Source of the DNA: Escherichia phage V18 | Sequence record: NC_041937.1 | Length of the DNA: 64,000 nt | Strand: one strand, 5' to 3' | In this document: positions 1-64,000 of the stretch, piece after piece | Layout of the letters: each line of letters starts with the position of its first letter | How positions within the stretch are numbered: position 1 is the stretch's first letter | The notes under the pieces: model-generated | What the model was told of the DNA's origin: nothing | The model's input: the letters and a program-made list of their open reading frames with translations, nothing else | The model's database searches: none | Program-made: the position numbers and the translations under genes

Positions 1-31
1 AAAAGCCCCCGCCGAAGCGAGGGCAAAACAG

Positions 32-1064
32 TTACTTCAGTTTCTCTTGCAACCCAGTAACAACCTCTGTCAATTTTTTAACCTGCTCCTCAAGGGCGGT
101 TATTTTATCATCCTGCTCCCTGCAAACCTGGACAAGCAAGCCTGTTACAGCTGCGTAATCCACGCTGTAGAATCTTTCCTCTGTTATCAAAGGAGTTCCA
201 TCTTGATCAGGGTTTGGGATTTCCTTTCTTTGCACGAAAGAGCTAACTGCTTCCGGCAGCGCTTCAAGCACCTCTTGTGCTATAACACCTGCATAAGGCA
301 TACCATTCTCTTTCAAGGTGTAGGTATAACCCTTCATCTTACGGATAGCTTCTAACGCATCAGGAATAACAACTATGTTATCTTTCAGGTCTCTGTCAGA
401 ACTCTGATTGACAGATGTGCAATTCACAGCACCGTTTACAGAAAGATATCTTGATTTATCCGGCAAGGTACCGCAATGCCATACATAAGCTGATTGAGAC
501 TCGTCAAGAACCTTAAACTCTAGCACGTTTGGACGAGTCCCTGCACTGCCGTTGCCCCAATAATGCTGCCATCTGGAAAGCGTAGTTTCCAGAAAATGCC
601 ACAGACAACCCGCCAACAACCATTGAACCTTCAGGTCCGTTGACGTTGCCAGCCAGTATTTTGGATGGGTTGTTAGGCCCAAACTGGTTGTTCCAGTCTG
701 CACCAGTATGACATACAAAACCACCCGGTGCTGAGAAAGTGCCATCTTTGTTGAAGTTGTAGAATCTATGAGCTGTGCCTACAACATCGCGAACGATAAC
801 TTGACCAGCTTCCGGAGTAGATCTGAACTCTGCCTGGCCTTGCAGTCTTGCACCATTACCACATTTAGAGGTAAAGGTGTTGTTGATCAGATCCTCTGTT
901 CCTTCTGATGCAGCTTGGAACCCTGCGTTAGAGAACAGTGCTTTTCTAGTGGTCTGACTACCAGGACAAATGTAGTCAATACCGTCTGCCCAAAGCTCGA
1001 CTTTAGGCATGTTCATTTTGCTCATCACTGCATAGCGTTCAGGAGTCCCCAGGTAGTGCCACAT
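32..1064 (-). CDS. distal tail fibre protein with C-terminal intramolecular chaperone-like domain; reading frame changes near 540-560 (ORFs 513-1064 and 32-745)
   Basis: C-terminal SDRDLKDNIVVIPDALEAIRKMKGY followed by coiled coil resembles the self-cleaving chaperone domain of tail fibres/endosialidases; two overlapping ORFs in different frames. Confidence 0.5.
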
Positions 1065-1163
1065 AGTTCCACCACCAGTGTAGAAACCTGATGTTCCTTT
1101 GAACTCAACCAGAGGTCTGGTGTTTGTTACATCATCACCTTTGATTGCAAGACTTGGAAAGAA

Positions 1164-2963
1164 TCACCTCTGTCTGTCCAGCCACCAGTTCTGTAGTGAC
1201 ACTGTAGTGTAGCACAGTTCATTGGGTCCCCCTACAGTCCTGGCACTGGTACCACCACAAGCTATCGGTAGTGGTTCCCATTTGGCTTTCCGGTTGTTAT
1301 AAACACCCCATTCCAAACTGCCGTTACCGGATTCGTCCATCCCGCCATCCCAGATGACCATCTTGGCGGCTTTCTTAGATCCCCAGAAACCTCTTTCTGC
1401 TCCTGAACTGCGGATCCATTCTCCAAGTCCCCAGTTTGCCAGCTGACCGTTCAGATCACCAACCTGCATATATTTAGGACAATCTAAGACCCCATCCTCA
1501 CGGAAGCCTAAATATCTATGAGTTTCAGATCCTTTTGCGCCTTTGTGCAGGTGGATTGTCAACCAAGCCTTATTGTCGTTTCTTACCTCAGAGTAGATCC
1601 TATACCCATGCTCAAGGACACCGTCAGCGCTGTATTTGTCCCCGTTAACAATACCTGATGCTGACTTAACATCAGCAGAACTTTGAGACAGGTAAAGGTG
1701 CCCAAAGGTAGGGGAGTTTCTAGACCCGAGACCGATGTGTGCTCTAAAGGTATCATCGTTACGAGGTCTGACCATCGGCTGCCATGCAGTCCACTGATTT
1801 GTGTTGGCCTGGTAGGTTCTCAAATACCAAACATCTACGTTAGAGAATGGATAGTATTCCTGACGACAACCTGTACCGCCGTTAGCATTGTTCTGCCAAA
1901 CAATCAAGTGACCAGCACCAGAACCTGCAGGGTAACCATTTGCCTCAGTTGCATAGGCAGTCATCGGCTGGTAGTACACACCATCCTGATTACCAGTTAA
2001 GTTATTGATATTGAAATTTGGCTCAAGGGCTGCACGTTGCTTATAGAAAGCCCCCAAGTTAATGCGTGAACCTGCGGCATCCCTGGCACCTGTGCCGCCT
2101 TGCTCTATAGCAAGAGGTTGCCACGAAGCTGTTTGTTGGTTCCACATACCCCAACGGCCTGTTGCATCAAGCTGCAAGTACCCTGCTGTGTTTAAATCAT
2201 CTCCAGCACGGATAACTGTTCTTGTTGGGTTGTTTGCCTCTAGGCGTTTAAATTCATCACGAAGTGCTATTCTTTTTGTTGTTGCTACACCGTTGGTTAC
2301 TGCAATGGTATACATGGCTCCGGTGGTAGCGCCACGGAAAATACCATCAACAGTTGTAGTATCACGACGAGATACCACACCATTCAGAAATTTTTCACCA
2401 GCTGCTACAGAAGGGTAGTTGGTAGTTCTTCCCTCTTCAATAACTGCAGGGCCAACAAAGTTATCAAGGTGAATAACATCGCCTACAGTGTGCACTGTAC
2501 CAAAATCTACACGCTGTGCAAGGGCTTTAGCATCGTTAGCTGTCTGAACAGTAACATCCATTACATCCTGGACAGACTGCCCTTCGGCTGTCATAATCAT
2601 AGATGCGCCAATGGTAGATTCCAGCTCCTCCCTTAAGGACGGATCTGTATATACCATCCATGCAGCGTCAGTAATCCCACCATCGGAGTACGGTGAAGAT
2701 AGTGCAGGGACAGTGTGTGGAAATTCGCCTTTCCAACGCAGGTAGAGGTCTTCCTCTTCGAAGTAGGCAAAATCCATTGGGCCGTTTAACTTACCACCTT
2801 CCTTAAAGGAGATTACATGAGAAACAGTCCCATCCACATGGACAACATCGCCAATTTTTACACGACGAGTCAGGTCTGGTTGTTGAACAACCAGGTAATC
2901 ATCCTCTGTCACTGCGGTAGTGGCAGGAAGAGATTCAATTCTGACAACTTTAATATCAGCCAT
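1164..2963 (-). CDS. tail fibre protein
   Basis: 599 aa; N-terminus DDYLVVQQPDLTRRVKIGDVV shared with ORF 5598-6266; GGTGA(R) ... NLG fibre motifs (QGGTGARDAAGSRINLGA, ACGGTSAR). Confidence 0.7.
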   Translation of the reverse strand: MADIKVVRIESLPATTAVTEDDYLVVQQPDLTRRVKIGDVVHVDGTVSHVISFKEGGKLNGPMDFAYFEEEDLYLRWKGEFPHTVPALSSPYSDGGITDAAWMVYTDPSLREELESTIGASMIMTAEGQSVQDVMDVTVQTANDAKALAQRVDFGTVHTVGDVIHLDNFVGPAVIEEGRTTNYPSVAAGEKFLNGVVSRRDTTTVDGIFRGATTGAMYTIAVTNGVATTKRIALRDEFKRLEANNPTRTVIRAGDDLNTAGYLQLDATGRWGMWNQQTASWQPLAIEQGGTGARDAAGSRINLGAFYKQRAALEPNFNINNLTGNQDGVYYQPMTAYATEANGYPAGSGAGHLIVWQNNANGGTGCRQEYYPFSNVDVWYLRTYQANTNQWTAWQPMVRPRNDDTFRAHIGLGSRNSPTFGHLYLSQSSADVKSASGIVNGDKYSADGVLEHGYRIYSEVRNDNKAWLTIHLHKGAKGSETHRYLGFREDGVLDCPKYMQVGDLNGQLANWGLGEWIRSSGAERGFWGSKKAAKMVIWDGGMDESGNGSLEWGVYNNRKAKWEPLPIACGGTSARTVGGPNELCYTTVSLQNWWLDRQR

Positions 2964-2998
2964 TCTTTCTCCTGAAAGGGGGCAAACAGCCCCCTATG

Positions 2999-5596
2999 TT
3001 AAAGGTACAATCCACGGTATTGAGCATAAAGGCCTAGACCGCGAAGGATTTCGCCAGAGTGATAGCCAACCGGGTCAGAAACTGCCCAGCAGCCGTTTAA
3101 AATATTATCCCCATTAATGAAGTGGTGCTTTTGCAGTAGCTTCACACAGGCTTCCACAACAATATCTATTTGAGGTATTGTCTCTGAATACCCGCAAAGA
3201 CCTAGCCAGCAGCAACCTGCAAGCCATTCACCTACCACCCACATCCTGTCTCCTCTGTCCTGATAAGAATATCCCCCAGAGGTGTTAAAGTCTGTAGGCA
3301 GATTTCCTGAATGAGATGACTGGAATCTGTTGAGGAACCATGCCCATTTCTGGCAGAACAGGAATAGTCTTTCATCAACAGGTTCTTTATGTTTCTTGAG
3401 CTCATATATTGTGCGGCACGCAGCAACAAAAGATCTTGACTGGAGCTTAGAGTTATCTACCATCTCCCACCAACCAGTCAACCCTTCATTACCTCTTTGC
3501 CATACATAACGTGAGGCAACTGGACCCTCTGTCTTAAATGTATTATTATACCAGACTTGAGCGTCATACAGAAAGCCTATTGTATTTGACAATCTATGGC
3601 GATCTATGTTTTCTGCACCCATGCAGTAGACTGCTGGGTATTGCATGCCAGGGTAGGGCCAATTTGGCTTTTCCTCTAAGAGATAGTTTTCCTTATCTAT
3701 CATCTTTCCGGCAGGGAACACACCCGGTGTGTGCCTGTATGCACCTTGCTTGTAGTTTCTGACATAGCAATCTCCAACCTTAGCGGTTGATTCTGTCTTG
3801 CTTGCCATCCATACACTAAACCAGATTAGATAAGCATCCCTATCTGCAATATAGAATTGCGGCAGCGTGTTGACGCAATATAGATCAAACAAGCCATTAC
3901 CTATCTGCCTGTCGCTTAGGCTGAAATCTACAGAGGTGAGCCCCTTAGGATTAGCAAAGAAAGGTTTAATCTCTTCTTCGGTGTGGTGAGGTTGTGTCGG
4001 ATCTAGTTTGAAATCTCCTAGAGTAAGAGTTTCTGTTATCCATTGTCCATTAGTGGCATATAGATCAGCATACCATAACCACCTGTCTTTGTCAAGAAAT
4101 TTGACCCTTACCATCTCATCATCTGATCGATAAGTTACTGAGTTTAAAGAAACCTCTCTTCCAAAATTGAAAGTTACTTTACCTCTTGCTATATTACAAC
4201 GGGTGAAGTTGTCAGAGTGGTTGTAAATGTCGGTATCATACTGCATACTGACACTAGCGCCACCGCTCACGGCAATGTTTTCCTCTTTAGGTAAGAGATA
4301 CGGATTACCGTCTTTACCAACCACCTCTACAAAATCAGTAACCTTGGCAACTGTTTCTGTTACCTCTGCCCCTCCAAAAGGGACACCTATTCTGTACTGT
4401 TTTTTGTTATTGTTACCATCATTAAGGATGAAATGTGGTTGGAACAGAACCCCTTCTCCTCCGAAATTCATAACAATTTCAGCATCTCTGCCTATTTTGT
4501 ATGTAGTCCCTTTTTGGATTATTTCGCAAGGCTGGCGTGCGTTCATTCTAAAATTGATATATCCGTCACTATCCCTACTCATGACAGGTACTGTTCCTGC
4601 AACTAGACAAGTGCCATCTGTGAACGGGGCCTTAATCAACGTGGTCTTTCTGAACAGCTTGTCGTAGGCATTTATATCACTAAAATTAAGCAACTTATTG
4701 TAAGACTGCTTAAACGCGGTGTAATACTTTTCCTCACCTGTCAAGGTATAGAGTTGATAGCAAGCGTCACACCACATCTCTTCCCCGTCTAACTCTGTGG
4801 CTTGATTGTCTGCAACCACATTTATAGGATTTACAATTACAGGGGATCCAGCAGGTATCACCGATCCACCCTGCTCTTGTGGCAATCTCACACAGTAGGT
4901 CACCTTGTGGCTGCCTGTAACACCCTTATCCTGCAGTTGGATTGTGCCGAACTCTGCAGACGTATGACCACTATCGGCTATGCTACCGTTGGCCCAATAG
5001 CGGTTACCATCCCATGCTATATACCACTCAACCCACCAACTTAACCCGGATGTTGTCCAATCTGGGTTAGCATCTGTGCCACCGTAAACATCAGAGTCTA
5101 CAGTGTTTCTTCCTAATACACCGTTATATGCTTGAAATGCCTTGTCCAGGTATTCCCCCCATGTCGGAGATCCAGCTGGGATTTTTCCTCTACCATTGGT
5201 AAAAGATACCACCACATCTTTAAACCCACCATGTGATGGAACCCCATCTGTGGATAGAGGGTAGTGGGACAATCTTTGCATTTTACTTTCTACTGCATAT
5301 GCACCCAAAAGATGACTATTGTAAGCTTCCCAAGCATCTTTTGCCCTATCCAAGTAGAAATCGCTTTTCGATGCCCTGTATGCTTCAATGTACCCCAGAA
5401 TCAACACAGCTTGGGACTCATGCATTGCCCAATCATTATTTATCTTATTACCTGCCCACCCTGCAGCTATAAGACCATCAGGGTTTACTAGCTTATTTTG
5501 TGTGGGAGTGTTGGTAATACCTGTGTTGTTATCGAGGCACTTCCTGTGCCCCTCAATCATCTGAAATACGTTATCAATGTTGTGTTGAATACGCAT
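2999..5596 (-). CDS. putative tailspike / receptor-binding protein with possible polysaccharide-degrading domain
   Basis: 865 aa immediately downstream of a fibre-anchor ORF (stop and start 1 nt apart); N- and C-terminal regions look like alpha/alpha-barrel glycosidase folds; function unverified. Confidence 0.45.
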   Translation of the reverse strand: MRIQHNIDNVFQMIEGHRKCLDNNTGITNTPTQNKLVNPDGLIAAGWAGNKINNDWAMHESQAVLILGYIEAYRASKSDFYLDRAKDAWEAYNSHLLGAYAVESKMQRLSHYPLSTDGVPSHGGFKDVVVSFTNGRGKIPAGSPTWGEYLDKAFQAYNGVLGRNTVDSDVYGGTDANPDWTTSGLSWWVEWYIAWDGNRYWANGSIADSGHTSAEFGTIQLQDKGVTGSHKVTYCVRLPQEQGGSVIPAGSPVIVNPINVVADNQATELDGEEMWCDACYQLYTLTGEEKYYTAFKQSYNKLLNFSDINAYDKLFRKTTLIKAPFTDGTCLVAGTVPVMSRDSDGYINFRMNARQPCEIIQKGTTYKIGRDAEIVMNFGGEGVLFQPHFILNDGNNNKKQYRIGVPFGGAEVTETVAKVTDFVEVVGKDGNPYLLPKEENIAVSGGASVSMQYDTDIYNHSDNFTRCNIARGKVTFNFGREVSLNSVTYRSDDEMVRVKFLDKDRWLWYADLYATNGQWITETLTLGDFKLDPTQPHHTEEEIKPFFANPKGLTSVDFSLSDRQIGNGLFDLYCVNTLPQFYIADRDAYLIWFSVWMASKTESTAKVGDCYVRNYKQGAYRHTPGVFPAGKMIDKENYLLEEKPNWPYPGMQYPAVYCMGAENIDRHRLSNTIGFLYDAQVWYNNTFKTEGPVASRYVWQRGNEGLTGWWEMVDNSKLQSRSFVAACRTIYELKKHKEPVDERLFLFCQKWAWFLNRFQSSHSGNLPTDFNTSGGYSYQDRGDRMWVVGEWLAGCCWLGLCGYSETIPQIDIVVEACVKLLQKHHFINGDNILNGCWAVSDPVGYHSGEILRGLGLYAQYRGLYL

Positions 5597-5597
5597 C

Positions 5598-6266
5598 TTA
5601 GATAGCTCCTGCGATAATCAGTGCCCCGTACCAAGTTAACCCGTTGTCGTAGGTTTCCAACTTGAAAATATCTGTTGCACCAGCTGTAAATGTTAGGATA
5701 GGATCTCTTCCGTAGGACCATTTAACATTATCAGGCCAATAGACTTTGTTGCCGCCAGAGGTCTGAGTAATGCATACGGTTATAGTTCTCGCCACCCCTT
5801 CAAGACCTTCTGCTTGATTTTCAAAAGAGATTGTGGTATTTGAAGTTAGTCGAACCTTAAAGGTATCCGCAACTTCAAGATCCATATCAAGCTGACCACC
5901 GATAGATCCGTAATCAACTATTCTGCCAGAAGAAGTTGCAGCAAGCTCACCAAAAACAGACCAGGCATTTGCAGACACACCCCCAGCACCCTCTACAGTG
6001 GAGTCTGGGAGGATTATTTTAGGATAATCCCCGTTCCACGTGTAGTAGCGCTTAGTCTCTGGGTCATAAGCAAAGTCCTTCTTGCTCTTAAGATAACCAC
6101 CCTCTGTGAAATAGACTATCTTAGTGATACTAAGATCGTTGACAACATCGTCAATCTTAGCCTTTCTTGTCCCATCAGTCTGGTTGACAACCAAGAAGTC
6201 ATCACTCAGGACTGTTTCTGCATCTTCAAGATCTGGAATTGGTATTGTAGGATAAGCTACAGCCAT
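5598..6266 (-). CDS. tail fibre/tailspike N-terminal anchor-domain protein
   Basis: 222 aa; N-terminus DDFLVVNQTDGTRKAKIDDVV ... FTEGGYL ... DFAY is paralogous to the N-terminus of ORF 1164-2963. Confidence 0.55.
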   Translation of the reverse strand: MAVAYPTIPIPDLEDAETVLSDDFLVVNQTDGTRKAKIDDVVNDLSITKIVYFTEGGYLKSKKDFAYDPETKRYYTWNGDYPKIILPDSTVEGAGGVSANAWSVFGELAATSSGRIVDYGSIGGQLDMDLEVADTFKVRLTSNTTISFENQAEGLEGVARTITVCITQTSGGNKVYWPDNVKWSYGRDPILTFTAGATDIFKLETYDNGLTWYGALIIAGAI

Positions 6267-6275
6267 GATTTCTCC

Positions 6276-6992
6276 TTAGTTAACATCAATAGCACGACCA
6301 GACTGGTTGGCAATAGCCTCATCGTTGGAGGTAGCAATAACACCAGAGTATTCGCGCTCATCTGGAGCAAGCGTCCAGGTATTGCGGTTAATGGTTTGTT
6401 CTGCCTCAGTCATCAGCAGATCTTTATCCTGAGTCAACAGAGAGCCTACAGGGATCGGGTTTTCCATCTCAGGACCAGCATACTGGTTCCACCATGTGGC
6501 ATCTCCGGTTCTAGGCAATCTGAAGTTGATCAGATAGTACAGTTTATTAGCCCACTTAATCCAACCCTCATCATCACAAAGAGAGGTTGTCCCAGAATCA
6601 GGTTGTGGGTAGGTGAACTGATCAAGACCTACGAAAGCCAGTCTTACAATCTCGTTCTCTTTGGTAACAACCTCAAAGAACGCTTGGTATGTTCTCGATC
6701 TTCGATCCATGGTGGACTGGAAGTTTATGATGTTTAGCACATCCGGCTCTTGTCTTGCCACTTCCATGATCTTGTTATCAAGAACAGTCTTCATGACCTT
6801 CTTACTGAGAAAGTCCATATAAGGGAAGCCAAACAGCTCGTCGAAGTACCAGCTCCCCTTCCACGTATTAAACCTCATCCACAAGCGCTGGCGCAGACTT
6901 ACCTGGTTTGAATCTATCAACTCAAGACCTTTGTCTATCGCCAAATCGCCTGTCTGTGGGTCCATCAATATATCACTATAAAGCGTAGCCAT
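6276..6992 (-). CDS. putative baseplate protein
   Basis: 238 aa ORF in baseplate block between spike-like gene and fibre genes; position only. Confidence 0.4.
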   Translation of the reverse strand: MATLYSDILMDPQTGDLAIDKGLELIDSNQVSLRQRLWMRFNTWKGSWYFDELFGFPYMDFLSKKVMKTVLDNKIMEVARQEPDVLNIINFQSTMDRRSRTYQAFFEVVTKENEIVRLAFVGLDQFTYPQPDSGTTSLCDDEGWIKWANKLYYLINFRLPRTGDATWWNQYAGPEMENPIPVGSLLTQDKDLLMTEAEQTINRNTWTLAPDEREYSGVIATSNDEAIANQSGRAIDVN

Positions 6993-7004
6993 GAAAGCCC
7001 TCTA

Positions 7005-7682
7005 TTAGTGTGGTCCACTTGTCTCGCCATCAGGGCAAGAGTGGGTATGACCTTTATATTCTGCATAGAATGAATCCAAATCCACACCAGCAGCAGTTAT
7101 AATTCTACCAGATGGGTCTATTGTGGCACCATTCATTCTGATATTTCCATCCACAGCAGCTCGCAAATTGGCAGCCCCATTAGTGAAAGAAAACTCCCCA
7201 CTGCTGTCGCACCGTAATGTCCCACCAGGTGTTTGAAGCTCAAAATCGCCAGAAGGTGTCAGTTTAAAATAAACCCTATCATTCCATAACTCTACGTTAT
7301 CAGGATCGATCTGTAAAGAGTTTGAGTCTGAATGAACAGAGGTGATTGCCCACCCTGGAAACAGGCCGTGAGTTTGTTGATCGTCGTTATTGTTTTCATT
7401 TCTCTCTGAAAACTGCAATCCTACAACATCTCCGGCCTTAATAGGAAGTGTTAACCTTGCCTTTCCGCTGTTTGCAGACATCACCTGAATTGGAACGTCA
7501 TAGATAAGAGGGTATCTCTCCACATCTCCGTCATCAAACGTGGTTTCAGCTATTGGCTGCACGGCTGCAGAAGGAATACTGTAGTCAACACTGACAACTC
7601 TGGCCCTGATGCTGGTGTGGTAGTCCCTCATTATTTTTTCTATAAAGGATCTTACAGCAGCGTCTTTCCTATTTATTGCCAT
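7005..7682 (-). CDS. putative baseplate central spike (gpV-like)
   Basis: 225 aa; beta-rich repeat region and His-rich C-terminal tip (YKGHTHSCPDGETSGPH) typical of spike tips; GAGGAGG RBS upstream. Confidence 0.5.
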   Translation of the reverse strand: MAINRKDAAVRSFIEKIMRDYHTSIRARVVSVDYSIPSAAVQPIAETTFDDGDVERYPLIYDVPIQVMSANSGKARLTLPIKAGDVVGLQFSERNENNNDDQQTHGLFPGWAITSVHSDSNSLQIDPDNVELWNDRVYFKLTPSGDFELQTPGGTLRCDSSGEFSFTNGAANLRAAVDGNIRMNGATIDPSGRIITAAGVDLDSFYAEYKGHTHSCPDGETSGPH

Positions 7683-7685
7683 TAT

Positions 7686-8679
7686 ACCTCCTCAGTTTTG
7701 TCAACAACTCCACCCACTGTTTCCCCAAGGCCAAGCTCTGTAGTGTAATCACCGCCTTCTATGGTGCCCTTATGATGCACCGTGATCACCTTATAGAAGC
7801 CTGTATATTGCTTGCTTTTAAGATAAATAGTGGACTCTGGGAGGATAGCTCCGTTAAGGCATGTGGTTACAGTAAGACCGACATCCTCTCTCGGGTTTTT
7901 CTTTTTCTTACGTGTGCCACCTTTCGCAGCAGCTTTAGCTTTTCGTTTTTTAGCAGGCTCGGGGTTTTTAGGGTGGGAGATCCGTGCATCCCAGACTCTG
8001 CACTTATTTCAAACACAGAGTCCTTGAACCTTTTTCCAACCTTGGTCCAATACAAAGCCCCATCCTGAACGCTAAATGTGGAGTTGGTCAGTCTTGCAAA
8101 CCTGCGGAGGTTCTCTGCAGTGTTTCCAGAGAAAGCCATAGAGTATTGCAAAGTCTGGTTTCCAAAACCAACAACCCTACCTTTTGGCAAGTTCATATCC
8201 TTCAGTAGGTCATTAAGCACAGAGTTCAGAGGTGTGCCTTTCTGATAAGATCTTGTGCTTTGGCACTTAATGATGTTCTCAGTACCATCCCCGAAGATGA
8301 ACTTAGTTTTTCTGGTCGGACCTTCCCATCTGTCTTCAACAAACTCTACAGTTCCGGAGAATATCAACTGGTTCTCATCATCATAGCCAGCTTCAAACAT
8401 AACTGCAAGGGCATCAGCCTGATGCATATCCAGATAGTTAACTGTATCGTCAGACAGGTTGTAAACTGTCACATAACCTTTGTTTGGCTCTTTGGTATTG
8501 TCCTTTTGTATGTCAAACTCTATATTGGCGGCACCAGTGTCTGAGCTAACTTCATAAACTCCGGAATCACTCTCCCCTTTCTTTTCAACAGATTTTGGGA
8601 TATTGGTTTTTGATTTACCGCCATGCTCTACCGGACGACCAAACAATAATCGCCATGTTCTACGTCTGTACTCTGCCAT
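7686..8679 (-). CDS. putative baseplate/tail protein, apparent frame change near 7930-7990
   Basis: 270 aa ORF 7867-8679 ends in an implausible basic tail; another frame stays open to 7686 and encodes a Lys/Ala-rich linker plus C-terminal domain. Confidence 0.4.
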
Positions 8680-9059
8680 TATTCTAACCCTTGCTGTTCC
8701 TTGTAAAGATCAACCGGGGTGCCGTATACAAGTTGTAGCTCAGATCTCGCCCCAAGGTTATATCTTCCAACCCTACCCCAATATTGATCGTCTTTAAACG
8801 ACAGCGCCATCAGTCTACCTTTCGGTAAATCATCTCTGTAATGCAGTCCGTCTAAAATATCTTGACAAGCTGTTACTTTTCTGGTTACTAAAGGGCTGTC
8901 ACCTACTGGACCAAGAGATAACCACCAGGACTCATCCCTCTCATTCCATTGCATACGCATTTCATACGTTTCATTGTCTAAAACAACACGCATGGTTTGA
9001 TCAGGAAAGCCGTCAATGTCCCACACAAAGGTGATTATGCACCAATCTTTAAGCTCCAT
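8679..9059 (-). CDS. hypothetical tail/baseplate protein
   Basis: 126 aa ORF, start overlaps upstream stop (coupled), in tail block. Confidence 0.4.
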   Translation of the reverse strand: MELKDWCIITFVWDIDGFPDQTMRVVLDNETYEMRMQWNERDESWWLSLGPVGDSPLVTRKVTACQDILDGLHYRDDLPKGRLMALSFKDDQYWGRVGRYNLGARSELQLVYGTPVDLYKEQQGLE

Positions 9060-9071
9060 TATACGCTCCCC

Positions 9072-9983
9072 TTATTTCCCGTTAACTTTGTCGTAGTTTC
9101 CCTGTTCAGATGGGACTATGGTAGAAGGTCTTCCATATTCCTGATAATACCAATCCGCAGCCGATTGGGTAACACCGTTTTCATCTGTCCACATCATAGA
9201 TTTATATGGCTGCCACTCCTCTGCAGCATTTGTGGATGCAGTGTCTGCAAATGCCCCTGTGTCCCTCTTGTTACCTACGTTACTACCATTCTTACAGTCG
9301 TTGACAGCACCTTTTTGTTGGGTCTTGCCTACTTTCTTAGGGTTGCTGTATACGGTTGCATTAACAACCTTGTTCAAGTAGAATGTGCGGAACTCTGTAA
9401 GTTCTACATCAAACACCATTGCAGCACCTTCACCAACAGACTTGCTGGCAGAAAGGCTGGTTATGATGTAGTTCTCAAGAAGTCTCTCCTCGGTAACCAA
9501 AGAAACCAACTGTCGCTTATTAATGATCTCAGTCAAAGCCTCCAGTGCGGCACCTGGTCGCATAGATGCTGCAGGGTTTTTAGAGTCAGTATTCCTATCG
9601 ATGTAGTTTTGCTCATAGATTATATGTGGGGATGTATTTACCCTACCAGTAAAAGAAAATACACCATCTTTAATCACAGCGTGGTCTGACAGGGTAGATT
9701 TATCTTCCACCGCAAACCCCGTCTTATCAACAGAGTGTTTGAAAGAGTAATTCTCAACCTGATCGAAGATAATGGCAAGATCGTTAGTGAAGTTTTTACC
9801 CTTCATCTCTATGTTGCGACCGCCATAGTTAAGACCGCTGACAAACATAGTGTACTTTACATCGCTTTCGGTTTGCTGCTCTGCCTTTTCAGCCTTTGGA
9901 GATTTAACCTCTCGAGGCTTGTACAGGTCTTTTTCATCAACTATGTTACTTTGCATAACCTCTCCAGGACACTCCGATACCAT
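9072..9983 (-). CDS. hypothetical tail protein
   Basis: 303 aa ORF directly downstream of tape measure gene. Confidence 0.4.
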   Translation of the reverse strand: MVSECPGEVMQSNIVDEKDLYKPREVKSPKAEKAEQQTESDVKYTMFVSGLNYGGRNIEMKGKNFTNDLAIIFDQVENYSFKHSVDKTGFAVEDKSTLSDHAVIKDGVFSFTGRVNTSPHIIYEQNYIDRNTDSKNPAASMRPGAALEALTEIINKRQLVSLVTEERLLENYIITSLSASKSVGEGAAMVFDVELTEFRTFYLNKVVNATVYSNPKKVGKTQQKGAVNDCKNGSNVGNKRDTGAFADTASTNAAEEWQPYKSMMWTDENGVTQSAADWYYQEYGRPSTIVPSEQGNYDKVNGK

Positions 9984-10023
9984 TTAAATATTGTATCATA
10001 AAATAGCCGTTTTTACAACACTG

Positions 10024-10048
10024 ATAAAATAAAGGGGGCCAGAGCCCC
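10024..10048 (-). terminator. rho-independent terminator candidate after tape measure gene
   Basis: GGGGC-CAGA-GCCCC hairpin followed by T-run on minus strand. Confidence 0.45.
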
Positions 10049-10059
10049 TGCACAGTTTA

Positions 10060-11559
10060 TTACCAAAGGTCGGTAGACATGAAGTTGATATCTTTGCTGT
10101 TCTCCCACTCAAGTTTTGCATCAAGTATTTTGCTAAACTCACCCTCATCTATGGAAAGCGTGATTTTCCCATCACTGATCTCTAAAGGTAGCATTTCCAT
10201 AGTTCTTAATTGAGAAGCAAAACCAGGGCCACCTGGCAACGGAAGAGTCCCGCCCGGCAAAGTGTCCAAAGGATTAACAAACCCGTTACCTCCCGATATG
10301 ATATCTTTGCGAATCATATCGCTGATAGTATCCAGTTGCTGATTTCTTTCACTCAGTGGGTTGAAACGGTCATTAAATAATTCCCCGGCGCTTAATATTG
10401 TACCGATAATGCCCAGCTTGCCGAGCAGACCAACTTTACCACCAGGTGTCTTGAGGCCACCTCCACCTTTTCCTGCCGCGCCACCACTACTAGATCCTTC
10501 TGCAGTAGCGGCACCCGCTGCTCCAGCTGCACCCCTTAGAGAGTTAAGGAATTTAAAGGTTTTTACAAGCATAGATGCCATGACAAAACCTTTTGTTAGG
10601 GCGTTGACTACCAGCATGATGGCAGCAGCAAACCCTGCCCATTTAGCATAGCTAAAGGTGTCATGAAGCTCTTCAGAATATTCCTTCGTCTTAGCTGTTA
10701 TGAATCCCCATTTAATCCCCCATTCAAGGAAAAACATGCGGATCTTGACTATAGTGTTGTTTAGTTCACCAACTACCCAGTTAAGGCCTCTCACAAACCC
10801 ACTAACAAAATCACCAGAGGCATCCCACACAAATTGCAGAGTCTCACCAGTGCGGATTAATGTATAATAGAACTCTGTTAGTTCGTCAGACCAACGGGTG
10901 AACAGTTTCTGACGAGTCAGTTCGATGAAGGTTTTCAGTCTGTTTTCTGCCAGCACGTTAGACTTCTGCATTCTTTCATAACCAGCTGCAGATGCCTCGT
11001 TCATGTACTTAGCCACATACTTCATGATCTTGGCTGTTTTAACCTCACCTTTCTTCATCATGTCCATGAACTGATCCATGGATAGTTCAGAAAGACCAAA
11101 AGCCTCTTTAGTGGCCTTGATAAAAGGTTCGTATGCACCAGGCAAGGCTTCAGCAAGTTGTTGCTTCAGTTCTTCGGACATTACTTGTCCCTTGCCAAGC
11201 ATCTGTTGGATTGCCATAATACCGCGCTGGTATTTTACCTCATCAGCACCATAAGCAGCAGCATACTGGGAGTATGCAGAAAACAGCTCATGCACTTCCT
11301 GATTTGTCATCTGGTTTTTGGCGTTTACCGACATCTGGGCGTAACCTTGAAGACCAGATTTGAGATCAAAACCAAGACGCATAGCCTCTTGCTGGACAAA
11401 CGCAACCTCACTGTTGGCTTTGTTTGGATCTCCAGTAACAGCAGTAAGAGCAGCACTTGCCCCCTCCATCATGTGACCGGATCTGTTAACCGCAGCAAAT
11501 CCAGAAAAAGCTGTATACGCAGCTGTTGCATTAATAACAGATCTACGTAAGTCTCTCAT
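10060..11559 (-). CDS. tape measure protein
   Basis: 499 aa; long helical protein with hydrophobic segment and Gly-rich stretch (GAAGAAGAATAEGSSSGGAAGKGGGG); sits after tube and chaperone genes. Confidence 0.65.
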   Translation of the reverse strand: MRDLRRSVINATAAYTAFSGFAAVNRSGHMMEGASAALTAVTGDPNKANSEVAFVQQEAMRLGFDLKSGLQGYAQMSVNAKNQMTNQEVHELFSAYSQYAAAYGADEVKYQRGIMAIQQMLGKGQVMSEELKQQLAEALPGAYEPFIKATKEAFGLSELSMDQFMDMMKKGEVKTAKIMKYVAKYMNEASAAGYERMQKSNVLAENRLKTFIELTRQKLFTRWSDELTEFYYTLIRTGETLQFVWDASGDFVSGFVRGLNWVVGELNNTIVKIRMFFLEWGIKWGFITAKTKEYSEELHDTFSYAKWAGFAAAIMLVVNALTKGFVMASMLVKTFKFLNSLRGAAGAAGAATAEGSSSGGAAGKGGGGLKTPGGKVGLLGKLGIIGTILSAGELFNDRFNPLSERNQQLDTISDMIRKDIISGGNGFVNPLDTLPGGTLPLPGGPGFASQLRTMEMLPLEISDGKITLSIDEGEFSKILDAKLEWENSKDINFMSTDLW

Positions 11560-12395
11560 GCATCGCCTAGTGTAAGCGTTTGGCTGGTGGCACTTTTAAA
11601 TCCAGACTGCAGTGCTGACAGGTGGGCGTTAAAGGTTGACTTTTTCATCTCCCCGCGAGCAAACCTGGACTCTAACTCTGAGTATCCTGGCAAGCTTCCA
11701 CGGAATCCGGCCCCATACTTGGCAGAAAGTCTTATCGCGGAGTTGTAGAGGTGGGTTCTTCTTGCCTCACGATCCGACATAAGCCTATTATCCATACCAG
11801 CTTTACCGTCCCTTCTTAGCTGTCTATGATAACGATTCATAGCAGCTGTCTGAGCTTTTACAAGATTAGGGTCGGAAGCCACACCACCCATATTAGGGTT
11901 ACCGGGGATATATTTGAAAGCTTTGGCATTAGCCAGAACTCTTGCCTTAGGTGCCTTATAACCGCCGTAAGACACTGGTGCAGATTTGGCAGCCTTTTTG
12001 GCCTCTTTAGCTTGCTGCTGGTAGAACTTACGCATCCTAGCCATTTCTGGATTTTTAGCGGTAAGATTACCTACAGCTTGTTTACGTCTCGCATTCTCCC
12101 TACGTTCTATTGCAGCCCTTACTGCAGCCTCTTTCTTGGCCTGTGCTACGCTCTCCCTGTGCAGCTTAGCATTTGCCTGAGATTGCTGTCTGGCAACCCG
12201 CTGCATTGTCTGCTGGGTTTTAACAGCTACCGCCTGCCATCTACTCATGGGGTTGGCTGAGTTAAAATCCTCACCTAGTTTCCTGAACTCCCTCCCAATA
12301 CTGCGAATTTTCTCTACAGCTTTTTTGTAGGAGGAGTTCTCTATCTCAAAGCCAATCTTGTTGACTGTTGTGGCAACTATTTTGTTTGTAGCCAT
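11556..12395 (-). CDS. tape-measure-associated basic coiled-coil protein (possibly N-terminal part of the tape measure)
   Basis: 279 aa Lys/Arg/Ala-rich helical protein; its stop overlaps the next start (ATGA). Confidence 0.5.
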   Translation of the reverse strand: MATNKIVATTVNKIGFEIENSSYKKAVEKIRSIGREFRKLGEDFNSANPMSRWQAVAVKTQQTMQRVARQQSQANAKLHRESVAQAKKEAAVRAAIERRENARRKQAVGNLTAKNPEMARMRKFYQQQAKEAKKAAKSAPVSYGGYKAPKARVLANAKAFKYIPGNPNMGGVASDPNLVKAQTAAMNRYHRQLRRDGKAGMDNRLMSDREARRTHLYNSAIRLSAKYGAGFRGSLPGYSELESRFARGEMKKSTFNAHLSALQSGFKSATSQTLTLGDA

Positions 12396-12405
12396 GGTTT
12401 CCTCA

Positions 12406-12444
12406 TAATAAAAAGGGCCAGATCCCAGAAAAGGAATCCGGCCC
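12406..12444 (-). terminator. rho-independent terminator candidate
   Basis: GC-rich imperfect hairpin (GGGCC...GGCCC) followed by TTTTTATT on minus strand. Confidence 0.4.
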
Positions 12445-12449
12445 TTAGA

Positions 12450-12698
12450 TTATCCTCTCCTGCGCTTAGCTTTCGCAGCAGCTGCGGCAGCCTTCTGCTC
12501 CCGCTCCATTTCCCTGTTTTGGACGGTATCTAGGAATTCTTCGATATCAAGATACTCACAGAGCTTCAGGAAATACGCCATATCTGCAAGATTTAGCGAT
12601 TCAAAATTTTCCCCTTTGAAATTCTTGAGCACCCTGCACCAAAGAAAGTCGAACCAGTTGAGTGAACTGTTCTTGGCTGCCCACTCACTGGCCCTCAC
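12450..12698 (-). CDS. putative tail assembly chaperone (T-like ORF)
   Basis: 82 aa ORF with GTG start, in -1 frame relative to upstream 157 aa ORF, between tube and tape measure genes. Confidence 0.4.
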   Translation of the reverse strand: MRASEWAAKNSSLNWFDFLWCRVLKNFKGENFESLNLADMAYFLKLCEYLDIEEFLDTVQNREMEREQKAAAAAAKAKRRRG

Positions 12699-12709
12699 AA
12701 CAACCTTAC

Positions 12710-13183
12710 TTATTCCTGCTCTTCCGGAGTCTGATCCAGGTTGTTCACCTGCTGAATCATACCCATCTGCTGTAACATCTCCAGAAGGCTTCCTAAACCG
12801 TCTTGTGTGAAAAAACAGCCGTAGTTAACCTCCAGAACCTTACCTGCCAGCTTAATCATCTCCAGCAGATGCCCTGCAAACACAACATCTGGGTTAAGCT
12901 TATCCACACCATCTACGGTAATATCTTCGAACAAGATTTTAAATAACTCTTCAATAGAGCTATCATCAAGTTCTTGGAACAGGTAAGCCAGAGCAGTAGG
13001 AAGGACCTCTGCCATATTCTGACCACCAGAGATAATAGATCCACCGATAGCACCTAGCGGGACAGCCACAATCTTACCGATTTTAGGCATGTTTTTCATT
13101 GCTTTCATCGGTCCCCAGTGGGTGATCACAAAGTTGTGCCCTGCTAAATCAATCTCTGTTGTAGGTCTAAAGTTTATAGCCAT
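12710..13183 (-). CDS. putative tail assembly chaperone (G-like)
   Basis: 157 aa acidic protein between tube and tape measure genes; preceded by sigma70-like promoter. Confidence 0.45.
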   Translation of the reverse strand: MAINFRPTTEIDLAGHNFVITHWGPMKAMKNMPKIGKIVAVPLGAIGGSIISGGQNMAEVLPTALAYLFQELDDSSIEELFKILFEDITVDGVDKLNPDVVFAGHLLEMIKLAGKVLEVNYGCFFTQDGLGSLLEMLQQMGMIQQVNNLDQTPEEQE

Positions 13184-13209
13184 TTTATAGCATCCTTATT
13201 AGTCATGTT

Positions 13210-13249
13210 GTGCACCATATTTGTGTATTTTACCATGATTATGGTGCAT
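13210..13249. repeat. inverted repeat bracketing promoter -10 region
   Basis: GTGCACCATA (13210-13219) and TATGGTGCAT (13240-13249), 9/10 complementary. Confidence 0.45.
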
Positions 13250-13255
13250 TGTCAA
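13227..13255 (-). promoter_or_regulatory. sigma70-like promoter for chaperone/tape-measure genes
   Basis: Minus strand TTGACA-N17-TAAAAT; flanked by inverted repeat GTGCACCATA / TATGGTGCA(T). Confidence 0.45.
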
Positions 13256-13295
13256 TTTAACCTTTCAAGCAATTCAAGAACGTGTGTCAAAACCA

Positions 13296-13328
13296 TAAAA
13301 GCAAAAAGCCCCACCCGAAGGTGAGGCT
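13296..13328 (-). terminator. rho-independent terminator after tail tube gene
   Basis: Hairpin AGCCTCACC-TTCG-GGTGGGGCT followed by TTTTTGCTTTT on minus strand. Confidence 0.5.
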
Positions 13329-13345
13329 TATGCTAAAGTGTGCCC

Positions 13346-13819
13346 TTAGATAATACCTGCAAGACCTGCGAGGCCAGTAAGAGCACCAGTGATGTTATCA
13401 CGGTTGAGCCATGCATCCAGAATACCGATATCCCAGTCCAGCTGACCTACTTCGGTTCCGTAAGTCAGGTCAGGCTGTTTCTGGATCCAACCAATTGTGG
13501 AAATACCAGGGCCCTGGCTACCTTCCAGCAGAACCGGGAAGAATACCAGGCCAGTAATCGATGCCTGTTTCTGCCAGTCAGAAAGGTAAGCGTTCCATAC
13601 AGAAGTGTTCTGCAAAGACACGGTCATAACACCAGATTGGTTACGAGACAGAGCTGCAGACATTTCACCATCCACACCGACGTGAGGATAAATGTTGTCT
13701 TCGTTTCTTGAAACAACAATCTTGGTGTCAGCAGCGAAGCCAGTGACACGCTGCTGCATCAGATACAGTTTGACCTTTTTAGGGTCATACGCATAAGGAG
13801 TTAAAATTTGAGTTTCCAT
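13346..13819 (-). CDS. tail tube protein
   Basis: 157 aa ORF immediately downstream of sheath gene, followed by hairpin terminator. Confidence 0.6.
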   Translation of the reverse strand: METQILTPYAYDPKKVKLYLMQQRVTGFAADTKIVVSRNEDNIYPHVGVDGEMSAALSRNQSGVMTVSLQNTSVWNAYLSDWQKQASITGLVFFPVLLEGSQGPGISTIGWIQKQPDLTYGTEVGQLDWDIGILDAWLNRDNITGALTGLAGLAGII

Positions 13820-13829
13820 CTAGGCTTCC

Positions 13830-15206
13830 TTATTCAGTCATTGCAACAGCATTGGTGGATTTAGAACCAACTTTGTCCAGAAGGACGTTGATCCGGATAC
13901 GAACGAAGTGCAGGGCGTTGTTATACACCAGTTCTACTTTCACACCTTCCAGAACACGAGCAGCCAACTGATTGGTTGGAATCTCTGCACGTTTAGGAAC
14001 TGTGATGATCGGGTCGTAGAACACATTGTTGTCTTCGTCAAAACCTGTCAGGATCGCACCATTCTTAATGCCAGTGTTGATTGGGTTGTTCATCAGGACA
14101 GACTTGATAACCGGAAGATCATCATCAGACATCTTCATGCTTAAACCCATGTTGGAGCGACGATGCATGTACCCAAACATAGATTCTTCAGATCTGAACT
14201 TGATCCAGTGTGCAAAACGAATAGCGTCTGCATACTGACCTGAAGCACACTTGCCTTCCCAGAAAGCACCAACACCGTTAATCATTCTGTAGAAGTTAAC
14301 GTGGTTTTCCCAAATCGCCATACGCTGAGTTAAAGTCATAGATGGTGCAATCACACCCGGCATCTGTTTTAAGTGCAAGCTGTCACCGTAAGACGGATCG
14401 TTGGATGCCATAGCGCCTACGATACCACCCTCTGGAAAATCTTTATCAGCACGAGGATCGTACATGCCAACACTGTCATATTGTGCAGCCATCAGTTTGG
14501 TGGCAATGTTATTATCTTTACCAGTCACATCTTCTGCAGTAGAGTAGACATGCAGCTTGTAGTTAGCCTGAGCCCACTTAGCACATGCTTCAATGTCGGT
14601 GTGGTCTTCATGGCACAGGAAGTACCAATTGTCACGCTCAGCATTGATCTTATCAACTACTGTAGAAGGTTTTTCAGCATTGGCGATATTTTTGATTGTA
14701 TAGTTACCAGTATGGTAACCAACAGTACAGTCACCCGTGATGGTGATAACACCTTCAGAAGCCTCTACAGTGATATCGTCCAAGTTATCATCTGCTTCGA
14801 TTTTAGTCTTCATTGACTCTGCAATCTGAGTTGCACCTGTTCCACCAGAGATAGGCACTATCAAAGAAGTATTGTAGCTACCTTTTGCAATAGTCATTAC
14901 GACATCGGTATCAGCTGCGGCAGCAATACCTTTAAAATCTACAGTGGTCTTTTCTTTGGCCTGTCTGCCGATCATAACGTATTGTGGAGGGAATACACCA
15001 CCAAAAGCTTTTGCTGCAAACTCATACGCTGCAGAGCCTTGTGCGAAACCATCTTCCACCATCTGATCCAGCTCTGCATATACGCGAGCTCGCTCAGTAA
15101 AGTTGTTGTGGATAGCGATGAACAGGGGAGTTTCGAAACCTACAGTGTCAATAGGCTGGGTTCCGAGGTTAACTGTAACATCTACCACTTTATCTAAATA
15201 TGGCAT
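13830..15206 (-). CDS. tail sheath protein
   Basis: 458 aa ORF preceding tube gene; size, position and composition fit contractile-tail sheath proteins. Confidence 0.65.
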   Translation of the reverse strand: MPYLDKVVDVTVNLGTQPIDTVGFETPLFIAIHNNFTERARVYAELDQMVEDGFAQGSAAYEFAAKAFGGVFPPQYVMIGRQAKEKTTVDFKGIAAAADTDVVMTIAKGSYNTSLIVPISGGTGATQIAESMKTKIEADDNLDDITVEASEGVITITGDCTVGYHTGNYTIKNIANAEKPSTVVDKINAERDNWYFLCHEDHTDIEACAKWAQANYKLHVYSTAEDVTGKDNNIATKLMAAQYDSVGMYDPRADKDFPEGGIVGAMASNDPSYGDSLHLKQMPGVIAPSMTLTQRMAIWENHVNFYRMINGVGAFWEGKCASGQYADAIRFAHWIKFRSEESMFGYMHRRSNMGLSMKMSDDDLPVIKSVLMNNPINTGIKNGAILTGFDEDNNVFYDPIITVPKRAEIPTNQLAARVLEGVKVELVYNNALHFVRIRINVLLDKVGSKSTNAVAMTE

Positions 15207-15246
15207 TTGTTTCCTCTTAATATCTGTGCACGGATATCAAACACGC

Positions 15247-15263
15247 AGTGTAATCATTACACT
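15247..15263. repeat. 17 bp perfect palindrome upstream of tail sheath gene
   Basis: AGTGTAATCATTACACT, about 45 bp upstream of sheath start codon on the transcribed side. Confidence 0.45.
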
Positions 15264-15445
15264 ACACAATTATAACGATTACTGACCACTGTCTGTAACC
15301 GCTTTACCAGAATTGGGTGAAGGGAAGTGTGTGGTTATTTCAGCCTTAATTCCCTGAAGATCCTCAAAAGCCCCAATGTCTGTTTCAACAAACCTTACGT
15401 TAAATGTCAGCATCACAGTGGCTCTATTTTCATACGTCTGCTTAT

Positions 15446-15829
15446 TCAACGGCACTCTTTGAGGTGAGATTGTTGAATTGTTAGAGTAGGCAAAGCACGA
15501 TCCAGAGGGAAATACTTATCATAAAACATTGGAAGGTTTATTGCTTGCAATACTCTGCTAAGTGCAGCATATGCCCTGCCACGATAAGCTGTTAGCAGAT
15601 AGGTAACAGTGTAACTGTGGGTGACACAAGCATTACCCTCCGCATCTTGAAACTCATTATCTTCCCAAGTGGTAGGATTGATCGCCAAGGTTTGTAAAAG
15701 TACAAACTCACCTTCCGGCTTCGGTATGGTAGAGCTTTCTGCCAGAACTACAGTTCTTCCTGTGGCAACCTTGACGAGCTTAGCAATGGTTGTTTCAAGA
15801 TCAGAAAAAACTTTTTCGAAAGCTTCCAT
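15446..15829 (-). CDS. hypothetical head-tail joining/completion protein
   Basis: 127 aa ORF in coupled array between capsid and sheath genes. Confidence 0.4.
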   Translation of the reverse strand: MEAFEKVFSDLETTIAKLVKVATGRTVVLAESSTIPKPEGEFVLLQTLAINPTTWEDNEFQDAEGNACVTHSYTVTYLLTAYRGRAYAALSRVLQAINLPMFYDKYFPLDRALPTLTIQQSHLKECR

Positions 15830-16254
15830 CAGTTTTCTCCTTCAGGCTCTTCTACCACAAAAAATCTATATCTCCCACCACCAGAGGTAACATATGCATC
15901 GCATTTTAAAACGGTAAACCATTTCAAGTCACCACGGATGTCAGGAAGTTGAATTTGATCAGCCATTGCATATGTTCCTTCATCCGGACTATACAACTTG
16001 GTTGAGGAGTAAACTGTAAAAGCCTCGTACTGTCTGTCACCTTCAGGATTTATTTGAGAGGAGTAATCTTTAGCTGCCCTTCCTGTCAACGGCTGCACAA
16101 CACACTCTAAGACATCAAACTCTTCATACTCAAGCTCTAACCCCTCGTTGGCAAAAGGACCACCAACTGTTTTGTTATACACTCTGTGGCGACCTTTGAA
16201 TGTTTTACGAGGTATTAGTCTGTTCTTTCCTATCAGCTTATAACCTGCTGCCAC
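15829..16254 (-). CDS. hypothetical head-tail joining/completion protein
   Basis: 141 aa ORF, start overlaps upstream stop. Confidence 0.4.
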   Translation of the reverse strand: MAAGYKLIGKNRLIPRKTFKGRHRVYNKTVGGPFANEGLELEYEEFDVLECVVQPLTGRAAKDYSSQINPEGDRQYEAFTVYSSTKLYSPDEGTYAMADQIQLPDIRGDLKWFTVLKCDAYVTSGGGRYRFFVVEEPEGEN

Positions 16255-16269
16255 TCAACCCCCTTATTT

Positions 16270-16740
16270 TTACTGTCCGATTTTAAAGGTTGCAGATTCA
16301 AGCAGCACATCGTAATGCCGCATAGCCTCGTTGAAGCCCTTTTCTTGTGCCCACTGCTCACTAACAGTAGGATTACTAAACTGCCCAGCCTCAATAACAA
16401 ACTGGATAGCTTTGGCCCCTGTGTCCCCCATCTGCTTAAGAATAGCCTCTGCACTTGATCCTCTAGCCATAGCTCTCAACAATTTTTCTGTCAAGGTCTG
16501 TAGTTGAGCACTGTGAAATGCAAAGGCTGTCTCCATGAAATTGCGAACAGGCAGCCCGTTCCAACCGAAGTTGTGAATGGCTGCCAATGTTGCCATATTT
16601 AAGCCTGACGGGTGAGGTTCGTCATAAAAGCCGTAGGTTATTGTTTTGCTTTCAAGTCTCACAAGATCTTTGTAGAAGCGATCTAAACGCTTTAGGTTGA
16701 ACCTTGTTTGACACTTAACCTTTAGCATTATATCCCTCAC
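16270..16740 (-). CDS. hypothetical head-tail joining/completion protein
   Basis: 156 aa ORF in same co-oriented array. Confidence 0.4.
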   Translation of the reverse strand: MRDIMLKVKCQTRFNLKRLDRFYKDLVRLESKTITYGFYDEPHPSGLNMATLAAIHNFGWNGLPVRNFMETAFAFHSAQLQTLTEKLLRAMARGSSAEAILKQMGDTGAKAIQFVIEAGQFSNPTVSEQWAQEKGFNEAMRHYDVLLESATFKIGQ

Positions 16741-16781
16741 TAATGTATTTTACCACAAAGATACATCAAAAGCAACAGTTT

Positions 16782-17402
16782 TTAAAAACTGCGTTTGCGT
16801 CTTGGGTGGCGAGGAGGTTGATTATTTAGACCACTGATAGGTGTAATCCCCTGGACATCAAACGGTCCGTTGCTGTTTTCATTAAATTTAACCCGAATTC
16901 CTTCGTCTACACGAACACCACCAATGATAATCATTCTGCTGTAAGCATCCAGTTCAGAATCTACATAGTCAGGGTGTGCCAGCAGCCAATCAAGGAAATC
17001 TTTCCATTGGGCGTAGGAAGATCCACCACGAATCTCTATGGTCTCATCACCTATTTTTTCCAGACGGGAAGTTATACTTGCATTACCGCTGGACACTTCC
17101 TGCATCATCAGCCACCGCACAAGCTGCACAAGCACATTGTACTTAAGCAGAGGTAGCTTATCAGGGTCTGCTGGATAATTTAGTTTCAGCTTCTCCATGT
17201 CAAGGAATGTTTTAATTACCTCGTCAGGGAGGGTTTCCTCATCAACATTGCCAAGCAACAACCTCATAATATTAATAAGGGGTTGGTCTGGATCAGGTTC
17301 CGGAGGTACAGGATCTTCTTTTGGTGGTTCTTCTGGGGTATCAACTACACCATCATGGTTAGGCGGGGACGGGATAATCTCTTCATCTTCATACCATGCC
17401 AT
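16782..17402 (-). CDS. hypothetical structural protein
   Basis: ORF 16782-17459; start placed at ATG 17402 (MAWYEDEE) with GAGGT RBS; Pro/Glu-rich linker. Confidence 0.4.
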   Translation of the reverse strand: MAWYEDEEIIPSPPNHDGVVDTPEEPPKEDPVPPEPDPDQPLINIMRLLLGNVDEETLPDEVIKTFLDMEKLKLNYPADPDKLPLLKYNVLVQLVRWLMMQEVSSGNASITSRLEKIGDETIEIRGGSSYAQWKDFLDWLLAHPDYVDSELDAYSRMIIIGGVRVDEGIRVKFNENSNGPFDVQGITPISGLNNQPPRHPRRKRSF

Positions 17403-17415
17403 TTGAAAATACCTC

Positions 17416-17452
17416 GTAAAAATAAAGCCCCATTCCTGATTTGGAAGGGGCC
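17416..17452 (-). terminator. rho-independent terminator candidate
   Basis: GC stem GCCCC ... GGGGC with inner TTCC/GGAA stem, followed by T-rich run on minus strand. Confidence 0.4.
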
Positions 17453-17461
17453 TTAACAAAA

Positions 17462-17914
17462 TTATGCCAGTGCAGCCTCAAAATCTTTCATCATATTTTG
17501 GAAAGTTTTTGCCTTACTTAAGGTAACACCGTACTCTTTGGCGAAGGTTTGGAGTGCATCTTTTGAACCACTTTTGTCATCTTCGTTGTTAAGAGCTGCT
17601 GCCTGCTGTAGTATGGCATCAACATCACTGCGAGAAGATCTTGATTCTTGTGCCTGTTCAGGATCCTGCTCAGTGCCTTCCTCAGGTACAGTCGGGCCTT
17701 GAGATTCTTCACCACCACCAGGTTCAGTAGGACCTACAGGCGGCTCCGGCTCTGGTTCAGGCGGTGGAGCTACCGTAGAGGTCAGTCCAAGATTCACAAC
17801 CTGAGAACGTTTCTTAGGCCACTCAATGGTGAAAGTTTGGGTATCTTCTTCATAAACAATGCTGCATTGCTCATCGTTTATGGTCACTTTTTTAGGCATC
17901 CCTACAGGTCCCAT
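17462..17914 (-). CDS. hypothetical structural protein with Pro/Glu-rich linker
   Basis: 150 aa; PPPEPEPEPPVGPTEPGGGEE linker; followed by hairpin plus T-run. Confidence 0.4.
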   Translation of the reverse strand: MGPVGMPKKVTINDEQCSIVYEEDTQTFTIEWPKKRSQVVNLGLTSTVAPPPEPEPEPPVGPTEPGGGEESQGPTVPEEGTEQDPEQAQESRSSRSDVDAILQQAAALNNEDDKSGSKDALQTFAKEYGVTLSKAKTFQNMMKDFEAALA

Positions 17915-18306
17915 AGATGGCCCTCTGCCACGGAAACTTGGAAAGCAGCGTCTACCTCTTTAAACACTGACGGGGTGAGTGTAATATTGACATCCCCGCT
18001 TTGCAGTGTTAAAGTGCTTTCATCAAGGTTCTCTGTGAAGAACAGAAGAATAACACCCATACGGATAGTTGAAATACCAGTATCAATTGGCAGGCCTGTA
18101 TGTTTTGCAATCTTCTCGAAGAAGTCTACAATCGTTCTGCATGGATAGTGAACACTGCCAATAACGAACTCTGTTGGTGGCAGCAAGGCTGATAAACCGA
18201 CATTGATTTCTGGATTATATTGTGCTAAAAATTGATAAAAACTTAACTGATTGTTGAAAACTCTTAATAGAGGATCATACTCAACTGGGTAGACGGTTCG
18301 CTTCAC
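17902..18306 (-). CDS. hypothetical head protein
   Basis: 134 aa ORF downstream of capsid gene terminator. Confidence 0.4.
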   Translation of the reverse strand: MKRTVYPVEYDPLLRVFNNQLSFYQFLAQYNPEINVGLSALLPPTEFVIGSVHYPCRTIVDFFEKIAKHTGLPIDTGISTIRMGVILLFFTENLDESTLTLQSGDVNITLTPSVFKEVDAAFQVSVAEGHLWDL

Positions 18307-18330
18307 GGGACACTCCTGTTAAACCCTAAT

Positions 18331-18363
18331 AAATAAAAAGGGGAGGGGGAGAACCCCCTCCCC
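18331..18363 (-). terminator. rho-independent terminator after major capsid gene
   Basis: Perfect 10 bp stem GGGGAGGGGG-AGAA-CCCCCTCCCC followed by TTTTTATTT on minus strand. Confidence 0.6.
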
Positions 18364-18387
18364 ATATGGGATGAATCACCTCAGTGA

Positions 18388-19212
18388 TTATTCACCACCT
18401 TTCAGAGTTGCTTTAACAACCAGCTCTGGACGGGTGTTAACTGCCAGCATGGAAGTTTCAGATTCAATCTTCTCTTCACGCAGGTATGCAGAGTGTTTAT
18501 ACCACATGTACAGTTCCTGTGCTGGAGTGTTTGCTTCGTTAACATCGTCTGCCGGAGCAAAGTGCAGCTGGAACATCTGATCAATACCCATCGGCAGAAT
18601 GCGAGCTTCTTTCTTAGGAATATTGCCAGAGATATCTTCGATAAAGGTGATACCTTTATGCTCAAACACACGGTATACGCTGTCTTGACCGCCAGCACCC
18701 AGACGGCGACGCAGAGGTTCCTGAGCAGAGCCGTAATAGGTGTATGCCAGTTCTACCAGAGGGTCATACTGACAGGTTGTGTCACCAGGTGCATAGGATT
18801 TACCCAGAATAGCCTGGAACAGCGCTTTCTCACGCAGTGCTTCATGAGAAACACGGATACGGCGAACAACGCGGGTTACTACGTCCTGAACAGTTTTCGG
18901 AGCATCAGGTGTGAAGTAACGACGGAAGTTCTGAACATCTGCTGCGGTGATGCCTTTGTCCAGAGGGAAGAACGGGATGTTCAGGTTTTTAACCTGAGCA
19001 CGTTCACTACCAACGTAGTTACGCTCACCACCACGACGGCGTGCCGGAATGTCGGTTACAACTTCATCAACACGCTCAATCTGAGCAATTGTTGAGGTGC
19101 CGAGACGGGTTTCGAACAGATCCATACCAGTAATCAGGCGGAATTGACGCGGAACAAGGTCCAGAGTAGCACCTAAATCAACAATGCCAAATTCATCTTT
19201 ACGAGTAATCAT
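18388..19212 (-). CDS. putative major capsid protein
   Basis: 274 aa; strongly biased GC-rich codon usage unlike neighbours (high expression); downstream of portal and head ORFs; perfect 10 bp GC hairpin terminator follows. Confidence 0.55.
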   Translation of the reverse strand: MITRKDEFGIVDLGATLDLVPRQFRLITGMDLFETRLGTSTIAQIERVDEVVTDIPARRRGGERNYVGSERAQVKNLNIPFFPLDKGITAADVQNFRRYFTPDAPKTVQDVVTRVVRRIRVSHEALREKALFQAILGKSYAPGDTTCQYDPLVELAYTYYGSAQEPLRRRLGAGGQDSVYRVFEHKGITFIEDISGNIPKKEARILPMGIDQMFQLHFAPADDVNEANTPAQELYMWYKHSAYLREEKIESETSMLAVNTRPELVVKATLKGGE

Positions 19213-19296
19213 TTATTTCTCCAAAGTAAAATTGTAGCCAGCATCGCTAGAATCAACTTTGCCGAGCACGATATCAGAATATTGAGCGGTAATCAT
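19213..19296 (-). CDS. small upstream ORF (27 aa) preceding capsid gene
   Basis: MITAQYSDIVLGKVDSSDAGYNFTLEK; shares GAAATAAATGATTAC initiation region with the capsid gene; may be leader peptide or non-functional. Confidence 0.25.
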   Translation of the reverse strand: MITAQYSDIVLGKVDSSDAGYNFTLEK

Positions 19297-19380
19297 TTAT
19301 TTCCCCCGTTAAACTCTTATGCTTCAGCAGATCCAGATACTCTTTAGTTTTGGTTGCGTCCCTTGATCAGGTTCCCTTCT

Positions 19381-19728
19381 TTATCGAAGAGATCCCAGCC
19401 TACCAATACAAGACTCTGCGTCAGCTTGCGCCCATTCCCAATCAGGATGCTCTTTAGCCCAAGCCTCCTCTTCAATCTCAAAACCAAGCATGTGTGCAAG
19501 TGCTTTAGCATCATCATACCACATATCGAAGAAACGACGCAAGTATTCTTCAAAACTAAGCTCCACAGTAACTTGGCGAAGTGCCTTAACAATATCGTCT
19601 GTTAACTGCTCAGGCTTAAGATCACTCTTCATCAAAAGAGATACAGGTCTGTTGTTAGCGCTATAGCCTTGCGCCTTATGGCACAGGGCAATCCCCTTCT
19701 CTTTAATAGTAATCGTTTTTTCAGACAT
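19381..19728 (-). CDS. hypothetical head protein
   Basis: 115 aa acidic ORF between portal and capsid genes. Confidence 0.4.
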   Translation of the reverse strand: MSEKTITIKEKGIALCHKAQGYSANNRPVSLLMKSDLKPEQLTDDIVKALRQVTVELSFEEYLRRFFDMWYDDAKALAHMLGFEIEEEAWAKEHPDWEWAQADAESCIGRLGSLR

Positions 19729-20148
19729 TATTCATTGCCCTCTTCTACAACACTGATCCCGAAGTTTACGTTGGTAATTTCACCAGTTTCTTCATCAACA
19801 TTACCTGTTGCCTGAATGCTTAGGCCACCAACAATGCCAGCCTTCTTAGCTTCCCATAATTCAGGATTATTGTATTTAACTTTAGCAACCCAAGAGCCAG
19901 CCTTGATGACCTGCTCAGTGCCAATTACTACAACATCAAACTCTTCTTGAATCCACGTCTTTTCAATAGTGAAAGCATCTGTAGAGGTCAAGTGAAAAAG
20001 GTTTTCAGAAACTAGGCCTGCGGCGTATGCTGCGTCCCAATTATCTTTAGCCTTTTTGATGGTGTCTTTACTCATCCACTCACCGTGAGCATCTTTAGTG
20101 TCAGGTTCGTAGATGATTTCGTAGGAAATCATTTCTTCCTGTGGCATC
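19728..20148 (-). CDS. hypothetical head protein (scaffold or protease-like position)
   Basis: ORF 19728-20303 overlaps portal 3' end; start placed at ATG 20148 (MPQEEMISYE) with GAGGA RBS. Confidence 0.4.
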
Positions 20149-20214
20149 TTATTCCTCATGTGGATTATTTTATCACGCCAAAGGAGGTTTTGCAACCCCC
20201 TGTGTTGATAATTT

Positions 20215-21771
20215 TTAATTTTCCATGTTGGATATGGAATTATCTCTGGTTGATGACATCTTAGAAGTGCCGTTGCCAGTGGATCCTGCAGCCATTCCAT
20301 CACCAGCCCTACTAATGTCCTGGCCCAAGAGCTTCATCAGCTCTTCCTGATCCATGTCCTCGTCAAATCTTTCATCAAACCCGCCTACTTCAAGAATCTT
20401 ATTAATTACTGCAGGAGTTTTTGGCAAGTAACCTACAGCACCGATCCTCTGGACAAACTTGGAGAAGCTCTCCATATCCACTTCTTCAATCAGACCAGGT
20501 TTCAGTTTAGGCATATCATCATCTTCAAGGATGATACCATTCAATGCCAGAAGCTGTGGAATAAGATCTTTATTGAAGGCCTCAGTGATAATATCTATAT
20601 CACGCTGAACAAAATGACCATGGATAGACTGTTTTGACTCAGACAGAGAGAAGGATCCAACGTTATCGTTACCGAGGTTAATAAAGCCAGCACCGAAACG
20701 GTCAAGGATCGCCTTCTTACGGGCATCAATCAAATCTTTAGTGGAATACTGCTTACCCATACCGTCAACCCCCTTCAGGGTCATGGAGTAAAGCTCTTTA
20801 CCAGACTTATCTCTATCAGACGGAAGTATAAAGAAACTTTGCTCACCACTATGGGCGTTTGCTGCGTCAAGCATAAGGTCTGCAACCATTCTCCCTTCCA
20901 TTGAATTCGGGTCAATGCTGGCCTTGTTCAAAATATTGGAAGGAATTTTCAGCTCAAGCACACCACCAAGGTCTTTAGAACAGCCAACAACCTCAAGGTT
21001 TTCAATCAGAACTTTCTCACGGAAAGATCTGTAGCAACCTATCATCGGTGACACACCTGCAGGGTTAGATTCTGTTCCTGACAGGGTCATGAGCATAAGC
21101 TTTTTAGCAGGGATGAAAATTTCAGGCTCATTAAAGCCTTTTGAAGGCATTGCAGCAAGAGGTCCAGCCCAGCGTGCATTTTGAGTGTTTAGAAATGCAT
21201 TAGGTGATTGATAAATACCTGTCAGTGTTCTGCTATTCTTGTCAAAGACAAACGGCTCTGATCTGGACAAACTGGCCTGAGGTCGGAATGCAATTTTATC
21301 AATAAGAAGCATCCCGGCATATTTACCTTCTTTCTCTCTGCGGTATACTTTCTCAAACAGTGAAAAACCATACTCGTTAAAGGTAGCTGCGCTTCTTGCA
21401 ATATCTCGAAGAGTTTGTTGGTTTGCCAAATTACGCAAAGAATACTCTATAAGCTCGGCAGCTTTCTTAGAGTCTTCACTTTTAACATTATAAAGGATCT
21501 TAAAATCATTGAATGCTTTCGTGATGAAAACATATTTTGTATCTAAGGCAGTAGCAACTGTGGAATCACATTTCATAGTCTCCACTGTAGCAATCAGCTG
21601 AGGCCAACGCAATTCCTCAACCATCATAGATTGCGATTCTGCCATAATTTGGGAAAGTGCGCCAGAACCGATCTCACTCATACGAACATTATGAGTTGGT
21701 GCGCCTGCGTTCCCAGATTTATTCACAGTTTTGGCTGTGGCGTTGTGTTTCCTGCGGTTCTTTTTGGACAC
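20215..21771 (-). CDS. portal protein
   Basis: 518 aa ORF immediately downstream of terminase; size, position and acidic C-terminus typical of portal proteins. Confidence 0.7.
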   Translation of the reverse strand: MSKKNRRKHNATAKTVNKSGNAGAPTHNVRMSEIGSGALSQIMAESQSMMVEELRWPQLIATVETMKCDSTVATALDTKYVFITKAFNDFKILYNVKSEDSKKAAELIEYSLRNLANQQTLRDIARSAATFNEYGFSLFEKVYRREKEGKYAGMLLIDKIAFRPQASLSRSEPFVFDKNSRTLTGIYQSPNAFLNTQNARWAGPLAAMPSKGFNEPEIFIPAKKLMLMTLSGTESNPAGVSPMIGCYRSFREKVLIENLEVVGCSKDLGGVLELKIPSNILNKASIDPNSMEGRMVADLMLDAANAHSGEQSFFILPSDRDKSGKELYSMTLKGVDGMGKQYSTKDLIDARKKAILDRFGAGFINLGNDNVGSFSLSESKQSIHGHFVQRDIDIITEAFNKDLIPQLLALNGIILEDDDMPKLKPGLIEEVDMESFSKFVQRIGAVGYLPKTPAVINKILEVGGFDERFDEDMDQEELMKLLGQDISRAGDGMAAGSTGNGTSKMSSTRDNSISNMEN

Positions 21772-21873
21772 AAGCTTTACCCCTCAAAACAGTATAACAA
21801 AATAGCCCTCATGTTAGAGGGCTAGTATCTCCGATTACTCTATTCTACCACATCTAATTAAGATTGGCAACAC

Positions 21874-23429
21874 TTAGATAAAACGCTTGAACATAGAAGG
21901 TGATGAGATTGATGGAATCACACAAGGAAGTGCTACCTCCTCTTTCTCCAGGAAATTAATCGCAGAAGCTACACAGTCGGCCCAGTCGTCTTTTCTGTTA
22001 AATGTTGATCTTTCCCCGTTGAATTTTTCAAGTTCAGTCAGAAATGCTTCCAGAGTATCAGGATGGAAACTGGATTTTACAATCCTCACCATTCCTTGTT
22101 GGGCAAGATTGGCAAAAGGTGAGAACCTTGTCAGTTTAGATTTGTTGGAAGGCATTGGGTCTTCTTCAACCCTAAACCCTTCGGCAAGCAAGGATCTGGA
22201 GGAGGTTAAGAACTCACTCTTACCTGCCTGACCGGGGTCCACAGAGAATACGATTATACAATCATCACCATCAAACTGCGCCTGTTTCCTGATGATCACA
22301 TCTCGTTCACCAGCCTTTTTACAGAACTTGCCTTCCAGACCTGTGGAATACCTCCCGTCATCCACGTTCTCAGGACAATAATCCCCGGACAGGTAATAAA
22401 AGCCGTCGCTATCTTTACTTACCTTGACACTGGCGGTAAAGTCAGGAAATTTATTACCGGAAGTTCTCTCGGTTCCTGCTTTATCCCATGCCCTGCAAGA
22501 CACTGATCCAAGGGGTACTCTATCGGCATCACGAAGGAAAGATCTTTGAAAATAGTTTGCACCCTCAGGCTTTGCAAACCAGTTACCATGGAGAAGCTGA
22601 GCTTTTTCAAGCTCGGGCAGACCTTCAAGGAAAGCAAGGTATTCTGGGTTGTCTCTTAAGCAGACAGGATTATCGAAGATTGTTGCGCCTATAAACGAGA
22701 ATGACAACGGTCTCGGCTTGATCTCTACACCCAGTCCGTTAACCGTGGTGTATTTCTCTATCAACTCTTCTTTAGAGTCTCCCCAGATAAATTCACCGTC
22801 GCGTCGGATAAAATATCTTTTCTTACCGCATTTCTCCGGATCTGGATACCCTTCATCGTCCAACCACCACCTAACCAGTTTGGCAAGCATGTGTTCTGAA
22901 TCGGGGTTACAGCTGATAACCATTCTTGATGGATACTTTGACTGAGATCTCAGACGAGACATCAGATAGTCTATCTGCTCCCATTCGAACTGCGTGCCTC
23001 ATCGAAGCAAACCAAGCAAACCATGGTATACTCAAGCCCTTGATGGTTAAGCTTATCTTGTACATACTCCATGTGGCAGTATTTTACAACAGCTCCCTTT
23101 TTGCTTCTATCCCACTTGCCAGTGTTCGGATCAAACCGTGGAAAAATGAACTTATGATCCTTCTCTCTGAACTTTGGCTTAATGTTTTCAGGCAGATCAC
23201 TATAAATAGCTACTGCTTTAGGCCATAGTCCACCCTCACCTTCCAACTGTGGGGTTGTTCTTCGGAACATAACCACAGAGCTGTGGGGGTCATCAATAAT
23301 TTTAAGTGGCATCAATTGCAAGAGGAACGACTTGCCAGACCCTGCGGCACCGCCGATTACCAAAATATCTGCATCGTTTTCGAGGATCATCTTCTGCTTT
23401 TCAGAACACGGTCCGTAAATCTTAGACAT
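21874..23429 (-). CDS. terminase large subunit, split into two frames (ATPase ORF 22971-23429, nuclease ORF 21874-22962)
   Basis: Walker A GGAAGSGKS and Walker B CLVCFDEA in N-terminal ORF; other frame continues ...EWEQIDYLMSRLRSQSKYPSRMVISCNPD after a single frame change. Confidence 0.75.
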
Positions 23430-23716
23430 TAACCTCTCTCCTTTGGAAACAGTGTTCTAATATAGTCTTGCAAAATGATCAATTTAGCTCTATCATTGCT
23501 ACAAGACAGATTATTATCCCTCATAATGCCAGAATTCACTGCATCTGGCGCACCTTTCTTCAAAGGCATAGCTTTAGCAGGTGGTTTCATGGCACCTTCC
23601 GGGGGTTTAACAATCAACCTTCCTACATCAGGAGGGTCAATCTTGTATTCTCTCTCAACGCTGGTTGCACACCCACATAATAACAAGCAAACAATAAACA
23701 GTGTAGCAACTCTCAT
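23429..23716 (-). CDS. o-spanin (Rz1-like outer-membrane lipoprotein)
   Basis: 95 aa; signal peptide with lipobox-like LLLCGCA; Pro-rich mature region; overlaps i-spanin stop by 4 nt. Confidence 0.6.
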   Translation of the reverse strand: MRVATLFIVCLLLCGCATSVEREYKIDPPDVGRLIVKPPEGAMKPPAKAMPLKKGAPDAVNSGIMRDNNLSCSNDRAKLIILQDYIRTLFPKERG

Positions 23717-24111
23717 TGATCCTCCTGATTGATACTCTCATTATAAATATCTATAAGCTGATCAGGAAGTGTTGACTTCTTGCCTTCAGGTGACTGGAGG
23801 TAGATAATCTGCTTTTCTTTACCTGCCTTCTCAGCCATATTTAATTTATCCTGCAGATCAGAAAGGGATTTTTCAAGGTTTTTAACCTCCTCTGCGTGGC
23901 CCATTTTAATTTTGTCGGCCTGCTTTTGTTGCTGATCAAGGATCCGTTCCCACTTTAACTCTGTTGCTGACACACCCTCTTGGTAGGCTTCATTAAGCTT
24001 AGAGTTAAACCAATATACGGCCCCAAGATAAGCTGTACCTAGCGCAGCTGCAAAAACTAAACCTTTTATGATCCCTCTATACCTACTCAGCCATGTTAAA
24101 ACTGAAATCAT
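23713..24111 (-). CDS. i-spanin (Rz-like)
   Basis: 132 aa; N-terminal transmembrane helix (LVFAAALGTAYLGAVYWF) then coiled coil; paired with lipoprotein ORF. Confidence 0.55.
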   Translation of the reverse strand: MISVLTWLSRYRGIIKGLVFAAALGTAYLGAVYWFNSKLNEAYQEGVSATELKWERILDQQQKQADKIKMGHAEEVKNLEKSLSDLQDKLNMAEKAGKEKQIIYLQSPEGKKSTLPDQLIDIYNESINQEDQ

Positions 24112-24127
24112 TTTAAGGCTCCAGAAA

Positions 24128-24164
24128 CGAAAAAACCCCGCAGCTATACAGCTAACGGGGCGGG
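24128..24164 (-). terminator. terminator-like structured element upstream of spanin genes
   Basis: CCCGC ... GCGGG stem enclosing AGCT-ATAC-AGCT palindrome, followed by T-run on minus strand. Confidence 0.35.
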
Positions 24165-24209
24165 TTAAAATTGAGTAACCTAAATAGATCGAAACTAACT
24201 AAAAGGAGA

Positions 24210-24485
24210 CTAATACTTATCGAGCACTCGGTGGATGATTCTAACAGTAACTGCATTTTCATTCATCAAGTATGCATCTACATCTCTGTAAATATAAAAC
24301 TTCTGCTCACTATCAACAACACAAGCTACTGCCCCTTCAGAGTTGTCTTCAAAAAAGACCACCACTGCATCGCAGCTGAGTTCATGATATGACTCTCGAA
24401 GATTTACAGCCAGAGGATTGAAATCGTCACGAAAATCTACAGTATGGGTTGGATTTACACGCTCTACAATTTTAAGTGTATACAT
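24210..24485 (-). CDS. hypothetical protein
   Basis: 91 aa ORF between tRNA cluster and spanin genes; terminator-like structure downstream. Confidence 0.45.
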   Translation of the reverse strand: MYTLKIVERVNPTHTVDFRDDFNPLAVNLRESYHELSCDAVVVFFEDNSEGAVACVVDSEQKFYIYRDVDAYLMNENAVTVRIIHRVLDKY

Positions 24486-24531
24486 TTTAAAGGTTCCTTT
24501 TGTTTATATATGTTTAAAGTATAACTGAAAG

Positions 24532-24608
24532 TGGTCTCCACGGAGTGATTCGAACACTCGACCTCCTGATCCCAATGGTTTATCTCTACCAAGCTGAGCT
24601 ACGCGGAG
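24532..24608 (-). tRNA. tRNA-like gene, Pro(UGG)-like, with non-pairing 5' anticodon-stem strand
   Basis: Hand-folded: acceptor CTCCGCG/CGTGGAG, T-arm GAGTG-TTCGAAT-CACTC, encoded CCA, loop ATTGGGA, but AAACC cannot pair with TCAGG. Confidence 0.45.
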
Positions 24609-24619
24609 TATTTATTATT

Positions 24620-24694
24620 TGGTGGCCCTGGGTGGAATTGAACCACCGTCTGGCGATTATGAGTCGCTTGCTTGAACCTTCCAGCTACAGGGCA
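24620..24694 (-). tRNA. tRNA-Met (anticodon CAT)
   Basis: Hand-folded cloverleaf: anticodon loop CTCATAA, T-arm GGTGG-TTCAATT-CCACC, encoded CCA; position 1:72 is a T:C mismatch. Confidence 0.6.
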
Positions 24695-24770
24695 TGGTGC
24701 TGATAGCAGGACTCGAACCTGCAACCTATTGATTACAAATCAATTGCACTACCAATTGTGCTACATCAGC
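24695..24770 (-). tRNA. tRNA-Thr (anticodon TGT)
   Basis: Acceptor GCTGATG/TATCAGC, D-arm GCAC/GTGC, anticodon stem ATTGA/TCAAT with loop TTTGTAA, T-arm GCAGG-TTCGAGT-CCTGC, CCA encoded. Confidence 0.7.
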
Positions 24771-24867
24771 AAAAAGGTGCTAGGTGATGGAATCGAACCA
24801 CCTATGTATTCAACGACCAATAGATTTACAGTCTACACCGCTACCTCTACGGGATAACTCCCCAATT
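24771..24867 (-). tRNA. tRNA-like element with Tyr(GUA)-type anticodon arm; acceptor stem not resolved
   Basis: Anticodon arm GTAGA-CTGTAAA-TCTAT and T-arm GGTGG-TTCGATT-CCATC present, long variable region, but 5' and 3' ends do not pair; may be degenerate or mis-folded by me. Confidence 0.3.
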
Positions 24868-24942
24868 TGGCACCCCGTACTGGACTCGAACCAGTGTCAA
24901 CGGCTTAGAAGGCCGCTGCTTTATCCACTAAGCTAACAGGGC
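24868..24942 (-). tRNA. tRNA-Arg (anticodon TCT)
   Basis: Acceptor GCCCTGT/ACGGGGT with G:U pairs, D-arm GCTT/AAGC, anticodon stem GCGGC/GCCGT with loop CTTCTAA, T-arm ACTGG-TTCGAGT-CCAGT, CCA encoded. Confidence 0.65.
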
Positions 24943-25000
24943 ACTGGGTGGCTTTCTTTTACACCTTAGCCGCCAGAAAAGGTGGGAGACCATGTTTACA

Positions 25001-25028
25001 ATATTACACTGTTAAGCAAAGTTTGTCA
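25001..25028 (-). promoter_or_regulatory. sigma70-like promoter upstream of tRNA cluster
   Basis: Minus strand TTGACA-N16-TAATAT about 60 nt upstream of first tRNA 5' end. Confidence 0.45.
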
Positions 25029-25038
25029 AGAAAATATT

Positions 25039-25377
25039 TTAGCTATTGCTAACAGGTTGTATTTCTGTGGTAAATGGCATAAAAGGTGCTGGTTTTTCAG
25101 CCTCTTCTACTACCACCTCTTCCTCTTCACCAAACATCTCATCATATTCTTCCTGCATTCGGTCTGCCTTATCAAGAACATACTCTGCAATGCTTTGACG
25201 AATATTTTGTTTGGTTTTCGGGTCCAACATCAGCTCTCTTAAAACTTTGTGAGCTTCTGGAACCATCGCTATAAAAGATTCCTTCATATCAAGGATGTTC
25301 TTCTCTAGCTGAATGGCGTTGGACTCCTCTTTCAGAGGTCTGCCTCTACGGCGACGCTTTTTAGTTGTATCCGCCAT
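25039..25377 (-). CDS. hypothetical basic/acidic protein
   Basis: Start placed at ATG 25377 (MADTTKKRRRRGRPLKEE...) with sigma70-like promoter upstream; longer track ORF to 25497 runs into GC-rich noncoding DNA. Confidence 0.45.
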   Translation of the reverse strand: MADTTKKRRRRGRPLKEESNAIQLEKNILDMKESFIAMVPEAHKVLRELMLDPKTKQNIRQSIAEYVLDKADRMQEEYDEMFGEEEEVVVEEAEKPAPFMPFTTEIQPVSNS

Positions 25378-25405
25378 GTTTCCTCCATTATCACGTGATA
25401 GGTGG

Positions 25406-25434
25406 ATTTTATCACAGCAAATACTGATTGTCAA
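25406..25434 (-). promoter_or_regulatory. sigma70-like promoter for ORF 25039-25377
   Basis: Minus strand TTGACA-N17-TAAAAT; palindrome ATCACGTGAT between -10 and start codon. Confidence 0.4.
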
Positions 25435-25721
25435 GTTCGCCGCAGGGGTGTATTCCCTGCGACTTGCCCAGCGTCCTGGACCAGCAAGACCCAACAAGTG
25501 GGTTACCAGAGCACATTACCGCGCTTTGGCTCGACCTTATTACAGGTTGGCTGGGGTCACATCGTCATGTGCTGGCTGCCCCTACCATTTTAAGTGTGGT
25601 GCACTATCAAGCCCTCTAAGGGGAACTCAGTCTTCTCCGAACCCTGTTTCAAAACATCCGGAGATAAAGCCATCAAATTCATCTTTAAATCGGATATTCA
25701 TCATGATACACGAAAACAACC

Positions 25722-25964
25722 TCATTGTAAAGCACAAATAAATAAAACATACTTAATTTGTTTGTTATCAGGCTCAGGGTAGAAGTAGAAGATCTTGCTA
25801 TCACCGATCTGAACACCACCATCCCAACAGCATAGCCCATAACCCGTATTCATACAAGCTAAGTCGTTGGCAAAATCTATTGCATCATCCAGTGCACGAA
25901 ATTCACCTTCATCTTCTAAATAATCCTCATTCATGGAACGAAAAACGAGCTTAACCTTAAACAT
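25722..25964 (-). CDS. hypothetical protein
   Basis: 80 aa ORF, co-oriented with neighbouring leftward genes. Confidence 0.4.
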   Translation of the reverse strand: MFKVKLVFRSMNEDYLEDEGEFRALDDAIDFANDLACMNTGYGLCCWDGGVQIGDSKIFYFYPEPDNKQIKYVLFICALQ

Positions 25965-26056
25965 AGCATTACCTGTAGACCTCGTAAGTTAAAATTGTAT
26001 CACATCATATTGCAGATCTTATCAGGTAACATTATTTTTGTCAACAGATTCCGGCC

Positions 26057-26230
26057 TTATCCCCTCCTGTCTGCATATTCTTTAATCGCAACCTCATCTG
26101 CATTGGCGACTAAATCTTCAAAGTAACTCTCAAGCTCCTCGTCAATGTCAGGAAACCAACTCTTTTTCCTGTCAGTGTGAATCGCAGACTTGTTGAACTT
26201 ATTACAGTTCTTTGCTACCGGATTGTTCAT
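26057..26230 (-). CDS. small hypothetical protein (57 aa)
   Basis: Short ORF MNNPVA...AIKEYADRRG not in the track, immediately upstream of ORF 26241-26819's start region. Confidence 0.3.
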   Translation of the reverse strand: MNNPVAKNCNKFNKSAIHTDRKKSWFPDIDEELESYFEDLVANADEVAIKEYADRRG

Positions 26231-26240
26231 TAATCACCCC

Positions 26241-26819
26241 TCAGCGTTCATAATAAATCTTATTTAACATTACCTCATCCTTTGCAGAGAGAATACCGAG
26301 ATATGCATCACCGAACCTACCTGCAACAACCTCTACATGATACATCACTTCGTTAATATCGTCAAGAGTGATAACTGGATGACCGTATCTCTCTGAGTAT
26401 TGTCTCAGAGTGCGATGTAGGGAATCATCATCGTAGGCAGACTTTTTAATATCACAAACACGACGAATAGCCTTGATGTCGAAAAACCCTGTGCGATACC
26501 AACCAAGAAAAAGGTTTCGTACAGTGTCAACACCTACATCAACACCGTCAAGAACCTTATCTACAAGATAACTGTCATCCTTTGGACCTGCTTCCTTAGT
26601 GCGAATGTAGTTGCCATCTTTTCCAGGTGACATCTCCTTCTCATCACCAACCTGAATACCATCATTTGGTGGTGTTAACCACTTATCCGGATGCTTACGA
26701 TCACGAGCGTTAGAATGATTACGCTGGAAACCTGGCTTCCACTTGAAAGTTTTCTCCATCTGTTCTTCATTCTGATAACGTTTTGCAATCTTTTCACGGT
26801 CATCTTTGCGTGGACTCAT
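26241..26819 (-). CDS. hypothetical protein
   Basis: 192 aa ORF with good coding composition; no motif recognised. Confidence 0.5.
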   Translation of the reverse strand: MSPRKDDREKIAKRYQNEEQMEKTFKWKPGFQRNHSNARDRKHPDKWLTPPNDGIQVGDEKEMSPGKDGNYIRTKEAGPKDDSYLVDKVLDGVDVGVDTVRNLFLGWYRTGFFDIKAIRRVCDIKKSAYDDDSLHRTLRQYSERYGHPVITLDDINEVMYHVEVVAGRFGDAYLGILSAKDEVMLNKIYYER

Positions 26820-27180
26820 AGCTGCCTCCTCTTCAAGTTATAGAAAAACTCACTGTATCGCTTTGTAACGAGCTTTTCTATCAAACTGGTGCGATTGCCT
26901 TACCTGGTATAGTTTATATAGCTGTGGAGCGATTTAGGGGCCTTCTTGTCCGTTTCCACACATAAACTTCATCCAAGCTCGCGCGGGAGACTCTCAACCG
27001 ACTCCTTACGGCGCTGGCAAGCTTTCGTCGGTGGTCCACATCAGTGCTCGGCCTTTGGCCTGCGCTATCGCTTCGCTCCCACACATGTTAACAGACCTGC
27101 ATGTATGCACTTCTGTTATTGTGTGCACCCGGGAGGCCCGGCATCTCGCCCCTCGTAGCGAGTGCCAATGAAGGGCCGAC

Positions 27181-27320
27181 ACTACCCGTAGTAAGTAATA
27201 AATTTAAAACATAGTACTTAGGATCTAGTATATTCTACATAAGTTAAGTATATGTACTTAGTACCATAAGTACTAGATCTTTTATTTTTTATTATTTAGT
27301 TATTTTAGTTATATTCTTTA
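27181..27320. other. AT-rich tract with short repeats (possible DNA unwinding element)
   Basis: Strongly AT-rich; repeated GTACTTAG / AGTACT words and tandem TTATTTTAG; lies between GC-rich segment and palindromic repeats. Confidence 0.4.
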
Positions 27321-27322
27321 TG

Positions 27323-27382
27323 TGTCCGTATCACGGACAGTTAGTGTCCGTATGACGGACAGTAGTGTCCGTATCACGGACA
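27323..27382. repeat. three phased palindromic repeats (iteron/operator-like array)
   Basis: TGTCCGTATCACGGACA at 27323-27339 and 27366-27382, TGTCCGTATGACGGACA at 27345-27361; 7 bp arms, 3 bp centre, 21-22 bp phasing. Confidence 0.7.
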
Positions 27383-27457
27383 GTTACTAACCTCTGTTCC
27401 ATAGCGAACATAAAACATACGAATCCTTATAGTACAGATATTTAAGTTTTTACTGGT

Positions 27458-27808
27458 CTAACCAGTTGTTGACATTCGAATAACTTCTTCTGGTGGCAAA
27501 ACTTTGGAAAATGTGCATCTTTTACCTCTCCCTTGTGTGGATATTTCAACCACTCCTGCACATTCTAAAGTTTTAACGCACGCTGCTGCTTTTGTTTTCT
27601 TTATCCCAATATCTGCTGCAATTTTCCTTGTGCTGGGCGTGAAGCGTGAATTTCCTCCAAGCTTATACCAGTTGTGCAGGTAGCAGTATACGATCTTGTC
27701 ATATAAGTCAAGAACAACAACCTCACCAGTTGTGTCATTCAAAACTTTTGACATAGACAGTATTTCAAGGGGGACTTTAAGATATAGCAGCTTATCCCCA
27801 TCTTTCAT
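27458..27808 (-). CDS. small winged-helix DNA-binding protein (putative regulator or initiator)
   Basis: 116 aa; FTPSTRKIAADIGIKKTKAAACVKTLECAGVVEIS resembles a wHTH recognition region; 3' end lies about 75 bp from three palindromic repeats. Confidence 0.5.
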   Translation of the reverse strand: MKDGDKLLYLKVPLEILSMSKVLNDTTGEVVVLDLYDKIVYCYLHNWYKLGGNSRFTPSTRKIAADIGIKKTKAAACVKTLECAGVVEISTQGRGKRCTFSKVLPPEEVIRMSTTG

Positions 27809-27855
27809 ATCTCCTGATTCTCCTTGTGTGGCAATTTTCTTTAAAATAGCAGGGA

Positions 27856-28410
27856 TTACTCCCCGCTGTCAATAGCAAGACTCATTGCAATACGGTATGC
27901 CTCTTCTAATGGTAAGAGTCTCCCCCACACATCCCAACCGACATCAAACTGCCTGCCAAACAACTGCTGTGTGGTTCCGTGAGCATGACCGAACAGTTGG
28001 ACCGATCCGTGAGGCTTTCTGTTCCACTTTGCAAACTGGTAATGGCTCATACAGATCAAATTCTTGTTGTGGCGAAGCTCGTAATAATCTACAACCTCAT
28101 GACCGAACTCTTTCATAATTCTGACAGTCGTCCTTGTGTCATGGTTACCACGAACAAGAATAATATGTCCGTTCAACATATTTAGAACATCTGGGAGCAA
28201 TTTGTTAATATTCTTATCATTAGTGCACGCAATATCTCCTAAGTGAAACACAGTGTCTGCAGGTGACACAACAGAGTTCCACTTGGTGATGATCCCCGCA
28301 TTCATACTGTCAAGATTGTGATCATACTGAGATCTGTGTTTTTGACATGAGTCAAACTCCATGACCCGCTGGTGGAGAAAGTGTGTGTCGCTTGTTACAA
28401 AGTATTTCAT
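27856..28410 (-). CDS. calcineurin-like metallophosphoesterase (putative polynucleotide 3'/2',3'-phosphatase)
   Basis: Start at ATG 28410 (MKYFVTSDTHFLHQ) with GAGGA RBS; motifs DTHF, HLGDIA, RGNHD, GHAH. Confidence 0.65.
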   Translation of the reverse strand: MKYFVTSDTHFLHQRVMEFDSCQKHRSQYDHNLDSMNAGIITKWNSVVSPADTVFHLGDIACTNDKNINKLLPDVLNMLNGHIILVRGNHDTRTTVRIMKEFGHEVVDYYELRHNKNLICMSHYQFAKWNRKPHGSVQLFGHAHGTTQQLFGRQFDVGWDVWGRLLPLEEAYRIAMSLAIDSGE

Positions 28411-28417
28411 ACATTCC

Positions 28418-28828
28418 TCATTTAAGTTTAATGCAGTTTTTAAGCTGGCGTTCCATACGATCCACAACCCTGTCTGGAACATCATGAATGCTTTTACTAC
28501 CATGGCGGTTTTCAACCACGATTACGGTATAACTATACCCATGACTGATCGCCATGTCAATATATTCTTGCACATATTTTTCTTTTGTAAATGTATTACT
28601 TACCACGATACGGTCGTATCCCATACGCATCATATCTTCTACGTTATCTTTGCACCATTTTGCTGCAAGTGTTACTTTACTTGCATCCCAGTTGTAATTT
28701 CCATCATCGTCGTACCAGAACATGTCGTTCTCAAAATGTGGATACAGACCTTCTAAAGATAGCGCACTTGCCAGTGTTGATTTGCCAGACCCTGGTAGAC
28801 CACGCACGATATATAGCATTTTAGACAT
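28418..28828 (-). CDS. P-loop polynucleotide kinase-like protein
   Basis: Start at ATG 28828 (MSKMLYIVRGLPGSGKSTLA) with GGAGG RBS; resembles T4 Pnk kinase domain; stop overlaps phosphatase RBS. Confidence 0.6.
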   Translation of the reverse strand: MSKMLYIVRGLPGSGKSTLASALSLEGLYPHFENDMFWYDDDGNYNWDASKVTLAAKWCKDNVEDMMRMGYDRIVVSNTFTKEKYVQEYIDMAISHGYSYTVIVVENRHGSKSIHDVPDRVVDRMERQLKNCIKLK

Positions 28829-28856
28829 AGTAATCCTCCGTTTTAATTTCAACGAT

Positions 28857-28885
28857 AGTATACCTAACTGTTTTGTTAATTTCAA
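28857..28885 (-). promoter_or_regulatory. sigma70-like promoter for kinase/phosphatase operon
   Basis: Minus strand TTGAAA-N17-TATACT in divergent intergenic region. Confidence 0.4.
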
Positions 28886-28928
28886 GTGTTGACACTAGGT
28901 TATTTGTGTGGCAGGATAGACTGACAAA

Positions 28929-29606
28929 ATGACAAATGAGGAACGTATGATGAAGTATTTTAATGCAGACGACCTAGTTGACAAAGGTCTTGTAACCAGC
29001 AGATATTACACAGATCTTGGGTTAAAGATCTATAAATATGCCAGAAAAGTATTTTACAACAATTTATGGCATTTGTCCCCTCGTTTACTGGAGTGCCGAG
29101 GCATTGTTGTCGGTAATGAAGGAAATGTTGTGGCATGGCCCTTCACAAAAGTGTTTAACTTGGGAGAAAACTCCACCAACCTGTCTGACAATAAGCTTGT
29201 GACGGCGGTAGAGAAAAAGAACGGATTCCTTGGTGTGGTATCATCTCATAAAGGTGAACTATTGTTCTCAACAACCGGATCTCTTGATTCTCCATATTGT
29301 AACCTCGCAAAGGAAACCATCCAGGAGCAATGTGGTAATTTAGATCTTATCAAGAAGGTTATGGGCAATGAAAACATGACATTCATGTTTGAAATTTGTC
29401 ACCCTTCAGATCCGCATATTGTTCAGGAAGATCATGGCGCATATTTGATAGGTTGCAGGTATAATGATTCTGGAATAATGCTACCAGAGGCAGCTTTAGA
29501 TGGGATTGCCAAATACCTTGGTGCAAAACGTCCTCACACTGTGCGTGAAATTCCGTTCAGCTATGCAAAAGAATTGGCTGCAGAAACAAGAGGTGAAGGT
29601 ATATGA
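28929..29606 (+). CDS. putative RNA/DNA ligase-like nucleotidyltransferase
   Basis: 225 aa; candidate motif I lysine in VEKKNGFLGV (KxNG); divergent from kinase/phosphatase operon; assignment tentative. Confidence 0.45.
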   Translation: MTNEERMMKYFNADDLVDKGLVTSRYYTDLGLKIYKYARKVFYNNLWHLSPRLLECRGIVVGNEGNVVAWPFTKVFNLGENSTNLSDNKLVTAVEKKNGFLGVVSSHKGELLFSTTGSLDSPYCNLAKETIQEQCGNLDLIKKVMGNENMTFMFEICHPSDPHIVQEDHGAYLIGCRYNDSGIMLPEAALDGIAKYLGAKRPHTVREIPFSYAKELAAETRGEGI

Positions 29607-29863
29607 TTCGTAAGCCTTACTATCCTTATGATCTGCAGCTGAAGATTAAGTCTCCATACTATCTGGCACGGAAGGCCGTAATGAGGGGTAAAGCTTGGAA
29701 GATTTGGGATGATGATATCTTTAAACGTGTTGACGAAGAGTTTTACGGCATGGTAAACTTCATTCGTAGCAATTACACAGAAGATGTGTGGAACTGCCTC
29801 CTGGAGCAGGAACGCCGTGAGATACTTGACTGCTATTTCCACAACGAGGACTATATGCAATGA
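29603..29863 (+). CDS. hypothetical protein
   Basis: 86 aa ORF translationally coupled to ligase-like gene. Confidence 0.4.
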   Translation: MIRKPYYPYDLQLKIKSPYYLARKAVMRGKAWKIWDDDIFKRVDEEFYGMVNFIRSNYTEDVWNCLLEQERREILDCYFHNEDYMQ

Positions 29864-30042
29864 AGAAGTGGAAAGTTCTTTTTAATCACTCCAGAGAAAC
29901 GTCAAATTATGGGCTCCCAGACGCTATTTGGCTAAAGAATTCCTCCGAGTTTATGGATTTTATTAACGATAATAGAAAGCTCTACAGACGCGTTTCTGAG
30001 TGGCATATGGACAACGACCTTGGAGAGGTGTTCGAAGGGTAA
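29860..30042 (+). CDS. hypothetical small protein
   Basis: 60 aa ORF, start overlaps upstream stop. Confidence 0.25.
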   Translation: MKKWKVLFNHSRETSNYGLPDAIWLKNSSEFMDFINDNRKLYRRVSEWHMDNDLGEVFEG

Positions 30043-30211
30043 GACTGTTTTATTGCGCTTGGAAGAGCTATTTGTATTTGGTAAGCCTCCTGTAGTTGAC
30101 AACGTGAAGATTTTCGTGCATACTTCTAACCCATCAGCGGCTCGTAAATTCATGCTTGCGGCTGACTCGTTTAAAAAGTTTGGAATAGAGATTAAACAAA
30201 ACATCTACTGA
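30020..30211 (+). CDS. hypothetical small protein
   Basis: 63 aa ORF overlapping previous in another frame; may be a frame variant of the same gene. Confidence 0.25.
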   Translation: MERCSKGKTVLLRLEELFVFGKPPVVDNVKIFVHTSNPSAARKFMLAADSFKKFGIEIKQNIY

Positions 30212-30219
30212 GGACACTT

Positions 30220-30921
30220 ATGCGACGACTGATTGTTATCTCCGGTGCTGGTTTGAGTGCTGAATCTGGTATTCCCACTTTCCGATCTGGTAGCACTGCA
30301 ATGTGGGAGAATTTCAGCATCGATGAGGTGTGCAACATCCACACCTTTGCCAAGAACTACTATAAGGTGCATGACTTTTACAATGCACGTCGTGTAGCTT
30401 TAGGCAGTGTTGAGCCTAACCTTGCACATCTTCGGATCGCTGAGTGGTATTCCCGCTGGTCTGGTCGTGTGATCAACCTTACCACCAATGTAGATGATTT
30501 GCTGGAGCGTGCTGGTGTAAAACATGAAGATATTTTACATGTCCACGGGTATTTGCCAGAAATAGTCTATGAGGACGATGAAGGAAGTGACGTCATTAAG
30601 GACATTGGATACTCTGAGGTAGACGCAGGAAAGTATACCTGGGTTAAGCCTAATGTGGTGTTCTTCGGAGAAGTAGCTCCGAAGTATACAGACATGTATG
30701 ACCTGTTGACTTCTCTTACGAGCAATGATATGGTTATCCTTGTAGGGTGCTCCAACACAGTTATCAATTTTAACTGGGAGCATCTAGAGGAGAATGGCAT
30801 TTCACGTAGTGATATTTACCAGTATGAGGATCGCGGCATCCCAGTTTGGTTTAACGGTGCGGTTGATGCCTTCTCTGATAAAACATTCATTGAGACTGTA
30901 GAAAACTTTATGGAACTTTAA
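30220..30921 (+). CDS. Sir2-family (sirtuin-like) NAD-dependent protein
   Basis: GAGLSAESGIPTFRS Rossmann motif, NVDDL and HVHG motifs; no CxxC zinc-binding module; GAGGA RBS. Confidence 0.7.
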   Translation: MRRLIVISGAGLSAESGIPTFRSGSTAMWENFSIDEVCNIHTFAKNYYKVHDFYNARRVALGSVEPNLAHLRIAEWYSRWSGRVINLTTNVDDLLERAGVKHEDILHVHGYLPEIVYEDDEGSDVIKDIGYSEVDAGKYTWVKPNVVFFGEVAPKYTDMYDLLTSLTSNDMVILVGCSNTVINFNWEHLEENGISRSDIYQYEDRGIPVWFNGAVDAFSDKTFIETVENFMEL

Positions 30922-30934
30922 AAGGAGAACTTTA

Positions 30935-31648
30935 ATGCTGAATACTAAATTAATTGACAACCTGGAAAAACTATCCCAACCTGAAAACTACCTTTGGTCT
31001 GCCAACTGGGTGGAAAACTGGAACCGTGTGGCAGCTAAAGTGAAAAAATCATACACACCATTCGAATTACAGCTTAGCTTCATTGAGGAAGAGTTCAATG
31101 AAGTTTTGGAAGAGCTGGAGAAAGGTGATGGTGGAGATCACCTGCTAAAAGAGGCCTGCGATCTTCACGTTGTCACAAGTTATGCCGCTTATCTTGTTAA
31201 TGACAATCACGAAAAGTGGTCAAGCCTGTTTGATAATCCACAGGGTCTTAAGTTCAAGATCGGTGAGTTCTATGATACCCTGATCGCTGCGAAAAACACA
31301 CCTAAGCAAAGAGCGTCAGCTTACCGCTTAGCGGAGTTGTCAACAGCTTTGCTGTTCCAGCTTCGCGGCGATGTGTGCGGGATGATGCGTAAGGTTCTCA
31401 AATCGAATGACAGTAAGTTTGCACGGGTCAACCATCTACGGTATTCACACGGTGCCAGTGCAGATATGCCTGCTGAACAACTCATCGAGTTGGAGATTAA
31501 AGATCTTGAGCGACGCTTTGATGGTAGATATGAAGGTTTTGTTGCTAAGGAAGAGTTCTACAACGGTAATAAAGTTATCATATTCCTTGACAGTAAAGGT
31601 AAGATCATGAAGCCTTCGAGCTTCAAGGATGTAACAGAGTATATTTAA
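30935..31648 (+). CDS. putative MazG-like nucleotide pyrophosphohydrolase domain protein
   Basis: FIEEEFNEVLEELEKGD ... HLLKEACDL resembles the EExxE/D metal-binding helices of MazG-type NTP-PPases; tentative. Confidence 0.4.
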   Translation: MLNTKLIDNLEKLSQPENYLWSANWVENWNRVAAKVKKSYTPFELQLSFIEEEFNEVLEELEKGDGGDHLLKEACDLHVVTSYAAYLVNDNHEKWSSLFDNPQGLKFKIGEFYDTLIAAKNTPKQRASAYRLAELSTALLFQLRGDVCGMMRKVLKSNDSKFARVNHLRYSHGASADMPAEQLIELEIKDLERRFDGRYEGFVAKEEFYNGNKVIIFLDSKGKIMKPSSFKDVTEYI

Positions 31649-31654
31649 CAACAT

Positions 31655-31680
31655 AGCCGGGATTACCCGGCTTTACTTGT
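31655..31680 (+). terminator. terminator candidate
   Basis: AGCCGGG-ATTA-CCCGGCT hairpin then T-rich tail. Confidence 0.4.
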
Positions 31681-31681
31681 T

Positions 31682-32020
31682 GTGGAAAGTATGCAAGTGA
31701 GGAAGATAGTTATGTACAAGCACTCTAGAGATCTTGAAAACGATGCTGTGTTTGGGGATCAGATGAAAGAGTTGGTTAAACTCATAGGCAGGATAGAGGA
31801 TAAGTTTGACACTAAGATCTACATCGACAGCAAAGTATTCAACCACAAAATATGGACAAATCTGTGTGTTGGACTACATGGAGATAAAGATGTGGTAAAT
31901 TTAGTTGTAATTAAGTTCATAGTGTGGCAGAATAAAACTATAAATTATTACGATCCACACCTTCTTGTTTACCCGATAAAAGACCTATTAGATAAGGAGG
32001 ACTGCAGTGCCGTTATTTAA
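31682..32020 (+). CDS. hypothetical protein
   Basis: 112 aa ORF after terminator-like hairpin. Confidence 0.4.
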   Translation: MESMQVRKIVMYKHSRDLENDAVFGDQMKELVKLIGRIEDKFDTKIYIDSKVFNHKIWTNLCVGLHGDKDVVNLVVIKFIVWQNKTINYYDPHLLVYPIKDLLDKEDCSAVI

Positions 32021-32276
32021 TCTTGCTAAACCTGTAGAAGCACACCAGTTTGACGGAAGCTCTTCATCAGTATCTGATCTGCAACGGTGGATTGATACAG
32101 GTGTGTTTACATCGTCACCTGTTCGTACCAGAGATCTTCGTCGCATGTGTGAGCTTGTCGAGCCGTTTGGTAACCTGGTCTTGTACCAGGGAGATTGGTT
32201 AGTTGACTTTATGGGAGACTGGTTGGTAATGAGTAAAGAAGAGATGTTTAACATTTTTAAGGAAGAGGCCGAGTAA
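32007..32276 (+). CDS. hypothetical protein
   Basis: 89 aa ORF coupled to ligase gene (stop overlaps ATG). Confidence 0.4.
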   Translation: MPLFNLAKPVEAHQFDGSSSSVSDLQRWIDTGVFTSSPVRTRDLRRMCELVEPFGNLVLYQGDWLVDFMGDWLVMSKEEMFNIFKEEAE

Positions 32277-33598
32277 TGCATCAGATCAAAACAACACTGT
32301 ACGCACTGAACAAAGATGGCAGCTACCAACAGTGGAAAGTATTCACGGATGGTGATAAGGTTATCGTAGAGTTTGGCAAGCTTGATGGTAAATTGCAATA
32401 CAAAGAGACGATCTGCACACCTAAGAACGTTGGTCGCGCCAATGAAACTACAGCTGAGCAACAGGCCGAGCTGGAAGCGATCAGTAAGTGGGAAAAACAG
32501 GTCCGACTCGGGTACGTGGAGAGTATGGAAGATTGTGAGCAAGGTGTTGATCTTTTACCAATGTTAGTGCATGACTACCTGAAGCGTGGCAAGGCACTTA
32601 AATTACCTTGCTGGATCTTGCGTAAGTTAGATGGCCTTCGTCTACTTGTTGTTTTCCAGAATGGTGAGCCTAAATTTATTTCCCGTGGTAATAAATCCTA
32701 CCCTATTCAAGGAAAGCTTTTGGAGCAACTTCGCTCTTTCCACCTAACCACCGGGATTAAACAGCTCGACGGAGAGCTCTATATTCATGGTCTGCCTCTG
32801 CAGAAAATAGTGTCTCTTGCTAAACGGTGGCGCACACAGGAAGAAATTCAGGCCGAGATCGATAAAGACTACGAGGCAGATAAAAAACGCCGTCAGGCTG
32901 CGATTAAGGCAGGTTTAGCAACATACAAAAACTTCAACAAGATGGATATTCCTGTTGATGTTGATCCTGTTCGTGATGATTTGCGTTACGGAGGGTACTG
33001 CAGCTACGACCTAGAGTATCATATTTTCGATATCCCTAGCGATAAGGTGTGGTGGGATCCTGAAACAGAGTCTGGTCGCTGTAAGGATCTTATGGAGGCA
33101 AACGGTGCTATTACTTCTTTGATGCTTGATCATATTAAGGTTGTTGATGCAGAGCTTGCATATACGGTTGATCGGTGCGAAGAGTCTGTTGGTATATTTA
33201 TGTCTGAAGGATATGAAGGTACCATTATGCGTAACTTCTGTGGTAAATATGAGTATGGTCAGCGAACATCTGAAGCATTGAAATGGAAAAAGTTCAACGA
33301 CGCAGAGGTGAAAGTTATTGACGTTGAGAAAGATAAGAATGATGAAGGTGTTCTTATCTGTGTTGACAAGGAAGGTGTTGTTGTTAAAATGAAGATGAAA
33401 GGCACGCACGAGGAGCGTAGCTATGACAGGATGCAGGAAATGATCGGCAAGTTTGTCACCTTCAAATATCAAGCAAGGACAGAAGACAACAACTACCAAT
33501 TCCCGGAGTGGTGGGATGCTGTATGCGTCAGAAAATCCGCAGAATATGCAAAACATGATGATTCGTTGGAAGAGTGGTTTAATCGGAGGTTTAAATGA
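32276..33598 (+). CDS. ATP-dependent DNA ligase
   Basis: 440 aa; motif I KLDGLR, motif IV EGYEGTIMR, motif V KWKKF. Confidence 0.75.
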   Translation: MHQIKTTLYALNKDGSYQQWKVFTDGDKVIVEFGKLDGKLQYKETICTPKNVGRANETTAEQQAELEAISKWEKQVRLGYVESMEDCEQGVDLLPMLVHDYLKRGKALKLPCWILRKLDGLRLLVVFQNGEPKFISRGNKSYPIQGKLLEQLRSFHLTTGIKQLDGELYIHGLPLQKIVSLAKRWRTQEEIQAEIDKDYEADKKRRQAAIKAGLATYKNFNKMDIPVDVDPVRDDLRYGGYCSYDLEYHIFDIPSDKVWWDPETESGRCKDLMEANGAITSLMLDHIKVVDAELAYTVDRCEESVGIFMSEGYEGTIMRNFCGKYEYGQRTSEALKWKKFNDAEVKVIDVEKDKNDEGVLICVDKEGVVVKMKMKGTHEERSYDRMQEMIGKFVTFKYQARTEDNNYQFPEWWDAVCVRKSAEYAKHDDSLEEWFNRRFK

Positions 33599-34074
33599 AG
33601 CTAGATAAAAATGTACAATTGAGAGCATTTTTTTCGATGATTTCACACTCAGAAGGTACTGACAGGTATGGTGGCGAAGATGCTTCGTACCACATCCTTG
33701 TTGGTGGAAAATACATAGAGGATCTCAGCAGGCATCCCGGTATTTATGTCAAATTAAGACCGGGCCTTACCTCTTCAGCATTTGGCAGATACCAAATTCT
33801 GGAGAAATACGCTAAGCATTACATGAAGCAGCTTGGCTTAAGAGATTTTGGTCCGGCAAGTCAAGATGCCATAGCAAAACAGTTGATCCGCGAATGTAAA
33901 GCCCTTGATGACATTTATGAAGGAAGGATCCGTTCAGCTATCTATAAATGCCGTAGCCGTTGGGCAAGTTTCCCACCACCACCGGGGGCTGGTAAACTGT
34001 ATGATCAGCGTGTAGAAAACATAGAGAAGATGCTGGACGTCTTCCGAAAAGCCGGAGGCACAGTACTGGATTAA
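33595..34074 (+). CDS. endolysin (lambda R-like lytic transglycosylase)
   Basis: Aligns by eye with lambda R: SHSEGTD, ILVGG, SSAFGRYQIL, KQLGLRDFGPASQDAIA, WASFPPPPGAG, KAGGTV. Confidence 0.75.
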   Translation: MKLDKNVQLRAFFSMISHSEGTDRYGGEDASYHILVGGKYIEDLSRHPGIYVKLRPGLTSSAFGRYQILEKYAKHYMKQLGLRDFGPASQDAIAKQLIRECKALDDIYEGRIRSAIYKCRSRWASFPPPPGAGKLYDQRVENIEKMLDVFRKAGGTVLD

Positions 34075-34077
34075 TGG

Positions 34078-34106
34078 TTGACATAACCACACGGACGTGG
34101 TATTGT
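34078..34106 (+). promoter_or_regulatory. sigma70-like promoter
   Basis: TTGACA-N17-TATTGT upstream of ORF 34138. Confidence 0.45.
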
Positions 34107-34137
34107 CACCTCATAAGATGTTCAGGAGGGTTTAACC

Positions 34138-34344
34138 ATGAAAGATTTTCTGTTGGCAATTTTGTTCATGGCGGCATGTCTGGCCTGTGGTGTAGTGTTT
34201 GCAGGTGAAACAGCGTATCTTGTCGATGTATATCGGGACAATGGTAAACGTATTTGCCTTTATGAGACAAGCCAAGGTGAGCTCTACGAGCTTGTGAAAC
34301 AAGGCGAGGCAGGTTCCTGCCCTCGCACCCATTTCTTTGAATAA
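34138..34344 (+). CDS. small secreted/membrane protein (signal peptide or lipoprotein-like)
   Basis: 68 aa; N-terminal hydrophobic segment LLAILFMAACLACGVV; preceded by sigma70-like promoter; could be lysis-associated. Confidence 0.4.
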   Translation: MKDFLLAILFMAACLACGVVFAGETAYLVDVYRDNGKRICLYETSQGELYELVKQGEAGSCPRTHFFE

Positions 34345-34353
34345 GGGGGATAC

Positions 34354-34817
34354 GTGGAAGACGGACGTTTAATGAAGTCTGAACGCAGGCTTATTGTGCA
34401 ACTGATCCCAGAAACAGCTTGGTATAATAACCTCCGAAACGCTGTGAAGGAGAGTGAGTGGGATAAGATCCGCAAGAAGTGCTATAGAGAAGCCAACTAC
34501 ACTTGTGAGGTGTGTGGCGGTAAAGGCAGCAAACACCCAGTGGAGTGTCATGAACTTTACACTTTCGAAGAGGGAGTGATCCGGCTTGTCGGACTGATAG
34601 CGTTGTGCCAGATTGTCACACATCGGTGCATCCTGGGTTAGCAAATATTCGTGGAAAGTATGCTCAGGCAGTTAATCAGTTGGCTAAGGTGAATAAGATC
34701 ACCAAAGGTATGGCAGAGGCGTATTACCGAGACTGCTTTGCAGAGTGGCGTGAGCTTAGTAAAGTTCCAGAGTGGAAGACTGACTTTTCGTGGATAGAGG
34801 GTTACCTTGATGGCTAA
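34354..34817 (+). CDS. HNH-like zinc-finger nuclease, apparent frame change near 34605-34641
   Basis: CEVCGG ... HPVECHE in first ORF; second overlapping ORF begins ...PDCHTSVHPGL (second Cys/His pair); together resemble an HNH nuclease. Confidence 0.4.
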
Positions 34818-35100
34818 GAGATCTGTAAAAGAGAAATTCGATAAGACAGCTTTTGTATTCGATACACCTCTGGACGATATCATCAGAGGTATGCAAGCCT
34901 TGTATCGGAAGGCTGAATCTGAGCAGTTGTCTGAATCAGAACTTTACTGGCTTGGTTGGTGGGAGTTAAACCTGCCTAAAGCTGAAAGTTCTTGTCTGAG
35001 AACTGTTAAAACGTGCGCCCAAGAAAACGCTGCACTTGGAATCTACCACAAAAGGAAAAGATCAACAAAAAGCTCTCCAAGAAAGACTAAAAAGTCTTGA
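34807..35100 (+). CDS. hypothetical protein
   Basis: 97 aa ORF with basic C-terminus. Confidence 0.4.
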   Translation: MMAKRSVKEKFDKTAFVFDTPLDDIIRGMQALYRKAESEQLSESELYWLGWWELNLPKAESSCLRTVKTCAQENAALGIYHKRKRSTKSSPRKTKKS

Positions 35101-35126
35101 CAAAAGTGTTATTAATCTGATATTAT
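35097..35126 (+). promoter_or_regulatory. sigma70-like promoter
   Basis: TTGACA-N18-TATTAT upstream of ORF 35201. Confidence 0.45.
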
Positions 35127-35200
35127 CGGTCAGATATCTATAAACTAGGAGAACTAGATATGCTTAAATTTTTATTGTTGAAGATAAAGATATTGTCCAG

Positions 35201-35467
35201 TTGTATGCAAACGAGAATCATAAAGGTATGATTCTAAAGAAGGCAAGCAACCTTCATGAAAACACAATTCAACCTGGTGATGTAATTAAGATCTGTGGTT
35301 ATATGATACCAGACTCCTTGATGAAAATAACCCACCACTGGGGGTCTAATCCGTTCCTTTTTGAAAAGTATTGGGATGTTGAGTCACTTATTGCAGAGAG
35401 TGATGATGCCTTCCATTGCAGCATCCAACCATCTTGCAGAATAACTAACAGGAGGGTCTTTGAGTAG
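35201..35467 (+). CDS. hypothetical protein
   Basis: 88 aa ORF downstream of promoter 35097-35126. Confidence 0.35.
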   Translation: MYANENHKGMILKKASNLHENTIQPGDVIKICGYMIPDSLMKITHHWGSNPFLFEKYWDVESLIAESDDAFHCSIQPSCRITNRRVFE

Positions 35468-36599
35468 AGAATATCCACTTATTGAGTCCATAGATTGTCT
35501 GGCTGATCTTCTTGAACCTGACGCTATAGTTTATTATGACTTCGATCAGGTTGCATATCAAGCTGCAGCAAGTTGTGAAAAAAGGACAATTGAGGTAACA
35601 CACAAAGCCTCCGGACGTAAGAAGATGTTTAAAACACGAACAGAGTTCTGGGGGCGGCAGAAGAACACCGTTGGTGGTTGGTTAAAAGCTGAGAATACCA
35701 ACCGTGAAGCTGCATGTAAAAAGGCTGGCAAGGAGTTTATTCCGTGGACACGAGAAGATTTCGATGTCTTGGATATCCAAACCCCTGATCCTGTAGAGAA
35801 CTGCTTGCACACAATTAAGTGTAAAGCCAATGCAGTCCTTAATTATCTCGGTATTCCGGAAGATCGGTGCGTGGGGGTACTTGGAGGCACAGGTAATTTC
35901 AGACTAGATCTTCCCATGCCGGAAAGATATAAAGCCAACCGTAACAATACTCTTCGACCACTGCTGCTTGGAGATGCAAGACAGTATCTCCAAAAGCAGT
36001 ATAATGCTCAAGTGATCAACGGTATCGAGGCTGACGACTGGTTAGCTATCCAGCAATTTGAAGGTTGGAACCACTACCAAAAAACAGGTAAGTTCAACAA
36101 GTTTATTATCTCTATTGATAAGGACCAAAGAACACTACCGGGGCTTGTGTTCGATCCCATGCGAAACGATAAGGGAGATTTTGTAAGGGAAACCCCTATG
36201 CTGATCGATAACGGTATGGGGAACATCTTCATGAAGCCTAATGGAGAGGTTGGTGGTTACGGAATGCTGTTCTTCGGATACCAAATGCTGTGTGGTGACT
36301 CTGCTGACAACATCAAGCCGTATCAAGGACTTATCGGTAAGGGTAAGTTCGGAGATGCCTCAGCATTCTACCTACTGTCTCAGTGCAGCACTCCAAAGGA
36401 GATGTGGGTGGCTATTATTGATCAGTACAAGAAGTGGTTCCCGAAAGGTGTTGTTAAGTATACTGACTTCAATGGTATTGATCGTAGAATTTCCGTAGGT
36501 CAATGGATGAGTATAATTTTTGACTGTTTGTATATGAAGCGAACATTCAATGATCAAACAAAACTTGTTAACGTTCTTAGAAATGTTGGAGCAATTTGA
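35460..36599 (+). CDS. 5'-3' exonuclease / flap endonuclease (FEN/RNase H-like)
   Basis: 379 aa; GIEADDWLAI and IISIDKD acidic motifs typical of phage 5'-exonucleases. Confidence 0.6.
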   Translation: MSREYPLIESIDCLADLLEPDAIVYYDFDQVAYQAAASCEKRTIEVTHKASGRKKMFKTRTEFWGRQKNTVGGWLKAENTNREAACKKAGKEFIPWTREDFDVLDIQTPDPVENCLHTIKCKANAVLNYLGIPEDRCVGVLGGTGNFRLDLPMPERYKANRNNTLRPLLLGDARQYLQKQYNAQVINGIEADDWLAIQQFEGWNHYQKTGKFNKFIISIDKDQRTLPGLVFDPMRNDKGDFVRETPMLIDNGMGNIFMKPNGEVGGYGMLFFGYQMLCGDSADNIKPYQGLIGKGKFGDASAFYLLSQCSTPKEMWVAIIDQYKKWFPKGVVKYTDFNGIDRRISVGQWMSIIFDCLYMKRTFNDQTKLVNVLRNVGAI

Positions 36600-46318: not shown

Positions 46319-47407
46319 ATGGCTGTATTTAATGCTGAGAACACCGCTCATAAAACTGGTGACTATCCGCTGTTTTTAGGACAGCAAATGGGTATGTACG
46401 ACTCTATCAACAAAAAATATCCACAACTGTTTGAACTATACAAAAAACAAAAAGAACAAGATTGGGCAGAGGATGAAGTGGATTTGTCGCAATCTATTTC
46501 AGATTTTGTAACATGCTCAAAGTCAACTTATGACGTGATGGTACAGACCTTGATGTGGCAATGGGAGGCTGATAGCGTTGCGGCAAGATCGATCATCTGC
46601 CTCTTTTCACCGTTCATCACTAATAGTGAGCTTTTCACTCTATTGATGAAACAGTCGGAGATTGAAGTTCTTCACGCACTAACTTACTCAGAGATTGTTA
46701 GACAATGCCTCCCCAATGCCCGTGAGATTATAGAAGAGATTCAGGAAAACCAAAACGTTCTGAGCAGATCCGGTGTTATTGTCAAATACATGCAAGAGCT
46801 AGAGGTTATTGGTGCAAAATACCGACTGGATCCTTCTAGTGTTGAAGAAGATGTTGTGCGGAAATGCATTCTTAGAGCGCTTTTTGCACTTTTAGCTCTG
46901 GAAAGTATTGAGTTTATTGCAAGTTTTGCATGCACTTTCGCAGTAGCTGAACAGGGTATCTTTGTTCAGGTGGCGCAGCTTGTTCAAAAAATCATGCTTG
47001 ACGAAATGCTACATTCGAAAGGTGATTTTGCCATCATTGATATCTTGCTTAACGATCCCGCATGGGAGAAAAGCTTCCTGGAGATAAAAGGGGAGTTAAA
47101 AGAGATTCTTGATGAAGTACGAACCAAAGAGTACGGTTGGAGTGACTATATTTTCAGCGAAGGAAGAGCGATTATAGGTCTTAACTCACCGTTGCTTAAA
47201 GAATGGGTTGACTATAACTGCTCACCGATTTATGATTACTACGACATCGACAAAGACTTTGTGCCGCCAACAAAGGACCCGCTACCGTTTATGCAGGTGT
47301 GGATGAAACCTTCATTGCAACAGACGGCGAACCAAGAAATGTCGAACACTGACTACCGCGTCAACACAACTGTTAACGACGCTGAAGAAGAAATTTGGGA
47401 GTTTTAA
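46319..47407 (+). CDS. nrdB: ribonucleoside-diphosphate reductase beta subunit
   Basis: 362 aa helical protein immediately after nrdA terminator; size and position typical of NrdB. Confidence 0.8.
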   Translation: MAVFNAENTAHKTGDYPLFLGQQMGMYDSINKKYPQLFELYKKQKEQDWAEDEVDLSQSISDFVTCSKSTYDVMVQTLMWQWEADSVAARSIICLFSPFITNSELFTLLMKQSEIEVLHALTYSEIVRQCLPNAREIIEEIQENQNVLSRSGVIVKYMQELEVIGAKYRLDPSSVEEDVVRKCILRALFALLALESIEFIASFACTFAVAEQGIFVQVAQLVQKIMLDEMLHSKGDFAIIDILLNDPAWEKSFLEIKGELKEILDEVRTKEYGWSDYIFSEGRAIIGLNSPLLKEWVDYNCSPIYDYYDIDKDFVPPTKDPLPFMQVWMKPSLQQTANQEMSNTDYRVNTTVNDAEEEIWEF

Positions 47408-47410
47408 TAT

Positions 47411-47689
47411 ATGAGCTGCGAAAAATCTTTTTTCATCATCATTTACGGTAAGGATAACTGCCCACACTGTGTCAGAGCAAAAGAATTTGCAATCAGCAAA
47501 GGTCTGCCTTTTGTATATAAGACACTTGGCGATGGCTACACAAAAGAAGAGCTTATTGAGAAGTGTAGTCCAATTGTCCCCAGAACGTTGCCGCAGATCT
47601 TCTTAGAAAGCGATCTTGACAGTATCCATATAGGCGGTGCCGACGATTTCATCTCTTTTGTTAAGAATGGTTTTGGAGAGAAAAAGTGA
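47411..47689 (+). CDS. glutaredoxin/thioredoxin-like protein
   Basis: 92 aa; redox motif YGKDNCPHCVRAK (CPHC). Confidence 0.65.
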   Translation: MSCEKSFFIIIYGKDNCPHCVRAKEFAISKGLPFVYKTLGDGYTKEELIEKCSPIVPRTLPQIFLESDLDSIHIGGADDFISFVKNGFGEKK

Positions 47690-49808
47690 AAGTTGTAAAA
47701 CGGGACGGTAGAGAAGAGTTCTATAACGGAATTAAGGTGATCAAGGCGGCAGAGTCCGCCTTACTTGAGTCTGGACATACTGAAGAAGAAGCTTACCGGA
47801 TCGCCTGCGCGGTTAATGAAGTTGTTGCTAACAATCTACCAACCGACCAGTGCACGATCTCTGTAAAAAATATCCATATCCTTGTTGAAGATGCTCTTAT
47901 GGATATGGGTTTAAAATGTGCAGCCAGAGAATACATCCAGTATAGACAGACAAGAGATAATAACAGAGAGGCAGGTGGAAAACTGCTTGCAGATATTAGT
48001 GGCTTCTTGGATCGAACTTGTGATGAATTTACAAAAGAAAACGCAAATAAGCCCACTAATCATGTACACACTCATCGTGACCTGCTTGCAGGCATCCTTA
48101 GCAAACACCTTGCATCAACACAGATCCTGCCAGACCGTGTTTCAGAAGAGCACAATAAAGGCTTCATCCATGTGCATGATCTTGACTACTTGATCAGTCC
48201 GTTAACAAACTGTTGTTTGGTAAATTATCCAGATATGTTGGAAAACGGATTCAACATTGGCAACGCCCATGTCAGTAAGCCGAAGTCAATAGGGGTTGCA
48301 ACAACAATCCTTAGCCAAATCTCTAGTGCGGTAGCTAGTGCTCAATATGGTGGTCAGACTATGAGCCATATTGATCATTATCTGGCACAGTATGCTGAAG
48401 CGACCTATGAGAAGAACCTTAAATTTTGCCAGGAACATTGGTTGCCAGATGCTGAGACTGTTGCAATGCAAATGACAGATAAAGACGTGTTTGACAGCAT
48501 GCAGACGTTGCTTTATCAGATCAACACACTAACCTCGGTAAACGGTAACCCCTTTTATCACATTAAGTTTAGGTTTGGACACTTCGGTCTTTGGTAGAAT
48601 GATTACCAAAAACTACCTGAAAGTCCACAAAATGGGTCTTGGTGAAGAACGTATTACACCTGTGTTCCCTAAAGTGCTGTTCTTCCTAGAAGAGGGTGTC
48701 AACATGAACCCTGGGGATCCTAACTACGATTTGAAACGATTAGCTCTGGAATGCTGTGCAGAACGTATCTACCTGACTTCGTATCTGTACCACTAAATAG
48801 AAAAGTGACAGGCTCGACAGATGGCAAAGTAACGAGCATGGGATATGTAGAAGTTTCTTATCGAAATATAGCGACCCTGTAACAGGCGAGGAGAAATACC
48901 TTGGCAGATTTAACTTAGGCGTTGTTAGCCTTAACCTGCCAATGATTGCGGCAAAAGCTAAGACGGAAGGTGTTGATTTCTTTGCAGTTCTTGACGAATA
49001 CTTGGATCTTGCATACGAGGCTCACCTTGTAAGGGTTAATCGTCTAAAAGGAACAAAGGCGGGGCAGAACCCCATCATGTGGTGTGAAGGCGCTCTTGCT
49101 CGCCTGGATCCCGAAGAGAGTATTGATAAACTCTTCTATGACGGGTACGCTTCCATCAGTATTGGGTATATCGGTGTGTATGAAACCTGTCAGATTTTGG
49201 GTAGAGAAGGCGACAAGGCTTTAGCTCTTGGAATCCTTCAGCACATGAGAGATGCTTGTGAGCGATACAAGAAGGAAAGTAGACTAGCATTTAGCTTGTA
49301 CGGCACTCCTTCTGAGAGTCTATGCTATAAAGCTGCAACCTGTCTGGATCGTGAATATCCGGAAGTGTTGAAGCACGAGCATGAATATCTCACCAACAGT
49401 TTCCATCAGCCAGTATGGATAAATAGCTCTCCTTTTGATAAGTGGGAGTATGAGGAAGGTTTTGCTATGATCTCCTCTGGTGGCAACATCGGATACGTAG
49501 AGACACCTAACCTGAAAAACAACCTGGATGCTTTAGAGGCCCTTGTTGACTTCGGGTATAAACACATTATGTATTTTGGTATTAACCAACCTGTAGATAA
49601 ATGTCTCAAGTGTGGTTTCTCTGGTGAGTTCAGTGCAACAGCTAAAGGCTTTGTATGCCCAGAGTGTGGAAACCATGAAGAGGGAACGATCAGTGTAATT
49701 CGACGTGTGTCTGGATACCTTTCCAGTCCTAACTCCCGTCCTTACAATAAAGGTAAGCAAGCGGAAGTTATCGAGCGAGTTAAGCACTACGGAAGTTGTG
49801 GTTGCTGA
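47686..49808 (+). CDS. nrdD: anaerobic ribonucleoside-triphosphate reductase, interrupted by three frame changes
   Basis: N-terminal ATP-cone; segments resembling E. coli NrdD (ERIYPDF...KVTGS, CRSFL, RFNLGVVSLNLPMIA, glycyl-radical RVSGYL, CxxC zinc ribbon) lie in frames 1, 2, 1 and 0. Confidence 0.7.
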
Positions 49809-49871
49809 TTCTTGACAAAAGCCACAAGGATGTGGCATATTATTGACACACAGTGAGCTAGGAGGTGCAGT

Positions 49872-49985
49872 ATGTCATCAGGTATTTATAAAATTTGCAA
49901 GTGTGGTTGTCGTTGCAATCTTCGTTGGTGCAAGGCACTAGACGATTTTATTTGGCATTGCCCTAAATGTGATGCGGAGTATCTA
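49872..49985 (+). CDS. small Cys-rich zinc-ribbon protein (37 aa)
   Basis: MSSGIYKICKCGCRCNLRWCKALDDFIWHCPKCDAEYL; AGGAGG RBS; stop overlaps nrdG start. Confidence 0.3.
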
Positions 49986-50458
49986 TGAACATTGTCGGAT
50001 ACACAGAAATATCTTACACCGAAGGGCCAGGTATTAGAACTGCCTTGTGGGTATCTGGGTGCCCACACGCTTGCCCTGGTTGCTTTAATCAGGCATTTTG
50101 GTCAAAAGATAAGGGGAGGGAGTTCACTGAAGAAGATTTGCAAAAAATCTTGTCAGATTTAGATAACCTGTCTGTGTGCGGTATCTCTCTGCTGGGTGGA
50201 GAACCCTTAGCATACTATAATGAGCCAGATATTATTAGCCTGATGGAGAAAATTAAGGAAAAATTTGGTGACAAGAAAACTATTCTTGTATATACTGGGT
50301 TCACATTTGACCATATCTCTAGTGATGTTCTTAAACTGGCTGATATCATCATTGACGGTAAGTATGTAAAAGATTTACCAACCAAGAAACCGTTCCGAGG
50401 CAGCGATAACCAAAGAATGTTTAAAAAAGTAGCAGGCGGTTGGGTTCAGGTAGACTAG
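49985..50458 (+). CDS. nrdG: anaerobic ribonucleotide reductase activating protein (radical SAM)
   Basis: Cys cluster GCPHACPGC near N-terminus; 157 aa; adjacent to nrdD. Confidence 0.75.
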   Translation: MNIVGYTEISYTEGPGIRTALWVSGCPHACPGCFNQAFWSKDKGREFTEEDLQKILSDLDNLSVCGISLLGGEPLAYYNEPDIISLMEKIKEKFGDKKTILVYTGFTFDHISSDVLKLADIIIDGKYVKDLPTKKPFRGSDNQRMFKKVAGGWVQVD

Positions 50459-50461
50459 TTG

Positions 50462-50491
50462 TTGACAAAGCTTGGTTTAGATAGGTATAAT
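50462..50491 (+). promoter_or_regulatory. sigma70-like promoter
   Basis: TTGACA-N18-TATAAT upstream of small basic ORF. Confidence 0.5.
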
Positions 50492-50522
50492 TATCGTAAA
50501 ATGAAAGCAGAGGAGGTGCCAA

Positions 50523-50636
50523 ATGGCTAAAAAAGCCTTGAAGAAGGCGTACAAAAAAGAGATTGCGCTTGAGCTTAAGAAAAAACACAAGCGTGAAAAG
50601 AAACATCATGAAGATGAAGAGGGGGTGCAACAGTGA
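50523..50636 (+). CDS. small basic protein (37 aa)
   Basis: MAKKALKKAYKKEIALELKKKHKREKKHHEDEEGVQQ; AGAGGAGG RBS; directly after promoter 50462-50491. Confidence 0.3.
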   Translation: MAKKALKKAYKKEIALELKKKHKREKKHHEDEEGVQQ

Positions 50637-50983
50637 CACAAGAACGTATCGATTTGGCTAATAAGTTTGTAGATCTCATTTTGCCACGGTTAGTTACTCA
50701 ACATGCAGATGCTATTTCTACTAATCTTGATGGCTTACGCCTAATGCTGAATCGCACAGATGACCCTCGTATTCGGGCTGATTTAGAAGCCTCTGCCAAC
50801 AAACTGGAAAAGTTCTTGCAAGTAGACACGCAAGAAGCCTTACACAAGATTATGGTGGAAGGTTTCTCTAAAGAATTTACCATTAAAGAGCTTAAGGAGC
50901 TGATCCACCAAGAAGAGATGAATATCCGAGTTCAGGCTGTTGCAAGCAGCATGGAAGCGGCTATTGAAAAACTGTTGCAGTAA
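50633..50983 (+). CDS. hypothetical helical protein
   Basis: 116 aa ORF coupled to upstream small ORF. Confidence 0.4.
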   Translation: MTQERIDLANKFVDLILPRLVTQHADAISTNLDGLRLMLNRTDDPRIRADLEASANKLEKFLQVDTQEALHKIMVEGFSKEFTIKELKELIHQEEMNIRVQAVASSMEAAIEKLLQ

Positions 50984-51021
50984 AAGTACTTGGCACATCT
51001 CAATCTGAAAGGAGTCCCAAC

Positions 51022-51809
51022 ATGGGTCGAGCTAAAGAAACAAAACGCATGCGTGATGAAGCTAGAGAGGCTCGCAAATCTGATCGCCTGCGTAAGGCTG
51101 CTGAGAAATTTGCTGACGAACGAGAGCACACTGCTCCAGCTCTCCGACCAATGAATAAGAAGCAGCAAAAGTATCTTGATTACCTAGGGTCGCGTAAAAT
51201 TATCATTGTAAACGGAGTGTTTGGGTCTGGTAAAACATTCATGGCATCTGCTATGCAGGTGACCTTCTGCGTAAGAATGAAATTGATAAGATCATTGTTG
51301 CACGTCCTTACGTTCAGACAGGAAAGACTTCAGGATTTAAACCTGGAAATGCAATGCAGAAACTGTGGCCCTATCTTCGAAGCATGATGGACACGATTTG
51401 TCGTCGTGTTGGCAAAGGTGCTTTTGCCGCAATGCTGGGAGACGGTCAGAACAGCCGTATCGAGATTTGTGAAGTTGAAAGCATTCGTGGTCGTAGTTTC
51501 GATGAGCGATGCTTTGTCCTGATTGACGAGGCACAGCAAACTAACCCTGAAGAAATGTTGTCAATTATCACAAGGATCTCTGATCAAGCCACCCTTGTAA
51601 TTATGGGTGATAATAGCCAACGTGACATCCCTGGTAAATCTGGCCTTGCATGGGTGACGGATTTCTTTACTCGTCATCCAGATCCTGAGGTTGGAATGAT
51701 CAGCTTTGATAGTCCAGACGATGTCGTTCGTTCTGGGTTGGGTCGTCAGATCGCACTCAATCTTATTGAGGATCGTGCAAATCATATTTGGACCCCTGTT
51801 TCCGAGTAA
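51022..51809 (+). CDS. phoH: PhoH-like ATPase, frame change near 51250
   Basis: Walker A GVFGSGKTFMA in first ORF; second frame gives KIIVARPYVQTGKTSGFKPGN ... FVLIDEAQ. Confidence 0.65.
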
Positions 51810-51853
51810 TACAGAAGGGTGGTTATTCCACCCTTAAATATCTAAAACAGTTG

Positions 51854-51882
51854 TTGACAAATAGGTAAGCTTTAGATATTAT
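51854..51882 (+). promoter_or_regulatory. sigma70-like promoter
   Basis: TGTTGACA-N17-TATTAT upstream of ORF 51911. Confidence 0.5.
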
Positions 51883-51910
51883 TATCGGACAAAACAGAGA
51901 GAAGGACAGT

Positions 51911-52222
51911 ATGGCTACAATACAAGAGAAACTGAATAAAATATACTGCCTGTTTGTCTATAACGGCGAGACAATTTTGGCAAATAAAGGATCCAAGAAT
52001 GTGTGGACCAAGGACAGCGGTGGTAATATAATTAACTTAGCGTTGCTACGTGAGCGCCGACACAGATTCTTTATCGAGTCTCGAATTATTGAAAGCAGCA
52101 CTTGCTACAGAACAGGCGATAAAGTAATTGTTGACAATGATACGTGGTATGTGGTAGACTGGCAATCATTGAGTTGTGATGCTTCTGACAATCGTAAGTA
52201 TTCCATAGTGATTGCTAAATAA
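51911..52222 (+). CDS. hypothetical protein
   Basis: 103 aa ORF downstream of promoter 51854-51882. Confidence 0.4.
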   Translation: MATIQEKLNKIYCLFVYNGETILANKGSKNVWTKDSGGNIINLALLRERRHRFFIESRIIESSTCYRTGDKVIVDNDTWYVVDWQSLSCDASDNRKYSIVIAK

Positions 52223-52282
52223 AGGTAAATGTGAATCAGGTTTAAATAAATAGCTTTCAACTTCCAATATTAAGGATTTCTC

Positions 52283-53329
52283 ATGAATTTAACACCTCGC
52301 AGCACCATGGTACACGGCATGAAAGAAAAACAGAACGGTTTCGAACCTATGAGTAATAAAATGTTTGGTATGCCGGGTGGTATCATGGAAACATACAGCT
52401 ACCCAACACCTGTTGTTGACCACGTTCTTTATATCGACGATTTGGAAGACCTGCAGGATCATATGTCTCGTCTGCAGACGATCCGTATGGCTCAGCCGGA
52501 AGAAAGCATTCGGGTGATCATCAATAGCCCTGGGGGTTGCGTGCACATTGCAATGGCTTATCTACAGGCATTCCGCGAGTCTCAGGCAAGCGTTGTTGCA
52601 CATGCTGAAGGGATGTGCTGCTCTGCGGGAACAATCTTATGGCTGGGTTGTAAAGAACGCACTGTGGCTCCGGACACAGAATTTATGTTCCACTACTATC
52701 AAGGTGGCACTTATGGTAATGGTGTGAACATGAATACTCAGGTCAGCTACTGGAAAAAACGTTTTGAACGCCTGATCGAAAAATACTACGGTGGGGTGCT
52801 GACAGAAGATGAGATCGCATCCATCACAGCTGGTGGTGAAGTGTGGTTGGACGGAGAGGAGCTGGCAGCTCGAACTGGAGCCATCATTCTGGATGAAGGC
52901 AACATACAACGCATCCAGAATGGACAAAAACCTAAAAAGCTTCTGGCAAAAGGTGATGAAGGCGTGTTAGGTGAAGCAGGTCTTCCGGAGATTCACCAGT
53001 GCACCTCTTTAGATGAGCTAGTTCATGCTGTTGAATCTGCGAAAGCGGTTGGTTCGAAAGGTGATGTTCACACTGTGTTCCTGAATCTGCAGATGGAAAG
53101 TGGTGAGACCATTAAGATTGCCTTAGGTGAGATTACCTCAGAAGATCTGCAGCGATTCTCTGTCGTTGAACTTCAAGACATTCTGTCCCAATTGAAGACA
53201 ACCCTGAACGGCGGTGAAGAGGTTAAGGTAAAAGATAAGACTCGCAAGCGTCTGGTGGACAATATTATTAAAACAGCAAAAGAACTCAATGAAAAAATCC
53301 TGGGTGCAGGAATTGTCGAAGAAGCTTAA
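52283..53329 (+). CDS. ClpP-like (S14 family) serine protease with long acidic C-terminal extension
   Basis: RVIINSPGG, catalytic-Ser context GMCCSAGT, His context FMFHYYQGG; about 150 aa helical acidic tail; terminator hairpin follows. Confidence 0.65.
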   Translation: MNLTPRSTMVHGMKEKQNGFEPMSNKMFGMPGGIMETYSYPTPVVDHVLYIDDLEDLQDHMSRLQTIRMAQPEESIRVIINSPGGCVHIAMAYLQAFRESQASVVAHAEGMCCSAGTILWLGCKERTVAPDTEFMFHYYQGGTYGNGVNMNTQVSYWKKRFERLIEKYYGGVLTEDEIASITAGGEVWLDGEELAARTGAIILDEGNIQRIQNGQKPKKLLAKGDEGVLGEAGLPEIHQCTSLDELVHAVESAKAVGSKGDVHTVFLNLQMESGETIKIALGEITSEDLQRFSVVELQDILSQLKTTLNGGEEVKVKDKTRKRLVDNIIKTAKELNEKILGAGIVEEA

Positions 53330-53342
53330 ACATTAATTCTAA

Positions 53343-53365
53343 AGCCCTCTTCGGAGGGCTTTTAT
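53343..53365 (+). terminator. rho-independent terminator after ClpP-like gene
   Basis: AGCCCTC-TTCG-GAGGGCT hairpin followed by TTTT. Confidence 0.55.
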
Positions 53366-53380
53366 GATCTGGAGATTTGC

Positions 53381-53914
53381 ATGACTTGTGCTAGAAAACC
53401 TGATGAACAACGTAACGCCTACGATGAGTATGTGACACCGGAGTGGTGTGCAGAAGGGCTGTATGACCTTATTCCGTTCCCAGAAGACTGGACCTACTTA
53501 GAGCCTTGCAGGAATAGTGCCTCAGGTGTGTTCTACTCCCGTATGCCGTTAGGATCTGCATGGGGAGAAATCCAAGAAGGTGTTGACTATCTGAATACAG
53601 AATACAACCATGTTGACTGTATTATCACCAACCCACCATACAGTTTGGCTCGTGAGTTTGTAGACAAGGCGTTGAAAGATGCTGACGTAGTTATTATGCT
53701 TTTGCGTCTTAATTTTCTGGAAAGCAAAGCCAGATTTGAATGGTGGCTTGATAATGCACCTACCACTGTGATCACAATATCTAAGCGTCCATCTTTTCAA
53801 TCAAATGGCAGAACTGACGGGCAAGCATATGCATATTTTGTGTGGGATAAGAAAAACCGTTTAGGCTTGCCGCCATTTATGTGGTTGGCACCACCAGAGG
53901 TAGACCTGAAATGA
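53381..53914 (+). CDS. N6-adenine DNA methyltransferase
   Basis: IITNPPY (motif IV) and YVTPEW; 177 aa. Confidence 0.6.
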   Translation: MTCARKPDEQRNAYDEYVTPEWCAEGLYDLIPFPEDWTYLEPCRNSASGVFYSRMPLGSAWGEIQEGVDYLNTEYNHVDCIITNPPYSLAREFVDKALKDADVVIMLLRLNFLESKARFEWWLDNAPTTVITISKRPSFQSNGRTDGQAYAYFVWDKKNRLGLPPFMWLAPPEVDLK

Positions 53915-54195
53915 AGATGAGTGCTAAGGACAAATTACACCAGTTAGCGCTAAAACGTCCTGTAACGCTCCCTGACGAGCTTAACTCCATTTATGATGCG
54001 ATTGTAGGGGAGATACAAAATAAAGCGTTAGCAGGCTTTCTGGGATGCGGATTTTCGATAAATCTACCCTCGCATCTCTCAGATTACTTCCCGCACATTG
54101 TTGGAGATTTGAGAGCAGGAGGTCTGCAGGTAGATGTTGTTGGCATCTCCCCAGAGAAAAATAACACGGTTGCCTACTTGACAGTAACCTGGTAG
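53881..54195 (+). CDS. hypothetical protein
   Basis: 104 aa ORF overlapping methyltransferase 3' end. Confidence 0.35.
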   Translation: MVGTTRGRPEMKMSAKDKLHQLALKRPVTLPDELNSIYDAIVGEIQNKALAGFLGCGFSINLPSHLSDYFPHIVGDLRAGGLQVDVVGISPEKNNTVAYLTVTW

Positions 54196-54471
54196 TTGTG
54201 TATTGTTGTTCTCAACAAGGGGGAGTCATTTATGTACAAGTCATTTTCAATTTACTCAAGACAGGGGAAACACTACACAGAGATCCTGATCACTCAGAAA
54301 AAATCTGTAGAAGGTGAGTGGGAATATCACCATAAAATGTTGCGTCCAGATTGGGTTTTTGATAGACTTATTGCCATGATCCCTCTTGGAGAAGTATATC
54401 CTCTGACAGGCGGGAGGGATGTTTGGGATTTAATTGCTTACATAGATTCATTTAAGGAGCCCAGTGTATGA
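54196..54471 (+). CDS. hypothetical protein
   Basis: 91 aa ORF. Confidence 0.35.
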   Translation: MCIVVLNKGESFMYKSFSIYSRQGKHYTEILITQKKSVEGEWEYHHKMLRPDWVFDRLIAMIPLGEVYPLTGGRDVWDLIAYIDSFKEPSV

Positions 54472-54869
54472 AGATTGAGATCACCAAAGAAGGCAAGAAA
54501 GTGTCTGGCGACTATGCAACAGTAATTCGGGATTTAATGTTTGAAGCCACCAAGATCGGTACATCTAAAGTTGGTCAAACTGTTAGTGTGCAAAGTAATA
54601 TCGCCACAGGAGAGAAGGTATTCATTGTGGTCAAAGGGCAGGATCCTGTGGAAGGAACAGTGGGCCGAGGAGGTTACCTGTGCATTTCTGAAGAGCCTCG
54701 TATGCTAGTGGCTGACTCCGCTACTATAGGTGGGAAACGTGTGTGCGAGGCGGATGAGGTAATGATTATCCAGCCTGTTGACCCAGATGATCCAGCAACT
54801 TGGGTGGTAGGAAATGAAATCTTCTCTTTAGAAGAGTTATCCTTCCCAGCCCCGCGCTCTGTTCAGTAA
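54468..54869 (+). CDS. hypothetical protein
   Basis: 133 aa ORF, start overlaps upstream stop. Confidence 0.4.
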   Translation: MKIEITKEGKKVSGDYATVIRDLMFEATKIGTSKVGQTVSVQSNIATGEKVFIVVKGQDPVEGTVGRGGYLCISEEPRMLVADSATIGGKRVCEADEVMIIQPVDPDDPATWVVGNEIFSLEELSFPAPRSVQ

Positions 54870-54908
54870 TAATTTATCTTACCAGGGACGGTAGAAGCAG
54901 GAGGTAGC

Positions 54909-55142
54909 ATGAAAGTTAAATTTCTTACAGATTTAGGGTACCCTTCCTTGGTTGACTGTGTTGGTAAAATTGTGGAAGCAAAACGGCTATCTGCAAACGA
55001 GAATGTTGTCCTGGTTAAAGGGAAGGATTTACTAGCTGCAGGTGCAGAGTCTGGCAGGATCTCTCCTGATTATATGTATTACCTATCTTTAAGTAATCTG
55101 CCAGAGCGAGGCGGTAAAGGCCTTGAAGTTGTGGAGGAGTGA
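54909..55142 (+). CDS. small acidic protein, MKVK...DL(L/I)AAGA paralogue family member
   Basis: 77 aa; MKVKFLTD ... DLLAAGA ... LEVVEE; paralogous to 57400-57627 and 57617-57871. Confidence 0.45.
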   Translation: MKVKFLTDLGYPSLVDCVGKIVEAKRLSANENVVLVKGKDLLAAGAESGRISPDYMYYLSLSNLPERGGKGLEVVEE

Positions 55143-55238
55143 CAGGTATGCTTCTGATTAACTGGGAAGACCTCTATGGGCCTTTATGGGAAAAGAGCAT
55201 GTATTTAAAATGGTGCGTTAATTTAGGGAGGCCTTCCA

Positions 55239-55358
55239 GTGTTTCAAGCCATGTTTATTGAGATGCTATCTGGGGTATTGTTACTGGTAGCCATCTTAGG
55301 TGGTGCAGTTCTGATGTATAACTATCTTGAAAAAGGAGACAGCAATGGTAAAAAATAA
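55239..55358 (+). CDS. small membrane peptide (39 aa)
   Basis: GTG start after GGGAGG RBS; single transmembrane helix MLSGVLLLVAILGGAVLMY. Confidence 0.25.
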   Translation: MFQAMFIEMLSGVLLLVAILGGAVLMYNYLEKGDSNGKK

Positions 55359-55530
55359 ATCTTTAGAGCAGGCTGAAAACCTTCTCCACGAGCTGGTAAA
55401 GGAGTGGAAAGTTGAATACTCAGATTTTAATGCACGAGAGGGTGAAGATTATTGGCCTACGGAGCGCTCAGAGGGCGAATGGTATCAAGATTTTATAGAG
55501 TGGTTATATCAGACGTGCGATGAGGGGTGA
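55327..55530 (+). CDS. hypothetical small acidic protein
   Basis: 67 aa ORF. Confidence 0.35.
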   Translation: MKKETAMVKNKSLEQAENLLHELVKEWKVEYSDFNAREGEDYWPTERSEGEWYQDFIEWLYQTCDEG

Positions 55531-55991
55531 CGATGTTTGTTAAATATGTAAAAACGTGCCTCAACAGTCTTGGCAGAGAGCATTGGTACACCTTGCTTGA
55601 AAAAGGGGAAATTTTAACAAAATCTGGAAAGATAACTTTTATACATAGTAAAGGTAAAGACCCGTCACGACTTGTTATAGATGATTACGTTACAGGTGTG
55701 ACGTTCGAGGTCTCTGTGGAGAGGTTAATACGCAGAGCTGGCGGCCCTTATGACCGAAGAGAGTATGTTTTCGATTCCGTTACAGAGATGGGGGAGCATC
55801 CGTCTTTAATGTTCAGGATGGTAATCAGAGATATGAGGTCATCTATAGATAGGATTGTAAAGGACATTAAGGAACCTTTTAGAGTAAAAGTTAAGAAGTT
55901 TTTCGATTCTAAGATTAACATACTCGCCGTTGCACTAGGTGTAGTTCAACTTCTGTTAATTTTGCACTATTTTGAACTACTATTTAAGTAG
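55527..55991 (+). CDS. hypothetical protein with C-terminal hydrophobic segment
   Basis: 154 aa ORF; C-terminal ILAVALGVVQLLLILHYF. Confidence 0.4.
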   Translation: MTMFVKYVKTCLNSLGREHWYTLLEKGEILTKSGKITFIHSKGKDPSRLVIDDYVTGVTFEVSVERLIRRAGGPYDRREYVFDSVTEMGEHPSLMFRMVIRDMRSSIDRIVKDIKEPFRVKVKKFFDSKINILAVALGVVQLLLILHYFELLFK

Positions 55992-56053
55992 TAGTTGAGA
56001 TATGGCACAAAGGATGTGCCATAGTGAAATAAACTAAGAAAGAGGTAGAGAGA

Positions 56054-56401
56054 ATGCCAAAGATTAAAACGTTATTACTGTGGGTAACTGTTTTAGCTTT
56101 TATAGGGTACTGGACTTGGGAAACTGAATTAAAAGATATAGGATATACCAGTCTTGAGAGCAAGGCGTGCATTGGCATAACCGATGCGTTCAGGCAAAAT
56201 GCTATGGATCACGAATGTGTTGATGCAGATATAGATGAGAAACTGTCTAAGGACAAAGATTTTTACCATGGGCATGCTTTACTTGATAGTGGTGACACTG
56301 TAGAGTTCTGGTCGTGGTTTCGTGAAGATGGAACAATAAAAACAGCAGTAAAGATCTCTAACAAAGAGTTAATGCTGTTGCAGCAAAAGGAGGCTCAATG
56401 A
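56054..56401 (+). CDS. hypothetical protein with N-terminal signal/transmembrane segment
   Basis: 115 aa; N-terminus LLLWVTVLAFIGYWTW. Confidence 0.4.
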   Translation: MPKIKTLLLWVTVLAFIGYWTWETELKDIGYTSLESKACIGITDAFRQNAMDHECVDADIDEKLSKDKDFYHGHALLDSGDTVEFWSWFREDGTIKTAVKISNKELMLLQQKEAQ

Positions 56402-56685
56402 TCTGGATATCCTATGCTGATGGCACCATGCTGTATACTGCAGGTACCAGATATGAAGTTCAGGAGAACGATAAAAAATTTATCGTAAAAACATTTGACA
56501 AGGACGACAACCTTTTGCTAGAATTGACTTACAAGGTTGGAGAGGTATCCAATATCCAATTGGATTGTGGTCATAAAGATAACCCACTCAAAAAACCTGG
56601 AATAGGCAAGGCTTCAGAAGAACGTTTGTCTCGTATTGCAGAAAGCGTTTCTACACAAAAATCTAAGAAGGGGACTAGAAAATGA
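56398..56685 (+). CDS. hypothetical protein
   Basis: 95 aa ORF coupled to upstream gene. Confidence 0.4.
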   Translation: MIWISYADGTMLYTAGTRYEVQENDKKFIVKTFDKDDNLLLELTYKVGEVSNIQLDCGHKDNPLKKPGIGKASEERLSRIAESVSTQKSKKGTRK

Positions 56686-56750
56686 AAAACTTACGTTTTA
56701 ACACTGGCGCAATGGAAGAAGCAATATTCTAAACCAGGCGGGAGGGTTTT

Positions 56751-56936
56751 ATGAAGCACTATTGCCTGTCTGGTAGAATGGGTACAGATTGTGATTGGGT
56801 TTTCTTAAAACTTGTCAGCATTCGAGAGTTCATCCCAGAGGAAGAGCAAGAAAGCGAGCTGATGTCATGGATCAACCATTACGGTAACACTTTTCGGCAT
56901 GTTAAGGTAGAAGAGTTGCCAAGCGAGGCTGATTGA
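56751..56936 (+). CDS. hypothetical small protein
   Basis: 61 aa ORF. Confidence 0.35.
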   Translation: MKHYCLSGRMGTDCDWVFLKLVSIREFIPEEEQESELMSWINHYGNTFRHVKVEELPSEAD

Positions 56937-56938
56937 CT

Positions 56939-57028
56939 ATGATTGCATCAATATTAACGTTTATGGGTGGCGTGGCATTCGGATTCATTGTTTGCCTGTT
57001 TATAGTGATTATGTCTATGCGAGGCTGA
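56939..57028 (+). CDS. small membrane peptide (29 aa)
   Basis: MIASILTFMGGVAFGFIVCLFIVIMSMRG; coupled between flanking ORFs. Confidence 0.25.
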   Translation: MIASILTFMGGVAFGFIVCLFIVIMSMRG

Positions 57029-57031
57029 ATT

Positions 57032-57403
57032 ATGAAACTTTTTGAGTGGTTTAAAAAGTTTAAATATAAAGCTGTAGCCATCGTGCCGTGGTCAATTCAG
57101 TGGGTTGATGAAGGTGGTCTACCAATACCTGGTGACAAAGATACTGGGTACTGGATTATGATGGAGAACGGGTTTGGAAAGCGAAAGTATACGTGCACAA
57201 ACTCTACTCGATCTGCCACTAACTGGTCTAAATTCTACTGGGGAGCCAACGAGTGGGGAAGATACGCCACCAAATCAATGGCACTTATTGGTATAGCAGA
57301 GTACATTGCAGCCAGAGATAGGGTTGGAGACACTTATTACTATACTGCGGACGATATTCGTAACAGTGTTTACGTCCCACAACCACCTGATGGAGACCGT
57401 TGA
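57032..57403 (+). CDS. hypothetical protein
   Basis: 123 aa ORF. Confidence 0.4.
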   Translation: MKLFEWFKKFKYKAVAIVPWSIQWVDEGGLPIPGDKDTGYWIMMENGFGKRKYTCTNSTRSATNWSKFYWGANEWGRYATKSMALIGIAEYIAARDRVGDTYYYTADDIRNSVYVPQPPDGDR

Positions 57404-57627
57404 TGAAAGTTAAAGTTTTAGATTCAAGCTTCTATATTGGTCAGGAGCCCTTAGTGGGGAAAGTGTTTACTGCTGTCCCTAACGAAGATTACCCCGACCT
57501 TTTAAAAATAAAAGGGGCAGATCTTATTGCCGCTGGTGCATCTCATGAATGCTTTGACAGTCAGTGGACCTACAACTTTGCCCTAGGTGAGGATGTAGAG
57601 ATAGTGGAGGACGATCATGAAGGTTAA
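57400..57627 (+). CDS. small acidic protein, MKVK...DLIAAGA paralogue family member
   Basis: 75 aa; MKVKVLDSSFYIGQ ... GADLIAAGA ... EIVEDDHEG. Confidence 0.45.
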   Translation: MMKVKVLDSSFYIGQEPLVGKVFTAVPNEDYPDLLKIKGADLIAAGASHECFDSQWTYNFALGEDVEIVEDDHEG

Positions 57628-57871
57628 AATTCTTGATTCTAACGTCTACTTGGGACAATCCTTCCTGAAGGGAAAGGTAGTTCCTGCGGTATACTTTGAA
57701 GGGTTGCCGTGGGATGATCCTGTGCGGCAACATCACAGTTATGTAGGCCACAACGTAGTGTTTATCTTAGGATCAGACCTGATCGCTGCTGGTGCACCGG
57801 AATATTATTTCGGGGAAGAATCCTATTATGCCTTTGGGGCAGGGTCAGATGCAGATATTGTAGAGCTGTGA
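57617..57871 (+). CDS. small acidic protein, MKVK...DLIAAGA paralogue family member
   Basis: 84 aa; MKVKILDSNVYLGQ ... GSDLIAAGA ... DIVEL. Confidence 0.45.
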   Translation: MKVKILDSNVYLGQSFLKGKVVPAVYFEGLPWDDPVRQHHSYVGHNVVFILGSDLIAAGAPEYYFGEESYYAFGAGSDADIVEL

Positions 57872-57883
57872 TGGGTAACCGTT

Positions 57884-58279
57884 GTGAAAAATAAACTGTT
57901 CAAAGTTACAATGAAAATTCGCGGAGCTTGGAGCGTAAAGCAAGGGCGTATCCCAGAATTTGAGAAAGACTTCTACGTAGTCTCCACCTCGGAGGAGGCT
58001 GCATGCTGGCAGGCTGGCTATGCCTATGCAAGAACCTGGTACGAAGGATACCAGACTGGGGGCTATGACGGAGAAATTATCAGCAAGGGTGTGGAAGAAA
58101 TTAATGTGTTGACAAGTAAAAATTTTGTTATAGTGCATCCAGATTCCAGAGTGAAGCATTACTGGAATGCCAGAACAAAAACTTGGACACCGTTTGCAGA
58201 TTCTGCTACACCACTTTTAAACCAAAAAGCTCTTGACTCTGCCCCGAGCTACGGGGTTGTTGAAGAAAAGCTAGACTGA
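57884..58279 (+). CDS. hypothetical protein, paralogue of 60089-60484
   Basis: Shared C-terminal segment (V/M)(V/R)HP.S ... YW ... WTP with ORF 60089-60484. Confidence 0.4.
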   Translation: MKNKLFKVTMKIRGAWSVKQGRIPEFEKDFYVVSTSEEAACWQAGYAYARTWYEGYQTGGYDGEIISKGVEEINVLTSKNFVIVHPDSRVKHYWNARTKTWTPFADSATPLLNQKALDSAPSYGVVEEKLD

Positions 58280-58296
58280 AACAGTGAGGTGCCACT

Positions 58297-58587
58297 ATGA
58301 TGGATTTAGTTCTGAATATTGATAACGCAGGGGAGTTTAAAGACGATGGTGTAACAAGCATTGACCAACCATGCTCTGCCAAGATTGACTCAAAATGGGC
58401 CTACAAGTTTGACGGAGAGATCTTCGCAAATGATGAGAAGGTTGTAGATGCTGCAGCCATTTTGAACGCTCTAGGGTACGACCCTGTGAATTCTTTGATC
58501 AAGGATCCTGTTGAGTTTGCAGAGTATGTTCGAAAAATGGCAGATCTTGCTGTAGATATTTTAGATACTATCGATAATAAGCTGTAA
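58297..58587 (+). CDS. hypothetical acidic protein
   Basis: 96 aa ORF. Confidence 0.4.
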   Translation: MMDLVLNIDNAGEFKDDGVTSIDQPCSAKIDSKWAYKFDGEIFANDEKVVDAAAILNALGYDPVNSLIKDPVEFAEYVRKMADLAVDILDTIDNKL

Positions 58588-58593
58588 AAACTG

Positions 58594-58622
58594 TTGACAC
58601 AACGCTTCAGATTTAGTATCAT
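58594..58622 (+). promoter_or_regulatory. sigma70-like promoter upstream of HPF-like gene
   Basis: TGTTGACA-N17-TATCAT. Confidence 0.5.
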
Positions 58623-58671
58623 TGTTTTCAAAGAGAGATAGTTATTCCCTCTTCCTTAAAAGGAACACGTT

Positions 58672-58992
58672 ATGCAAATTGAAATCACTGGCAACAATGT
58701 AGAAATCACAGAAGGTATGGTATCTTTTATTTCCCGCAAAATGTCCAAGCTGGAGCGTTTACATCCCTCTGTCAACTATGCACGTGTGAGTGTAAAAGTT
58801 GAAAATGATCACCAGGAAGTTATGGCGTTCATTTTTGACAATTCTGGAAAAGAAGTTATTGCCAAAGCTAAAGGCAGTGATGCTTACGAGGCAACTGACC
58901 GTATGGTAGATGTTGCAGCACGTCAGCTGGCTAAATGCGGTGGAAAGAAAGGTAAGGGGAAAGGCAAAGTAAAGATTGACTTTGGAGAATGA
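58672..58992 (+). CDS. ribosome hibernation promoting factor / RaiA (YfiA) family protein
   Basis: MQIEITGNNVEITEGMVSFISRKMSKLERL ... YARVSVKVE ... AKAKGSDAYEATDRMVDVAARQLAK matches short HPF/RaiA pattern; own promoter and AAGGA RBS. Confidence 0.65.
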   Translation: MQIEITGNNVEITEGMVSFISRKMSKLERLHPSVNYARVSVKVENDHQEVMAFIFDNSGKEVIAKAKGSDAYEATDRMVDVAARQLAKCGGKKGKGKGKVKIDFGE

Positions 58993-59001
58993 GGTGCTAC
59001 A

Positions 59002-59103
59002 ATGGGTGTGATTAAGAAATTAGTCACAAATGTAGAGATTGCATGCTTTGAAATTATGTTTGCAATCGCAGTTGTAGTTAATGTGTTAGGTTACGGCTAT
59101 TAA
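59002..59103 (+). CDS. small membrane peptide (33 aa)
   Basis: MGVIKKLVTNVEIACFEIMFAIAVVVNVLGYGY; GAGGTG RBS. Confidence 0.25.
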   Translation: MGVIKKLVTNVEIACFEIMFAIAVVVNVLGYGY

Positions 59104-59129
59104 TATCAAATAATTGAGGAGACCTCTAA

Positions 59130-59399
59130 ATGAAAATTAAATTATTCAAAACTGAGCTGGCAGACAAAAACTGTGGACTGGTTGAAGGCATGATTGTTGA
59201 AGCACAACCAGTGGACTATATGAAGGTGGTTCGTGATGCCCTAGGTGAAGGTTTTGATCTGATGGAGCCAGCTCTGCGAGAAGATGTTATCGAGATGGCT
59301 AAAAAGCACACACCTGAAGGTTTGGTGGTGTTTGTTGCACCGGGTAACGGAGAAGAGTTGATTGTAACTCCGGATGTGTATGAGATTGTAGAGGAATAA
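59130..59399 (+). CDS. small acidic protein ending YEIVEE (paralogue family B)
   Basis: 89 aa; MKIKLFKTE ... YEIVEE; similar architecture to 60561-60821. Confidence 0.45.
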   Translation: MKIKLFKTELADKNCGLVEGMIVEAQPVDYMKVVRDALGEGFDLMEPALREDVIEMAKKHTPEGLVVFVAPGNGEELIVTPDVYEIVEE

Positions 59400-59490
59400 T
59401 CCTGCTTGGATTAGCATACTTCCTCGATAAGGAAGATTTGTAATTATTTGTGGGAAAGGAATCCCAATCTCTTACCAGAGGTGATACTAT

Positions 59491-59670
59491 ATGATTGTTT
59501 ATTTTAAAACTTCAGGTGGATACCCTGATTCTCAAAGCTTGATCGGAAAAACGTGCACAGCATACTCACCTCTTGATGAGGAGGTAAGCGATATTCTACG
59601 AAATATGTATCGGATTGACCCCCAAGAAGCTTTGATCAAAACCTTGTATTTGTCAAGGGCTCAGATATGA
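59491..59670 (+). CDS. hypothetical small protein (59 aa)
   Basis: MIVYFKTSGGYPDSQ... ORF not in track. Confidence 0.3.
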   Translation: MIVYFKTSGGYPDSQSLIGKTCTAYSPLDEEVSDILRNMYRIDPQEALIKTLYLSRAQI

Positions 59671-59757
59671 AGTCTTTGGGAGCATTCCCTGAAGCAGATG
59701 ATGATGCCGTTTATTCGTTCATGACTCCTTTTGAAGCTATGGTTGTTGGGTGATAAT

Positions 59758-59949
59758 ATGAAAGTACGCTTTATTGGTGAAACAATTCCTGTGCATCTCC
59801 GGTCTCCTGAGGATTCTGCAGATCTTGCATCTCAAAAGGCGAGAGGTTATGATAAGAAAGTAACCTCAACCGATGTAGTGCTTGAGGCTACTAGCTACCT
59901 GACCCTGCTGCATTCTTTAATCATTATGGGTACTATTTCAGCAACCTGA
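59758..59949 (+). CDS. hypothetical small protein
   Basis: Start placed at ATG 59758 (MKVRFIGETIP) within track ORF 59731-59949. Confidence 0.35.
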   Translation: MKVRFIGETIPVHLRSPEDSADLASQKARGYDKKVTSTDVVLEATSYLTLLHSLIIMGTISAT

Positions 59950-60092
59950 TGAATATCGGTGAGCTTGTATTTATTAGTGGTGGAGAAATTGTTAGCAAGC
60001 TCGGTGGCGATCCAGATGTCTTTCATGAAACCTGTCCTTTTGCATTTGTGGTAGGTTCAGATGTGGAAGTTATTGAGGAGGTGCGGTAATGG
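59949..60092 (+). CDS. hypothetical small acidic protein (47 aa)
   Basis: MNIGELVFISGGEI ... VEVIEEVR; coupled to flanking genes. Confidence 0.3.
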
Positions 60093-60484
60093 TAAGCCTA
60101 TACCGTGTCGAGTATAGCTCGGATACTGTATACAACGTAAGAAGCAAAGATCGCAGCGACAGAGTGCAAGAAATGTATGTTCTTGCCGACAGTCCGTTAT
60201 CTGCAGCGTTCAAGGCAGGGGCTCTTGCATCTCGTTGGAAATTTGAAGGTGGATCTTTCTATGAAGAAACCCTTGAAGATTCTGTTGTTATTTCTTCTGT
60301 AGAGGTTTCAGATGACTACGAAGGGAAAAAGTTCGTAATGCGGCACCCACACAGCAATATTGCGTACTACTGGGACGTTCTGAACAACGAGTGGACCCCA
60401 GATCTTCAGAAGGCTACTGTGCTAACACCGTTTTTGGCAGATAAGTTCCCACCAGAAGGTAATTTATCTGCACTGTTTCAGTAA
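60089..60484 (+). CDS. hypothetical protein, paralogue of 57884-58279
   Basis: 131 aa; shared C-terminal HP.S ... YW ... WTP segment. Confidence 0.4.
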   Translation: MVSLYRVEYSSDTVYNVRSKDRSDRVQEMYVLADSPLSAAFKAGALASRWKFEGGSFYEETLEDSVVISSVEVSDDYEGKKFVMRHPHSNIAYYWDVLNNEWTPDLQKATVLTPFLADKFPPEGNLSALFQ

Positions 60485-60502
60485 TTTTCTTGCACACAGG
60501 TG

Positions 60503-60531
60503 TTGACAACGCCAACCCTGTGTGAAATAAT
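60503..60531 (+). promoter_or_regulatory. sigma70-like promoter
   Basis: TGTTGACA-N17-AATAAT with TGTG upstream of -10. Confidence 0.4.
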
Positions 60532-60560
60532 ACCTTCATCTTAACAAGACAGGAGACCGA

Positions 60561-60821
60561 TTGATGAAGATTAAATTGAAAAACCTTGAAACGGCAGAGA
60601 TTCAGGACGGTGTTGATTTCCGTTCTAAAGATGGTGACATCTTAGAGGTAAATATTCCAACCTACGATCTGATCAAAGGTTTTGGCAACGTCCCCGAGGA
60701 AGGTATCGCAGACGTTCTTCTAATGTTAATCGTTAGTGGGACAGTGTTCTTGGGTGAAGGTGAGAACGCTATTGCAATCCCAAGCCATTTTTATGAAGTA
60801 GTTGACGAAGAGGTGCTGTAA
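60561..60821 (+). CDS. small acidic protein ending YEVVDEEVL (paralogue family B)
   Basis: 86 aa; MKIKLKNLE ... YEVVDEE; promoter 60503-60531 upstream. Confidence 0.45.
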   Translation: MMKIKLKNLETAEIQDGVDFRSKDGDILEVNIPTYDLIKGFGNVPEEGIADVLLMLIVSGTVFLGEGENAIAIPSHFYEVVDEEVL

Positions 60822-61172
60822 ATGAAAGTAGAAATTACTGGTTTTGATGTGAATGCGGTTCCGGAAGATATTTTAGCTAAACTTCCGGAAGGTTTTGGTA
60901 ACGGTGTTGTGGTGGATGCTGTTCCTCCTACCAAAGACATTCTGCTGCAGTATGGTGTAGCAGAGGAAGATGTCGATAAAGTTCTTACAATGATGGCAAT
61001 CGATCGTGTTGTCGTTGTTAAAGGTCTCGATAATTTTGAGAGTGATCCCCTGATTATTCGTGGAGATGACTACAAAATCATCGATAATGAAGGCCAAGAG
61101 TTCTATGAACCTTGTGCAGAAGATATTCTTAACTTATTACTGGAAGCAGGCACCGAAGAGGAGGACGAATAA
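60822..61172 (+). CDS. small acidic protein
   Basis: 116 aa; MKVEITGF ... acidic C-terminus EAGTEEEDE. Confidence 0.45.
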   Translation: MKVEITGFDVNAVPEDILAKLPEGFGNGVVVDAVPPTKDILLQYGVAEEDVDKVLTMMAIDRVVVVKGLDNFESDPLIIRGDDYKIIDNEGQEFYEPCAEDILNLLLEAGTEEEDE

Positions 61173-61501
61173 TGAAGATTGACCCGTTACTGAAGGCTCG
61201 TGCAGAAAAAGCGTACACCATTAAGCTGACCACCCTGGTTCCTGCTTGTCATCCGGATGTAGGTTGGCCCGAAGGTCTGGTAGAGGGGACTGTAACAGCC
61301 GCATACCTTCCTAACATCAAATACCTTATGGAAATCTTAGAGATGGATGAGGAAACTGCAGAACAGTTCCAGTTGGATATGAAACAAAGTGGGACTTTGG
61401 TTATTCACGGGTGGTATAATACTAAAGATGCAGAAGACCCTCTGGTAACTTCTAATCTGGCATATGAAATCTTAGGGCCTTTGAACCTGGGGGAAGACTA
61501 A
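61172..61501 (+). CDS. small acidic protein
   Basis: 109 aa; ends AYEILGPLNLGED. Confidence 0.45.
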   Translation: MKIDPLLKARAEKAYTIKLTTLVPACHPDVGWPEGLVEGTVTAAYLPNIKYLMEILEMDEETAEQFQLDMKQSGTLVIHGWYNTKDAEDPLVTSNLAYEILGPLNLGED

Positions 61502-61788
61502 TGAAAGATCTGGTTAAGATTAAGATTAAAGATACCAATGGAGAACTCAGCCATTTTGGAATTAATGATGGTGACGAGCTGATCGCACACTTGCCTACCA
61601 AGGAAGTTGTAAGCAAAGCGGTTGCCGGAGAAGAAGCTGCAATGCAGGCTGCAGGTGTGGATGAAAACTATGTAGCCATGTGCATGTGCCGAGATCAGGT
61701 TGTTCTGTATAAAGCGTATCGACCAAACGGAGCCACGGAGTGGCTTGTATTCCGACCTGAAGGATATGAAATCTTAGAGGCACTATGA
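61501..61788 (+). CDS. small acidic protein
   Basis: 95 aa; ends EGYEILEAL. Confidence 0.45.
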   Translation: MKDLVKIKIKDTNGELSHFGINDGDELIAHLPTKEVVSKAVAGEEAAMQAAGVDENYVAMCMCRDQVVLYKAYRPNGATEWLVFRPEGYEILEAL

Positions 61789-61877
61789 TAAATCTTGCCA
61801 AGGTTGCAATGGTCCTGCTAATTATTTGCTGGTCAGTAACCTTAACACTGTGTCTTGTATTTCAGTAAGGTGCTTAT

Positions 61878-62075
61878 ATGAACATCCTGATGTGGGTTGT
61901 AGCAGTGGCGTTTGTTGCATGTTTTTGCTGCTGGGTTGCGGTGAGGATTTCTGTAGCTACCTTCGGAAGTTGGGGTTCTCAGAGTGGGATATTAATATCC
62001 TTTCTTTTCGCAATGAAACAATCTCAGCCGCCCTGCTCTGTAAGAAATTCAAGTGGGAACCTTGTGAGGTCATGA
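61878..62075 (+). CDS. small membrane protein (boundaries uncertain)
   Basis: N-terminal helix MNILMWVVAVAFVACFCCWVAV; overlapping ORF 61826-62140 has a plausible C-terminal half in another frame. Confidence 0.3.
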   Translation: MNILMWVVAVAFVACFCCWVAVRISVATFGSWGSQSGILISFLFAMKQSQPPCSVRNSSGNLVRS

Positions 62076-62168
62076 ACTATCTAAGAACGGGGGATATCCC
62101 TGAAAGATTTAAAAAAGTTCTTGACGGCAAGGATAAATGATAGTATAGTGACTAACAAGAGGTGAGGA

Positions 62169-62309
62169 ATGACTGATTTTACTGAAGCTTTGATGATGGC
62201 CTTGTCTGTTTTAGCGCTATCGGTATGTTTTGGGGCGTTATTCACATCTCTGGTTAAAGTTTTACATACAGTATTATTACCCAAGGAGCGCAGTAATGAC
62301 GAAGATTGA
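62169..62309 (+). CDS. small membrane protein (46 aa)
   Basis: MTDFTEALMMALSVLALSVCFGALFTSLVKVL...; GAGGTGAGGA RBS. Confidence 0.25.
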   Translation: MTDFTEALMMALSVLALSVCFGALFTSLVKVLHTVLLPKERSNDED

Positions 62310-62547
62310 CTTGAATGCTGGCGACCATGTTGTTGTCAAATGCATCGGAGATTATCTTGGATTCACAATCGGCAATACTTACGAGGCGGTAGTGTCGAAG
62401 GTTTATCATGATAAAGTCCTCAGTCTTGTATTTGACTGCGATGATGATGGGGATGACCGATACGTCTGTGAGGTGCTGGCACGAGACGATAGTGAAGACC
62501 AGAAATTCCTGGTTATTGAACTGAACGGTATTTTTGTAGAACGTTAA
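62296..62547 (+). CDS. hypothetical small protein
   Basis: Start placed at ATG 62296 (MTKIDLNAGDHVVV) with AAGGAG RBS. Confidence 0.45.
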   Translation: MTKIDLNAGDHVVVKCIGDYLGFTIGNTYEAVVSKVYHDKVLSLVFDCDDDGDDRYVCEVLARDDSEDQKFLVIELNGIFVER

Positions 62548-62575
62548 TTTAAAACAACATAAGGAGACTCTTACT

Positions 62576-62881
62576 ATGGCTAAATCTAAAGTTGAACTGT
62601 TCACCTCTCTTCCTTCTGACACTGCAGAACGTGATCGCCTTCGCAAAACAATCGAAGAACTGGTGGAACTCCAGCTTCAGATTAAAGACCTGAAAGATGC
62701 CATCAAGGATATCATTCTCGTTGAGAAGCAGGATCATCTATATTCTCCTAAATTCATCAAATCTCTGGTGGCTACAGAGTTTGATATCCGCTACGAAGCT
62801 GAAAAACGTCGCGCTAAGATTGAAGAAGAGGTTGAGCACATGTCTGAGGCAGACATTCTGTTCAAACGCTCTGTAGAATAA
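62576..62881 (+). CDS. hypothetical coiled-coil protein
   Basis: 101 aa helical protein; AAGGAGA RBS; terminator hairpin follows. Confidence 0.45.
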   Translation: MAKSKVELFTSLPSDTAERDRLRKTIEELVELQLQIKDLKDAIKDIILVEKQDHLYSPKFIKSLVATEFDIRYEAEKRRAKIEEEVEHMSEADILFKRSVE

Positions 62882-62889
62882 TGACAAAA

Positions 62890-62914
62890 AGAGGGGCCCA
62901 AGCCCCTCTTTTTA
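62890..62914 (+). terminator. rho-independent terminator
   Basis: AGAGGGGC-CCAA-GCCCCTCT hairpin followed by TTTTT. Confidence 0.55.
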
Positions 62915-62936
62915 CTATCTATGAAGGAGATTTGAG

Positions 62937-63263
62937 ATGGGTATACCGATCACTGTAAAAGAATTGAATGAACGTGATGCAGGCGGTCTATGGCCTGCAC
63001 GAAAAATACGCTGCGTCTATATGAAAGAGAATCTTGAACATCTTGATCAACAGATAAAGGTCGGCGATATTTTCGAGGTCTTCTATTCCAATCGGCGCAA
63101 CTGGGAAACCATTCAGCCTTCTGGTTTTGTTCTTGCCAAACTTGACACTGGAGAAGTGATTATCCCTGGGTTGGATATTGTCTTCGAAATTATCCAGGAG
63201 TGGGATCCGGATAAGATTAGATACGAAGAACTATTCGGTAAAGGTATTATCAAACCTGTGTGA
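62937..63263 (+). CDS. hypothetical protein
   Basis: 108 aa ORF with AAGGAGA RBS after terminator. Confidence 0.45.
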   Translation: MGIPITVKELNERDAGGLWPARKIRCVYMKENLEHLDQQIKVGDIFEVFYSNRRNWETIQPSGFVLAKLDTGEVIIPGLDIVFEIIQEWDPDKIRYEELFGKGIIKPV

Positions 63264-63655
63264 GGTGGATTATGTCTACAAAGGCGGCTAAATACTCTTA
63301 CATGCCATCAACCTCTGCAGAGGTAGACTTTAGTTTCGATGTGTTTCCACTGTTTGAGGTGGTTCTGGCATACCCAACAATACTATCTACTCCTGAATCA
63401 CTTGTGCCTGTTAAGTTGCAGAACGCTATGCATTCTATGCACTACAACAATAAATGTAGGCACAGATGGTGTCAAGACGAGGAAAAAGATTTGGATAGTT
63501 TGAGGGATTTTGACAGTCACCTTTTGACACCTTTCAGCTACTCCAACCTTGATAAGCCTCATGGGTATAGCAAAATATCAAATTTAAGACACCTAGGACG
63601 CTCTGTGGCGTCCTTTTCTTTATCTGGTGCACGATTGCATACCTTGGACAGATAA
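63260..63655 (+). CDS. hypothetical protein
   Basis: 131 aa ORF coupled to upstream gene. Confidence 0.4.
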   Translation: MRWIMSTKAAKYSYMPSTSAEVDFSFDVFPLFEVVLAYPTILSTPESLVPVKLQNAMHSMHYNNKCRHRWCQDEEKDLDSLRDFDSHLLTPFSYSNLDKPHGYSKISNLRHLGRSVASFSLSGARLHTLDR

Positions 63656-63783
63656 TCCCGTTACAGAGCGTTTAAGAGCTTCCTACAAACAAATCTCTCT
63701 TTCGAGCGTAGCGAGAACGCACGTCCGTTTTGACCCAAATCACCATACGCTCGGATTTTAACCAAACCCTCGCGGCGTTTCTG

Positions 63784-63812
63784 TTGACACATTACCGCTA
63801 CCGTGATAGTAT
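63784..63812 (+). promoter_or_regulatory. sigma70-like promoter
   Basis: TGTTGACA-N17-TAGTAT upstream of small membrane ORF. Confidence 0.5.
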
Positions 63813-63830
63813 CCACACAGTTTGGAGAAT

Positions 63831-63932
63831 ATGGAATACACAATGAGAACATTGTCTGAAGTTTTAGTGGTGATCCTGATGATCATTACGTCTATAGCGG
63901 CTGTTGCCGGAATACTCACGGGTGGAACATGA
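63831..63932 (+). CDS. small membrane peptide (33 aa)
   Basis: MEYTMRTLSEVLVVILMIITSIAAVAGILTGGT; downstream of promoter 63784-63812. Confidence 0.25.
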   Translation: MEYTMRTLSEVLVVILMIITSIAAVAGILTGGT

Positions 63933-64000
63933 TCAACACACATGCATCTGAAGGAGTGACGACATGTAGCCTGGATGAGCCAGTTAAAGAGGAAAACTTA

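Follow-up and report, generated by a model that had tools for sequence, protein, structure and literature searches.

The 64-kb window examined here, that is, the whole stretch of DNA that was analysed, derives from a Vequintavirus (an rV5-like E. coli myovirus) and carries a short array of palindromic repeats in a 640-bp non-coding gap with leftward genes on either side. To the left of the gap is the leftward gene at 26241-26819, encoding a 192-aa protein to which no function was assigned; to the right is the gene at 27458-27808 (minus strand), encoding a 116-aa winged-helix protein equivalent to rV5 ORF79 and FFH2 ORF72. The array (27322-27386) is downstream of the latter gene, 75 bp from its stop codon. 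It is abutted on its left by an AT-rich block (27191-27321), which in turn adjoins a GC-rich block (26930-27190), and on its right by a spacer (27387-27415) leading to the 3' flank of the winged-helix gene. A sigma-70-like promoter site (27843-27872, minus strand; TTGACA and TATTTT separated by 18 bp, TG-extended) lies upstream of the winged-helix gene and matches the position of the annotated rV5 promoter P76. Transcription from this site would cross the winged-helix gene, the array, the AT-rich block and the GC-rich block.

The palindromic repeats and their conservation in Vequintavirus

Three exact copies of TGTCCGTNNNACGGACA are present, at 27323-27339, 27345-27361 and 27366-27382, compared with 0.08 expected by chance in the window, and a count of three was reached in none of 100 shuffled sequences. 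The consensus, TGTCCGTAT(C/G)ACGGACA, starts at 27323, 27345 and 27366. In every copy, two perfectly inverted 7-bp arms flank a 3-bp centre (ATC, ATG and ATC in order), with copies 1 and 3 reading TGTCCGTATCACGGACA and copy 2 reading TGTCCGTATGACGGACA. The start-to-start distances are 22 and 21 bp, or about two helical turns, and the true repeat unit, flanks included, is 21-22 bp long (GTGTCCGTATCACGGACAGTTA). Thus, the initial annotation, which had described three palindromic 17-bp sites with 7-bp arms and a 3-bp centre, spaced 21-22 bp apart on one face of the helix, was accurate for this isolate.

The same annotation had pointed to the core CACGGAC at 34090, in the spacer of a promoter, as a hint of a small regulon. 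The 7-mer is present there, but with 5 occurrences in the window against 3.2 expected, and 21 of 100 shuffles giving an equal or better count, it does not rise above chance. The promoter-like site in question (34078-34106; TTGACA and TATTGT separated by 17 bp) has its own spacer palindrome, CCAC-ACGGAC-GTGG, and what it has in common with the array repeats is one chance 7-mer. Searches of the window and of full rV5 for whole palindromes and half-sites likewise gave nothing above chance: there was no further match to TGTCCGTNNNACGGACA with up to two mismatches elsewhere in the window, and no site with up to one mismatch outside the array in the complete 137,947-bp rV5 genome. The six rV5 matches found when up to three mismatches were allowed are within the shuffle expectation of 2-10, and the best of them is not conserved in the window. 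Four isolated single matches to the exact 17-mer in IMG/VR were taken as chance. As the palindrome is confined to the array in rV5, it behaves as a single-locus cis element without a regulon, which is expected of an origin and not of a regulon.

Matches to the 1.1-kb stretch around the array, with 80-99% identity, were obtained in 117 GenBank phage records. Nearly all of these are Escherichia phages of the genus Vequintavirus, the closest being vb_EcoM_bov10K2 (98.9%). The array was found in all 117 Vequintavirus records; the label given to it in GenBank is only 'repeat_region' or tandem repeat. Copy number was surveyed in 60 of the 117 records by matched length, two of them being read directly. 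About 47 of the 60 have four copies and 10 have three; the extremes are phage navn, with two, and O157 typing phage 14, with six, in which the R3-R2 pair is duplicated. The description of the array as triple therefore holds for the present isolate and not for its relatives in general, which have 2, 3, 4 or 6 copies.

An alignment of nine phages indicated that the common state is four units, R1 to R4, which in the direction of the flanking genes read TGTCCGTGATACGGACA (R1), TGTCCGTCACGCGGACA (R2) and TGCCCGTAATACGGACA (R3), R4 having the same sequence as R1. Copy 3 of the window corresponds to R1, the unit nearest the winged-helix gene, and copy 1, in the plus-strand reading, to R4. Copy 2 is a hybrid that combines the left half of ancestral R3 with the right half of ancestral R2, and judging from the alignment, in which columns 118-138 are missing from the window, it is the product of a 21-bp unit deletion. 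With R2 and R3 fused in the window, R2 lost in phage nomine, and R3 and R4 fused in FFH2, the alignment points to three independent deletions of exactly one unit.

Among relatives the repeat arms are almost invariant, whereas the 3-bp centres vary (GAT, CAC, AAT, GAG and CAT); R3 has a conserved asymmetric arm, and dyad symmetry is retained in nearly all units. Fixed arms, variable centres and an asymmetric arm in R3 are features of a dyad contacted by protein, with an uncontacted centre, rather than of a selected RNA stem. Across seven phages, variable columns made up 7.7% of the array and 6.1% of the AT-rich block, compared with 14-16% of the flanking coding regions and 45% of the 29-bp spacer. 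The array thus varies less than the flanking genes while the adjoining spacer varies freely, which shows that it is under constraint, that is, purifying selection. The comparison with orthologous phages that had been proposed as a check on the repeats therefore came out in their favour.

The adjacent winged-helix protein

By a wide margin, the best match of the 116-aa protein in both structure and sequence is 4RO3, the DNA-binding domain of PLE RepA. The next structural matches, with full-length alignments, are the staphylococcal RepA_N initiators 4PQL, 5KBJ, 4PT7 and 4PTA. For this comparison an alignment-based model was used, the single-sequence AlphaFold model having a pLDDT of 38. The protein thus has the features of a winged-helix N-terminal DNA-binding domain of the RepA_N / DnaD-like type. 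In Pfam it matched DUF6945 (PF22182) with an E value of 4.5e-6 and 27.1 bits, against a 28-bit cut-off, and HTH_36 with 25.1 bits, against a cut-off of 25; DUF6945 also matches its distant homologues. No match to the Pfam RepA_N family (PF06970) was obtained even at E <= 1. Searches of PHROGs placed the protein in family 12838, 'replication initiation protein', with weaker matches to the initiator families 8102, 428 and 270. The neighbours of its gene are genes of nucleic-acid metabolism, namely polynucleotide kinase, phosphoesterase and RNA ligase.

A C-terminal host- or replisome-specific domain is absent: the ORF ends after the winged helix, also in the aligned relatives. On these comparisons, the protein is a homologue of an iteron-binding initiator domain, and it consists of that domain alone. 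Its family is very small, with 12 matches among 1.8 billion representatives in a full HMMER scan and 16 in a profile search. Longer homologues of 180-217 aa, from uncultured phages, do have C-terminal extensions. Several of these tails (among homologues P0011, P0012, P0022, P0023 and P0024) end in an acidic ...(D/E)xPF, which resembles the C-terminal tip of SSB, DDDIPF, a recruiter of replication proteins. Another homologue, P0013, carries a fused GIY-YIG nuclease domain. A tblastn search of GenBank phages with a long homologue found nothing. In three uncultured-phage contexts, no array comparable to that of the window was present within about 1 kb of the distant homologues (~31% identity); weak two-copy motifs alone were seen there and were not counted as support. 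One uncultured phage with a long homologue (L016) has, at 7460-7640, in the gap before a polynucleotide-kinase-like gene, two sequences that look like tRNA 3' halves (GGTTCGAT...CCA-like), which are possibly tRNA-like elements.

The closest relative offers a well-studied precedent. The structure 4RO3 is the N-terminal domain of RepA from PLE, a phage satellite of V. cholerae (Barth et al., 2020; PMC7145576). PLE RepA is classed as a RepA_N protein, and the domain crystallises as a dimer like those of the plasmid proteins; it binds a semi-palindromic origin repeat in EMSA, and genetics together with EMSA showed that it drives replication of the satellite with the phage replisome, in a manner that needs a helicase of the SF1B class (PMC7145576). 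The iterons of RepA_N proteins are in general 'semi-palindromic direct repeats', typically with a central poly-A tract, and their C-terminal domain is thought to recruit the replication machinery (PMC7145576). The two systems differ in several respects. PLE is a satellite, whereas here the phage itself carries the locus; PLE RepA has the C-terminal domain that the window protein lacks; and the PLE iterons, which are repeat 3 of NCR3, contain 13-bp inverted sub-repeats around an A-tract, compared with 7 bp around a 3-bp centre here. Binding and origin function are proven for PLE RepA and putative for the window protein. The initiators of pSK41 and pTZ2162 (4PQL, 4PT7, 4PTA and 5KBJ) are more remote: they have no detectable sequence similarity to the window protein, with no staphylococcal RepA_N match in a PDB profile search at E <= 1, their iterons are located within repA, and their C-terminal domains are host-specific. 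Weighing these comparisons, we consider that the 116-aa protein probably binds the repeats.

The AT-rich and GC-rich blocks

The AT-rich block is a candidate DNA-unwinding element. With 18.5% GC it is both the most AT-rich part of the window and the one with the lowest duplex stability, and no segment of the rV5 genome is poorer in GC than the equivalent one there. Within the block are an imperfect dyad of ~100 bp (27192-27298), GATC at 27222 and 27276, and the 9-mer TTTAGTTAT twice in tandem at 27296-27313. No recurrent phage promoter motif was found in the block; more widely, no sigma-70-like promoter was detected on either strand of 26820-27458, and none is annotated there in rV5. A scan of 26000-29200 called no terminator-like site at the locus, and the stems of the repeats are followed by GTTAG or GTAG on the plus strand and by CT or CATAAAG on the minus strand, not by U/T-runs. 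The array locus, near 65.2 kb in rV5, is 1.46 kb away from the point at which cumulative GC skew reaches its global minimum. However, the authors of the rV5 genome paper found that the skew switch coincides with divergent transcription, and their skew analysis for an origin gave transcription switches only; the skew minimum, being a transcription switch too, is not independent evidence of an origin. The second-lowest-GC 100 bp of the rV5 genome is elsewhere, in a 2.6-kb region without an annotated gene where two transcription blocks converge (NC_011041.1, 104013-106618). Also in this region, a 49-nt segment matches (88%) the HTH gene from one of the 13-kb plasmids described below.

The GC-rich block (minus strand) reaches 60.5% GC over 200 bp, the highest value in the window and in the rV5 genome. 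A core of ~100 nt recurs, with about 85% identity, in unannotated stretches of a few circular 13-kb E. coli 'plasmids' (NZ_CP020521.1, our L023; CP148565.1; NZ_CP035869.1; NZ_CP178698.1; NZ_CP043822.1). When the loci were compared (L021 3001-3308, L022, L024, L025 and L026), one helix was found to have three pairs changed on both sides, ACCGAC/GTCGGT versus GCTGCC/GGCAGC, and G-U pairs are possible solely on the minus, that is the transcribed, strand. Such compensatory changes and strand-specific G-U pairs suggest that the block is probably a structured RNA or single-stranded element and not a gene, and the annotation of rV5 ORF78 (rv5_gp074) within it probably marks no real gene. The RNA folding z-score is weak, at about -2 for either strand, and it is the covariation that makes the case for structure. 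At gathering score, Rfam recognised three tRNAs alone in the window and nothing in the GC-rich block or the array, and a permissive search added sub-threshold matches at chance level, such as rli43 with 27.9 bits against a gathering score of 100. The 18-mer of the GC-block loop gave chance matches in GC-rich genomes of IMG/VR and GTDB, the one that was inspected being coding. The link between the GC-rich block and the array is one of position only.

The plasmid-like elements are circular, ~13.2-13.7 kb in size and found in E. coli; a 39.6-kb record holding three copies of the matched element would fit a trimer of a ~13.2-kb unit. They encode a major capsid protein, a tape-measure protein and HTH proteins, with no terminase, as well as a baseplate protein with 54% amino acid identity to rV5 gp048 and a neck protein with 48% identity to gp056. 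Judged by this gene content they look like plasmid-borne satellites of rV5-like phages; a search for publications on Vequintavirus satellites found none. Their order of features is that of the phage, with the GC-rich block followed by AT-rich repeats and a dyad array of their own, made up of dyad-symmetric 19-mers (CGGAAATATTTACCGGGGT) at 23-bp spacing. The phage palindrome is absent from the elements and their 19-mer is absent from the phage. Replicon-specific repeats beside a common structured element fit an origin-type module, although the parallel between phage and plasmid is suggestive only. An HTH protein of the elements weakly matches initiator PHROGs. We also considered whether their 303-aa HTH protein is a relative of the window protein; the match was not significant (E 0.17).

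Second in GC content among 200-bp segments of the window is 25440-25639 (56%), which lies near the tRNA cluster, between the ORF74-like and ORF75-like genes, and is unannotated in relatives. It may be another structured RNA, and Rfam gave no match in this segment. In the cluster itself (24620-24942) ARAGORN found three tRNA genes (Met, Thr and Arg), against six (Pro, Met, Thr, Ser, Tyr and Arg) annotated at the same place in rV5, FFH2 and nomine. The Met-to-Arg span of the window is shorter by about 400 bp, suggesting that parts of the cluster were deleted.

A candidate replication origin and competing explanations

The initial annotation had offered two functions for the array, an operator array bound cooperatively by a dimeric protein or the iterons of an initiator. 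Of these we favour the second, and consider the chance to be about even that the repeats are the iterons of a phage replication origin, bound by the adjacent winged-helix protein. From the repeats, their conservation and uniqueness, the homology of the protein and the compositional extremes we infer the following course of events. Dimers of the 116-aa protein would bind each dyad-symmetric 17-mer and, the sites being two helical turns apart, two to six dimers would be aligned on one face of the DNA. The bound dimers would bend or stress the DNA so that the adjoining AT-rich block melts, and the phage replisome would load there, with its T7-like primase-helicase, SF1B helicase and DNA polymerase; the GC-rich element might have a part as well, for example if read-through transcription of it supplied an RNA for priming or loading. 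The rV5 genome does encode a T7-like primase-helicase, a family A polymerase and an SF1B (Pif1/RecD-like) helicase.

Several observations are in keeping with iterons of an origin. The repeats are direct repeats with inverted sub-repeats near a gene for a candidate initiator, with three copies here and two to six in relatives, and they adjoin an easily melted AT-rich region, so that the array and the lowest-GC block together have the classical layout of iterons plus AT-rich DNA. On paper, the origin of phage lambda works like the array, with sites for O dimers beside an AT-rich region. Lambda ori contains four iterons of about 19 bp with internal dyad symmetry, next to an AT-rich unwinding region; an O dimer contacts each of them with its winged-helix N-terminal domain, the C-terminal domain of O recruits P-DnaB, and the origin lies inside the O gene. 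No match of the window protein to the 'O-like' PHROG families was found, and thus no sign of homology to lambda O. Against an origin, the repeats lack at their centres the poly-A tract that RepA_N iterons typically have, the protein is missed by the Pfam RepA_N family, and its distant homologues are not accompanied by a comparable array within about 1 kb. The tolerance of two to six copies is compatible with an origin, yet it is a loose constraint on number, and the phage may replicate largely by recombination-dependent initiation, like T4-like phages. We found no publication on these repeats, on a Vequintavirus origin or on DUF6945.

The main competitor is that the same winged-helix protein binds the repeats as a transcription regulator, the array acting as operator or roadblock, and this we consider a serious though clearly less probable alternative. 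The regulator might modulate read-through from its own operon into the structured RNA, the ORF71-like gene, the tRNAs and the late genes; alternatively, its target might be a phage-type promoter in the AT-rich block that escaped recognition. Because the protein lacks a C-terminal recruitment domain, it might just as well be a regulator that does no more than bind DNA. OR and OL of lambda likewise have three or more dyad-symmetric 17-bp sites with cooperative dimer binding; repressor operators of this kind overlap promoters, however, and such repressors usually have several operator regions, whereas the window array occupies a single locus with no detectable promoter overlap. The lack of a sigma-70-like promoter between 26820 and 27458 tells against a regulator, though phage-specific promoter types are possible. 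The sites are downstream of the gene and not over its promoter, which would be unusual for autoregulation, and there are no further sites in the genome such as an operator regulon would have. Furthermore, it is an initiator and not a repressor that clearly stands out as the closest homologue, and a regulator would leave unexplained why the most AT-rich block of the genome lies beside its sites.

The remaining explanations appear considerably weaker. The repeats, with or without the neighbouring blocks, might be a site recognised by the small terminase or a packaging factor for headful packaging. Repeated boxes occur in lambda cosB and in the pac sites of P1 and SPP1, and phased repeats beside GATC-containing AT-rich DNA recall pac/cos regions such as lambda cosB and P1 pac. 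The large terminase gene is about 4.3 kb away in rV5, and the 13-kb elements that share the GC-rich block have capsid and tail genes and no terminase, so that they would need the packaging signal of a helper. But these elements have the GC-rich block and not the palindromes, and whatever they borrow is therefore not the array. Published PhageTerm analysis of the closest relatives indicated circularly permuted DNA with no fixed ends, and the adjacent protein, whose gene sits among genes of nucleic-acid metabolism, resembles initiators and not small terminases; a packaging site is thus improbable. Much the same small chance attaches to the idea that the 7-bp stems and 3-nt loops form hairpins for processing, stability or termination at the 3' end of the winged-helix mRNA. 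The region is transcribed leftward and its RNA folds strongly (z = -5.1), although palindromes produce such a score trivially, and one change in phage Aya restores perfect symmetry of R2 (TGTCCGC..GCGGACA). There is, however, no U-tract after any stem on either strand and no terminator was called; a C-A mismatch in the middle of the R3 stem is conserved in the four-copy relatives, and R4 of SYGMH1 has another. What is conserved is sequence rather than pairing, and the strict 21-22-bp phasing would be meaningless for RNA hairpins. Least probable of all, in our view scarcely credible, is a functionless tandem duplication, a slippage-prone minisatellite that is palindromic by accident. Whole units are easily gained and lost, as shown by the 2, 3, 4 or 6 copies and by at least three independent one-unit deletions, but the array persists in every one of the 117 Vequintavirus records, is better conserved than the genes around it, next to a spacer that varies greatly, and has retained dyad symmetry in nearly all units.

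If the repeats are indeed the iterons of an origin, a virulent coliphage would join Gram-positive plasmids and a Vibrio satellite among the carriers of RepA_N/PLE-RepA initiators. Iteron origins and initiators of this type are already known, and what is unusual here is a domain-only protein in a virulent coliphage. This minimal form, reduced to the DNA-binding domain, bears on how RepA_N proteins recruit the replisome. The locus is a testable origin candidate, with a defined protein, 17-bp sites and an adjoining unwinding element, and a mapped origin would be useful for phage engineering, for replicating amplicons and for reading marker-frequency data.

A broader proposal, which we regard as doubtful, is that the array, the AT-rich dyad and the GC-rich element form a composite origin, in which transcription from the initiator-like gene through the iterons yields an element that primes or loads the replisome, and that the 13-kb plasmids hijack Vequintavirus through this element. 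Read-through would then either make the structured RNA or expose a structured single strand. If this were true, the plasmids would represent a previously undescribed class of Vequintavirus-hijacking satellites. As rV5-like phages are widely used in biocontrol of E. coli O157 and in phage-therapy collections, the GC-rich element shared with the plasmids points to possible satellites of therapeutic phages.

A final observation concerns the database records of these phages. Eighteen GenBank records (MG065635-MG065690) that are labelled 'Campylobacter phage', with Campylobacter jejuni as host, are 96-98% identical to E. coli rV5-like phages over the array locus, and are probably mislabelled or contaminant genomes.

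Follow-up and report, generated by a model that had tools for sequence, protein, structure and literature searches.

A predicted RNA break-repair gene cluster in two divergent operons of Escherichia phage V18

Why Escherichia phage V18, an rV5-like Vequintavirus, should encode a P-loop kinase and a calcineurin-type phosphoesterase divergently from a ligase is the question raised by this locus, which lies in a 64,000-nucleotide stretch of DNA from sequence record NC_041937.1 (the window). The original prediction was that the three genes form a module that heals and seals polynucleotide ends, and every motif that it quoted is found in its place. Our computational tests (family, residues, folds, linkage) agree with this reading, as does a published analysis that predicts the same (PMC9503650). 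Judged from sequence, the locus probably represents a phage-encoded RNA break-repair system, most likely one for tRNA, that is laid out in two divergent operons. Family membership, catalytic residues, predicted folds, operon layout and conserved linkage are established. Our literature searches found no enzymatic or genetic data on any protein of the cluster.

The cluster is already known. GenBank records already carry names for its genes, and section 3.7.3 of Iyer, Burroughs, Anantharaman and Aravind 2022 (PMC9503650) describes the neighbourhood and names phage V5, so that a gene-level finding adds little. In that study it is type 2 of the sirtuin-centred, NAD+-utilising phage RNA-repair neighbourhoods, with Escherichia phage V5 and Proteus phage Mydo as prototypes and with a gene set comprising a T4-like tRNA ligase, cREC, a kinase, a sirtuin, a MazG-superfamily enzyme and a calcineurin-like phosphoesterase.

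Gene content and operon layout

Six genes of the predicted break-repair cluster are contained in the interval 27856-31648 (Table 1). The kinase, phosphoesterase and ligase are indeed separate genes on two strands, but half of the module had been overlooked, as the genes for cREC, a sirtuin and a MazG-like protein follow the ligase within its operon. Thus, a kinase-phosphoesterase operon on the minus strand is set against a ligase-cREC-Sir2-MazG operon on the plus strand.

Table 1. Features of the predicted break-repair cluster (positions in the window)
Feature	Position	Strand	Basis
Calcineurin-type metallophosphoesterase, 184 aa, candidate RNA 3'-end healing enzyme	27856-28410	-	Pfam, PHROG 547, motifs
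Stand-alone P-loop kinase, 136 aa, candidate polynucleotide 5'-OH kinase	28418-28828	-	Pfam AAA_33, PHROG 505, fold
Sigma-70-like promoter of the kinase-phosphoesterase operon (TTGAAA, 17 nt, TATACT)	28857-28885	-	Consensus scan
Rnl1-type ATP-dependent RNA ligase (predicted), 305 aa in relatives	28947 (or 28929)-29863	+	Pfam RNA_lig_T4_1, PHROG 562, BLASTP
cREC (cyclic-phosphate-processing receiver-like) protein, 116 aa in relatives	29860-30211	+	Pfam PF20274 cREC_REC
Sirtuin (Sir2 family), 233 aa	30220-30921	+	Pfam SIR2, PHROG 2162
MazG-like nucleotide pyrophosphohydrolase candidate, 237 aa	30935-31648	+	PHROG 671
Terminator-like GC-rich hairpin, end of the ligase-cREC-Sir2-MazG operon	31655-31672	+	AGCCGGG-ATTA-CCCGGCT, then T-rich tail

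At the junction of the minus-strand genes (AAA TGA GGAATGT ATG) a GAGGA Shine-Dalgarno sequence for the phosphoesterase overlaps the kinase stop codon and the spacer is 7 nt. The two genes are therefore tightly coupled without overlapping. A 219-aa TTG-initiated phosphoesterase ORF that does overlap the kinase was rejected as a mechanical extension, relatives annotating the 184-aa form that starts at an ATG (MKYFVTSDTHF).

The promoter-like sequence ahead of the kinase matches 10 of 12 consensus positions, and PhagePromoter makes a call at the equivalent position in phage Gotham; the kinase ATG is preceded, 6 nt upstream, by a GGAGGA Shine-Dalgarno sequence. A consensus scan of the 118-nt intergenic region between kinase and ligase found no rightward promoter for the ligase operon, although a TTGACA lies there at 28889 without a good -10 hexamer. 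The hairpin behind the MazG-like gene has a counterpart in phage Gotham, where ARNold calls a terminator at the equivalent place. Together, the promoter-like and terminator-like sites are consistent with two divergent operons.

Two genes of the rightward operon are interrupted in V18. The ligase is split by a 1-nt deletion, GGG to GG at 29598, within motif IV (EGYMIRK), yielding ORFs 28929/28947-29606 and 29603-29863 in place of the single ORF of relatives. A net +1 indel around 30048-30058 divides cREC into ORFs of 60 and 63 aa. An intact cREC orthologue matches PF20274 cREC_REC with E 1.3e-14 (55 bits, cut-off 27), and the V18 fragment matches it with E 0.025. The sirtuin (Pfam SIR2 E 2.3e-27; PHROG 2162 E 3e-109) is shorter than the 253-aa protein of relatives because V18 lacks 60 nt, the region around the gap measuring 91 nt in V18 versus 151 nt in all eight relatives among the matches listed. 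The MazG-like protein matches PHROG 671, 'nucleotide pyrophosphohydrolase', with E 1.1e-21 and Pfam PRA-PH weakly (E 0.084); the same gene is a MazG-superfamily protein in PMC9503650.

Family and fold of the ligase, kinase and phosphoesterase

The ligase had been considered the weakest link of the module, yet it turns out to be its best-supported member: it is an Rnl1-type nucleotidyltransferase and, from its sequence, a predicted RNA ligase with a full catalytic motif set. The intact orthologue matches Pfam RNA_lig_T4_1 over all profile positions (1-227 of 227; E 6e-15, 56.1 bits against a cut-off of 28.3), and the N-terminal V18 fragment matches it with E 5e-14 (53 bits). PHROG 562 is matched with E 1e-66 and T4 Rnl1, by BLASTP, with E 5e-10. 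A single-sequence search of the PDB gave nothing useful; the family profile was needed and retrieved T4 Rnl1 entries only (E 3.4e-13). The candidate KxNG lysine of the original prediction is K90 in EKKNG; together with E149, E217-G218 and K233/K235 it makes up nucleotidyltransferase motifs that are invariant in 32 family members and align with T4 K99, E159, E227-G228 and K240/K242. Among 12 residues that we take, from mutational studies of T4 Rnl1, to be essential (including R54, K75, F77 and K119), the ligase keeps the equivalents of 10, namely R54, K75, F77, K99, G102, E159, E227, G228, K240 and K242, and the first three of these correspond to its conserved R51, K68 and F70. It departs from T4 Rnl1 by D101N and K119T, the Thr sitting in an invariant STTG. 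The NCBIfam T4 RnlA equivalog TIGR02308 is not reached (39.7 bits, cut-off 242). With 305 aa versus 374 aa for T4 Rnl1, the alignment stops about 70 aa past motif V, and the ligase is without most of the T4 Rnl1 C-terminal domain, which is thought to give tRNA specificity.

The kinase, with its P-loop RGLPGSGKST, passes the curated cut-off of Pfam AAA_33 (E 2.4e-10) and matches PHROG 505, 'polynucleotide kinase', with E 7e-10. Here too a single-sequence PDB search gave nothing useful and a family profile was needed. With the profile the matches were a Rhizopus azygosporus kinase (9D8A), Pnkp1, PSTK, T4 Pnk and the CthPnkp kinase domain (E 1e-5 to 6e-4), the best ones thus being mostly RNA-repair or tRNA kinases (Pnkp1, PSTK, T4 Pnk, CthPnkp). 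The structure model (pLDDT 88) superposes on CthPnkp, T4 Pnk, PSTK and Pnkp1 with TM 0.70-0.78, best on the CthPnkp kinase domain (up to 0.78), and on shikimate, gluconate, adenylate and UMP-CMP kinases with TM 0.46-0.62. The likeness to the T4 Pnk kinase domain noted originally is thus borne out, polynucleotide kinases being closest by profile and by fold. All 36 family sequences keep the P-loop G10-T18 and D35. The latter is aligned to the first Asp of the Pnkp1 RDD motif and is presumably the equivalent of the T4 Pnk general base. Counting against the Pnk assignment, the kinase has W38 (F, W or Y across the family) at what we take to be the position of T4 Arg38, which binds the phosphate 3' of the acceptor nucleotide. 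On balance the model and profiles make this protein a candidate polynucleotide 5'-OH kinase.

Although it is a true binuclear metallophosphoesterase, the phosphoesterase is the weakest link of the module. The motifs DTHF, GDIA, GNHD and GHAH on which it had been recognised as calcineurin-like are present, and it exceeds the cut-offs of Pfam Metallophos_2 (28.5 bits) and Metallophos (27.8 bits); PHROG 547, 'phosphoesterase', is matched with E 5e-51. The binuclear motif series DxH, GD, GNH(D/E), H and GHxH is represented by D8/H10, G58-D59, G88-N89-H90(-D91), H123 and H142/H144, and all of 42 homologues keep the metal-binding residues D8, H10, D59, N89, H90, H123 and H144, with H142 kept in nearly all. 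The V18 protein is 100% identical to its orthologue in phage bov10K2. The AlphaFold2 model has a pLDDT of 93.5. The only close solved relative of the protein is aq_1665 of Aquifex aeolicus (1XM7), which the profile matches along its full length with E 1.9e-28 and the model with Foldseek E 2e-8 and TM 0.63. It is a cellular protein without an assigned substrate or context and for that reason conveys no functional information. Neither the CthPnkp phosphatase domain nor lambda phosphatase appeared in the PDB profile search (E <=0.01) or among the top 50 Foldseek matches. These searches rule out a 'split Pnkp' by descent, that is a phosphoesterase of the Pnkp/lambda-phosphatase clade; the comparison with the Pnkp phosphatase that had been drawn does not hold, and the protein belongs to the functionally uncharacterised aq_1665 clade instead. 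Its sequence makes it a candidate 2',3'-cyclic phosphodiesterase and/or 3'-phosphatase on RNA.

Conserved linkage, proposed mechanism and alternative readings

Among the 11 contexts sampled, the kinase, phosphoesterase and an Rnl1-type ligase occur within about 3 kb of one another in five phage lineages (rV5-like, Klebsiella KP12-like L009, L015, L018 and L019). As the trio is linked in all five, in differing gene orders, the arrangement is not due to chance. In L019 the three genes form a bare operon (Metallophos, Rnl1, kinase), and in L015, L018 and L019 the trio occurs without sirtuin or cREC, so that it seems to be a separable core, to which the phosphoesterase belongs as more than an occasional addition. 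The kinase also adjoins Metallophos in the distant phages L005-L008, and in L007 and L016 the ligase close to the kinase is of the Rnl2 instead of the Rnl1 type. Counting against linkage are one kinase homologue that stands alone among structural genes and two phosphoesterase homologues with neither ligase nor kinase nearby. Unannotated neighbours in the related loci were examined for further components of the module. One of 193 aa, in L018, proved to be an HNH homing endonuclease; no informative match was obtained for several small ORFs or for a 414-aa gene located behind the kinase-Metallophos pair of L005-L008.

Substrates, reaction order and a counter-defence role are what we infer from here on. 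The kinase would phosphorylate the 5'-OH end of a broken RNA. The co-translated phosphoesterase would open and remove the 2',3'-cyclic phosphate, or remove a 3'-phosphate, a healing step in which the cREC protein might share or which it might perform instead. The short Rnl1-type ligase would then adenylylate itself on Lys90, move the AMP to the 5'-phosphate and seal the break. The sirtuin and MazG-like enzyme would provide an NAD+-linked accessory branch, which has been proposed to release a leftover 2'-phosphate in the form of ADP-ribose cyclic phosphate and to clear by-products (PMC9503650). A more far-reaching scenario, which we put forward as a tentative possibility, joins three propositions. 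The kinase, the aq_1665-clade phosphoesterase and the short Rnl1 would be an autonomous heal-and-seal cassette, widespread in phages, that works like bacterial Pnkp while being unrelated to it in the phosphatase and ligase parts; the phosphoesterase would represent, as its first characterised member, a new clade of RNA 2',3'-cyclic phosphodiesterases/3'-phosphatases; and in the Vequintavirinae the cassette would have acquired an NAD+-dependent branch that relies on a sirtuin, and not on a KptA/Tpt1 ADP-ribosyltransferase, to remove RNA 2'-phosphates.

It is conceivable that the kinase and phosphoesterase instead heal DNA ends (5'-OH, 3'-phosphate) for an ATP-dependent DNA ligase in phage DNA repair or replication. 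DNA is a substrate of T4 Pnk and of mammalian PNKP, most contexts include a DNA ligase no more than a few kb away (at 32276-33598 in V18, and in L009, L013, L015, L016 and L018), and the phosphoesterase is weakly similar to PdeM/MPE, the DNA nuclease of ligase-associated repair clusters (NCBIfam E 2.4e-4; PDB 6NVO E 4e-3). However, DNA ligases are common in phage early regions anyway, none is found within 4 kb on either side of the L019 trio, and the most consistent partner of the kinase and phosphoesterase is an RNA ligase of the Rnl1 or Rnl2 type. The presence of cREC, a protein that occurs in RNA-repair contexts (PMC7824862), also argues against action on DNA ends, which we regard as very unlikely. 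Just as improbable is that the kinase, perhaps with the phosphoesterase and the MazG-like enzyme, acts on nucleotides or on NAD+/ADP-ribose metabolites in the service of the sirtuin. Such a role would fit the plain name 'nucleotide kinase' given to the protein in PMC9503650, the cluster that it shares with Sir2 and the MazG-like gene, and the NAPRTase and PRPP-synthetase-like neighbours in three of seven kinase contexts. However, by profile and by fold the kinase has polynucleotide or tRNA kinases as its neighbours, with nucleotide and metabolite kinases matching at the P-loop only or with lower TM, and its linkage to RNA ligases and the phosphoesterase extends to lineages without Sir2/NAD+ genes (L019, L005-L008).

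The frameshifts in the V18 ligase and cREC genes are most likely sequence errors, and that in the ligase is probably a sequencing artefact because the large terminase subunit, NrdD and PhoH, besides a 778-aa virion-region protein, are frameshifted as well. A programmed frameshift in the ligase was considered and rejected, given the continuous ORF of relatives and the comparable 1-nt indels elsewhere in V18 (terminase, NrdD, PhoH and others). That the frameshifts are real and the sealing arm a decaying set of pseudogenes seems unlikely. It is true that ligase, cREC gene and Sir2 all depart from their relatives and that the GGG-to-GG deletion recurs in an independent, about 95% identical assembly (ERR700143, L023). 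However, the homopolymer indels of that assembly also break its kinase, phosphoesterase and cREC, a viable phage could hardly bear the V18 lesions in terminase, virion-region protein, NrdD and PhoH, and the additional ligase base is present in all 12 listed of the 17 matching records of a curated phage collection (short megablast). Exact-pattern scans of IMG/VR were uninformative, with 0 matches for the frameshifted and intact forms of motif IV alike.

Implications and comparison with known repair systems

If the prediction of RNA repair is right, rV5-like phages would own a complete toolkit for reversing the cleavage of tRNA or mRNA by host abortive-infection nucleases. As these phages are common candidates for biocontrol of E. 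coli O157, the cluster would then be relevant to their host range and to the question of which defences can stop them. It also raises biochemical questions: whether an aq_1665-type phosphoesterase acts on RNA ends, whether a short Rnl1 requires a 2'-phosphate, and whether a sirtuin can serve as an RNA 2'-phosphotransferase.

In phage T4, tRNA repair by Pnk and Rnl1 counters the anticodon nuclease PrrC. The logic of a 5'-kinase, 3'-end healing and an Rnl1-type ligase, predicted for V18, would be common to both phages, and the V18 kinase has the T4 Pnk kinase fold and, by comparison with what we take to be the T4 sequence, its general-base Asp. However, the V18 kinase stands alone, whereas in T4 Pnk the kinase is joined to a HAD phosphatase in one protein. 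As its candidate phosphatase V18 has a binuclear metallophosphoesterase; that it would be of calcineurin rather than HAD type had been recognised, and the Pfam Metallophos match and motif set confirm it. The V18-type ligase differs from T4 Rnl1 in its shorter C-terminal part, as detailed above.

Bacterial Pnkp systems (Clostridium thermocellum Pnkp, Pnkp1-Rnl-Hen1) unite the same three chemistries that are predicted in V18 and likewise use a metallophosphoesterase for 3'-healing. There, one polypeptide carries what V18 distributes over separate genes on two strands, no Hen1-type methyltransferase is annotated in the V18 cluster neighbourhood, and the V18 phosphoesterase falls outside the lambda-phosphatase/Pnkp clade, just as its ligase is Rnl1-type. 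The closest match is the type 2 neighbourhood of Iyer et al. (PMC9503650), with which V18 shares both phage group and gene set: sirtuin, T4-like ligase, cREC, kinase and MazG-family enzyme, by which the type is marked with or without a calcineurin-like phosphoesterase, are all found in V18, which is thus a member of it.

The phage group and the state of the V18 record

A nucleotide search of the phage collection with the 2.9 kb around the module retrieved 118 records at 90-98% identity, nearly all of them Vequintavirus (rV5-like) E. coli myophages such as RudolfGeigy, bov10K2, slur16 and rV5 variants. Eighteen unannotated 'Campylobacter phage' records with C. jejuni as host (e.g. MG065646.1, MG065647.1) share ~97% identity with rV5-like E. 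coli phages here, a resemblance that suggests mislabelling or contamination. Relative to bov10K2, the window carries many uncompensated 1-nt indels over its 64 kb (e.g. at 7971, 11560, 15502, 17907, 22997-23005, 34608, 39684-39690, 48772-48863 and 51252), and tblastn reveals that the reading frame shifts within the large terminase subunit, four virion-region proteins (one of them of 778 aa), NrdD, PhoH and a homing endonuclease. Since a viable phage could hardly carry such frameshifts, the V18 source record (129,454 bp) looks error-prone and its gene calls are not to be trusted. In bov10K2 itself, the large subunit of anaerobic ribonucleotide reductase (L004:15664-18044 of this relative, ~window 48300-49800) is annotated as two CDS ~300 nt apart; the gap may be an intron or other intervening element.

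Candidate sealing and end-healing enzymes

The ligase had been regarded as the weakest link in the original prediction of an RNA end-healing and sealing module. Judged from its sequence, however, it is a bona fide Rnl1-type enzyme of a distinct short subfamily. In relatives it is a single ORF of 305 aa. In the window, a GGG run at 29598 is one G short, which turns motif IV from GGT GAA GGG TAT ATG ATT (G-E-G-Y-M-I) into GGT GAA GGT ATA TGA and therefore splits the gene into the two ORFs of the table, the first of whose products (225 aa) exactly matches 'hypothetical protein V18_00081'. The extra G is present in all 12 records among the matches listed (the best 12 of 17 in the phage collection). 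The identical deletion occurs in one independent contig (ERR700143, ~95% identical), which has homopolymer indels of its own that break kinase, phosphoesterase and cREC. Very probably, then, the frameshift is a recurrent homopolymer miscall and not a real allele.

Features of the module in the window
Feature	Coordinates	Strand	Remarks
Metallophosphoesterase	27856-28410	-	184 aa from MKYFVTSDTHF; DTHF, GDIA, GNHD, GHAH
Kinase	28418-28828	-	136 aa; RGLPGSGKST; Pfam AAA_33 E 2.4e-10
Ligase, N-terminal part	28929-29606	+	EKKNG; Pfam RNA_lig_T4_1 E 5e-14
Ligase, C-terminal part	29603-29863	+	Second ORF from frameshift
Sirtuin	30220-30921	+	Pfam SIR2 E about 5e-27; PHROG E 3e-109

The intact ligase covers the whole Pfam RNA_lig_T4_1 profile (E 6e-15) and matches PHROG 562, the T4 gp63 family (E 1e-66), as well as T4 Rnl1 by BLASTP (E 5e-10; comparison sequence identical to PDB 2C5U). 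In the PDB, a profile of 32 family sequences matches T4 Rnl1 entries only (E 3.4e-13, residues 48-239 against 51-250), with no match to Trl1 or RLIG1 entries. The equivalents of T4 R54, K75, F77, K99, G102, E159, E227, G228, K240 and K242 are conserved, while D101 is replaced by Asn and K119 by Thr. The C-terminal domain, which confers tRNA specificity on T4 Rnl1, is largely absent, since only ~70 residues follow motif V compared with 132 in T4. The protein falls below the NCBIfam cut-off for T4 RnlA equivalogs, and its subfamily comprises 555 homologues of ~300 aa from phages of roughly 95-150 kb.

The kinase is intact in the window and 100% identical to its bov10K2 orthologue. It is preceded by a GGAGGA ribosome-binding site and by a sigma-70-like promoter matching 10 of 12 consensus positions (TTGAAA, 17 nt, TATACT; 28885 to 28857; consensus scan), and PhagePromoter places a promoter at the equivalent spot in phage Gotham. 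Its family of stand-alone proteins of ~130 aa is very large (at least 7,989 matches at ~50% identity), with an invariant P-loop, D35, SNT motif and ENRH motif. D35 aligns with the general-base Asp, and the presumed counterpart of T4 Arg38 is aromatic. The best PDB matches of the family profile are mostly polynucleotide or tRNA kinases (E 9e-6 to 6e-4), among them a Rhizopus azygosporus kinase (9D8A), Pnkp1, PSTK, T4 Pnk and the CthPnkp kinase domain, whereas nucleotide kinases show similarity at the P-loop only. Likewise, CthPnkp, T4 Pnk, PSTK and Pnkp1 give the best superpositions with the AlphaFold2 model (TM 0.70-0.78; pLDDT of the model 88), compared with TM 0.46-0.62 for metabolite kinases. 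These profile and fold matches speak against the alternative of a nucleotide kinase with no polynucleotide activity, though they are no proof of the predicted activity.

The phosphoesterase, too, is intact and 100% identical to the bov10K2 protein. Its scores exceed the gathering cut-offs of Pfam Metallophos and Metallophos_2. The proposed translational coupling to the kinase agrees with the junction, TGA-GGAATGT-ATG, in which a GAGGA Shine-Dalgarno sequence overlaps the kinase stop codon, without gene overlap. A TTG-extended ORF of 219 aa was discarded as a by-product of mechanical ORF calling; the annotated protein of relatives has 184 aa. Across 42 homologues every ligand of the binuclear centre is invariant, and structure prediction gives a confident model (pLDDT 93.5). 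The sole close solved relative is the uncharacterised Aquifex aq_1665 (profile E 1.9e-28, TM 0.63), followed by GpdQ, YfcE, MPE nuclease, MJ0936, Mre11 and LpxH; neither lambda phosphatase nor the CthPnkp phosphatase domain is among the PDB profile matches at E <=0.01 or the top 50 Foldseek matches. Its role as a candidate RNA 3'-end healer is thus deduced from context, and it is the phosphoesterase, rather than the ligase, that is the least secure part of the model. Directly downstream, in the same direction, lies a helix-turn-helix protein of 116 aa (27458-27808, - strand; Pfam HTH_36 and DUF6945; PHROG 12838 'replication initiation protein'), kept in rV5-like phages and not seen in the other lineages examined.

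Downstream genes and linkage across lineages

The module extends beyond the original description: behind the ligase, on its strand, come three further genes. They encode a cREC protein of 116 aa (Pfam cREC_REC, a cyclic-phosphate-processing receiver domain, E 1.3e-14) with a net +1 indel near 30048-30058 in the window, a sirtuin, and a 237-aa MazG-like protein assigned to PHROG 671 'nucleotide pyrophosphohydrolase' (E 1e-21). The window sirtuin lacks 60 nt (20 aa, in frame) at 30781, just past the SIR2 domain: the stretch measures 91 nt here and 151 nt in all 8 database relatives listed (of 57 matching). The loss may be genuine or an assembly collapse. After the MazG-like gene stands a GC-rich hairpin with a T-rich tail (31655-31672), and an ARNold terminator is annotated at the equivalent place in Gotham.

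Seven independent contexts of kinase homologues were checked by phmmer with rV5-type proteins. The same phosphoesterase family lies within ~2.5 kb in five (directly adjacent in L005-L008), an RNA ligase within 5 kb in five (Rnl1-type in three, Rnl2-type in two), and NAPRTase or PRPP-synthetase-like neighbours in three. For homologues of the phosphoesterase, four contexts were also examined: L019 holds a compact operon of Metallophos, Rnl1 and kinase, L018 the same genes with an HNH endonuclease between ligase and kinase, and in the other two, more distant homologues stand alone. The trio of kinase, phosphoesterase and Rnl1-type ligase thus occurs, in differing orders, in five lineages (rV5-like, Klebsiella KP12-like, L015, L018 and L019). 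Sirtuin and cREC join it only in the two lineages that are Vequintavirinae-like, which marks the trio as the apparent conserved core, with the sirtuin, cREC and MazG-like genes as an apparent accessory branch.

The NAPRTase-like and PRPP-synthetase-like genes beside kinase or ligase (L009:1-1809 in the KP12-like phage, L013:6420-8254, L015:5799-9435), with a Macro domain gene also in L013, resemble the gene pairs by which phages reconstitute NAD+, a hint that RNA repair may be connected with NAD+ supply. In large metagenomic phage contigs (L005:7082-8326, L006:7121-8371), a conserved protein of 414-417 aa, with no Pfam or PHROG match and a NUDIX gene ~2.5 kb upstream, comes immediately after the kinase-Metallophos pair, of which it may be an overlooked partner, for example a ligase.

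Proposed pathway and comparison with known systems

From the families, conserved residues, folds, operon structure and linkage, we infer the following substrates and biological role. The kinase would phosphorylate 5'-OH ends, the metallophosphoesterase and/or cREC would resolve the 2',3'-cyclic or 3'-phosphate, and the ligase would seal the break by the usual route through lysyl-AMP. Using NAD+, the sirtuin may take off a residual 2'-phosphate, as KptA/Tpt1 do, while cREC and the MazG-like enzyme may process the by-products, a branch proposed by Iyer et al., 2022 (PMC9503650). The phage also has a tRNA gene cluster on the kinase strand, 3.5 kb downstream, which is compatible with, though no proof of, a tRNA-centred function. 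ARAGORN finds only three tRNA genes there (24470-25300, - strand): Met(CAT), Thr(TGT) and Arg(TCT). In relatives, five to six are annotated (Pro, Ile/Met, Thr, Lys, Tyr, Arg), the RudolfGeigy tRNA-Lys being unusually long (97 nt), and ~370 nt of bov10K2 are absent from the window in this stretch, which also has small indels.

The motifs and ORFs first noted for kinase, phosphoesterase and ligase are borne out by the ORF listing and Pfam, and sequence and model comparisons support the interpretation, which was incomplete. As a computational prediction the module was known before: in GenBank, genes of relatives bear the names 'RNA ligase', 'polynucleotide kinase' and 'phosphoesterase', and Iyer et al., 2022 (PMC9503650) describe the neighbourhood, with phage V5 as a prototype, and predict NAD+-utilising RNA repair for it. 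An earlier study by the same authors (PMC7824862, 2021) defined cRec and described calcineurin-like phosphatases in RNA repair of a few jumbo phages; our literature search turned up no biochemical or genetic work on the system. Membership of the trifunctional Pnkp family is ruled out because the genes are separate, the phosphoesterase belongs to a different clade, the ligase is Rnl1-type and Hen1 is not seen. By analogy, the module would work like bacterial Pnkp and like the T4 pathway of Pnk and Rnl1.

Follow-up and report, generated by a model that had tools for sequence, protein, structure and literature searches.

The closest described relatives of the gene studied here are found in rV5 and its kin. 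The rV5 neighbourhood, in which a sirtuin stands among genes for an RNA ligase, cREC, MazG, a kinase and a phosphoesterase, was published by Iyer et al. (2022, PMC9503650), who predicted for the sirtuin of the rV5 cluster a role like that of KptA/Tpt1 in NAD-dependent RNA repair. Phage sirtuins had been reported before that in the Vibrio phages phiSt2, phiGrn1 and KVP40, whose Sir2/CobB proteins likewise have no zinc-ligand site in the small domain and conserve the catalytic His (Skliros et al., 2016, PMC5107563). The same authors named T5, SPC35, My1 and others as carriers of homologues, and proposed that the Vibrio phage enzymes deacetylate proteins and so activate acetyl-CoA synthetase (PMC5107563). 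Our literature search found no biochemical or genetic test of any phage sirtuin. The Vibrio phage sirtuins are distant from the gene described here (69% DNA identity over the ~30% of the gene that can be matched) and have a different genomic context; records of large Vibrio phages (~253 kb) are among the DNA matches listed.

In this study, we have analysed the sirtuin gene of Escherichia phage V18 within a stretch of 64,000 nt (the window), which is that of an rV5-like Vequintavirus. As in rV5 and other Vequintavirus, the sirtuin has Rnl1, cREC, kinase, MazG and calcineurin-like phosphoesterase genes as neighbours, a zinc-less ribbon and a TNVDD motif, and the same gene occupies the same place in V5 (rV5) and other Vequintavirus at 91-99.7% DNA identity. 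The window copy differs from the rV5 sirtuin in that 60 nt (20 amino acids) are missing and in that the neighbouring ligase and cREC genes carry frameshifts or are scrambled; the deletion aside, its product shares 97-99% identity with the 253-aa proteins from phages nom and APCEc02. The gene itself is already known, a routine annotated component of rV5-like phages: the same gene carries a Sir2 label in more than 100 close relatives and in ~700 phage records overall. A search of 50,697 phage records gave ~700 with a sirtuin of this clade, the carriers being T5-like, rV5-like, phi92-like and jumbo phages; the window gene is an rV5-type member of this large zinc-less clade, which derives from class III (CobB/SIRT5-like) enzymes. 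Its features are as follows.

30220 to 30921, plus strand: Sir2-family ORF of 233 aa in the form of the zinc-less phage clade (PHROG 2162), with an internal 20-aa deletion (Pfam, PHROG, alignments)
30244 to 30288, plus strand: NAD-binding loop GAGLSAESGIPTFRS, residues 9-23, aligned to CobB GAGISAESGIRTFR
30376 to 30393, plus strand: FYNARR, residues 53-58, the class III sirtuin Y-x-x-R motif, aligned to CobB FYNARR and SIRT5 FYHYRR
30481 to 30498, plus strand: TTNVDD, residues 88-93, counterpart of the sirtuin QNID motif, aligned to CobB TQNIDN
30538 to 30549, plus strand: HVHG, residues 107-110, with the catalytic His at His109, aligned to CobB HMHG
30550 to 30645, plus strand: small-domain ribbon free of cysteines, residues 111-142, the zinc-binding segment of other sirtuins (alignments, model)
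30646 to 30672, plus strand: KPNVVFFGE, residues 143-151, the sirtuin FGE substrate-cleft motif, aligned to CobB RPHVVWFGE
30776 to 30784, plus strand: junction of the 60-nt in-frame deletion specific to the window, with AGC microhomology (DNA and protein alignments to nom and APCEc02)

The ORF listing gives a genuine reading frame of 233 codons from ATG to TAA, and its identification as a phage-encoded sirtuin-like protein, first made in the first-pass annotation, is borne out by the profile searches. Pfam SIR2 (PF02146) matches it with 96.5 bits (gathering score 24; E = 2.3e-27) over profile positions 1-178 of 180, and the PHROG 2162 profile covers residues 1-232 (E = 4.5e-96). CobB and SIRT5 are both matched at E ~ 2e-21, E. 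coli CobB being the best solved sequence match (E = 1.7e-21). The AlphaFold model of the full-length 253-aa form (pLDDT 90.3) finds its best solved counterparts in CobB, Sir2Af1 and SIRT5 (E ~ 1e-17, TM 0.75/0.84).

The same first reading had recognised a Sir2 NAD-binding signature followed by NVDDL and then HVHG, and all three are present in that order, with TTNVDDL at residues 88-94 of the 233-aa ORF. Within the NAD-binding loop the family shows no variation at G9, A10, G11, S16, G17, F21 and R22; the GAGxS loop (G9-A10-G11-x-S13), N90, D92 and H109 align with CobB and do not vary in the family either. The catalytic His context, on whose integrity the identification had been made to depend, is thus preserved: in the alignment with E. 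coli CobB, His109 takes the position of the catalytic His, and H109 and G110 are invariant in 143 out of 143 representatives. Invariance extends to F53, Y54, R57 and R58 of FYNARR across the close family (Y54 and R57 being identical in CobB), and to K143, P144, F148, F149 and E151 of the FGE motif. The counterpart of QNID keeps Asn90 and Asp92 and has Thr89 in place of Gln; T89, N90 and D92 are all invariant across the close family.

A lack of the zinc-binding module had also been claimed for this protein, and here a distinction is needed. The 233-aa protein has two cysteines only (C38 and C177) and no CxxC, hence no Cys4 zinc site, so that part of the claim stands; the ribbon segment, however, is present, and only its Cys ligands are gone. 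The 38 residues between HG and FFGE hold no Cys, the ribbon polypeptide itself is retained, and the region contains three beta strands in the AlphaFold model (110-118, 124-128 and 142-146). Among close homologues the ribbon has no or one Cys in 118 of 119 and two in the remaining one, whereas zinc-bearing relatives have, besides a DIGYS motif in common with the phage ribbon, the CxxC...CxxC pattern. The zinc cysteines have been lost and the ribbon kept throughout the clade; this is not peculiar to the window gene, and the absence of zinc ligands from the small domain of phage sirtuins was already reported in 2016 (PMC5107563). The replacement of Gln by Thr in QNxD tracks with zinc loss: scored over 143 cluster representatives, the combinations were Gln with zinc site in 78, Thr without zinc site in 36, Gln without in 9 and Thr with in 8 (Fisher p = 3e-16).

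These features bear directly on whether the protein is an ordinary NAD+-dependent lysine deacylase like CobB (a deacetylase, desuccinylase or similar) that resets the acylation of host or phage proteins during infection. This is how PMC5107563 and nearly all GenBank annotations read such genes, and it accords with CobB, Sir2Af1 and SIRT5 being the nearest characterised relatives in both sequence and fold, as well as with the conservation of three catalytic residues (Asn, Asp and His), of the FGE motif at the cleft and of the Y-x-x-R pair of class III. Yet the zinc ligands beside the peptide cleft are lost, the Gln-to-Thr change in the NAD motif is invariant, and the phage protein has V-I-N where the acyl-lysine tunnel of CobB has its V-Y-P loop (by alignment; CobB residue identities from PMC5107563). 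The NCBIfam deacylase models also fall far under their cut-offs: the best match, subfamily model NF001753, reaches 113 bits where 243 are required, and NF040867, the highest-scoring CobB equivalog, 97.9 bits where 320 are. Together with the gene linkage described below, this leaves protein deacylation as a possible but doubtful function. [quoted passage not shown]

The one feature particular to the window copy, the 20-residue loss, was overlooked in the first-pass annotation. Its junction lies at window position 30778/30779 and removes residues 188-207 of the 253-aa form, that is LFPACNKGTKLLIVNKYDSQ. The window allele measures 702 nt, while all relatives among the matches listed carry a 762-nt gene and the close protein clusters are all of 253 aa. 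Lost with the segment are L188, P190, G195 and K197, each at least 91% conserved, and N202, which is 100% invariant. In the full-length model, the deleted stretch makes up half of the helix 184-193 and the whole of the core Rossmann strand 197-201; a complete Rossmann sheet with a C-terminal strand followed by the conserved Asn is present in all relatives and absent in the window copy only. When the 233-aa form is modelled with AlphaFold, helix and strand are lost, with a local pLDDT of ~52-61, and the remainder of the fold is still predicted.

Neither the exact 233-aa protein nor the deletion junction was found in public collections of viral, metagenome and genome contigs. A degenerate search for the junction pattern gave two chance matches, neither of them with a sirtuin. 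As the protein look-up and the junction searches came back empty, we rejected the deletion as a natural variant. A comparison of the V18 window with phage nom showed that about 17 of 60 compared genes are frameshifted or interrupted, mostly through homopolymer under-calls. These homopolymer frameshifts hit the tape measure gene, the large terminase gene and others, and five deletions fall across the capsid genes. We also considered a decay specific to this module, with a ligase frameshift, a broken cREC and the sirtuin deletion side by side, and rejected it, the damage being spread over the whole window, essential genes included. Because the same window holds homopolymer frameshifts and deletions in essential genes, the 60-nt deletion probably reflects faulty assembly or a defective (dead) allele and not a new form of the enzyme, and the 233-aa sequence probably does not represent the native protein.

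Could the deletion nevertheless be a genuine allele of a viable phage, encoding a functional shortened sirtuin? It is in frame and bears AGC microhomology at its edges, as replication slippage would leave, and AlphaFold keeps the rest of the 233-aa fold at a mean pLDDT of 87.9. What is removed, however, comprises the invariant Asn202, four highly conserved residues and a core beta strand, the deletion recurs in no other sequence of any collection, and the comparable lesions of capsid, terminase and tape measure genes in the window would be impossible for a viable phage, so we hold this reading to be very improbable. An in-frame deletion with 3-nt microhomology fits a real deletion as well, and artefact status is not provable from sequence alone.

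The genes around the sirtuin are the following.

27856 to 28410, minus strand: calcineurin-like metallophosphoesterase gene (Pfam Metallophos and Metallophos_2; PHROG 547)
28418 to 28828, minus strand: P-loop (AAA_33) polynucleotide-kinase-like gene, divergent from the ligase (Pfam AAA_33, E = 2.5e-10; PHROG 2071 and PHROG 505, polynucleotide kinase)
28950 to 29863, plus strand: T4 Rnl1-type RNA ligase gene (Pfam RNA_lig_T4_1, E = 5e-14; PHROG 562)
29860 to 30211, plus strand: cREC (cyclic-phosphate processing receiver) gene, disrupted (intact nom homologue: Pfam cREC_REC PF20274, E = 5e-15)
30935 to 31648, plus strand: MazG-like nucleotide pyrophosphohydrolase gene (PHROG 671, E = 5e-22; RefSeq product name)
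31655 to 31672, plus strand: GC-rich hairpin followed by a T-rich tail (consensus scan: 7-bp stem, 6 GC pairs)
32276 to 33598, plus strand: ATP-dependent DNA ligase gene (PHROG 114, E = 4e-80)

The Rnl1-cREC-sirtuin-MazG run is tightly packed, its junctions being a 4-nt overlap and gaps of 8 nt and 13 nt, the last of which separates the sirtuin from the MazG-like gene downstream. The hairpin at 31655-31672 is likely the terminator of this unit; it is a pattern match only, and the record of phage Gotham annotates a terminator in the same stretch. In Gotham the kinase-like gene is labelled as a 3'-phosphatase, 5'-polynucleotide kinase. RNA ligase, cREC, kinase, MazG and calcineurin-like phosphoesterase genes all lie at most 2.4 kb from the sirtuin. 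The DNA ligase gene is a neighbour that stays linked to the cassette, at most a candidate member of the system. In the window, the Rnl1 gene is split by a 1-nt deletion at 29598 (GGG to GG) that shifts the frame with respect to nom and APCEc02, and in cREC the acidic pair of WLDDLRD reads LFNHSRE, with a TAA stop at 30040 and a +1 frameshift. The second Sir2-like gene annotated downstream in nom was rejected as such: the gene is MazG-like, and the product names of APCEc02 are shifted by one gene, an error that has been propagated.

Outside the window, the linkage of the sirtuin to RNA-repair genes was reproduced in three phage lineages, which correspond to the three configurations of PMC9503650, rV5 being 'configuration 2'. 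In phages of the rV5, PVP-SE1, 4MG and Mydo type, 13 loci have retained Rnl1, cREC, kinase, Metallophos, MazG and DNA ligase, even though the proteins are no more than 27-61% identical. Counted by partner, the MazG-like gene is co-conserved with the sirtuin in 13 loci, the Metallophos gene in 14 and the DNA ligase, at up to 8 kb, in 13. The T5-like phages contribute 28 loci with a HAD 'Swiss-army-knife' RNA-repair phosphatase just downstream of the sirtuin, and the jumbo phages two loci with a 2H phosphoesterase, Nudix and PIN-PhoH beside it. The neighbourhoods in phi92-like phages hold only DUF7275, DUF7277 and unannotated proteins, and are uninformative. Of 80 viral loci searched by tblastn, 39 gave no match to any cassette protein. 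The persistence of sirtuin linkage to genes of RNA-end processing in three unrelated phage lineages is a further argument against an ordinary protein deacylase.

Some of these partners would also suit a quite different role, in counter-defence or host takeover. The enzyme would then attach ADP-ribose to proteins of the host or of a defence system, or it would use up or alter NAD+ or immune signals made from NAD. In jumbo phages the sirtuin adjoins a Nudix gene and a 2H phosphoesterase, the latter with a match to the anti-CBASS Acb1 family (E = 1.6e-16); MazG, cREC, HAD and metallophosphoesterase are nucleotide or phosphoester hydrolases that could target signalling nucleotides; and ADP-ribosyltransferase activity is possible for sirtuins (PMC9503650). 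The first-pass annotation had drawn a parallel with the Sir2 domains of NAD-depleting antiphage defence. No such relationship could be detected: PADLOC matched the full-length form to no defence model and its sole output for the window copy was a match of 14 bits to PDC-S65 at residues 65-98, below the threshold and with no stretch passing, and we therefore rejected a kinship with defence-type SIR2, the nearest kin being the class III deacylases CobB, Sir2Af1 and SIRT5. A Macro-domain gene of the SirTM type was sought with Pfam and PHROG among the genes flanking the sirtuin, and none was found; Iyer et al. likewise note no Macro-domain partner for the zinc-less phage sirtuin clade (PMC9503650). 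Moreover, a free NADase would drain NAD+, a cofactor which phages in other cases act to replenish (PMC13464706), the literature search found no anti-defence link for this clade, and two of the partners, the RNA ligase and the polynucleotide-kinase-like protein, belong specifically to RNA repair. We consider a counter-defence enzyme unlikely. The earlier proposals of ADP-ribosylation of host or defence proteins, or of interference with NAD-based immunity, found no support here, and the gene context, an RNA-repair cassette, points to RNA repair instead.

Based on this context, our preferred reading, which we put forward tentatively, is that the native 253-aa enzyme would belong to an RNA-end repair cassette in which NAD+ serves as ADP-ribose donor (as inferred after Iyer et al., 2022), the window copy being an artefact or a dead allele. 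The most likely reaction would be the removal of a 2'-phosphate from a healed or sealed tRNA break, as by KptA/Tpt1; this role on RNA 2'-phosphates is predicted from the gene neighbourhood. An oxygen of the RNA phosphate would attack C1'' of NAD+, with departure of nicotinamide, after which His109 would activate the ribose 2''-OH so that ADP-ribose 1'',2''-cyclic phosphate is released. The latter could then be degraded by the cREC, MazG and phosphoesterase neighbours. For the clade as a whole, we would suggest, with considerable reserve, that the zinc-less TNVDD phage sirtuins might be no protein deacylases but sirtuin-fold enzymes acting on nucleic-acid ends or nucleotides. The leading option for them is the possibility of a Tpt1-like RNA 2'-phosphotransferase that, with Rnl1, cREC and MazG, would undo tRNA cleavage by the host.

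Several observations weigh against this role on RNA. The kinase, metallophosphoesterase and Rnl1 could heal and seal in the way of T4, with no 2'-phosphate left for a Tpt1-like step. The FGE cleft motif and the YxxR of protein deacylases are kept, and the nearest characterised relatives are deacylases. No cassette protein was detected by tblastn in 39 of the 80 viral loci, with the phi92-like neighbourhoods adding no information, and nucleotide immune signals are just as possible a target for the 2H, Nudix, MazG and phosphoesterase partners.

The window gene by itself matters little, its sole unusual feature being most likely a sequence defect; the idea of an RNA-repair sirtuin was already published as a prediction in 2022, and the damaged window copy adds nothing to it. 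The interest lies with the clade. If its members act on RNA 2'-phosphates or other nucleotides, sirtuin chemistry would extend beyond proteins; a Tpt1-like member would be the first sirtuin with a part in RNA repair, and would have arrived at the KptA reaction by convergence. A NAD-dependent branch would thereby be added to phage tRNA repair against host anticodon nucleases, with a bearing on phage host range and on the contest between phages and bacteria over NAD+.

Among known systems, E. coli CobB (PDB 1S5P, 6RXJ-6RXS; 27% identity) shares with the phage protein the GAGxS loop, FYNARR, NxD, HG and FGE, but CobB alone has the zinc cysteines of the ribbon (C...CxCC), the Gln of QNID and the V-Y-P acyl-lysine loop, and it is a cellular protein deacylase unlinked to RNA-repair genes. 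SIRT5 and Archaeoglobus Sir2Af1 have the same fold and the same Y-x-x-R pair, which in SIRT5 recognises acidic acyl groups, and differ in their Cys4 zinc ribbon, longer small domain and protein substrates. The enzyme proposed as a functional counterpart is KptA/Tpt1, which has the ART fold and is found in RNA-repair contexts of both phages and cells; using NAD+, it takes the 2'-phosphate off RNA in the form of ADP-ribose 1'',2''-cyclic phosphate (PMC9503650). Its fold is unrelated and there is no homology; the proposed analogy is one of gene neighbourhood and of similarity in chemical mechanism. Finally, the defence SIR2 NADases (ThsA, DSR1/2, SIR2-HerA, SIR2-APAZ) belong to the same superfamily and bind NAD+. 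These defence-associated enzymes are not known to have a zinc ribbon either. Unlike them, the phage protein is a single domain of 233/253 aa with no sensor or partner (SLOG, HerA, pAgo or a long C-terminal domain), and it is encoded by a lytic phage, inside an operon of nucleic-acid metabolism.

The analysis centred on one gene of the window:

30220-30921, plus strand: sirtuin open reading frame, ATG to TAA, 233 aa, with a GAGGA ribosome-binding sequence upstream

This gene belongs to the sirtuin superfamily and to a zinc-less phage clade. An HMM search of its product against the Sir2 family gave Pfam SIR2 at E=2.3e-27 (96.5 bits against a cut-off of 24, profile positions 1-178 of 180), PHROG 2162, "Sir2 (NAD-dependent deacetylase)", was matched end to end at E=4.5e-96, and the best sequence matches among solved structures were E. 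coli CobB, human SIRT5 and Archaeoglobus Sir2Af1 (E~2e-21). When aligned with CobB, GAGLSAESGIPTFRS falls on the NAD loop, TTNVDD on the QNID motif and HVHG on the catalytic HG, while FYNARR has the same residues as the class III Y-x-x-R motif of CobB and KPNVVFFGE is the counterpart of the FGE cleft motif. Asn90, Asp92 and His109 show no variation throughout the family, among the cluster representatives from a profile search. The first-pass annotation had read a Sir2-like protein from its NAD-binding signature, NVDDL and HVHG, and Pfam, PHROG and the CobB alignment bear this out far beyond chance, the context of the catalytic His included. The AlphaFold model of a full-length relative (mean pLDDT 90.3, pTM 0.88) has CobB (TM 0.75/0.84, 27% identity), Sir2Af1 and SIRT5 as structural neighbours. 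None of the PADLOC defence-system SIR2 profiles was matched; the protein is neither a defence-type SIR2 nor half of a SirTM-macrodomain pair.

The zinc-binding module had also been called absent, and this holds for the ligands: the protein has two cysteines only (C38, kept in most family members, and C177) and no CxxC. The polypeptide of the module, however, is not deleted, as 38 residues separate HG from FFGE, about the CobB count, and the full-length model has three beta strands there (110-118, 124-128 and 142-146). The loss of cysteine ligands is a trait of the clade: among the 119 closest homologues, which reach down to 46% identity, 118 carry 0 or 1 Cys in this ribbon and the remaining one carries 2. 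The profile search, run on 1.84 billion cluster representatives, returned 171 proteins at E<=1e-30. Across 143 representatives of at least 200 aa, Thr-for-Gln at residue 89 of the QNxD motif is strongly coupled to zinc-cysteine loss in ribbon 111-142: Gln goes with a Cys-rich ribbon in 78 and Thr with no zinc site in 36, the mixed classes holding 9 and 8 (Fisher p=3e-16). The ribbon motif DIGYS is common to zinc-bearing relatives and the zinc-less form, so the latter descends from a zinc-binding ancestor through ligand loss.

The sirtuin gene lies in a densely packed rightward run, between the cREC and MazG-like genes, in the order shown here:

28950-29863, rightward: RNA ligase, T4 Rnl1-type (Pfam RNA_lig_T4_1)
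29860-30211, rightward: cyclic-phosphate processing receiver (cREC), of which an intact homologue matches PF20274
30935-31648, rightward: MazG-like pyrophosphohydrolase, 3' of the sirtuin gene
31655-31672: GC-rich hairpin with a perfect 7-bp stem, terminator-like on both strands

The junctions of the run are a 4-nt overlap followed by gaps of 8 and 13 nt. The hairpin comes immediately after the MazG-like gene, and a ligase-cREC-sirtuin-MazG transcription unit probably ends there. Upstream, and divergent from the run, are genes for an AAA_33 polynucleotide-kinase-like protein and a calcineurin-like phosphoesterase. The label "putative Sir2-like protein" on the downstream gene (30935-31648; L001 7995-8708 and L002 3276-3989 in the stretches from relatives) was rejected, this gene being MazG-like; product names in the close relative APCEc02 are off by one gene along this stretch, an error carried over into the relative nom.

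The gene order is exactly "configuration 2" of Iyer et al. (2022), with Escherichia phage V5 as its prototype (Iyer, Burroughs, Anantharaman and Aravind, 2022; PMC9503650), and the same authors proposed that a distinct phage sirtuin clade acts like KptA/Tpt1. The sirtuin would thus use NAD+ to remove 2'-phosphates from RNA in the repair of cleaved tRNAs. By analogy with established mechanisms such chemistry is plausible for the phage protein: sirtuins and Tpt1 both begin with attack on C1'' of NAD+ by an oxygen nucleophile, and a 1'',2''-cyclic product forms when the ribose 2''-OH in turn attacks the adduct. A role in RNA repair is the likeliest of the readings considered, but we hold it only tentatively: kinase, phosphoesterase and Rnl1 ligase can mend a break without leaving any 2'-phosphate, and the deacylase hallmarks are still present. 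A conventional protein deacylase we consider somewhat less likely. Our literature search found no experimental test of a phage sirtuin.

Linkage was assessed in 80 IMG/VR loci. Ligase, cREC, kinase, phosphoesterase, MazG and DNA ligase are kept in 13 of them (rV5, PVP-SE1, 4MG and Mydo type), with cassette proteins only 27-61% identical to those of the window; tblastn found no cassette protein in 39 of the 80. A HAD "Swiss-army-knife" RNA-repair phosphatase (Pfam HAD_SAK_2) lies just 3' of the sirtuin in 28 T5-like loci, and phi92-like contexts are uninformative. In two jumbo-phage loci (L067, 7509-11799; L085, 7965-11391) a Nudt16-like Nudix protein and a PIN-PhoH fusion flank the sirtuin, and in L067 only, there is also a 2H phosphoesterase, with a match to the anti-CBASS Acb1 family (E=1.6e-16). 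The jumbo-phage context would suit RNA repair and the breakdown of nucleotide immune signals alike. The Acb1-like neighbour hints at the anti-defence or host-modifying role raised by the first-pass annotation, which we regard as improbable.

The first-pass annotation overlooked a difference in length: the gene measures 762 nt (253 aa) in all relatives, against 702 nt in the window. Alignment to nom and APCEc02 places a clean 60-nt in-frame deletion at junction 30778/30779, with AGC microhomology at its bounds; the deletion aside, two substitutions separate the gene from that of APCEc02. The lost peptide, LFPACNKGTKLLIVNKYDSQ, holds L188, P190, G195 and K197 (>=91% conserved) and the invariant N202. 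In the full-length model it supplies all of strand 197-201 and one half of helix 184-193. In a model of the 233-aa form these elements are gone and local confidence drops from >90 to ~52-61. In rV5-like sirtuins Asn202 is followed by nine inserted residues, KYDSQQLGE (residues 203-211 of the 253-aa form; window ~30779-30795); this insertion is missing from 87% of the wider family, and its first five residues are taken out by the deletion. The exact 233-aa protein has no record in a 153-billion-gene index, close protein clusters being 253 aa in every case; the junction sequence was found in none of the viral, metagenome and genome contig collections, where a degenerate pattern gave two chance matches only.

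Being in frame and bounded by microhomology, the deletion may be a real allele, but many other defects lie across the same window, capsid, terminase and tape measure genes included:

7971, 10045, 11560, 15502, 17907, 22997, 24224, 25046, 27158, 29598, 34608, 35166, 39684-39690: single-base deletions relative to nom, almost all in short homopolymers
18764-19395: five capsid-region deletions of about 183, 350, 367, 83 and 117 nt relative to all ~104 relatives

Of the 60 annotated nom genes compared, the window carries ~17 in frameshifted or interrupted form; the tape measure gene, that of the large terminase subunit and several structural genes are affected. The frame-disrupting single-base differences are mostly homopolymer under-calls (GGG to GG, CCC to CC), a pattern typical of sequencing or assembly error. 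Genes put out of frame by the single-base deletions include those for tape measure, large terminase, RNA ligase, HNH and Dam methylase. Over the stretch of the major capsid and head decoration genes the window has 1501 nt against about 2605 nt in about 104 relatives; the major capsid gene is lost in part, the head decoration genes for the most part. In the cREC gene two short patches (about 29870-29900 and 30036-30070) are scrambled, and elsewhere the gene is nearly identical to that of phage Gotham; its conserved acidic pair WLDDLRD reads LFNHSRE, a TAC has turned into a TAA stop at 30040, and the frame shifts by +1. In nom, DNA ligase is followed by genes for a lysin and an HNH endonuclease (nom_80, nom_81); these have no counterpart in the window (33560-34138), and the DNA ligase has a 3' end unlike that of nom (440 aa against 427 aa). 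Frameshifts and capsid deletions on this scale are more than a viable phage could carry. The window is therefore either badly assembled or taken from a genome that is itself defective, and the 60 nt missing from the sirtuin gene are best counted among these defects, most likely as an artefact.

The window derives from an rV5-like myovirus (Vequintavirinae, genus Vequintavirus). With the 4 kb surrounding the sirtuin as query, 120 phage records match at 90-98% identity, nearly all annotated ones labelling the gene Sir2-like or NAD-dependent deacetylase. A more sensitive DNA search picked up relatives of the gene in 708 phage records, among which are T5-like, phi92-like, Felix-like and large Vibrio phages. 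Separately, 18 to 25 GenBank "Campylobacter phage" records (host Campylobacter jejuni, some unannotated) are ~95% identical to this E. coli rV5-like genome, an odd host for a Vequintavirus. Phage Sir2/CobB proteins without a zinc ligand site were described in phiSt2, phiGrn1 and KVP40, with T5 and other phages listed as homologue carriers (Skliros et al., 2016; PMC5107563). Earlier publications or annotations already cover the gene, the absence of its zinc site and its setting among RNA-repair genes, and the finding is thus already known; the 20-aa deletion is the sole feature unique to the window. The remaining interest lies in the sirtuin family and its substrate, rather than in this copy. 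Although the protein resembles class III sirtuins, it falls under the curated NCBIfam thresholds for that class; unlike them, it is without the zinc site, and in its NAD motif Thr replaces Gln.

Follow-up and report, generated by a model that had tools for sequence, protein, structure and literature searches.

A sirtuin-centered, NAD+-dependent system for RNA (tRNA) repair has been proposed by Iyer, Burroughs, Anantharaman, and Aravind (2022, Viruses 14:1977; PMC9503650). The type 2 neighborhood of this system (section 3.7.3 of that paper) brings together a sirtuin, a T4-like tRNA ligase, cREC, a kinase for nucleotides, a pyrophosphatase of the MazG superfamily, and a calcineurin-like phosphoesterase, and was described for "Escherichia phage V5" and Proteus phage Mydo. 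The assignment of the pyrophosphatase of this neighborhood to the MazG superfamily is therefore already published. Further from the locus, MazG and HisE are the only families that can be detected by sequence from the phage family studied here, and the dimeric dUTPases, such as the staphylococcal phage Duts (5mil, 5myd, and 5myi) and the Leishmania major enzyme (2yay), appear from a predicted model to be its best structural match. A literature search combining rV5 with MazG or dUTPase returned nothing specific. We analyzed a 64,000-nucleotide stretch of DNA (the window) from an rV5-like E. coli myovirus (Vequintavirus). It carries a gene set identical to the published type 2 neighborhood, for which the prototype phage (rV5) is also the same, and all six genes are present between positions 27856 and 31648 (Table 1). 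At a probability of roughly 0.55, we consider the product of the last of these genes to be a divalent-metal-dependent (d)NTP pyrophosphohydrolase of the all-alpha NTP-PPase superfamily that most likely serves the dNTP pool in a dUTPase-like manner.

Table 1. Coordinates of the pyrophosphohydrolase gene, its motifs, and the surrounding features in the window
Feature	Positions	Strand	Remarks
Calcineurin-like phosphoesterase and P-loop (polynucleotide/nucleotide) kinase-like genes	27856..28885	-	
T4-type RNA ligase and cREC cyclic-phosphate-processing gene	28929..30211	+	
Sir2-family gene	30220..30921	+	233 aa; Pfam SIR2, 2.3e-27
Shine-Dalgarno sequence AAGGAG	30922..30927	+	Strong; 7 nt from the ATG; read from sequence
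Predicted phage all-alpha NTP pyrophosphohydrolase (ORF)	30935..31648	+	237 aa; ATG start
Parts of the 237-aa protein			Helical, putatively catalytic domain, ~residues 16-160; C-terminal extension, ~residues 165-237
Motif 1, V26-x-x-W29-N30-x-x-A33	31010..31033	+	Helix 20-37
Motif 2, Q46-x-x-(L/F)-(V/I)-x-E52-E53-x-x-E56	31070..31102	+	Helix 43-63; metal-binding signature, first half
Motif 3, (D72/E73)-x-x-C-D76-x-F-V-V-x-S-Y83	31148..31183	+	Helix 68-87; signature second half (ExxD equivalent)
Motif 4, V-L-x-S-N158-x-S-K161-F-(P/A)	31394..31423	+	End of helix 147-159
C-terminal element, G197-R-Y199, beta-hairpin, loop G222-K223-I-M-K226-P227	31523..31615	+	Hairpin strands 203-209 and 212-218
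Intrinsic-terminator-like hairpin AGCCGGG-ATTA-CCCGGCT, then TTACTTGTTG	31655..31682	+	
ATP-dependent DNA ligase	32276..33598	+	Most constant neighbor of the pyrophosphohydrolase gene within the rV5 supergroup

The open reading frame represents a genuine phage gene that is intact and well conserved. A first, sequence-only reading of the window had placed it directly downstream of a sirtuin-like gene; the frame has exactly the boundaries given there, and 13 nt separate the Sir2-family stop codon from the ATG. More than 100 Vequintavirus genomes carry orthologs at 96 to 99% identity. Comparisons with two relatives gave pN/pS values of 0.056 and 0.13, which indicates strong purifying selection on the frame. 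Among rV5-like phages, the gene is a standard and highly conserved component, and it already carries the label nucleotide pyrophosphohydrolase in PHROGs. Just 3' of its stop codon lies a GC-rich stem-loop of 7 bp (positions 31655 to 31672) with a T-rich tail, which would terminate a transcription unit composed of rnl, cREC, sir2, and the pyrophosphohydrolase gene.

The translated frame matches PHROG 671, "nucleotide pyrophosphohydrolase" (E = 5.3e-22), of which it is a direct member together with phi92 gene 089 and proteins of FV3, slur16, Mydo, and others, with the name of this group itself being a prediction. Searched alone, the 237-aa protein missed every Pfam threshold; it scored 13.4 bits against PRA-PH (PF01503; E = 0.11, cut-off 21.3) and had no match to MazG (PF03819) at an E value of ≤1. 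A single-sequence search of PDB sequences returned noise only (CsuC, E ~0.6), and a search of NCBIfam gave no meaningful match. Among 83 homologs, with matches counted at an E value of ≤0.01, 55 matched PRA-PH (best, 3.9e-7) and 19 matched MazG, and some cleared the PRA-PH cut-off, for example, a Vibrio phage protein at 26.6 bits. A profile of 17 sequences found no match in the PDB; MazG and HisE were reached by the profile of the 83-sequence family only, with E. coli MazG (3crc) at an E value of 0.003, HisE (1yvw) at 0.007, and AF_0060 also among the matches. The earlier suggestion of a MazG-like enzyme, for which a profile search had been named as a check, consequently stands at the level of the superfamily that unites MazG, HisE, and the dimeric dUTPases. 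It does not extend to a canonical MazG, since the protein itself falls below all Pfam thresholds. Rather, the protein is a member of a distinct phage-specific two-domain family of approximately 160 clusters, for which a profile search found no domain fusions. Two proteins recovered in the exhaustive homolog search, P0104 (993 aa) and P0140 (465 aa), were discarded as repeat-protein false positives.

Conservation across the 83 homologs, whose identity is only 21 to 35%, centers on a small set of residues. E53, E56, D76, N158, K161, K223, and K226 are invariant in the alignment, E52 is nearly so, and position 72 or 73 is acidic in all sequences. The acidic pattern is not due to chance, because E53, E56, and D76 remain invariant and E52 almost invariant at such low identity. 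The metal-site carboxylates are arranged as E52/E53/E56 (EExxE) and E73/D76 ((E/D)xxD) on successive helices, and in the comparison of the family profile with the PDB these EExxE...D helices align with the same motif in 3crc, 1yvw, and AF_0060. Two peptides from this region, IEEEFNEVLEELEKGD (residues 50 to 65) and KEACDL (residues 72 to 77), had been singled out in the sequence-only reading as resembling the metal-binding helices of MazG and other all-alpha NTP-PPases; both are present, and the resemblance is confirmed by their invariant acidic residues and by the alignment with 3crc and 1yvw. Outside the metal site, N30 of motif 1 is kept in 82 of the 83 homologs, and the residues of this motif are candidates for base or sugar recognition. 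Motif 4 may correspond to the N-x-x-(K/R) motif with which MazG-like enzymes and dimeric dUTPases bind phosphate, and the C-terminal element may form a triphosphate-binding lid.

The helix pair with EExxE and (E/D)xxD metal ligands is shared with MazG and HisE, but a MazG or HisE domain is only half the size of the 237-aa protein. The phage protein differs from these enzymes in three additional helices (residues 92 to 142) that separate core helix 3 from core helix 4 and in a conserved hairpin near its C terminus, which carries an invariant GK-x-x-KP loop. A HisE function was rejected because a protein of 237 aa with two structural parts contrasts with a small single-domain enzyme (approximately 90 to 115 aa) and because no his genes were seen in any neighborhood examined.

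Structure prediction, the second check named in the sequence-only reading, placed the protein closest to the dimeric dUTPases. An AlphaFold (AF2) model built on a deep alignment reached a pLDDT of 94.7 and a pTM of 0.90, replacing an earlier model on a shallow alignment (pLDDT of 62). The top Foldseek matches of this model in the PDB were the dimeric dUTPases 5mil, 6h4b, 5myd, 5myi, and 2yay, with 5mil aligning at a TM score of 0.65 and an rmsd of 3.7 Å over 151 columns. As a group, these matches had target-normalized TM scores of 0.53 to 0.68, rmsd values of 3.7 to 5 Å, approximately 150 aligned columns, and probabilities up to 1.00, with weak E values of 0.14 or higher. Matches in a viral fold library included proteins named PRA-PH, DR2231-like NTP-PPase, and dUTPase, in addition to a 471-aa mimivirus "thymidine kinase." Both the dimeric dUTPases and the phage protein are enlarged all-alpha folds with helices inserted around a four-helix core, and the conserved W29, N30, and Q46 could be residues for specific recognition of dUTP/dUDP (or dCTP). 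The phage protein is also like the dimeric dUTPases and the T4 gp56 dCTPase-dUTPase in being phage encoded and in its probable role in the dNTP pool. Nothing in the PDB matches corresponds to the C-terminal beta-hairpin domain.

This likeness did not carry over to sequence. None of the 83 family members matched Pfam dUTPase_2 (PF08761) at an E value of ≤0.01, whereas the positive controls phiNM1 Dut and T4 gp56 were found at 9e-19 and 2e-5, respectively. In hhalign comparisons, the family profile aligned with the phiNM1 dimeric Dut and with T4 gp56 at probabilities of 1.0% and 1.7%, and the sole aligned stretch in T4 gp56 was the homologous metal-binding helix, QKDCIDDEFRELL versus QLSFIEEEFNEVL. 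The resemblance to dUTPases thus appears to be one of fold, as seen in the predicted model. Because the hhalign results were not significant, we do not place the protein among the dimeric dUTPases.

The gene neighborhoods of the family extend well beyond the published repair neighborhood. Among the loci compared, direct adjacency of the gene to Sir2 occurs in the rV5 genus only. In PVP-SE1 and Hena1, DNA ligase and two to three further genes lie between the pyrophosphohydrolase gene and Sir2, and phages related to phi92 and phAPEC8 carry the gene without Sir2 nearby. Of 14 other loci, only 2 had Sir2 within approximately 5 to 6 kb, and both belong to Vequintavirinae. Synteny with the block of RNA ligase, cREC, and DNA ligase is kept throughout the rV5 supergroup; this constant location also fits a role in end repair, which counts against a role in the dNTP pool. 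At eight gene-bearing loci outside the supergroup, neither Sir2 nor RNA ligase, cREC, or DNA ligase was present, and the gene stands beside DNA polymerase B or nucleotide metabolism genes. For example, metagenomic loci have the order TAGT, epimerase, sugar dehydrogenase, pyrophosphohydrolase gene, DNA polymerase B, UvsX, and DnaB (slightly different in one locus, L013), and Pseudomonas phage pf16 has the order QueF-like, QueC, GATase, pyrophosphohydrolase gene, DNA polymerase B, and dNMP kinase. In a Vibrio phage, an NT5C deoxynucleotidase gene overlaps the pyrophosphohydrolase gene. Neighbors in distant members include DNA hypermodification genes, and a similar dUTPase/MazG-like gene, with 7-deazaguanine genes on one side and the polymerase on the other, has been noted in phage phiST (PMC10516641). 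The evidence from these distant clades may not carry over to rV5-like phages if specificity has diverged.

These contexts bear directly on whether the enzyme is an accessory of the RNA repair system, acting with RNA ligase, cREC, the kinase, the phosphoesterase, and Sir2, for instance, by cleaving a pyrophosphate bond in by-products derived from ADP-ribose or at RNA ends that are nucleotide capped or adenylylated. The published neighborhood in V5 and Mydo, the presence of every component in the window, the position of the gene as the last of the rnl-cREC-sir2 unit before the terminator-like hairpin, and the synteny across the rV5 supergroup all favor such a role. However, the phages that share this linkage are all related, and the synteny may therefore be mere inheritance. 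The phi92- and phAPEC8-like phages have retained the gene without Sir2, and membership in the repair system is doubtful because the family also occurs in modules of DNA polymerase and dNTP genes from which both Sir2 and RNA ligase are missing. The state of the genes in the window also argues against this role. The Sir2 protein has 233 aa compared with 253 aa in relatives, owing to an in-frame deletion of 60 nt (20 aa) at position 30779, the RNA ligase frame is split at approximately 29598 by a 1-nt deletion, and the cREC frame is split at approximately 30048 to 30058, whereas the pyrophosphohydrolase gene is intact, with sequencing error as a possible source of these differences. Taken together, we regard a function in RNA repair as unlikely.

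The sequence-only reading had further linked the Sir2 neighbor to a joint manipulation of host nucleotide or alarmone pools. This part found no support; the adjacency is a local peculiarity of rV5-like phages, and we see no sign of joint action. In this scenario, the enzyme would hydrolyze (p)ppGpp or similar host signaling nucleotides, possibly with Sir2, and the infected cell would thereby stay in a state resembling growth. Activity on ppGpp in vitro has been reported for E. coli MazG, a role in (p)ppGpp metabolism has long been hypothesized for cyanophage MazG, and the gene does sit in an early/middle gene block. The conserved partners of the family, however, are replication and dNTP enzymes rather than stringent response genes, and linkage to Sir2 is not conserved. 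Rihtman et al. (2019) state in their title, cited in PMC10516641, that a phage MazG tested earlier could not hydrolyze magic-spot nucleotides; this likewise speaks against the scenario, which we consider very improbable.

From the conservation and motifs of the intact frame, its predicted fold, and its gene contexts, we infer the catalysis, substrate, and residue roles of the proposed dNTP pool pyrophosphohydrolase. The enzyme is predicted to convert (d)NTP and H2O to (d)NMP and PPi. In this scheme, the water-activating Mg2+ ions would be bound by four or five carboxylates located on a pair of antiparallel helices (E52/E53/E56 and E73/D76), the triphosphate would be clamped by N158/K161 and the C-terminal hairpin loop (R198/Y199 and K223/K226), and the nucleoside would be read by N30, W29, and Q46 on the first core helices. 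The enzyme most likely acts on the deoxynucleotide supply for phage DNA replication. A close rV5-like relative (OR062943.1) encodes NrdAB, NrdDG, glutaredoxin, ThyX, and a dNMP kinase, and its annotation contains no dUTPase or dCMP/dCTP deaminase; a tblastn search of this genome with approximate sequences of two trimeric dUTPases as queries gave no match. In rV5-like phages, a dUTPase-like or house-cleaning activity would supply dUMP to the phage ThyX and exclude uracil or aberrant dNTPs from DNA, and in distant relatives with hypermodified DNA, a canonical dNTP may be excluded. The host has its own Dut, and a phage dUTPase is thus not strictly needed, which counts against a dUTPase activity. 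A noncatalytic role in signaling only, as for staphylococcal Duts, was rejected because every predicted catalytic residue is invariant.

A related question is whether the nucleotides removed from the pool originate from host immunity. The enzyme would then destroy aberrant nucleotides that immune systems make or accumulate, such as dUTP from dCTP deaminases and the ddhNTPs with which viperins terminate chains, or immune signals derived from nucleotides. Indirectly in favor are its house-cleaning fold and motifs and the wide distribution of the gene among large lytic phages, and a PADLOC search found no match to known defense proteins, so the gene is not itself a known defense component. We saw no anti-defense locus context, and the mechanism overlaps that of the dNTP pool enzyme, differing in the origin of the substrate only; sanitation of the pool as a dedicated counter-defense is, in our judgment, improbable. 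A broader and rather speculative proposal is that the family constitutes a dNTP gatekeeper of variable specificity beside the replication genes of large lytic phages. Such a gatekeeper would be the missing dUTPase of rV5-like phages, where it might also act in counter-defense by removing toxic nucleotides (dUTP from dCTP deaminase systems and viperin ddhNTPs). Where phage DNA is glycosylated or contains 7-deazaguanine, the gatekeeper would exclude the canonical dNTP so that the modified base alone enters DNA, and the invariant GK-x-x-KP hairpin would represent a new kind of triphosphate lid for the all-alpha NTP-PPase fold.

If the enzyme is a dUTPase or dNTP gatekeeper, it would fill a gap in the nucleotide metabolism map of phages that are widely used in therapy and biocontrol, and the all-alpha NTP-PPase superfamily would gain a new structural variant with a C-terminal hairpin lid. 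It would also correct a widespread mis-annotation as "Sir2-like." Many database records currently label the gene either "hypothetical" or, mistakenly, with this name of its neighbor.

The window comes from an rV5-like Escherichia coli myovirus (Vequintavirus); over 30000-32300 it shares 96-98% identity with more than 100 GenBank phages, e.g., nom, rV5_ev147, FV3, and slur16. The open reading frame (ORF) under study, referred to as the pyrophosphohydrolase gene, lies directly downstream of the sirtuin-like gene as the sequence-only reading had described, starting 13 nt past the Sir2-family stop codon and containing the peptides quoted there. A ribosome-binding site, a 3' hairpin, and low pN/pS values (0.056 and 0.13 against two relatives) mark it as a real, expressed-looking gene under purifying selection. 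Its orthologs are 96-99% identical in more than 100 sequenced phages. In several records (MN850646 nom_76, MW748998, and UniProt A0A7H0XDZ2), these orthologs are labelled "putative Sir2-like protein" although the protein lacks a SIR2 domain, and the label is probably a misannotation carried over from the neighboring gene.

Features at and around the pyrophosphohydrolase gene in the window
Feature	Coordinates	Strand	Remarks
RNA ligase, split ORFs	28929..29606 and 29603..29863		Single CDS of 915-936 nt in relatives
cREC (cyclic-phosphate processing receiver domain, PF20274), split gene	29860..30042 and 30020..30211		One 351-nt CDS in relatives
Sir2-family gene	30220..30921		Pfam SIR2 2.3e-27; PHROG 2162 4.5e-96
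Ribosome-binding site AAGGAG			7 nt 5' of pyrophosphohydrolase ATG
Pyrophosphohydrolase ORF	30935-31648	+	237 aa
GC-rich hairpin with T-rich tail (terminator-like)	31655-31672		Directly 3' of pyrophosphohydrolase gene

The window protein alone reached 13.4 bits against Pfam PRA-PH, below the 21.3 cutoff, and searches of NCBIfam and PADLOC and a single-sequence search of PDB returned no match. In PHROGs it belongs securely to phrog_671, "nucleotide pyrophosphohydrolase" (E=5.3e-22). A word-indexed search for homologs recovered only 16 clusters, at ~95% and ~54% identity, and an exhaustive profile search recovered 164 representative clusters, nearly all of 210-250 aa with end-to-end matches; two long matches were discarded as repeat-protein artefacts. 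Across a family alignment of 83 members (21-35% identity to the query), E53, E56, D76, N158, K161, K223, and K226 are invariant; N30, Q46, E52, V79, Y199, and P227 are nearly so. Six motifs are conserved: VxxWNxxA, QxxLVxEExxE, (D/E)xxCDxFVVxSY, VLxSNxSKFP, GRYxGV, and FxDxxGKIMKPxTF. PRA-PH is matched by 55/83 members and MazG by 19/83, and none of the 83 matches the dimeric-dUTPase family PF08761. Searching PDB with the family profile hit E. coli MazG (3crc, E=0.003), HisE (1yvw, E=0.007), and MazG-like AF_0060, in every case through an alignment over the EExxE...D helix pair. These matches identify the acidic helix pattern, which had been likened to MazG, as the signature by which the all-alpha NTP pyrophosphohydrolase superfamily binds metal. 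Profile searching thus bore out the likeness through the family profile and PHROG 671 but not through the single protein in Pfam. The clade ~54% identical to the window protein (clusters P0002-P0016, from metagenome and Logan assemblies, with contigs up to 142 kb) is absent from 50,697 GenBank phage records, the next-best match being ~35% identical, and may represent an unsampled rV5-like lineage.

AlphaFold gave a poor model from a shallow alignment (pLDDT 62) and a model with pLDDT 94.7 and pTM 0.90 from the 83-sequence alignment. The latter has 10 helices: core helices 20-37, 43-63, 68-87, and 147-159 bear motifs 1-4, and helices at 92-142 form an insertion between core helices 3 and 4. After the core, two more helices precede a beta-hairpin (203-209/212-218) leading to an invariant GK-x-x-KP loop. 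This conserved hairpin and lysine loop are unseen in solved relatives, and the hairpin element has no match among PDB structures. The closest solved structures by Foldseek are dimeric dUTPases, first the staphylococcal phage Dut 5mil (TM 0.65, rmsd 3.7 Å, 151 columns) and then 6h4b, 5myd, 5myi, and Leishmania major 2yay, with probabilities up to 1.00 but E-values of only 0.14 or higher. In a viral structure library, the whole fold occurs in uncharacterized proteins of Pseudoalteromonas and Pseudomonas phages, in proteins named PRA-PH, DR2231-like NTP-PPase, and dUTPase, and in a 471-aa mimivirus "thymidine kinase." The dUTPase link fails at the sequence level (hhalign probability 1.0% for phiNM1 Dut, 1.7% for T4 gp56); these two proteins, as positive controls, both match PF08761. 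With T4 gp56, hhalign aligned a single stretch, the metal helix homologous in the two proteins (QKDCIDDEFRELL versus QLSFIEEEFNEVL). Dimeric dUTPases are therefore nearest by shape in the model, whereas PRA-PH and MazG are nearest by sequence, and the protein forms a separate branch of the superfamily. We hold the predicted enzyme class with high confidence.

The rV5-type gene order runs phosphoesterase (-), P-loop kinase (-), RNA ligase, cREC, Sir2, pyrophosphohydrolase gene, terminator-like hairpin, two small genes, and DNA ligase. This neighborhood, with "a MazG superfamily pyrophosphatase" among its members, has appeared in print as a proposed sirtuin-centered NAD+-dependent RNA-repair system with "Escherichia phage V5" as the prototype (Iyer, Burroughs, Anantharaman, and Aravind, Viruses 2022, PMC9503650, section 3.7.3). 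The MazG assignment is therefore prior literature and, given the PHROGs name as well, the gene is known. Synteny and likely cotranscription within the rV5 supergroup make an accessory role in RNA repair conceivable, but contexts with neither Sir2 nor RNA ligase weaken that proposal, and we consider it unlikely. In PVP-SE1 and Erwinia Hena1, Sir2 is near but nonadjacent (Sir2, DNA ligase, two to three other genes, pyrophosphohydrolase), and phAPEC8-like and phi92-like phages have RNA ligase, kinase, DNA ligase, and pyrophosphohydrolase with no Sir2 nearby. Sir2 is likewise not found nearby in T4-like metagenomic contigs (TAGT glycosyltransferase, epimerase, sugar dehydrogenase, pyrophosphohydrolase, DNA polymerase B, UvsX, and DnaB, with a slightly different order in L013), in Pseudomonas phage pf16 (QueF-like, QueC, amidotransferase, pyrophosphohydrolase, DNA polymerase B, and dNMP kinase), or in Vibrio phage 249E41-1, where the gene overlaps an NT5C deoxynucleotidase gene. 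A tblastn survey found Sir2 in only 2/14 loci, and the eight loci outside the rV5 supergroup yielded neither Sir2 nor RNA ligase, cREC, or DNA ligase. The Sir2 linkage is not kept outside the rV5 genus, which undercuts the earlier suggestion of joint action with Sir2. Nothing supported the accompanying idea of alarmone hydrolysis, and Rihtman et al. 2019, cited in PMC10516641, state in their title that cyanophage MazG cannot hydrolyse magic-spot nucleotides; we regard an alarmone-pool role as highly improbable.

Metagenomic contigs L011-L016 and L020 have T4-like replication modules (DNA polymerase B, UvsX, and DnaB) behind one to two TET/JBP-associated glycosyltransferases, an NAD-dependent sugar epimerase/dehydratase, and a UDP-glucose/GDP-mannose dehydrogenase, and the phages concerned may carry unusual glycosylated bases in their DNA. 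In pf16 (KU873925), "hypothetical" genes at 2614-4967 are QueF-like, QueC, and glutamine amidotransferase genes, a 7-deazaguanine DNA-modification cluster immediately 5' of the genes for the pyrophosphohydrolase homolog and DNA polymerase B.

The broader gene context argues for a deoxynucleotide role over a Sir2-coupled one: the gene recurs beside genes for DNA polymerase B, dNMP kinase, a deoxynucleotidase, and DNA modification, a placement suggesting a function in the dNTP pool, to which we assign a probability of roughly 0.55. In phage phiST, Cui et al. 2023 (PMC10516641) noted a comparable dUTPase/MazG-like gene flanked by the 7-deazaguanine genes on one side and the polymerase on the other. 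The conserved carboxylates, N-x-x-K motif, and lysine-rich C-terminal loop fit an enzyme that would hydrolyze (d)NTPs to (d)NMPs and PPi in a Mg2+-dependent manner. A fully annotated close relative (OR062943.1) has genes for ribonucleotide reductases of classes I and III, glutaredoxin, ThyX, and dNMP kinase, and its annotation lists neither a dUTPase nor a dCMP/dCTP deaminase; E. coli and human Dut, used as approximate tblastn queries, matched nothing in it or in the window. Given this inventory and the dNTP-gene contexts, we favor a dUTPase-like or house-cleaning dNTP pyrophosphatase, which would supply dUMP to ThyX and bar unwanted nucleotides from phage DNA. Within that role, dUTP as the specific substrate is tentative, and specificity may differ in clades with hypermodified DNA. 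That the enzyme sanitizes defense-made nucleotides as a counter-defense is speculative and improbable. In OR062943.1, nrdD (anaerobic ribonucleotide reductase) is annotated in three pieces at 17239-20168, interrupted by an HNH homing endonuclease, and a counterpart should lie inside the window.

Sir2, RNA ligase, and cREC are altered in the window, possibly through sequencing error, while the pyrophosphohydrolase gene is intact. The T4-type RNA ligase has a 1-nt deletion at 29590-29606 compared to relatives (GAAGGGTAT to GAAGGTAT); either genuine pseudogenization or a homopolymer sequencing error could explain the split. In cREC, the split stems from local divergence at 30048-30058 that includes a net +1 indel. 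An in-frame 60-nt deletion at 30779 removes 20 aa (LFPACNKGTKLLIVNKYDSQ) from Sir2; these are kept in both aligned relatives, nom and 241Ecol014PP, and two-piece matches to 25/25 listed relatives are consistent with the deletion. We take the lost segment to resemble a Rossmann-fold strand and the following Asn, and NAD binding by Sir2 may therefore be impaired. Further downstream (32276-34074), the window also differs structurally from its relatives, with a 440-aa DNA ligase ORF directly adjoining the endolysin ORF at 33595; relatives have an annotated 427-aa DNA ligase, a ~125-nt intergenic gap, and then a 165-aa endolysin. About 20 mostly unannotated "Campylobacter phage" records (MG065653, MG065655, MG065639, and others; host C. 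jejuni) share 97-98% identity with E. coli rV5-like phages in this region, and their host assignment looks doubtful.

Follow-up and report, generated by a model that had tools for sequence, protein, structure and literature searches.

When a phage carries, along a single arm of its genome, a series of near-perfect copies of the promoter sequence of its host, are we witnessing a dedicated class of early promoters, bearing a mark of their own, or the ordinary signals of the host polymerase? The question is raised by the right part of the window, the whole stretch of 64,000 nucleotides of Escherichia phage V18 (NC_041937.1) that was analysed here. There, a first-pass annotation had proposed at least nine strong rightward early promoters, most of them with TG or CTG immediately upstream of TTGACA. 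The nine sites are real, conserved and ordinary promoter-like sequences, and eight of them have already been published for phage rV5, which they match by position and by sequence, the exception being the site at 49812. Judged from sequence and arrangement, they are very probably the usual sigma70-type promoters of Vequintavirus, acting mainly as internal boosters of pre-late transcription along the rightward arm.

The rightward arm and its promoter-like sites

The window belongs to a Vequintavirus, an rV5-like coliphage: blastn segments over its promoter part are 93.7-97.1% identical to rV5, from which it differs by approximately 3-6% of sequence together with a few indels. Its rightward arm is a 35 kb array of genes all on the same strand, with an exonuclease, thymidylate synthase, NrdAB/DG, PhoH, ClpP and many small ORFs among its products. 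The structural arm, on the minus strand at 1-24 kb, contains about one promoter-like site only, and bears the late-like motif TGGTAAAATA in place of such sites (PMC3606486).

All nine sites were recovered (Table 1), and their description as near-consensus hexamers 17-18 nt apart holds throughout. The -35 hexamer is TTGACA in eight of them and TTGACT in the ninth; the -10 hexamers, of the TAnnnT type, match the consensus at four to six of six positions, with A2 and T6 always kept; the spacer counts 17 nt at six sites and 18 nt at three; and five sites add the TGn of an extended -10. The match is just 10/12 at 34078 and 63784. All nine lie between genes and point in the same direction as these, and a heuristic scan placed a Shine-Dalgarno sequence and a start codon 18-49 nt downstream of eight; for 35097 it gave only a start about 100 nt off, while the sequence and rV5 ORF93 indicate a nearer one, some 30 nt downstream. 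The genes that follow the promoters encode nucleotide-metabolism and small accessory proteins: 43196 lies upstream of ORF107-108-nrdAB, at a thyA/ORF107 gap where Seunavirus and Certrevirus relatives keep a promoter, and 51854 lies upstream of ORF121 and clpP.

Seven of these promoters (P90, P93, P106, P118, P121, P144 and P150) are 'Sigma70-type promoter' features of the rV5 record (GenBank DQ832317). P162 is found with the others in Table S4 of Kropinski et al. (2013, Virol J 10:76; PMC3606486), where P106 is named P107. The weaker candidate at 49812, with its poor -10 and a palindrome, GCCACAAGGATGTGGC, in its spacer, is present but unannotated in rV5 and in the related genome L007, and does not figure in Table S4. 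Conversely, the equivalents of rV5 P105 (41926), a weaker call because its -10 lacks the final T, and of P156 (62121) were absent from the earlier list, as were further weaker rightward sites at 54178, 56916 and 58976.

Table 1. Predicted promoters, terminators and hairpins of the rightward arm (hexamers separated by spacer length in nt)
Position	Strand	Feature	rV5 counterpart	Sequence elements	Remarks
31655-31672		additional likely terminator
34078..34106	+	predicted promoter	P90	TTGACA-17-TATTGT	GG before -35; TGn before -10
35097..35126	+	predicted promoter	P93	TTGACA-18-TATTAT	TC before -35
39278..39297	+	intrinsic terminator	t099	(A)GGGAGGCttgcGCCTCCC(T) then TTTTCCTTTT
41926..41954	+	predicted promoter, weaker call	P105	TGTTGACT-17-TATAAA	end of ORF104 equivalent
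43168..43184	+	weak terminator-like hairpin		CCTATCacagcGATAGG then taacTTTTgtg	directly upstream of 43196
43196..43224	+	predicted promoter	P106/P107	TGTTGACT-17-TATAAT	TTGACT; TG before -35
43227..43249	+	5' leader hairpin		TGGCTCAC-tttgt-tAGTGAGCCA	immediately 3' of 43196 -10; dG -11.2, z -2.1
46287..46300	+	intrinsic terminator	t109	GGGGCttcgGCCCC then ATTTT	after nrdA
49812..49841	+	weaker candidate promoter		TTGACA-18-CATATT	TC before -35; TGn before -10
50462..50491	+	predicted promoter	P118	TGTTGACA-18-TATAAT	12/12; TG before -35
51854..51882	+	predicted promoter	P121	AAAAcagtTGTTGACA-17-TATTAT	TTGACA; TG before -35
53343..53360	+	intrinsic terminator	t122	AGCCCTCttcgGAGGGCT then TTTAT	after clpP
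58594..58622	+	predicted promoter	P144	CTGTTGACA-17-TATCAT	TTGACA; CTG before -35
60503..60531	+	predicted promoter	P150	GTGTTGACA-17-AATAAT	TTGACA; TG before -35; TGn before -10
62121..62149	+	predicted promoter	P156	TTGACG-17-TATAGT	TC before -35
62890..62909	+	intrinsic terminator	t158	AGAGGGGCccaaGCCCCTCT then TTTT
63595..63614	+	terminator-like hairpin		AGGACGCTctgtGGCGTCCT then TTTCTTT	170 nt upstream of 63784 promoter
63784..63812	+	predicted promoter	P162	CTGTTGACA-17-TAGTAT	TTGACA; CTG before -35; TGn before -10

Excess over chance and conservation of the hexamers

Short motifs are cheap, and it is worth asking how many would appear for no reason at all. Between 28.9 and 64 kb, when at least 5/6 was required of the -35 and at least 11/12 overall, 8 sites were counted on the plus strand and 0 on the minus strand, against 0.42 +/- 0.62 (maximum 3) in 300 dinucleotide shuffles, an excess of about 19-fold; relaxing the overall threshold to 10/12 gives 23 and 6, for 4.1 +/- 2.1 in the shuffles. 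In the right arm of rV5, where intergenic DNA makes up just 5.1% (1,915 nt), there are 23 gaps of 35 nt or more, and 8 of them nevertheless hold a site of at least 10/12. It is true that matches of at least 9/12 are common in such AT-rich DNA (58 against 44 expected, 49 against 40) and that several good ones sit within genes (33363, 56495), as would be the case if composition or chance had generated look-alikes devoid of promoter function; but the restriction of the best sites to the coding strand, their concentration in the intergenic twentieth of the arm and the fate of their hexamers in related genomes, to which we now turn, make this explanation extremely improbable.

A phylogenetic footprint was drawn from six Vequintavirus genomes, approximately 92-98% identical. 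Variable columns amount to 1/60 in the -35 hexamer and 6/60 in the -10 hexamer, as against 61/173 in the spacer and 72/200 in the leader, i.e. the next 20 nt downstream (by Fisher's test, the -35 differs from the spacer with p = 1.4e-8, and the two hexamers together from the spacer and downstream columns with p = 8e-12), with the proviso that, the relatives being close and of shared ancestry, these columns are not independent events. The hexamers are thus under purifying selection, and their near-invariance while spacers and leaders drift points to functional sigma70 promoters. Individual sites tell the same story: at 35097 the spacer is heavily substituted in three relatives (L007-L009) with both hexamers intact, and at 34078 the hexamers are identical among relatives while the upstream flank varies; at 58594 the spacer is variable, and the -10 becomes TATTAT in L008 and L010. 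With the match to consensus and the bias towards the coding strand and intergenic DNA, this upholds the proposal that host polymerase would drive these sites.

The TG flank of the -35 hexamer

The conserved bases before TTGACA had been put forward as a possible phage-specific signature. TG does precede the -35 at six of the nine sites, which thus display a TGTTGAC core (it is missing at 34078, 35097 and 49812), but the longer CTG is restricted to two. Six of nine exceeds both the dinucleotide background (p = 1e-5) and the 17% rate at other TTGAC[AT] sites (p = 1.3e-3). Among TTGACA copies of the window, TG stands before 6 of 12 that are intergenic and co-oriented and before 10 of 66 others (Fisher p = 0.013), and TGTTGACA occurs 16 times where 3.8 +/- 2.0 copies are expected, in part because TTGACA itself is in excess. 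In rV5, 35% of the promoters have TG, again versus 17% of other TTGAC[AT] sites; of the published promoters, 11/33 have it, somewhat more often in the ORF82-163 arm (6/10, elsewhere 5/23, p = 0.049). A T at -36 is nearly absent (1/31 against 49/227). Neither the text of the rV5 paper nor its Table S4 comments on this flank (PMC3606486).

Could it be that (C)TG is a functional extension of the -35, recognised by region 4 of sigma70, alpha-CTD or a phage factor, and that it defines a phage-specific or temporal class of promoters? The enrichment just described, the avoidance of T at -36 and the consensus published for the putative early promoter of Certrevirus, AAAA(N3-4)TGTTGAC(N17-19)TATAAT (Buttimer et al. 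2020, PMC7344957), would all fit; yet the enrichment is only about two-fold, and TG is no requirement, since P90, P93, P156 and 49812 do without it. No constraint on the flank was detectable in the six-genome footprint: its columns vary (6/20) as the rest of the upstream flank does (47/280, p = 0.14), and their variability greatly exceeds that of the -35 hexamer (p = 7.6e-4). P118 illustrates this, its TG being replaced by CG in rV5 and L010 (its spacer is variable too). TG was also absent from those sites of the syntenic Seunavirus arm that were examined, and it appears in only about 5 of 20 early promoters of phage CR3, where GC is equally common. We consider this extended -35 to be very unlikely, and what remains is a weak tendency, a mild preference at T(-37)G(-36), with a bias for G and against T at -36. 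A separate recognition module was rejected, the flank being less conserved than the hexamer and not specific to the group.

Comparison with well-known promoters leads the idea of a phage-specific signature to be abandoned. The same flank is found in lambda PL (TGTTGACA), lambda PR (TGTTGACT) and Ptrc (CTGTTGACA), the two lambda promoters sharing TGTTGAC(A/T) with our sites, so that it is not specific to phages of this kind. Like the window sites, these promoters have near-consensus hexamers; their spacing is 17 nt. They differ in that lambda PL/PR and trp/Ptrc are experimentally characterised, while the promoters of the window are predicted, and in that the flank belongs, in lambda, to repressor operators.

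Certrevirus belongs to the same subfamily, Vequintavirinae, and shares a sigma70-like architecture with TG before TTGAC; its promoter was proposed for early or middle genes and is found near nucleotide-metabolism genes (PMC7344957). Among the window sites, only 51854 (AAAAcagtTGTTGACA) fits AAAA(N4)TGTTGAC; at 58594 an AAAAA tract is just 2 nt away, and the other sites have no such tract. CR3 early promoters mostly combine TTGACG and (C/T)ATAAT with GC-rich palindromic spacers, traits that are mostly missing here. That TG, or simply 'G, not T' at -36, be a functional -35 extension common to the pre-late promoters of Vequintavirus and Certrevirus strikes us as highly improbable; if it were true, the -36/-37 extension might raise the affinity of E-sigma70, or let a phage factor single out promoters of one temporal class along the rightward arm.

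Terminators, proposed re-initiation and timing

The view that transcription is broken into short units by hairpin terminators is only half sustained. There are some five clear intrinsic terminators in the 35 kb arm, at 39278, 46287, 53343, 62890 and 63595, with t099, t109, t122 and t158 common to rV5 and the window, but they rarely adjoin promoters: directly before a claimed promoter we find only the weak terminator at 43168-43184, and the hairpin that precedes 51854, AAGGGTGGttattCCACCCTT, has no U-run. The promoters do not appear to head short operons cleanly closed off from one another. With at least 10-13 promoters for about five good intrinsic terminators, we may rather see them as mainly boosters. 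After entry of the DNA, unmodified host E-sigma70 would bind the near-consensus -35 and -10 hexamers, several sites also having an extended -10 (TGn); transcription would begin a few bases past the -10 and run into the co-directional arm; and most promoters would act as internal re-initiation sites, sustaining pre-late transcription along its length. We infer from these signals the initiation by E-sigma70, the start sites, the strength of the promoters and their early or middle timing. The literature searched gave no transcription starts or expression timing for Vequintavirus, so that the function of the sites and their timing stand as predictions.

An early timing is plausible, given the nucleotide-metabolism and small accessory proteins encoded downstream and a structural arm nearly devoid of such sites, with its late-like motif instead. 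There is a resemblance to T4, with many close host-RNA-polymerase promoters serving small early ORFs and nucleotide-metabolism genes. T4 early promoters depend on sigma70, have an A-rich region upstream and frequently carry an extended -10; A-rich upstream tracts are likewise found at 35097, 51854, 58594 and 62121, and TGn at some sites. The T4 early -35 consensus is GTTTAC-like, which differs from the TTGACA of the window. Switching between classes proceeds in T4 via AsiA/MotA and gp55/gp33. Homologues of the T4 late factors gp45, gp33 and gp55 are absent from rV5, the authors of which remarked that sigma70-like promoters occur across the genome and suggested that the Srd-like gp11 might serve as a switch (PMC3606486). 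Because of this spread, the promoters may not be strictly early. They might be functional sigma70 promoters firing throughout infection or mainly in its middle phase, again as internal boosters, and host shut-off or a phage anti-sigma factor (in rV5, the Srd-like gp11) might in the end silence them. Besides the observations of the rV5 authors, this alternative draws on the genes concerned, as nrd, thyA, exonuclease and clpP typically count among the delayed-early or middle genes, and on the small number of terminators separating the units; it parts from the booster reading in timing alone, and we regard it as possible, though less likely than not.

A few hairpins deserve separate mention. In the spacer of 49812, a hairpin with a weak AT-rich tail was called terminator-like by the scan; its place inside the promoter does not suit the scheme of units closed by terminators. 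The -35 hexamer of 60503 is bracketed by an inverted repeat, CACACAGG-N16-CCTGTGTG (60493-60524). Finally, the hairpin at 43227-43249 is read as a leader element rather than as a terminator because it is located after its promoter, and a GC hairpin of unrelated sequence is found at the orthologous promoters of three other genomes (L005, L006 and L012).

Promoter sites along the rightward arm

By megablast the window belongs to the genus Vequintavirus, the rV5-like coliphages, with more than 100 Escherichia phage records matching it at 95-99% identity, and direct alignment to rV5 (DQ832317) gave 93.7-97.1% identity across 24.5-64 kb. Gene direction switches at about 28.9 kb, where the GC skew changes sign: leftward up to that point (structural genes, tRNAs), rightward beyond. 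The rightward arm corresponds to the ORF82-163 unit of rV5 (ligase, lysozyme, exonuclease, thyA, nrdAB, nrdDG, phoH, clpP and many small ORFs), and in the rV5 CDS table its intergenic share is only 5.1%.

All nine rightward promoters proposed by the first-pass annotation were found where it had placed them, and all nine are intergenic. Their -35 hexamer is TTGACA in eight cases and TTGACT in one, the spacer measures 17 nt in six and 18 nt in three, and the -10 hexamers match the consensus at 4-6 of six positions, A2 and T6 being always kept; TGn precedes the -10 in five. A Shine-Dalgarno sequence and start codon were located by scan 18-49 nt downstream of eight of the nine, the start after 35097 being taken from a reading of the sequence and from rV5 ORF93. 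When sites matching at least 11/12, with at least 5/6 in the -35, were counted in 28.9-64 kb, eight appeared on the + strand and none on the - strand, against 0.42 +/- 0.62 expected from 300 dinucleotide shuffles. Sites of at least 10/12 occupy 8 of the 23 gaps of 35 nt or more in the arm (rV5 CDS table).

It is worth emphasizing that this feature is ordinary and already published. The rV5 GenBank record carries 'Sigma70-type promoter' features P90, P93, P106, P118, P121, P144 and P150 at equivalent positions, and Table S4 of Kropinski et al. (2013; PMC3606486) lists these together with P105, P156 and P162, as well as terminators t099, t109, t122 and t158; this makes eight of the nine sites predictions already in print. 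Only the weak candidate at 49812 is new, and rV5 has its sequence too.

Promoters, terminators and late-like motifs in the window
Feature	Position	Strand	Remark
Promoter	34078	+	rV5 P90
Promoter	35097	+	rV5 P93
Promoter	43196	+	rV5 P106/P107
Promoter, weak candidate	49812	+
Promoter	50462	+	rV5 P118
Promoter	51854	+	rV5 P121
Promoter	58594	+	rV5 P144
Promoter	60503	+	rV5 P150
Promoter	63784	+	rV5 P162
Promoter, not in first-pass list	41926	+	rV5 P105
Promoter, not in first-pass list	62121	+	TTGACG-17-TATAGT, rV5 P156
Weaker sites	54178, 56916, 58976		
Likely intrinsic terminator	31655-31672	+
Clear intrinsic terminator	39278-39297	+
Weak terminator	43168-43184	+
Clear intrinsic terminator	46287-46300	+
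Clear intrinsic terminator	53343-53360	+
Clear intrinsic terminator	62890-62909	+
Clear intrinsic terminator	63595-63614	+
Exact TGGTAAAATA copies	13226-13235, 16746-16755	-	coding strand of structural arm

What comparison adds is a pattern of conservation. Each site was aligned with six other Vequintavirus genomes (rV5, Aya, A135, D1, A13b and one IMG/VR contig); an IMG/VR search with ClpP for more diverse relatives returned one close locus only. Variable columns number 1/60 in the -35 and 6/60 in the -10, against 61/173 in the spacer, 72/200 in the 20 nt downstream and 47/280 upstream (-35 vs spacer, p = 1.4e-8; both hexamers vs spacer and leader, p = 8e-12). At 35097 both hexamers are intact in three genomes while the spacer is nearly rewritten. 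Hexamers kept while spacers drift are, at the level of aligned sequence, what selection leaves when it acts on a pair of hexamers a set distance apart, as a sigma70 promoter requires, and this makes it probable that the rV5 predictions of 2013 are functional. The view that these are host sigma70-type promoters is thus supported by the excess over shuffles, the intergenic placement and the conserved hexamers alike. The significance beyond annotation is little: the result confirms many near-consensus host promoters that would drive the nucleotide-metabolism and accessory arm of an rV5-like phage, and the sites may supply ready targets for 5'-end mapping or compact, strong promoter parts.

A sub-family of 35097, 50462 and 51854 sharing TTGACAAA...TTTAGATA...TATTATCG was considered and rejected, because the shared spacer words are lost in relatives: the spacer of rV5 P118 differs, and that of P93 is rewritten in the relatives L007-L009. 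Coding sequence also contains two sigma70 matches of 11/12, each with TGn ahead of the -10, one in the ligase gene (33363-33390, +), 230 nt upstream of the lysozyme gene, the other in the ORF135 equivalent (56495-56524, +); they may be internal promoters, their conservation being uninformative since the sequence is coding.

The bases preceding the -35 hexamer

The first-pass annotation had further seen (C)TG upstream of TTGACA in most sites, perhaps as a phage-specific signature. TG is indeed present in six of the nine, CTG in just two (58594, 63784). Over the whole rV5 genome, 11 of 33 published promoters have TG before the -35, against a dinucleotide background of 7.2%; given TTGAC[AT], it is found in 35% of promoters vs 17% elsewhere (p = 0.025), and the base at -36 is G in 17/31 and T in only 1/31. 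The TG positions vary in 6/20 alignment columns (much as neutral flank does, p = 0.14; unlike the -35 hexamer, p = 7.6e-4), and in 1/12 when the six TG-bearing promoters, an underpowered set, are taken alone (P118, TG to CG in rV5). The tendency is real but weak, with no constraint detectable in these alignments.

Specificity to the phage does not hold, as the same flank occurs in lambda PL (TGTTGACA) and PR (TGTTGACT) and in Ptrc (CTGTTGACA), and a putative early promoter, AAAA(N3-4)TGTTGAC(N17-19)TATAAT, has already been published for the sister genus Certrevirus (Buttimer et al., 2020, PMC7344957). No new recognition element is to be seen in the TG flank. The text of Shultzaberger et al. 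makes no statement on bases flanking the -35 in E. coli promoters. Nor was TG retained as a rightward-arm marker: the enrichment is marginal (6/10 vs 5/23, p = 0.049) and Seunavirus gives no support, TG being absent from all 6-7 intergenic promoter-like sites of the syntenic arm. The early region of Cronobacter phage CR3 (Certrevirus) has TG in about 5/20 and GC in 6/20.

Terminators, leader hairpins and timing

Early transcription had been pictured as broken into short units by hairpin terminators. Terminators do exist, but they are few, and the only one directly next to a claimed promoter (43196) is weak; the hairpin upstream of 51854 lacks a U-run. A single long co-directional array, with many promoters inside it and few terminators, fits the rightward arm better than a series of insulated short units does. 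The spacer of candidate 49812 contains a hairpin at 49821-49836, which the scan also flagged as terminator-like with a weak tail. The hairpin at 43227-43249 lies downstream of the -10 of 43196, and its simplest reading is therefore a 5' leader structure; leader hairpins were rejected as a general feature, being significant only there and at the weak 58976 site.

The thyA/ORF107 junction also holds a promoter in Seunavirus (SSE121, EspYZU15) and Certrevirus (CR3). In all three genera a GC-rich leader hairpin follows it at once (about 19190-19215 and 19200-19225 in the relatives L005 and L006; downstream of 21898 on the - strand in the relative L012), and structure rather than sequence appears conserved, the hairpin sequences being unrelated. 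The same arrangement is seen at the rV5 leftward early promoters P168, P174, P185, P192 and P194.

Early or middle use of the sites is plausible, a reasonable inference from gene content, and fits their near absence from the structural arm, which carries instead the T4-late-like motif TGGTAAAATA (PMC3606486), matched with at most one mismatch 22 times in the window vs 5.7 expected. The exact copy at 13226 is also the -10 of a sigma70-like site at 13255 (rV5 P051). No transcriptome or start-site work on Vequintavirus turned up in literature searches.

Repeats, palindromes and split reading frames

A perfect 8-bp inverted repeat, CACACAGG-N16-CCTGTGTG (60493-60524), flanks the -35 of 60503 on both sides; its arms are identical in six relatives while adjacent bases vary, and an operator and an RNA hairpin are both possible readings. 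A repeated operator was dismissed, since the repeat is single copy in the window. In CR3 (80.9-92 kb, +) some 20 closely packed early promoters combine upstream AAAA tracts, TTGAC(G/A), a GC-rich spacer palindrome (e.g. CCGGGAcggtTCCCGG) and (C/T)ATAAT; in the window, 49812 and the - strand site 27872 (GCGGGGAgtaaTCCCTGC) are the only sites with similar palindromes.

Back-to-back with leftward P081, about 40 nt upstream of ORF82 (RNA ligase, the first rightward gene), stands GTGTTGACA (28887-28917, +), which might be the divergent promoter expected but not found by the rV5 authors. As the missing ORF82 promoter, TGTTGACA at 28887 is not convincing, because its best -10 reads no better than CAGGAT and sits some 11 nt away from the start codon.

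Rfam returned nothing in the whole window beyond three tRNAs (24620-24942, -; Met, Thr, Arg); rV5 is annotated with six in the corresponding cluster, so the cluster is shorter in the window phage. Compared with rV5, nrdD (47686-49808) has frameshifting indels at about 48545, 48771 and 48843, and phoH (51022-51809) has one at about 51251, so that both appear as split ORFs, which may be real pseudogenes, split genes or assembly errors; nrdD is annotated as two pieces in several relatives too.
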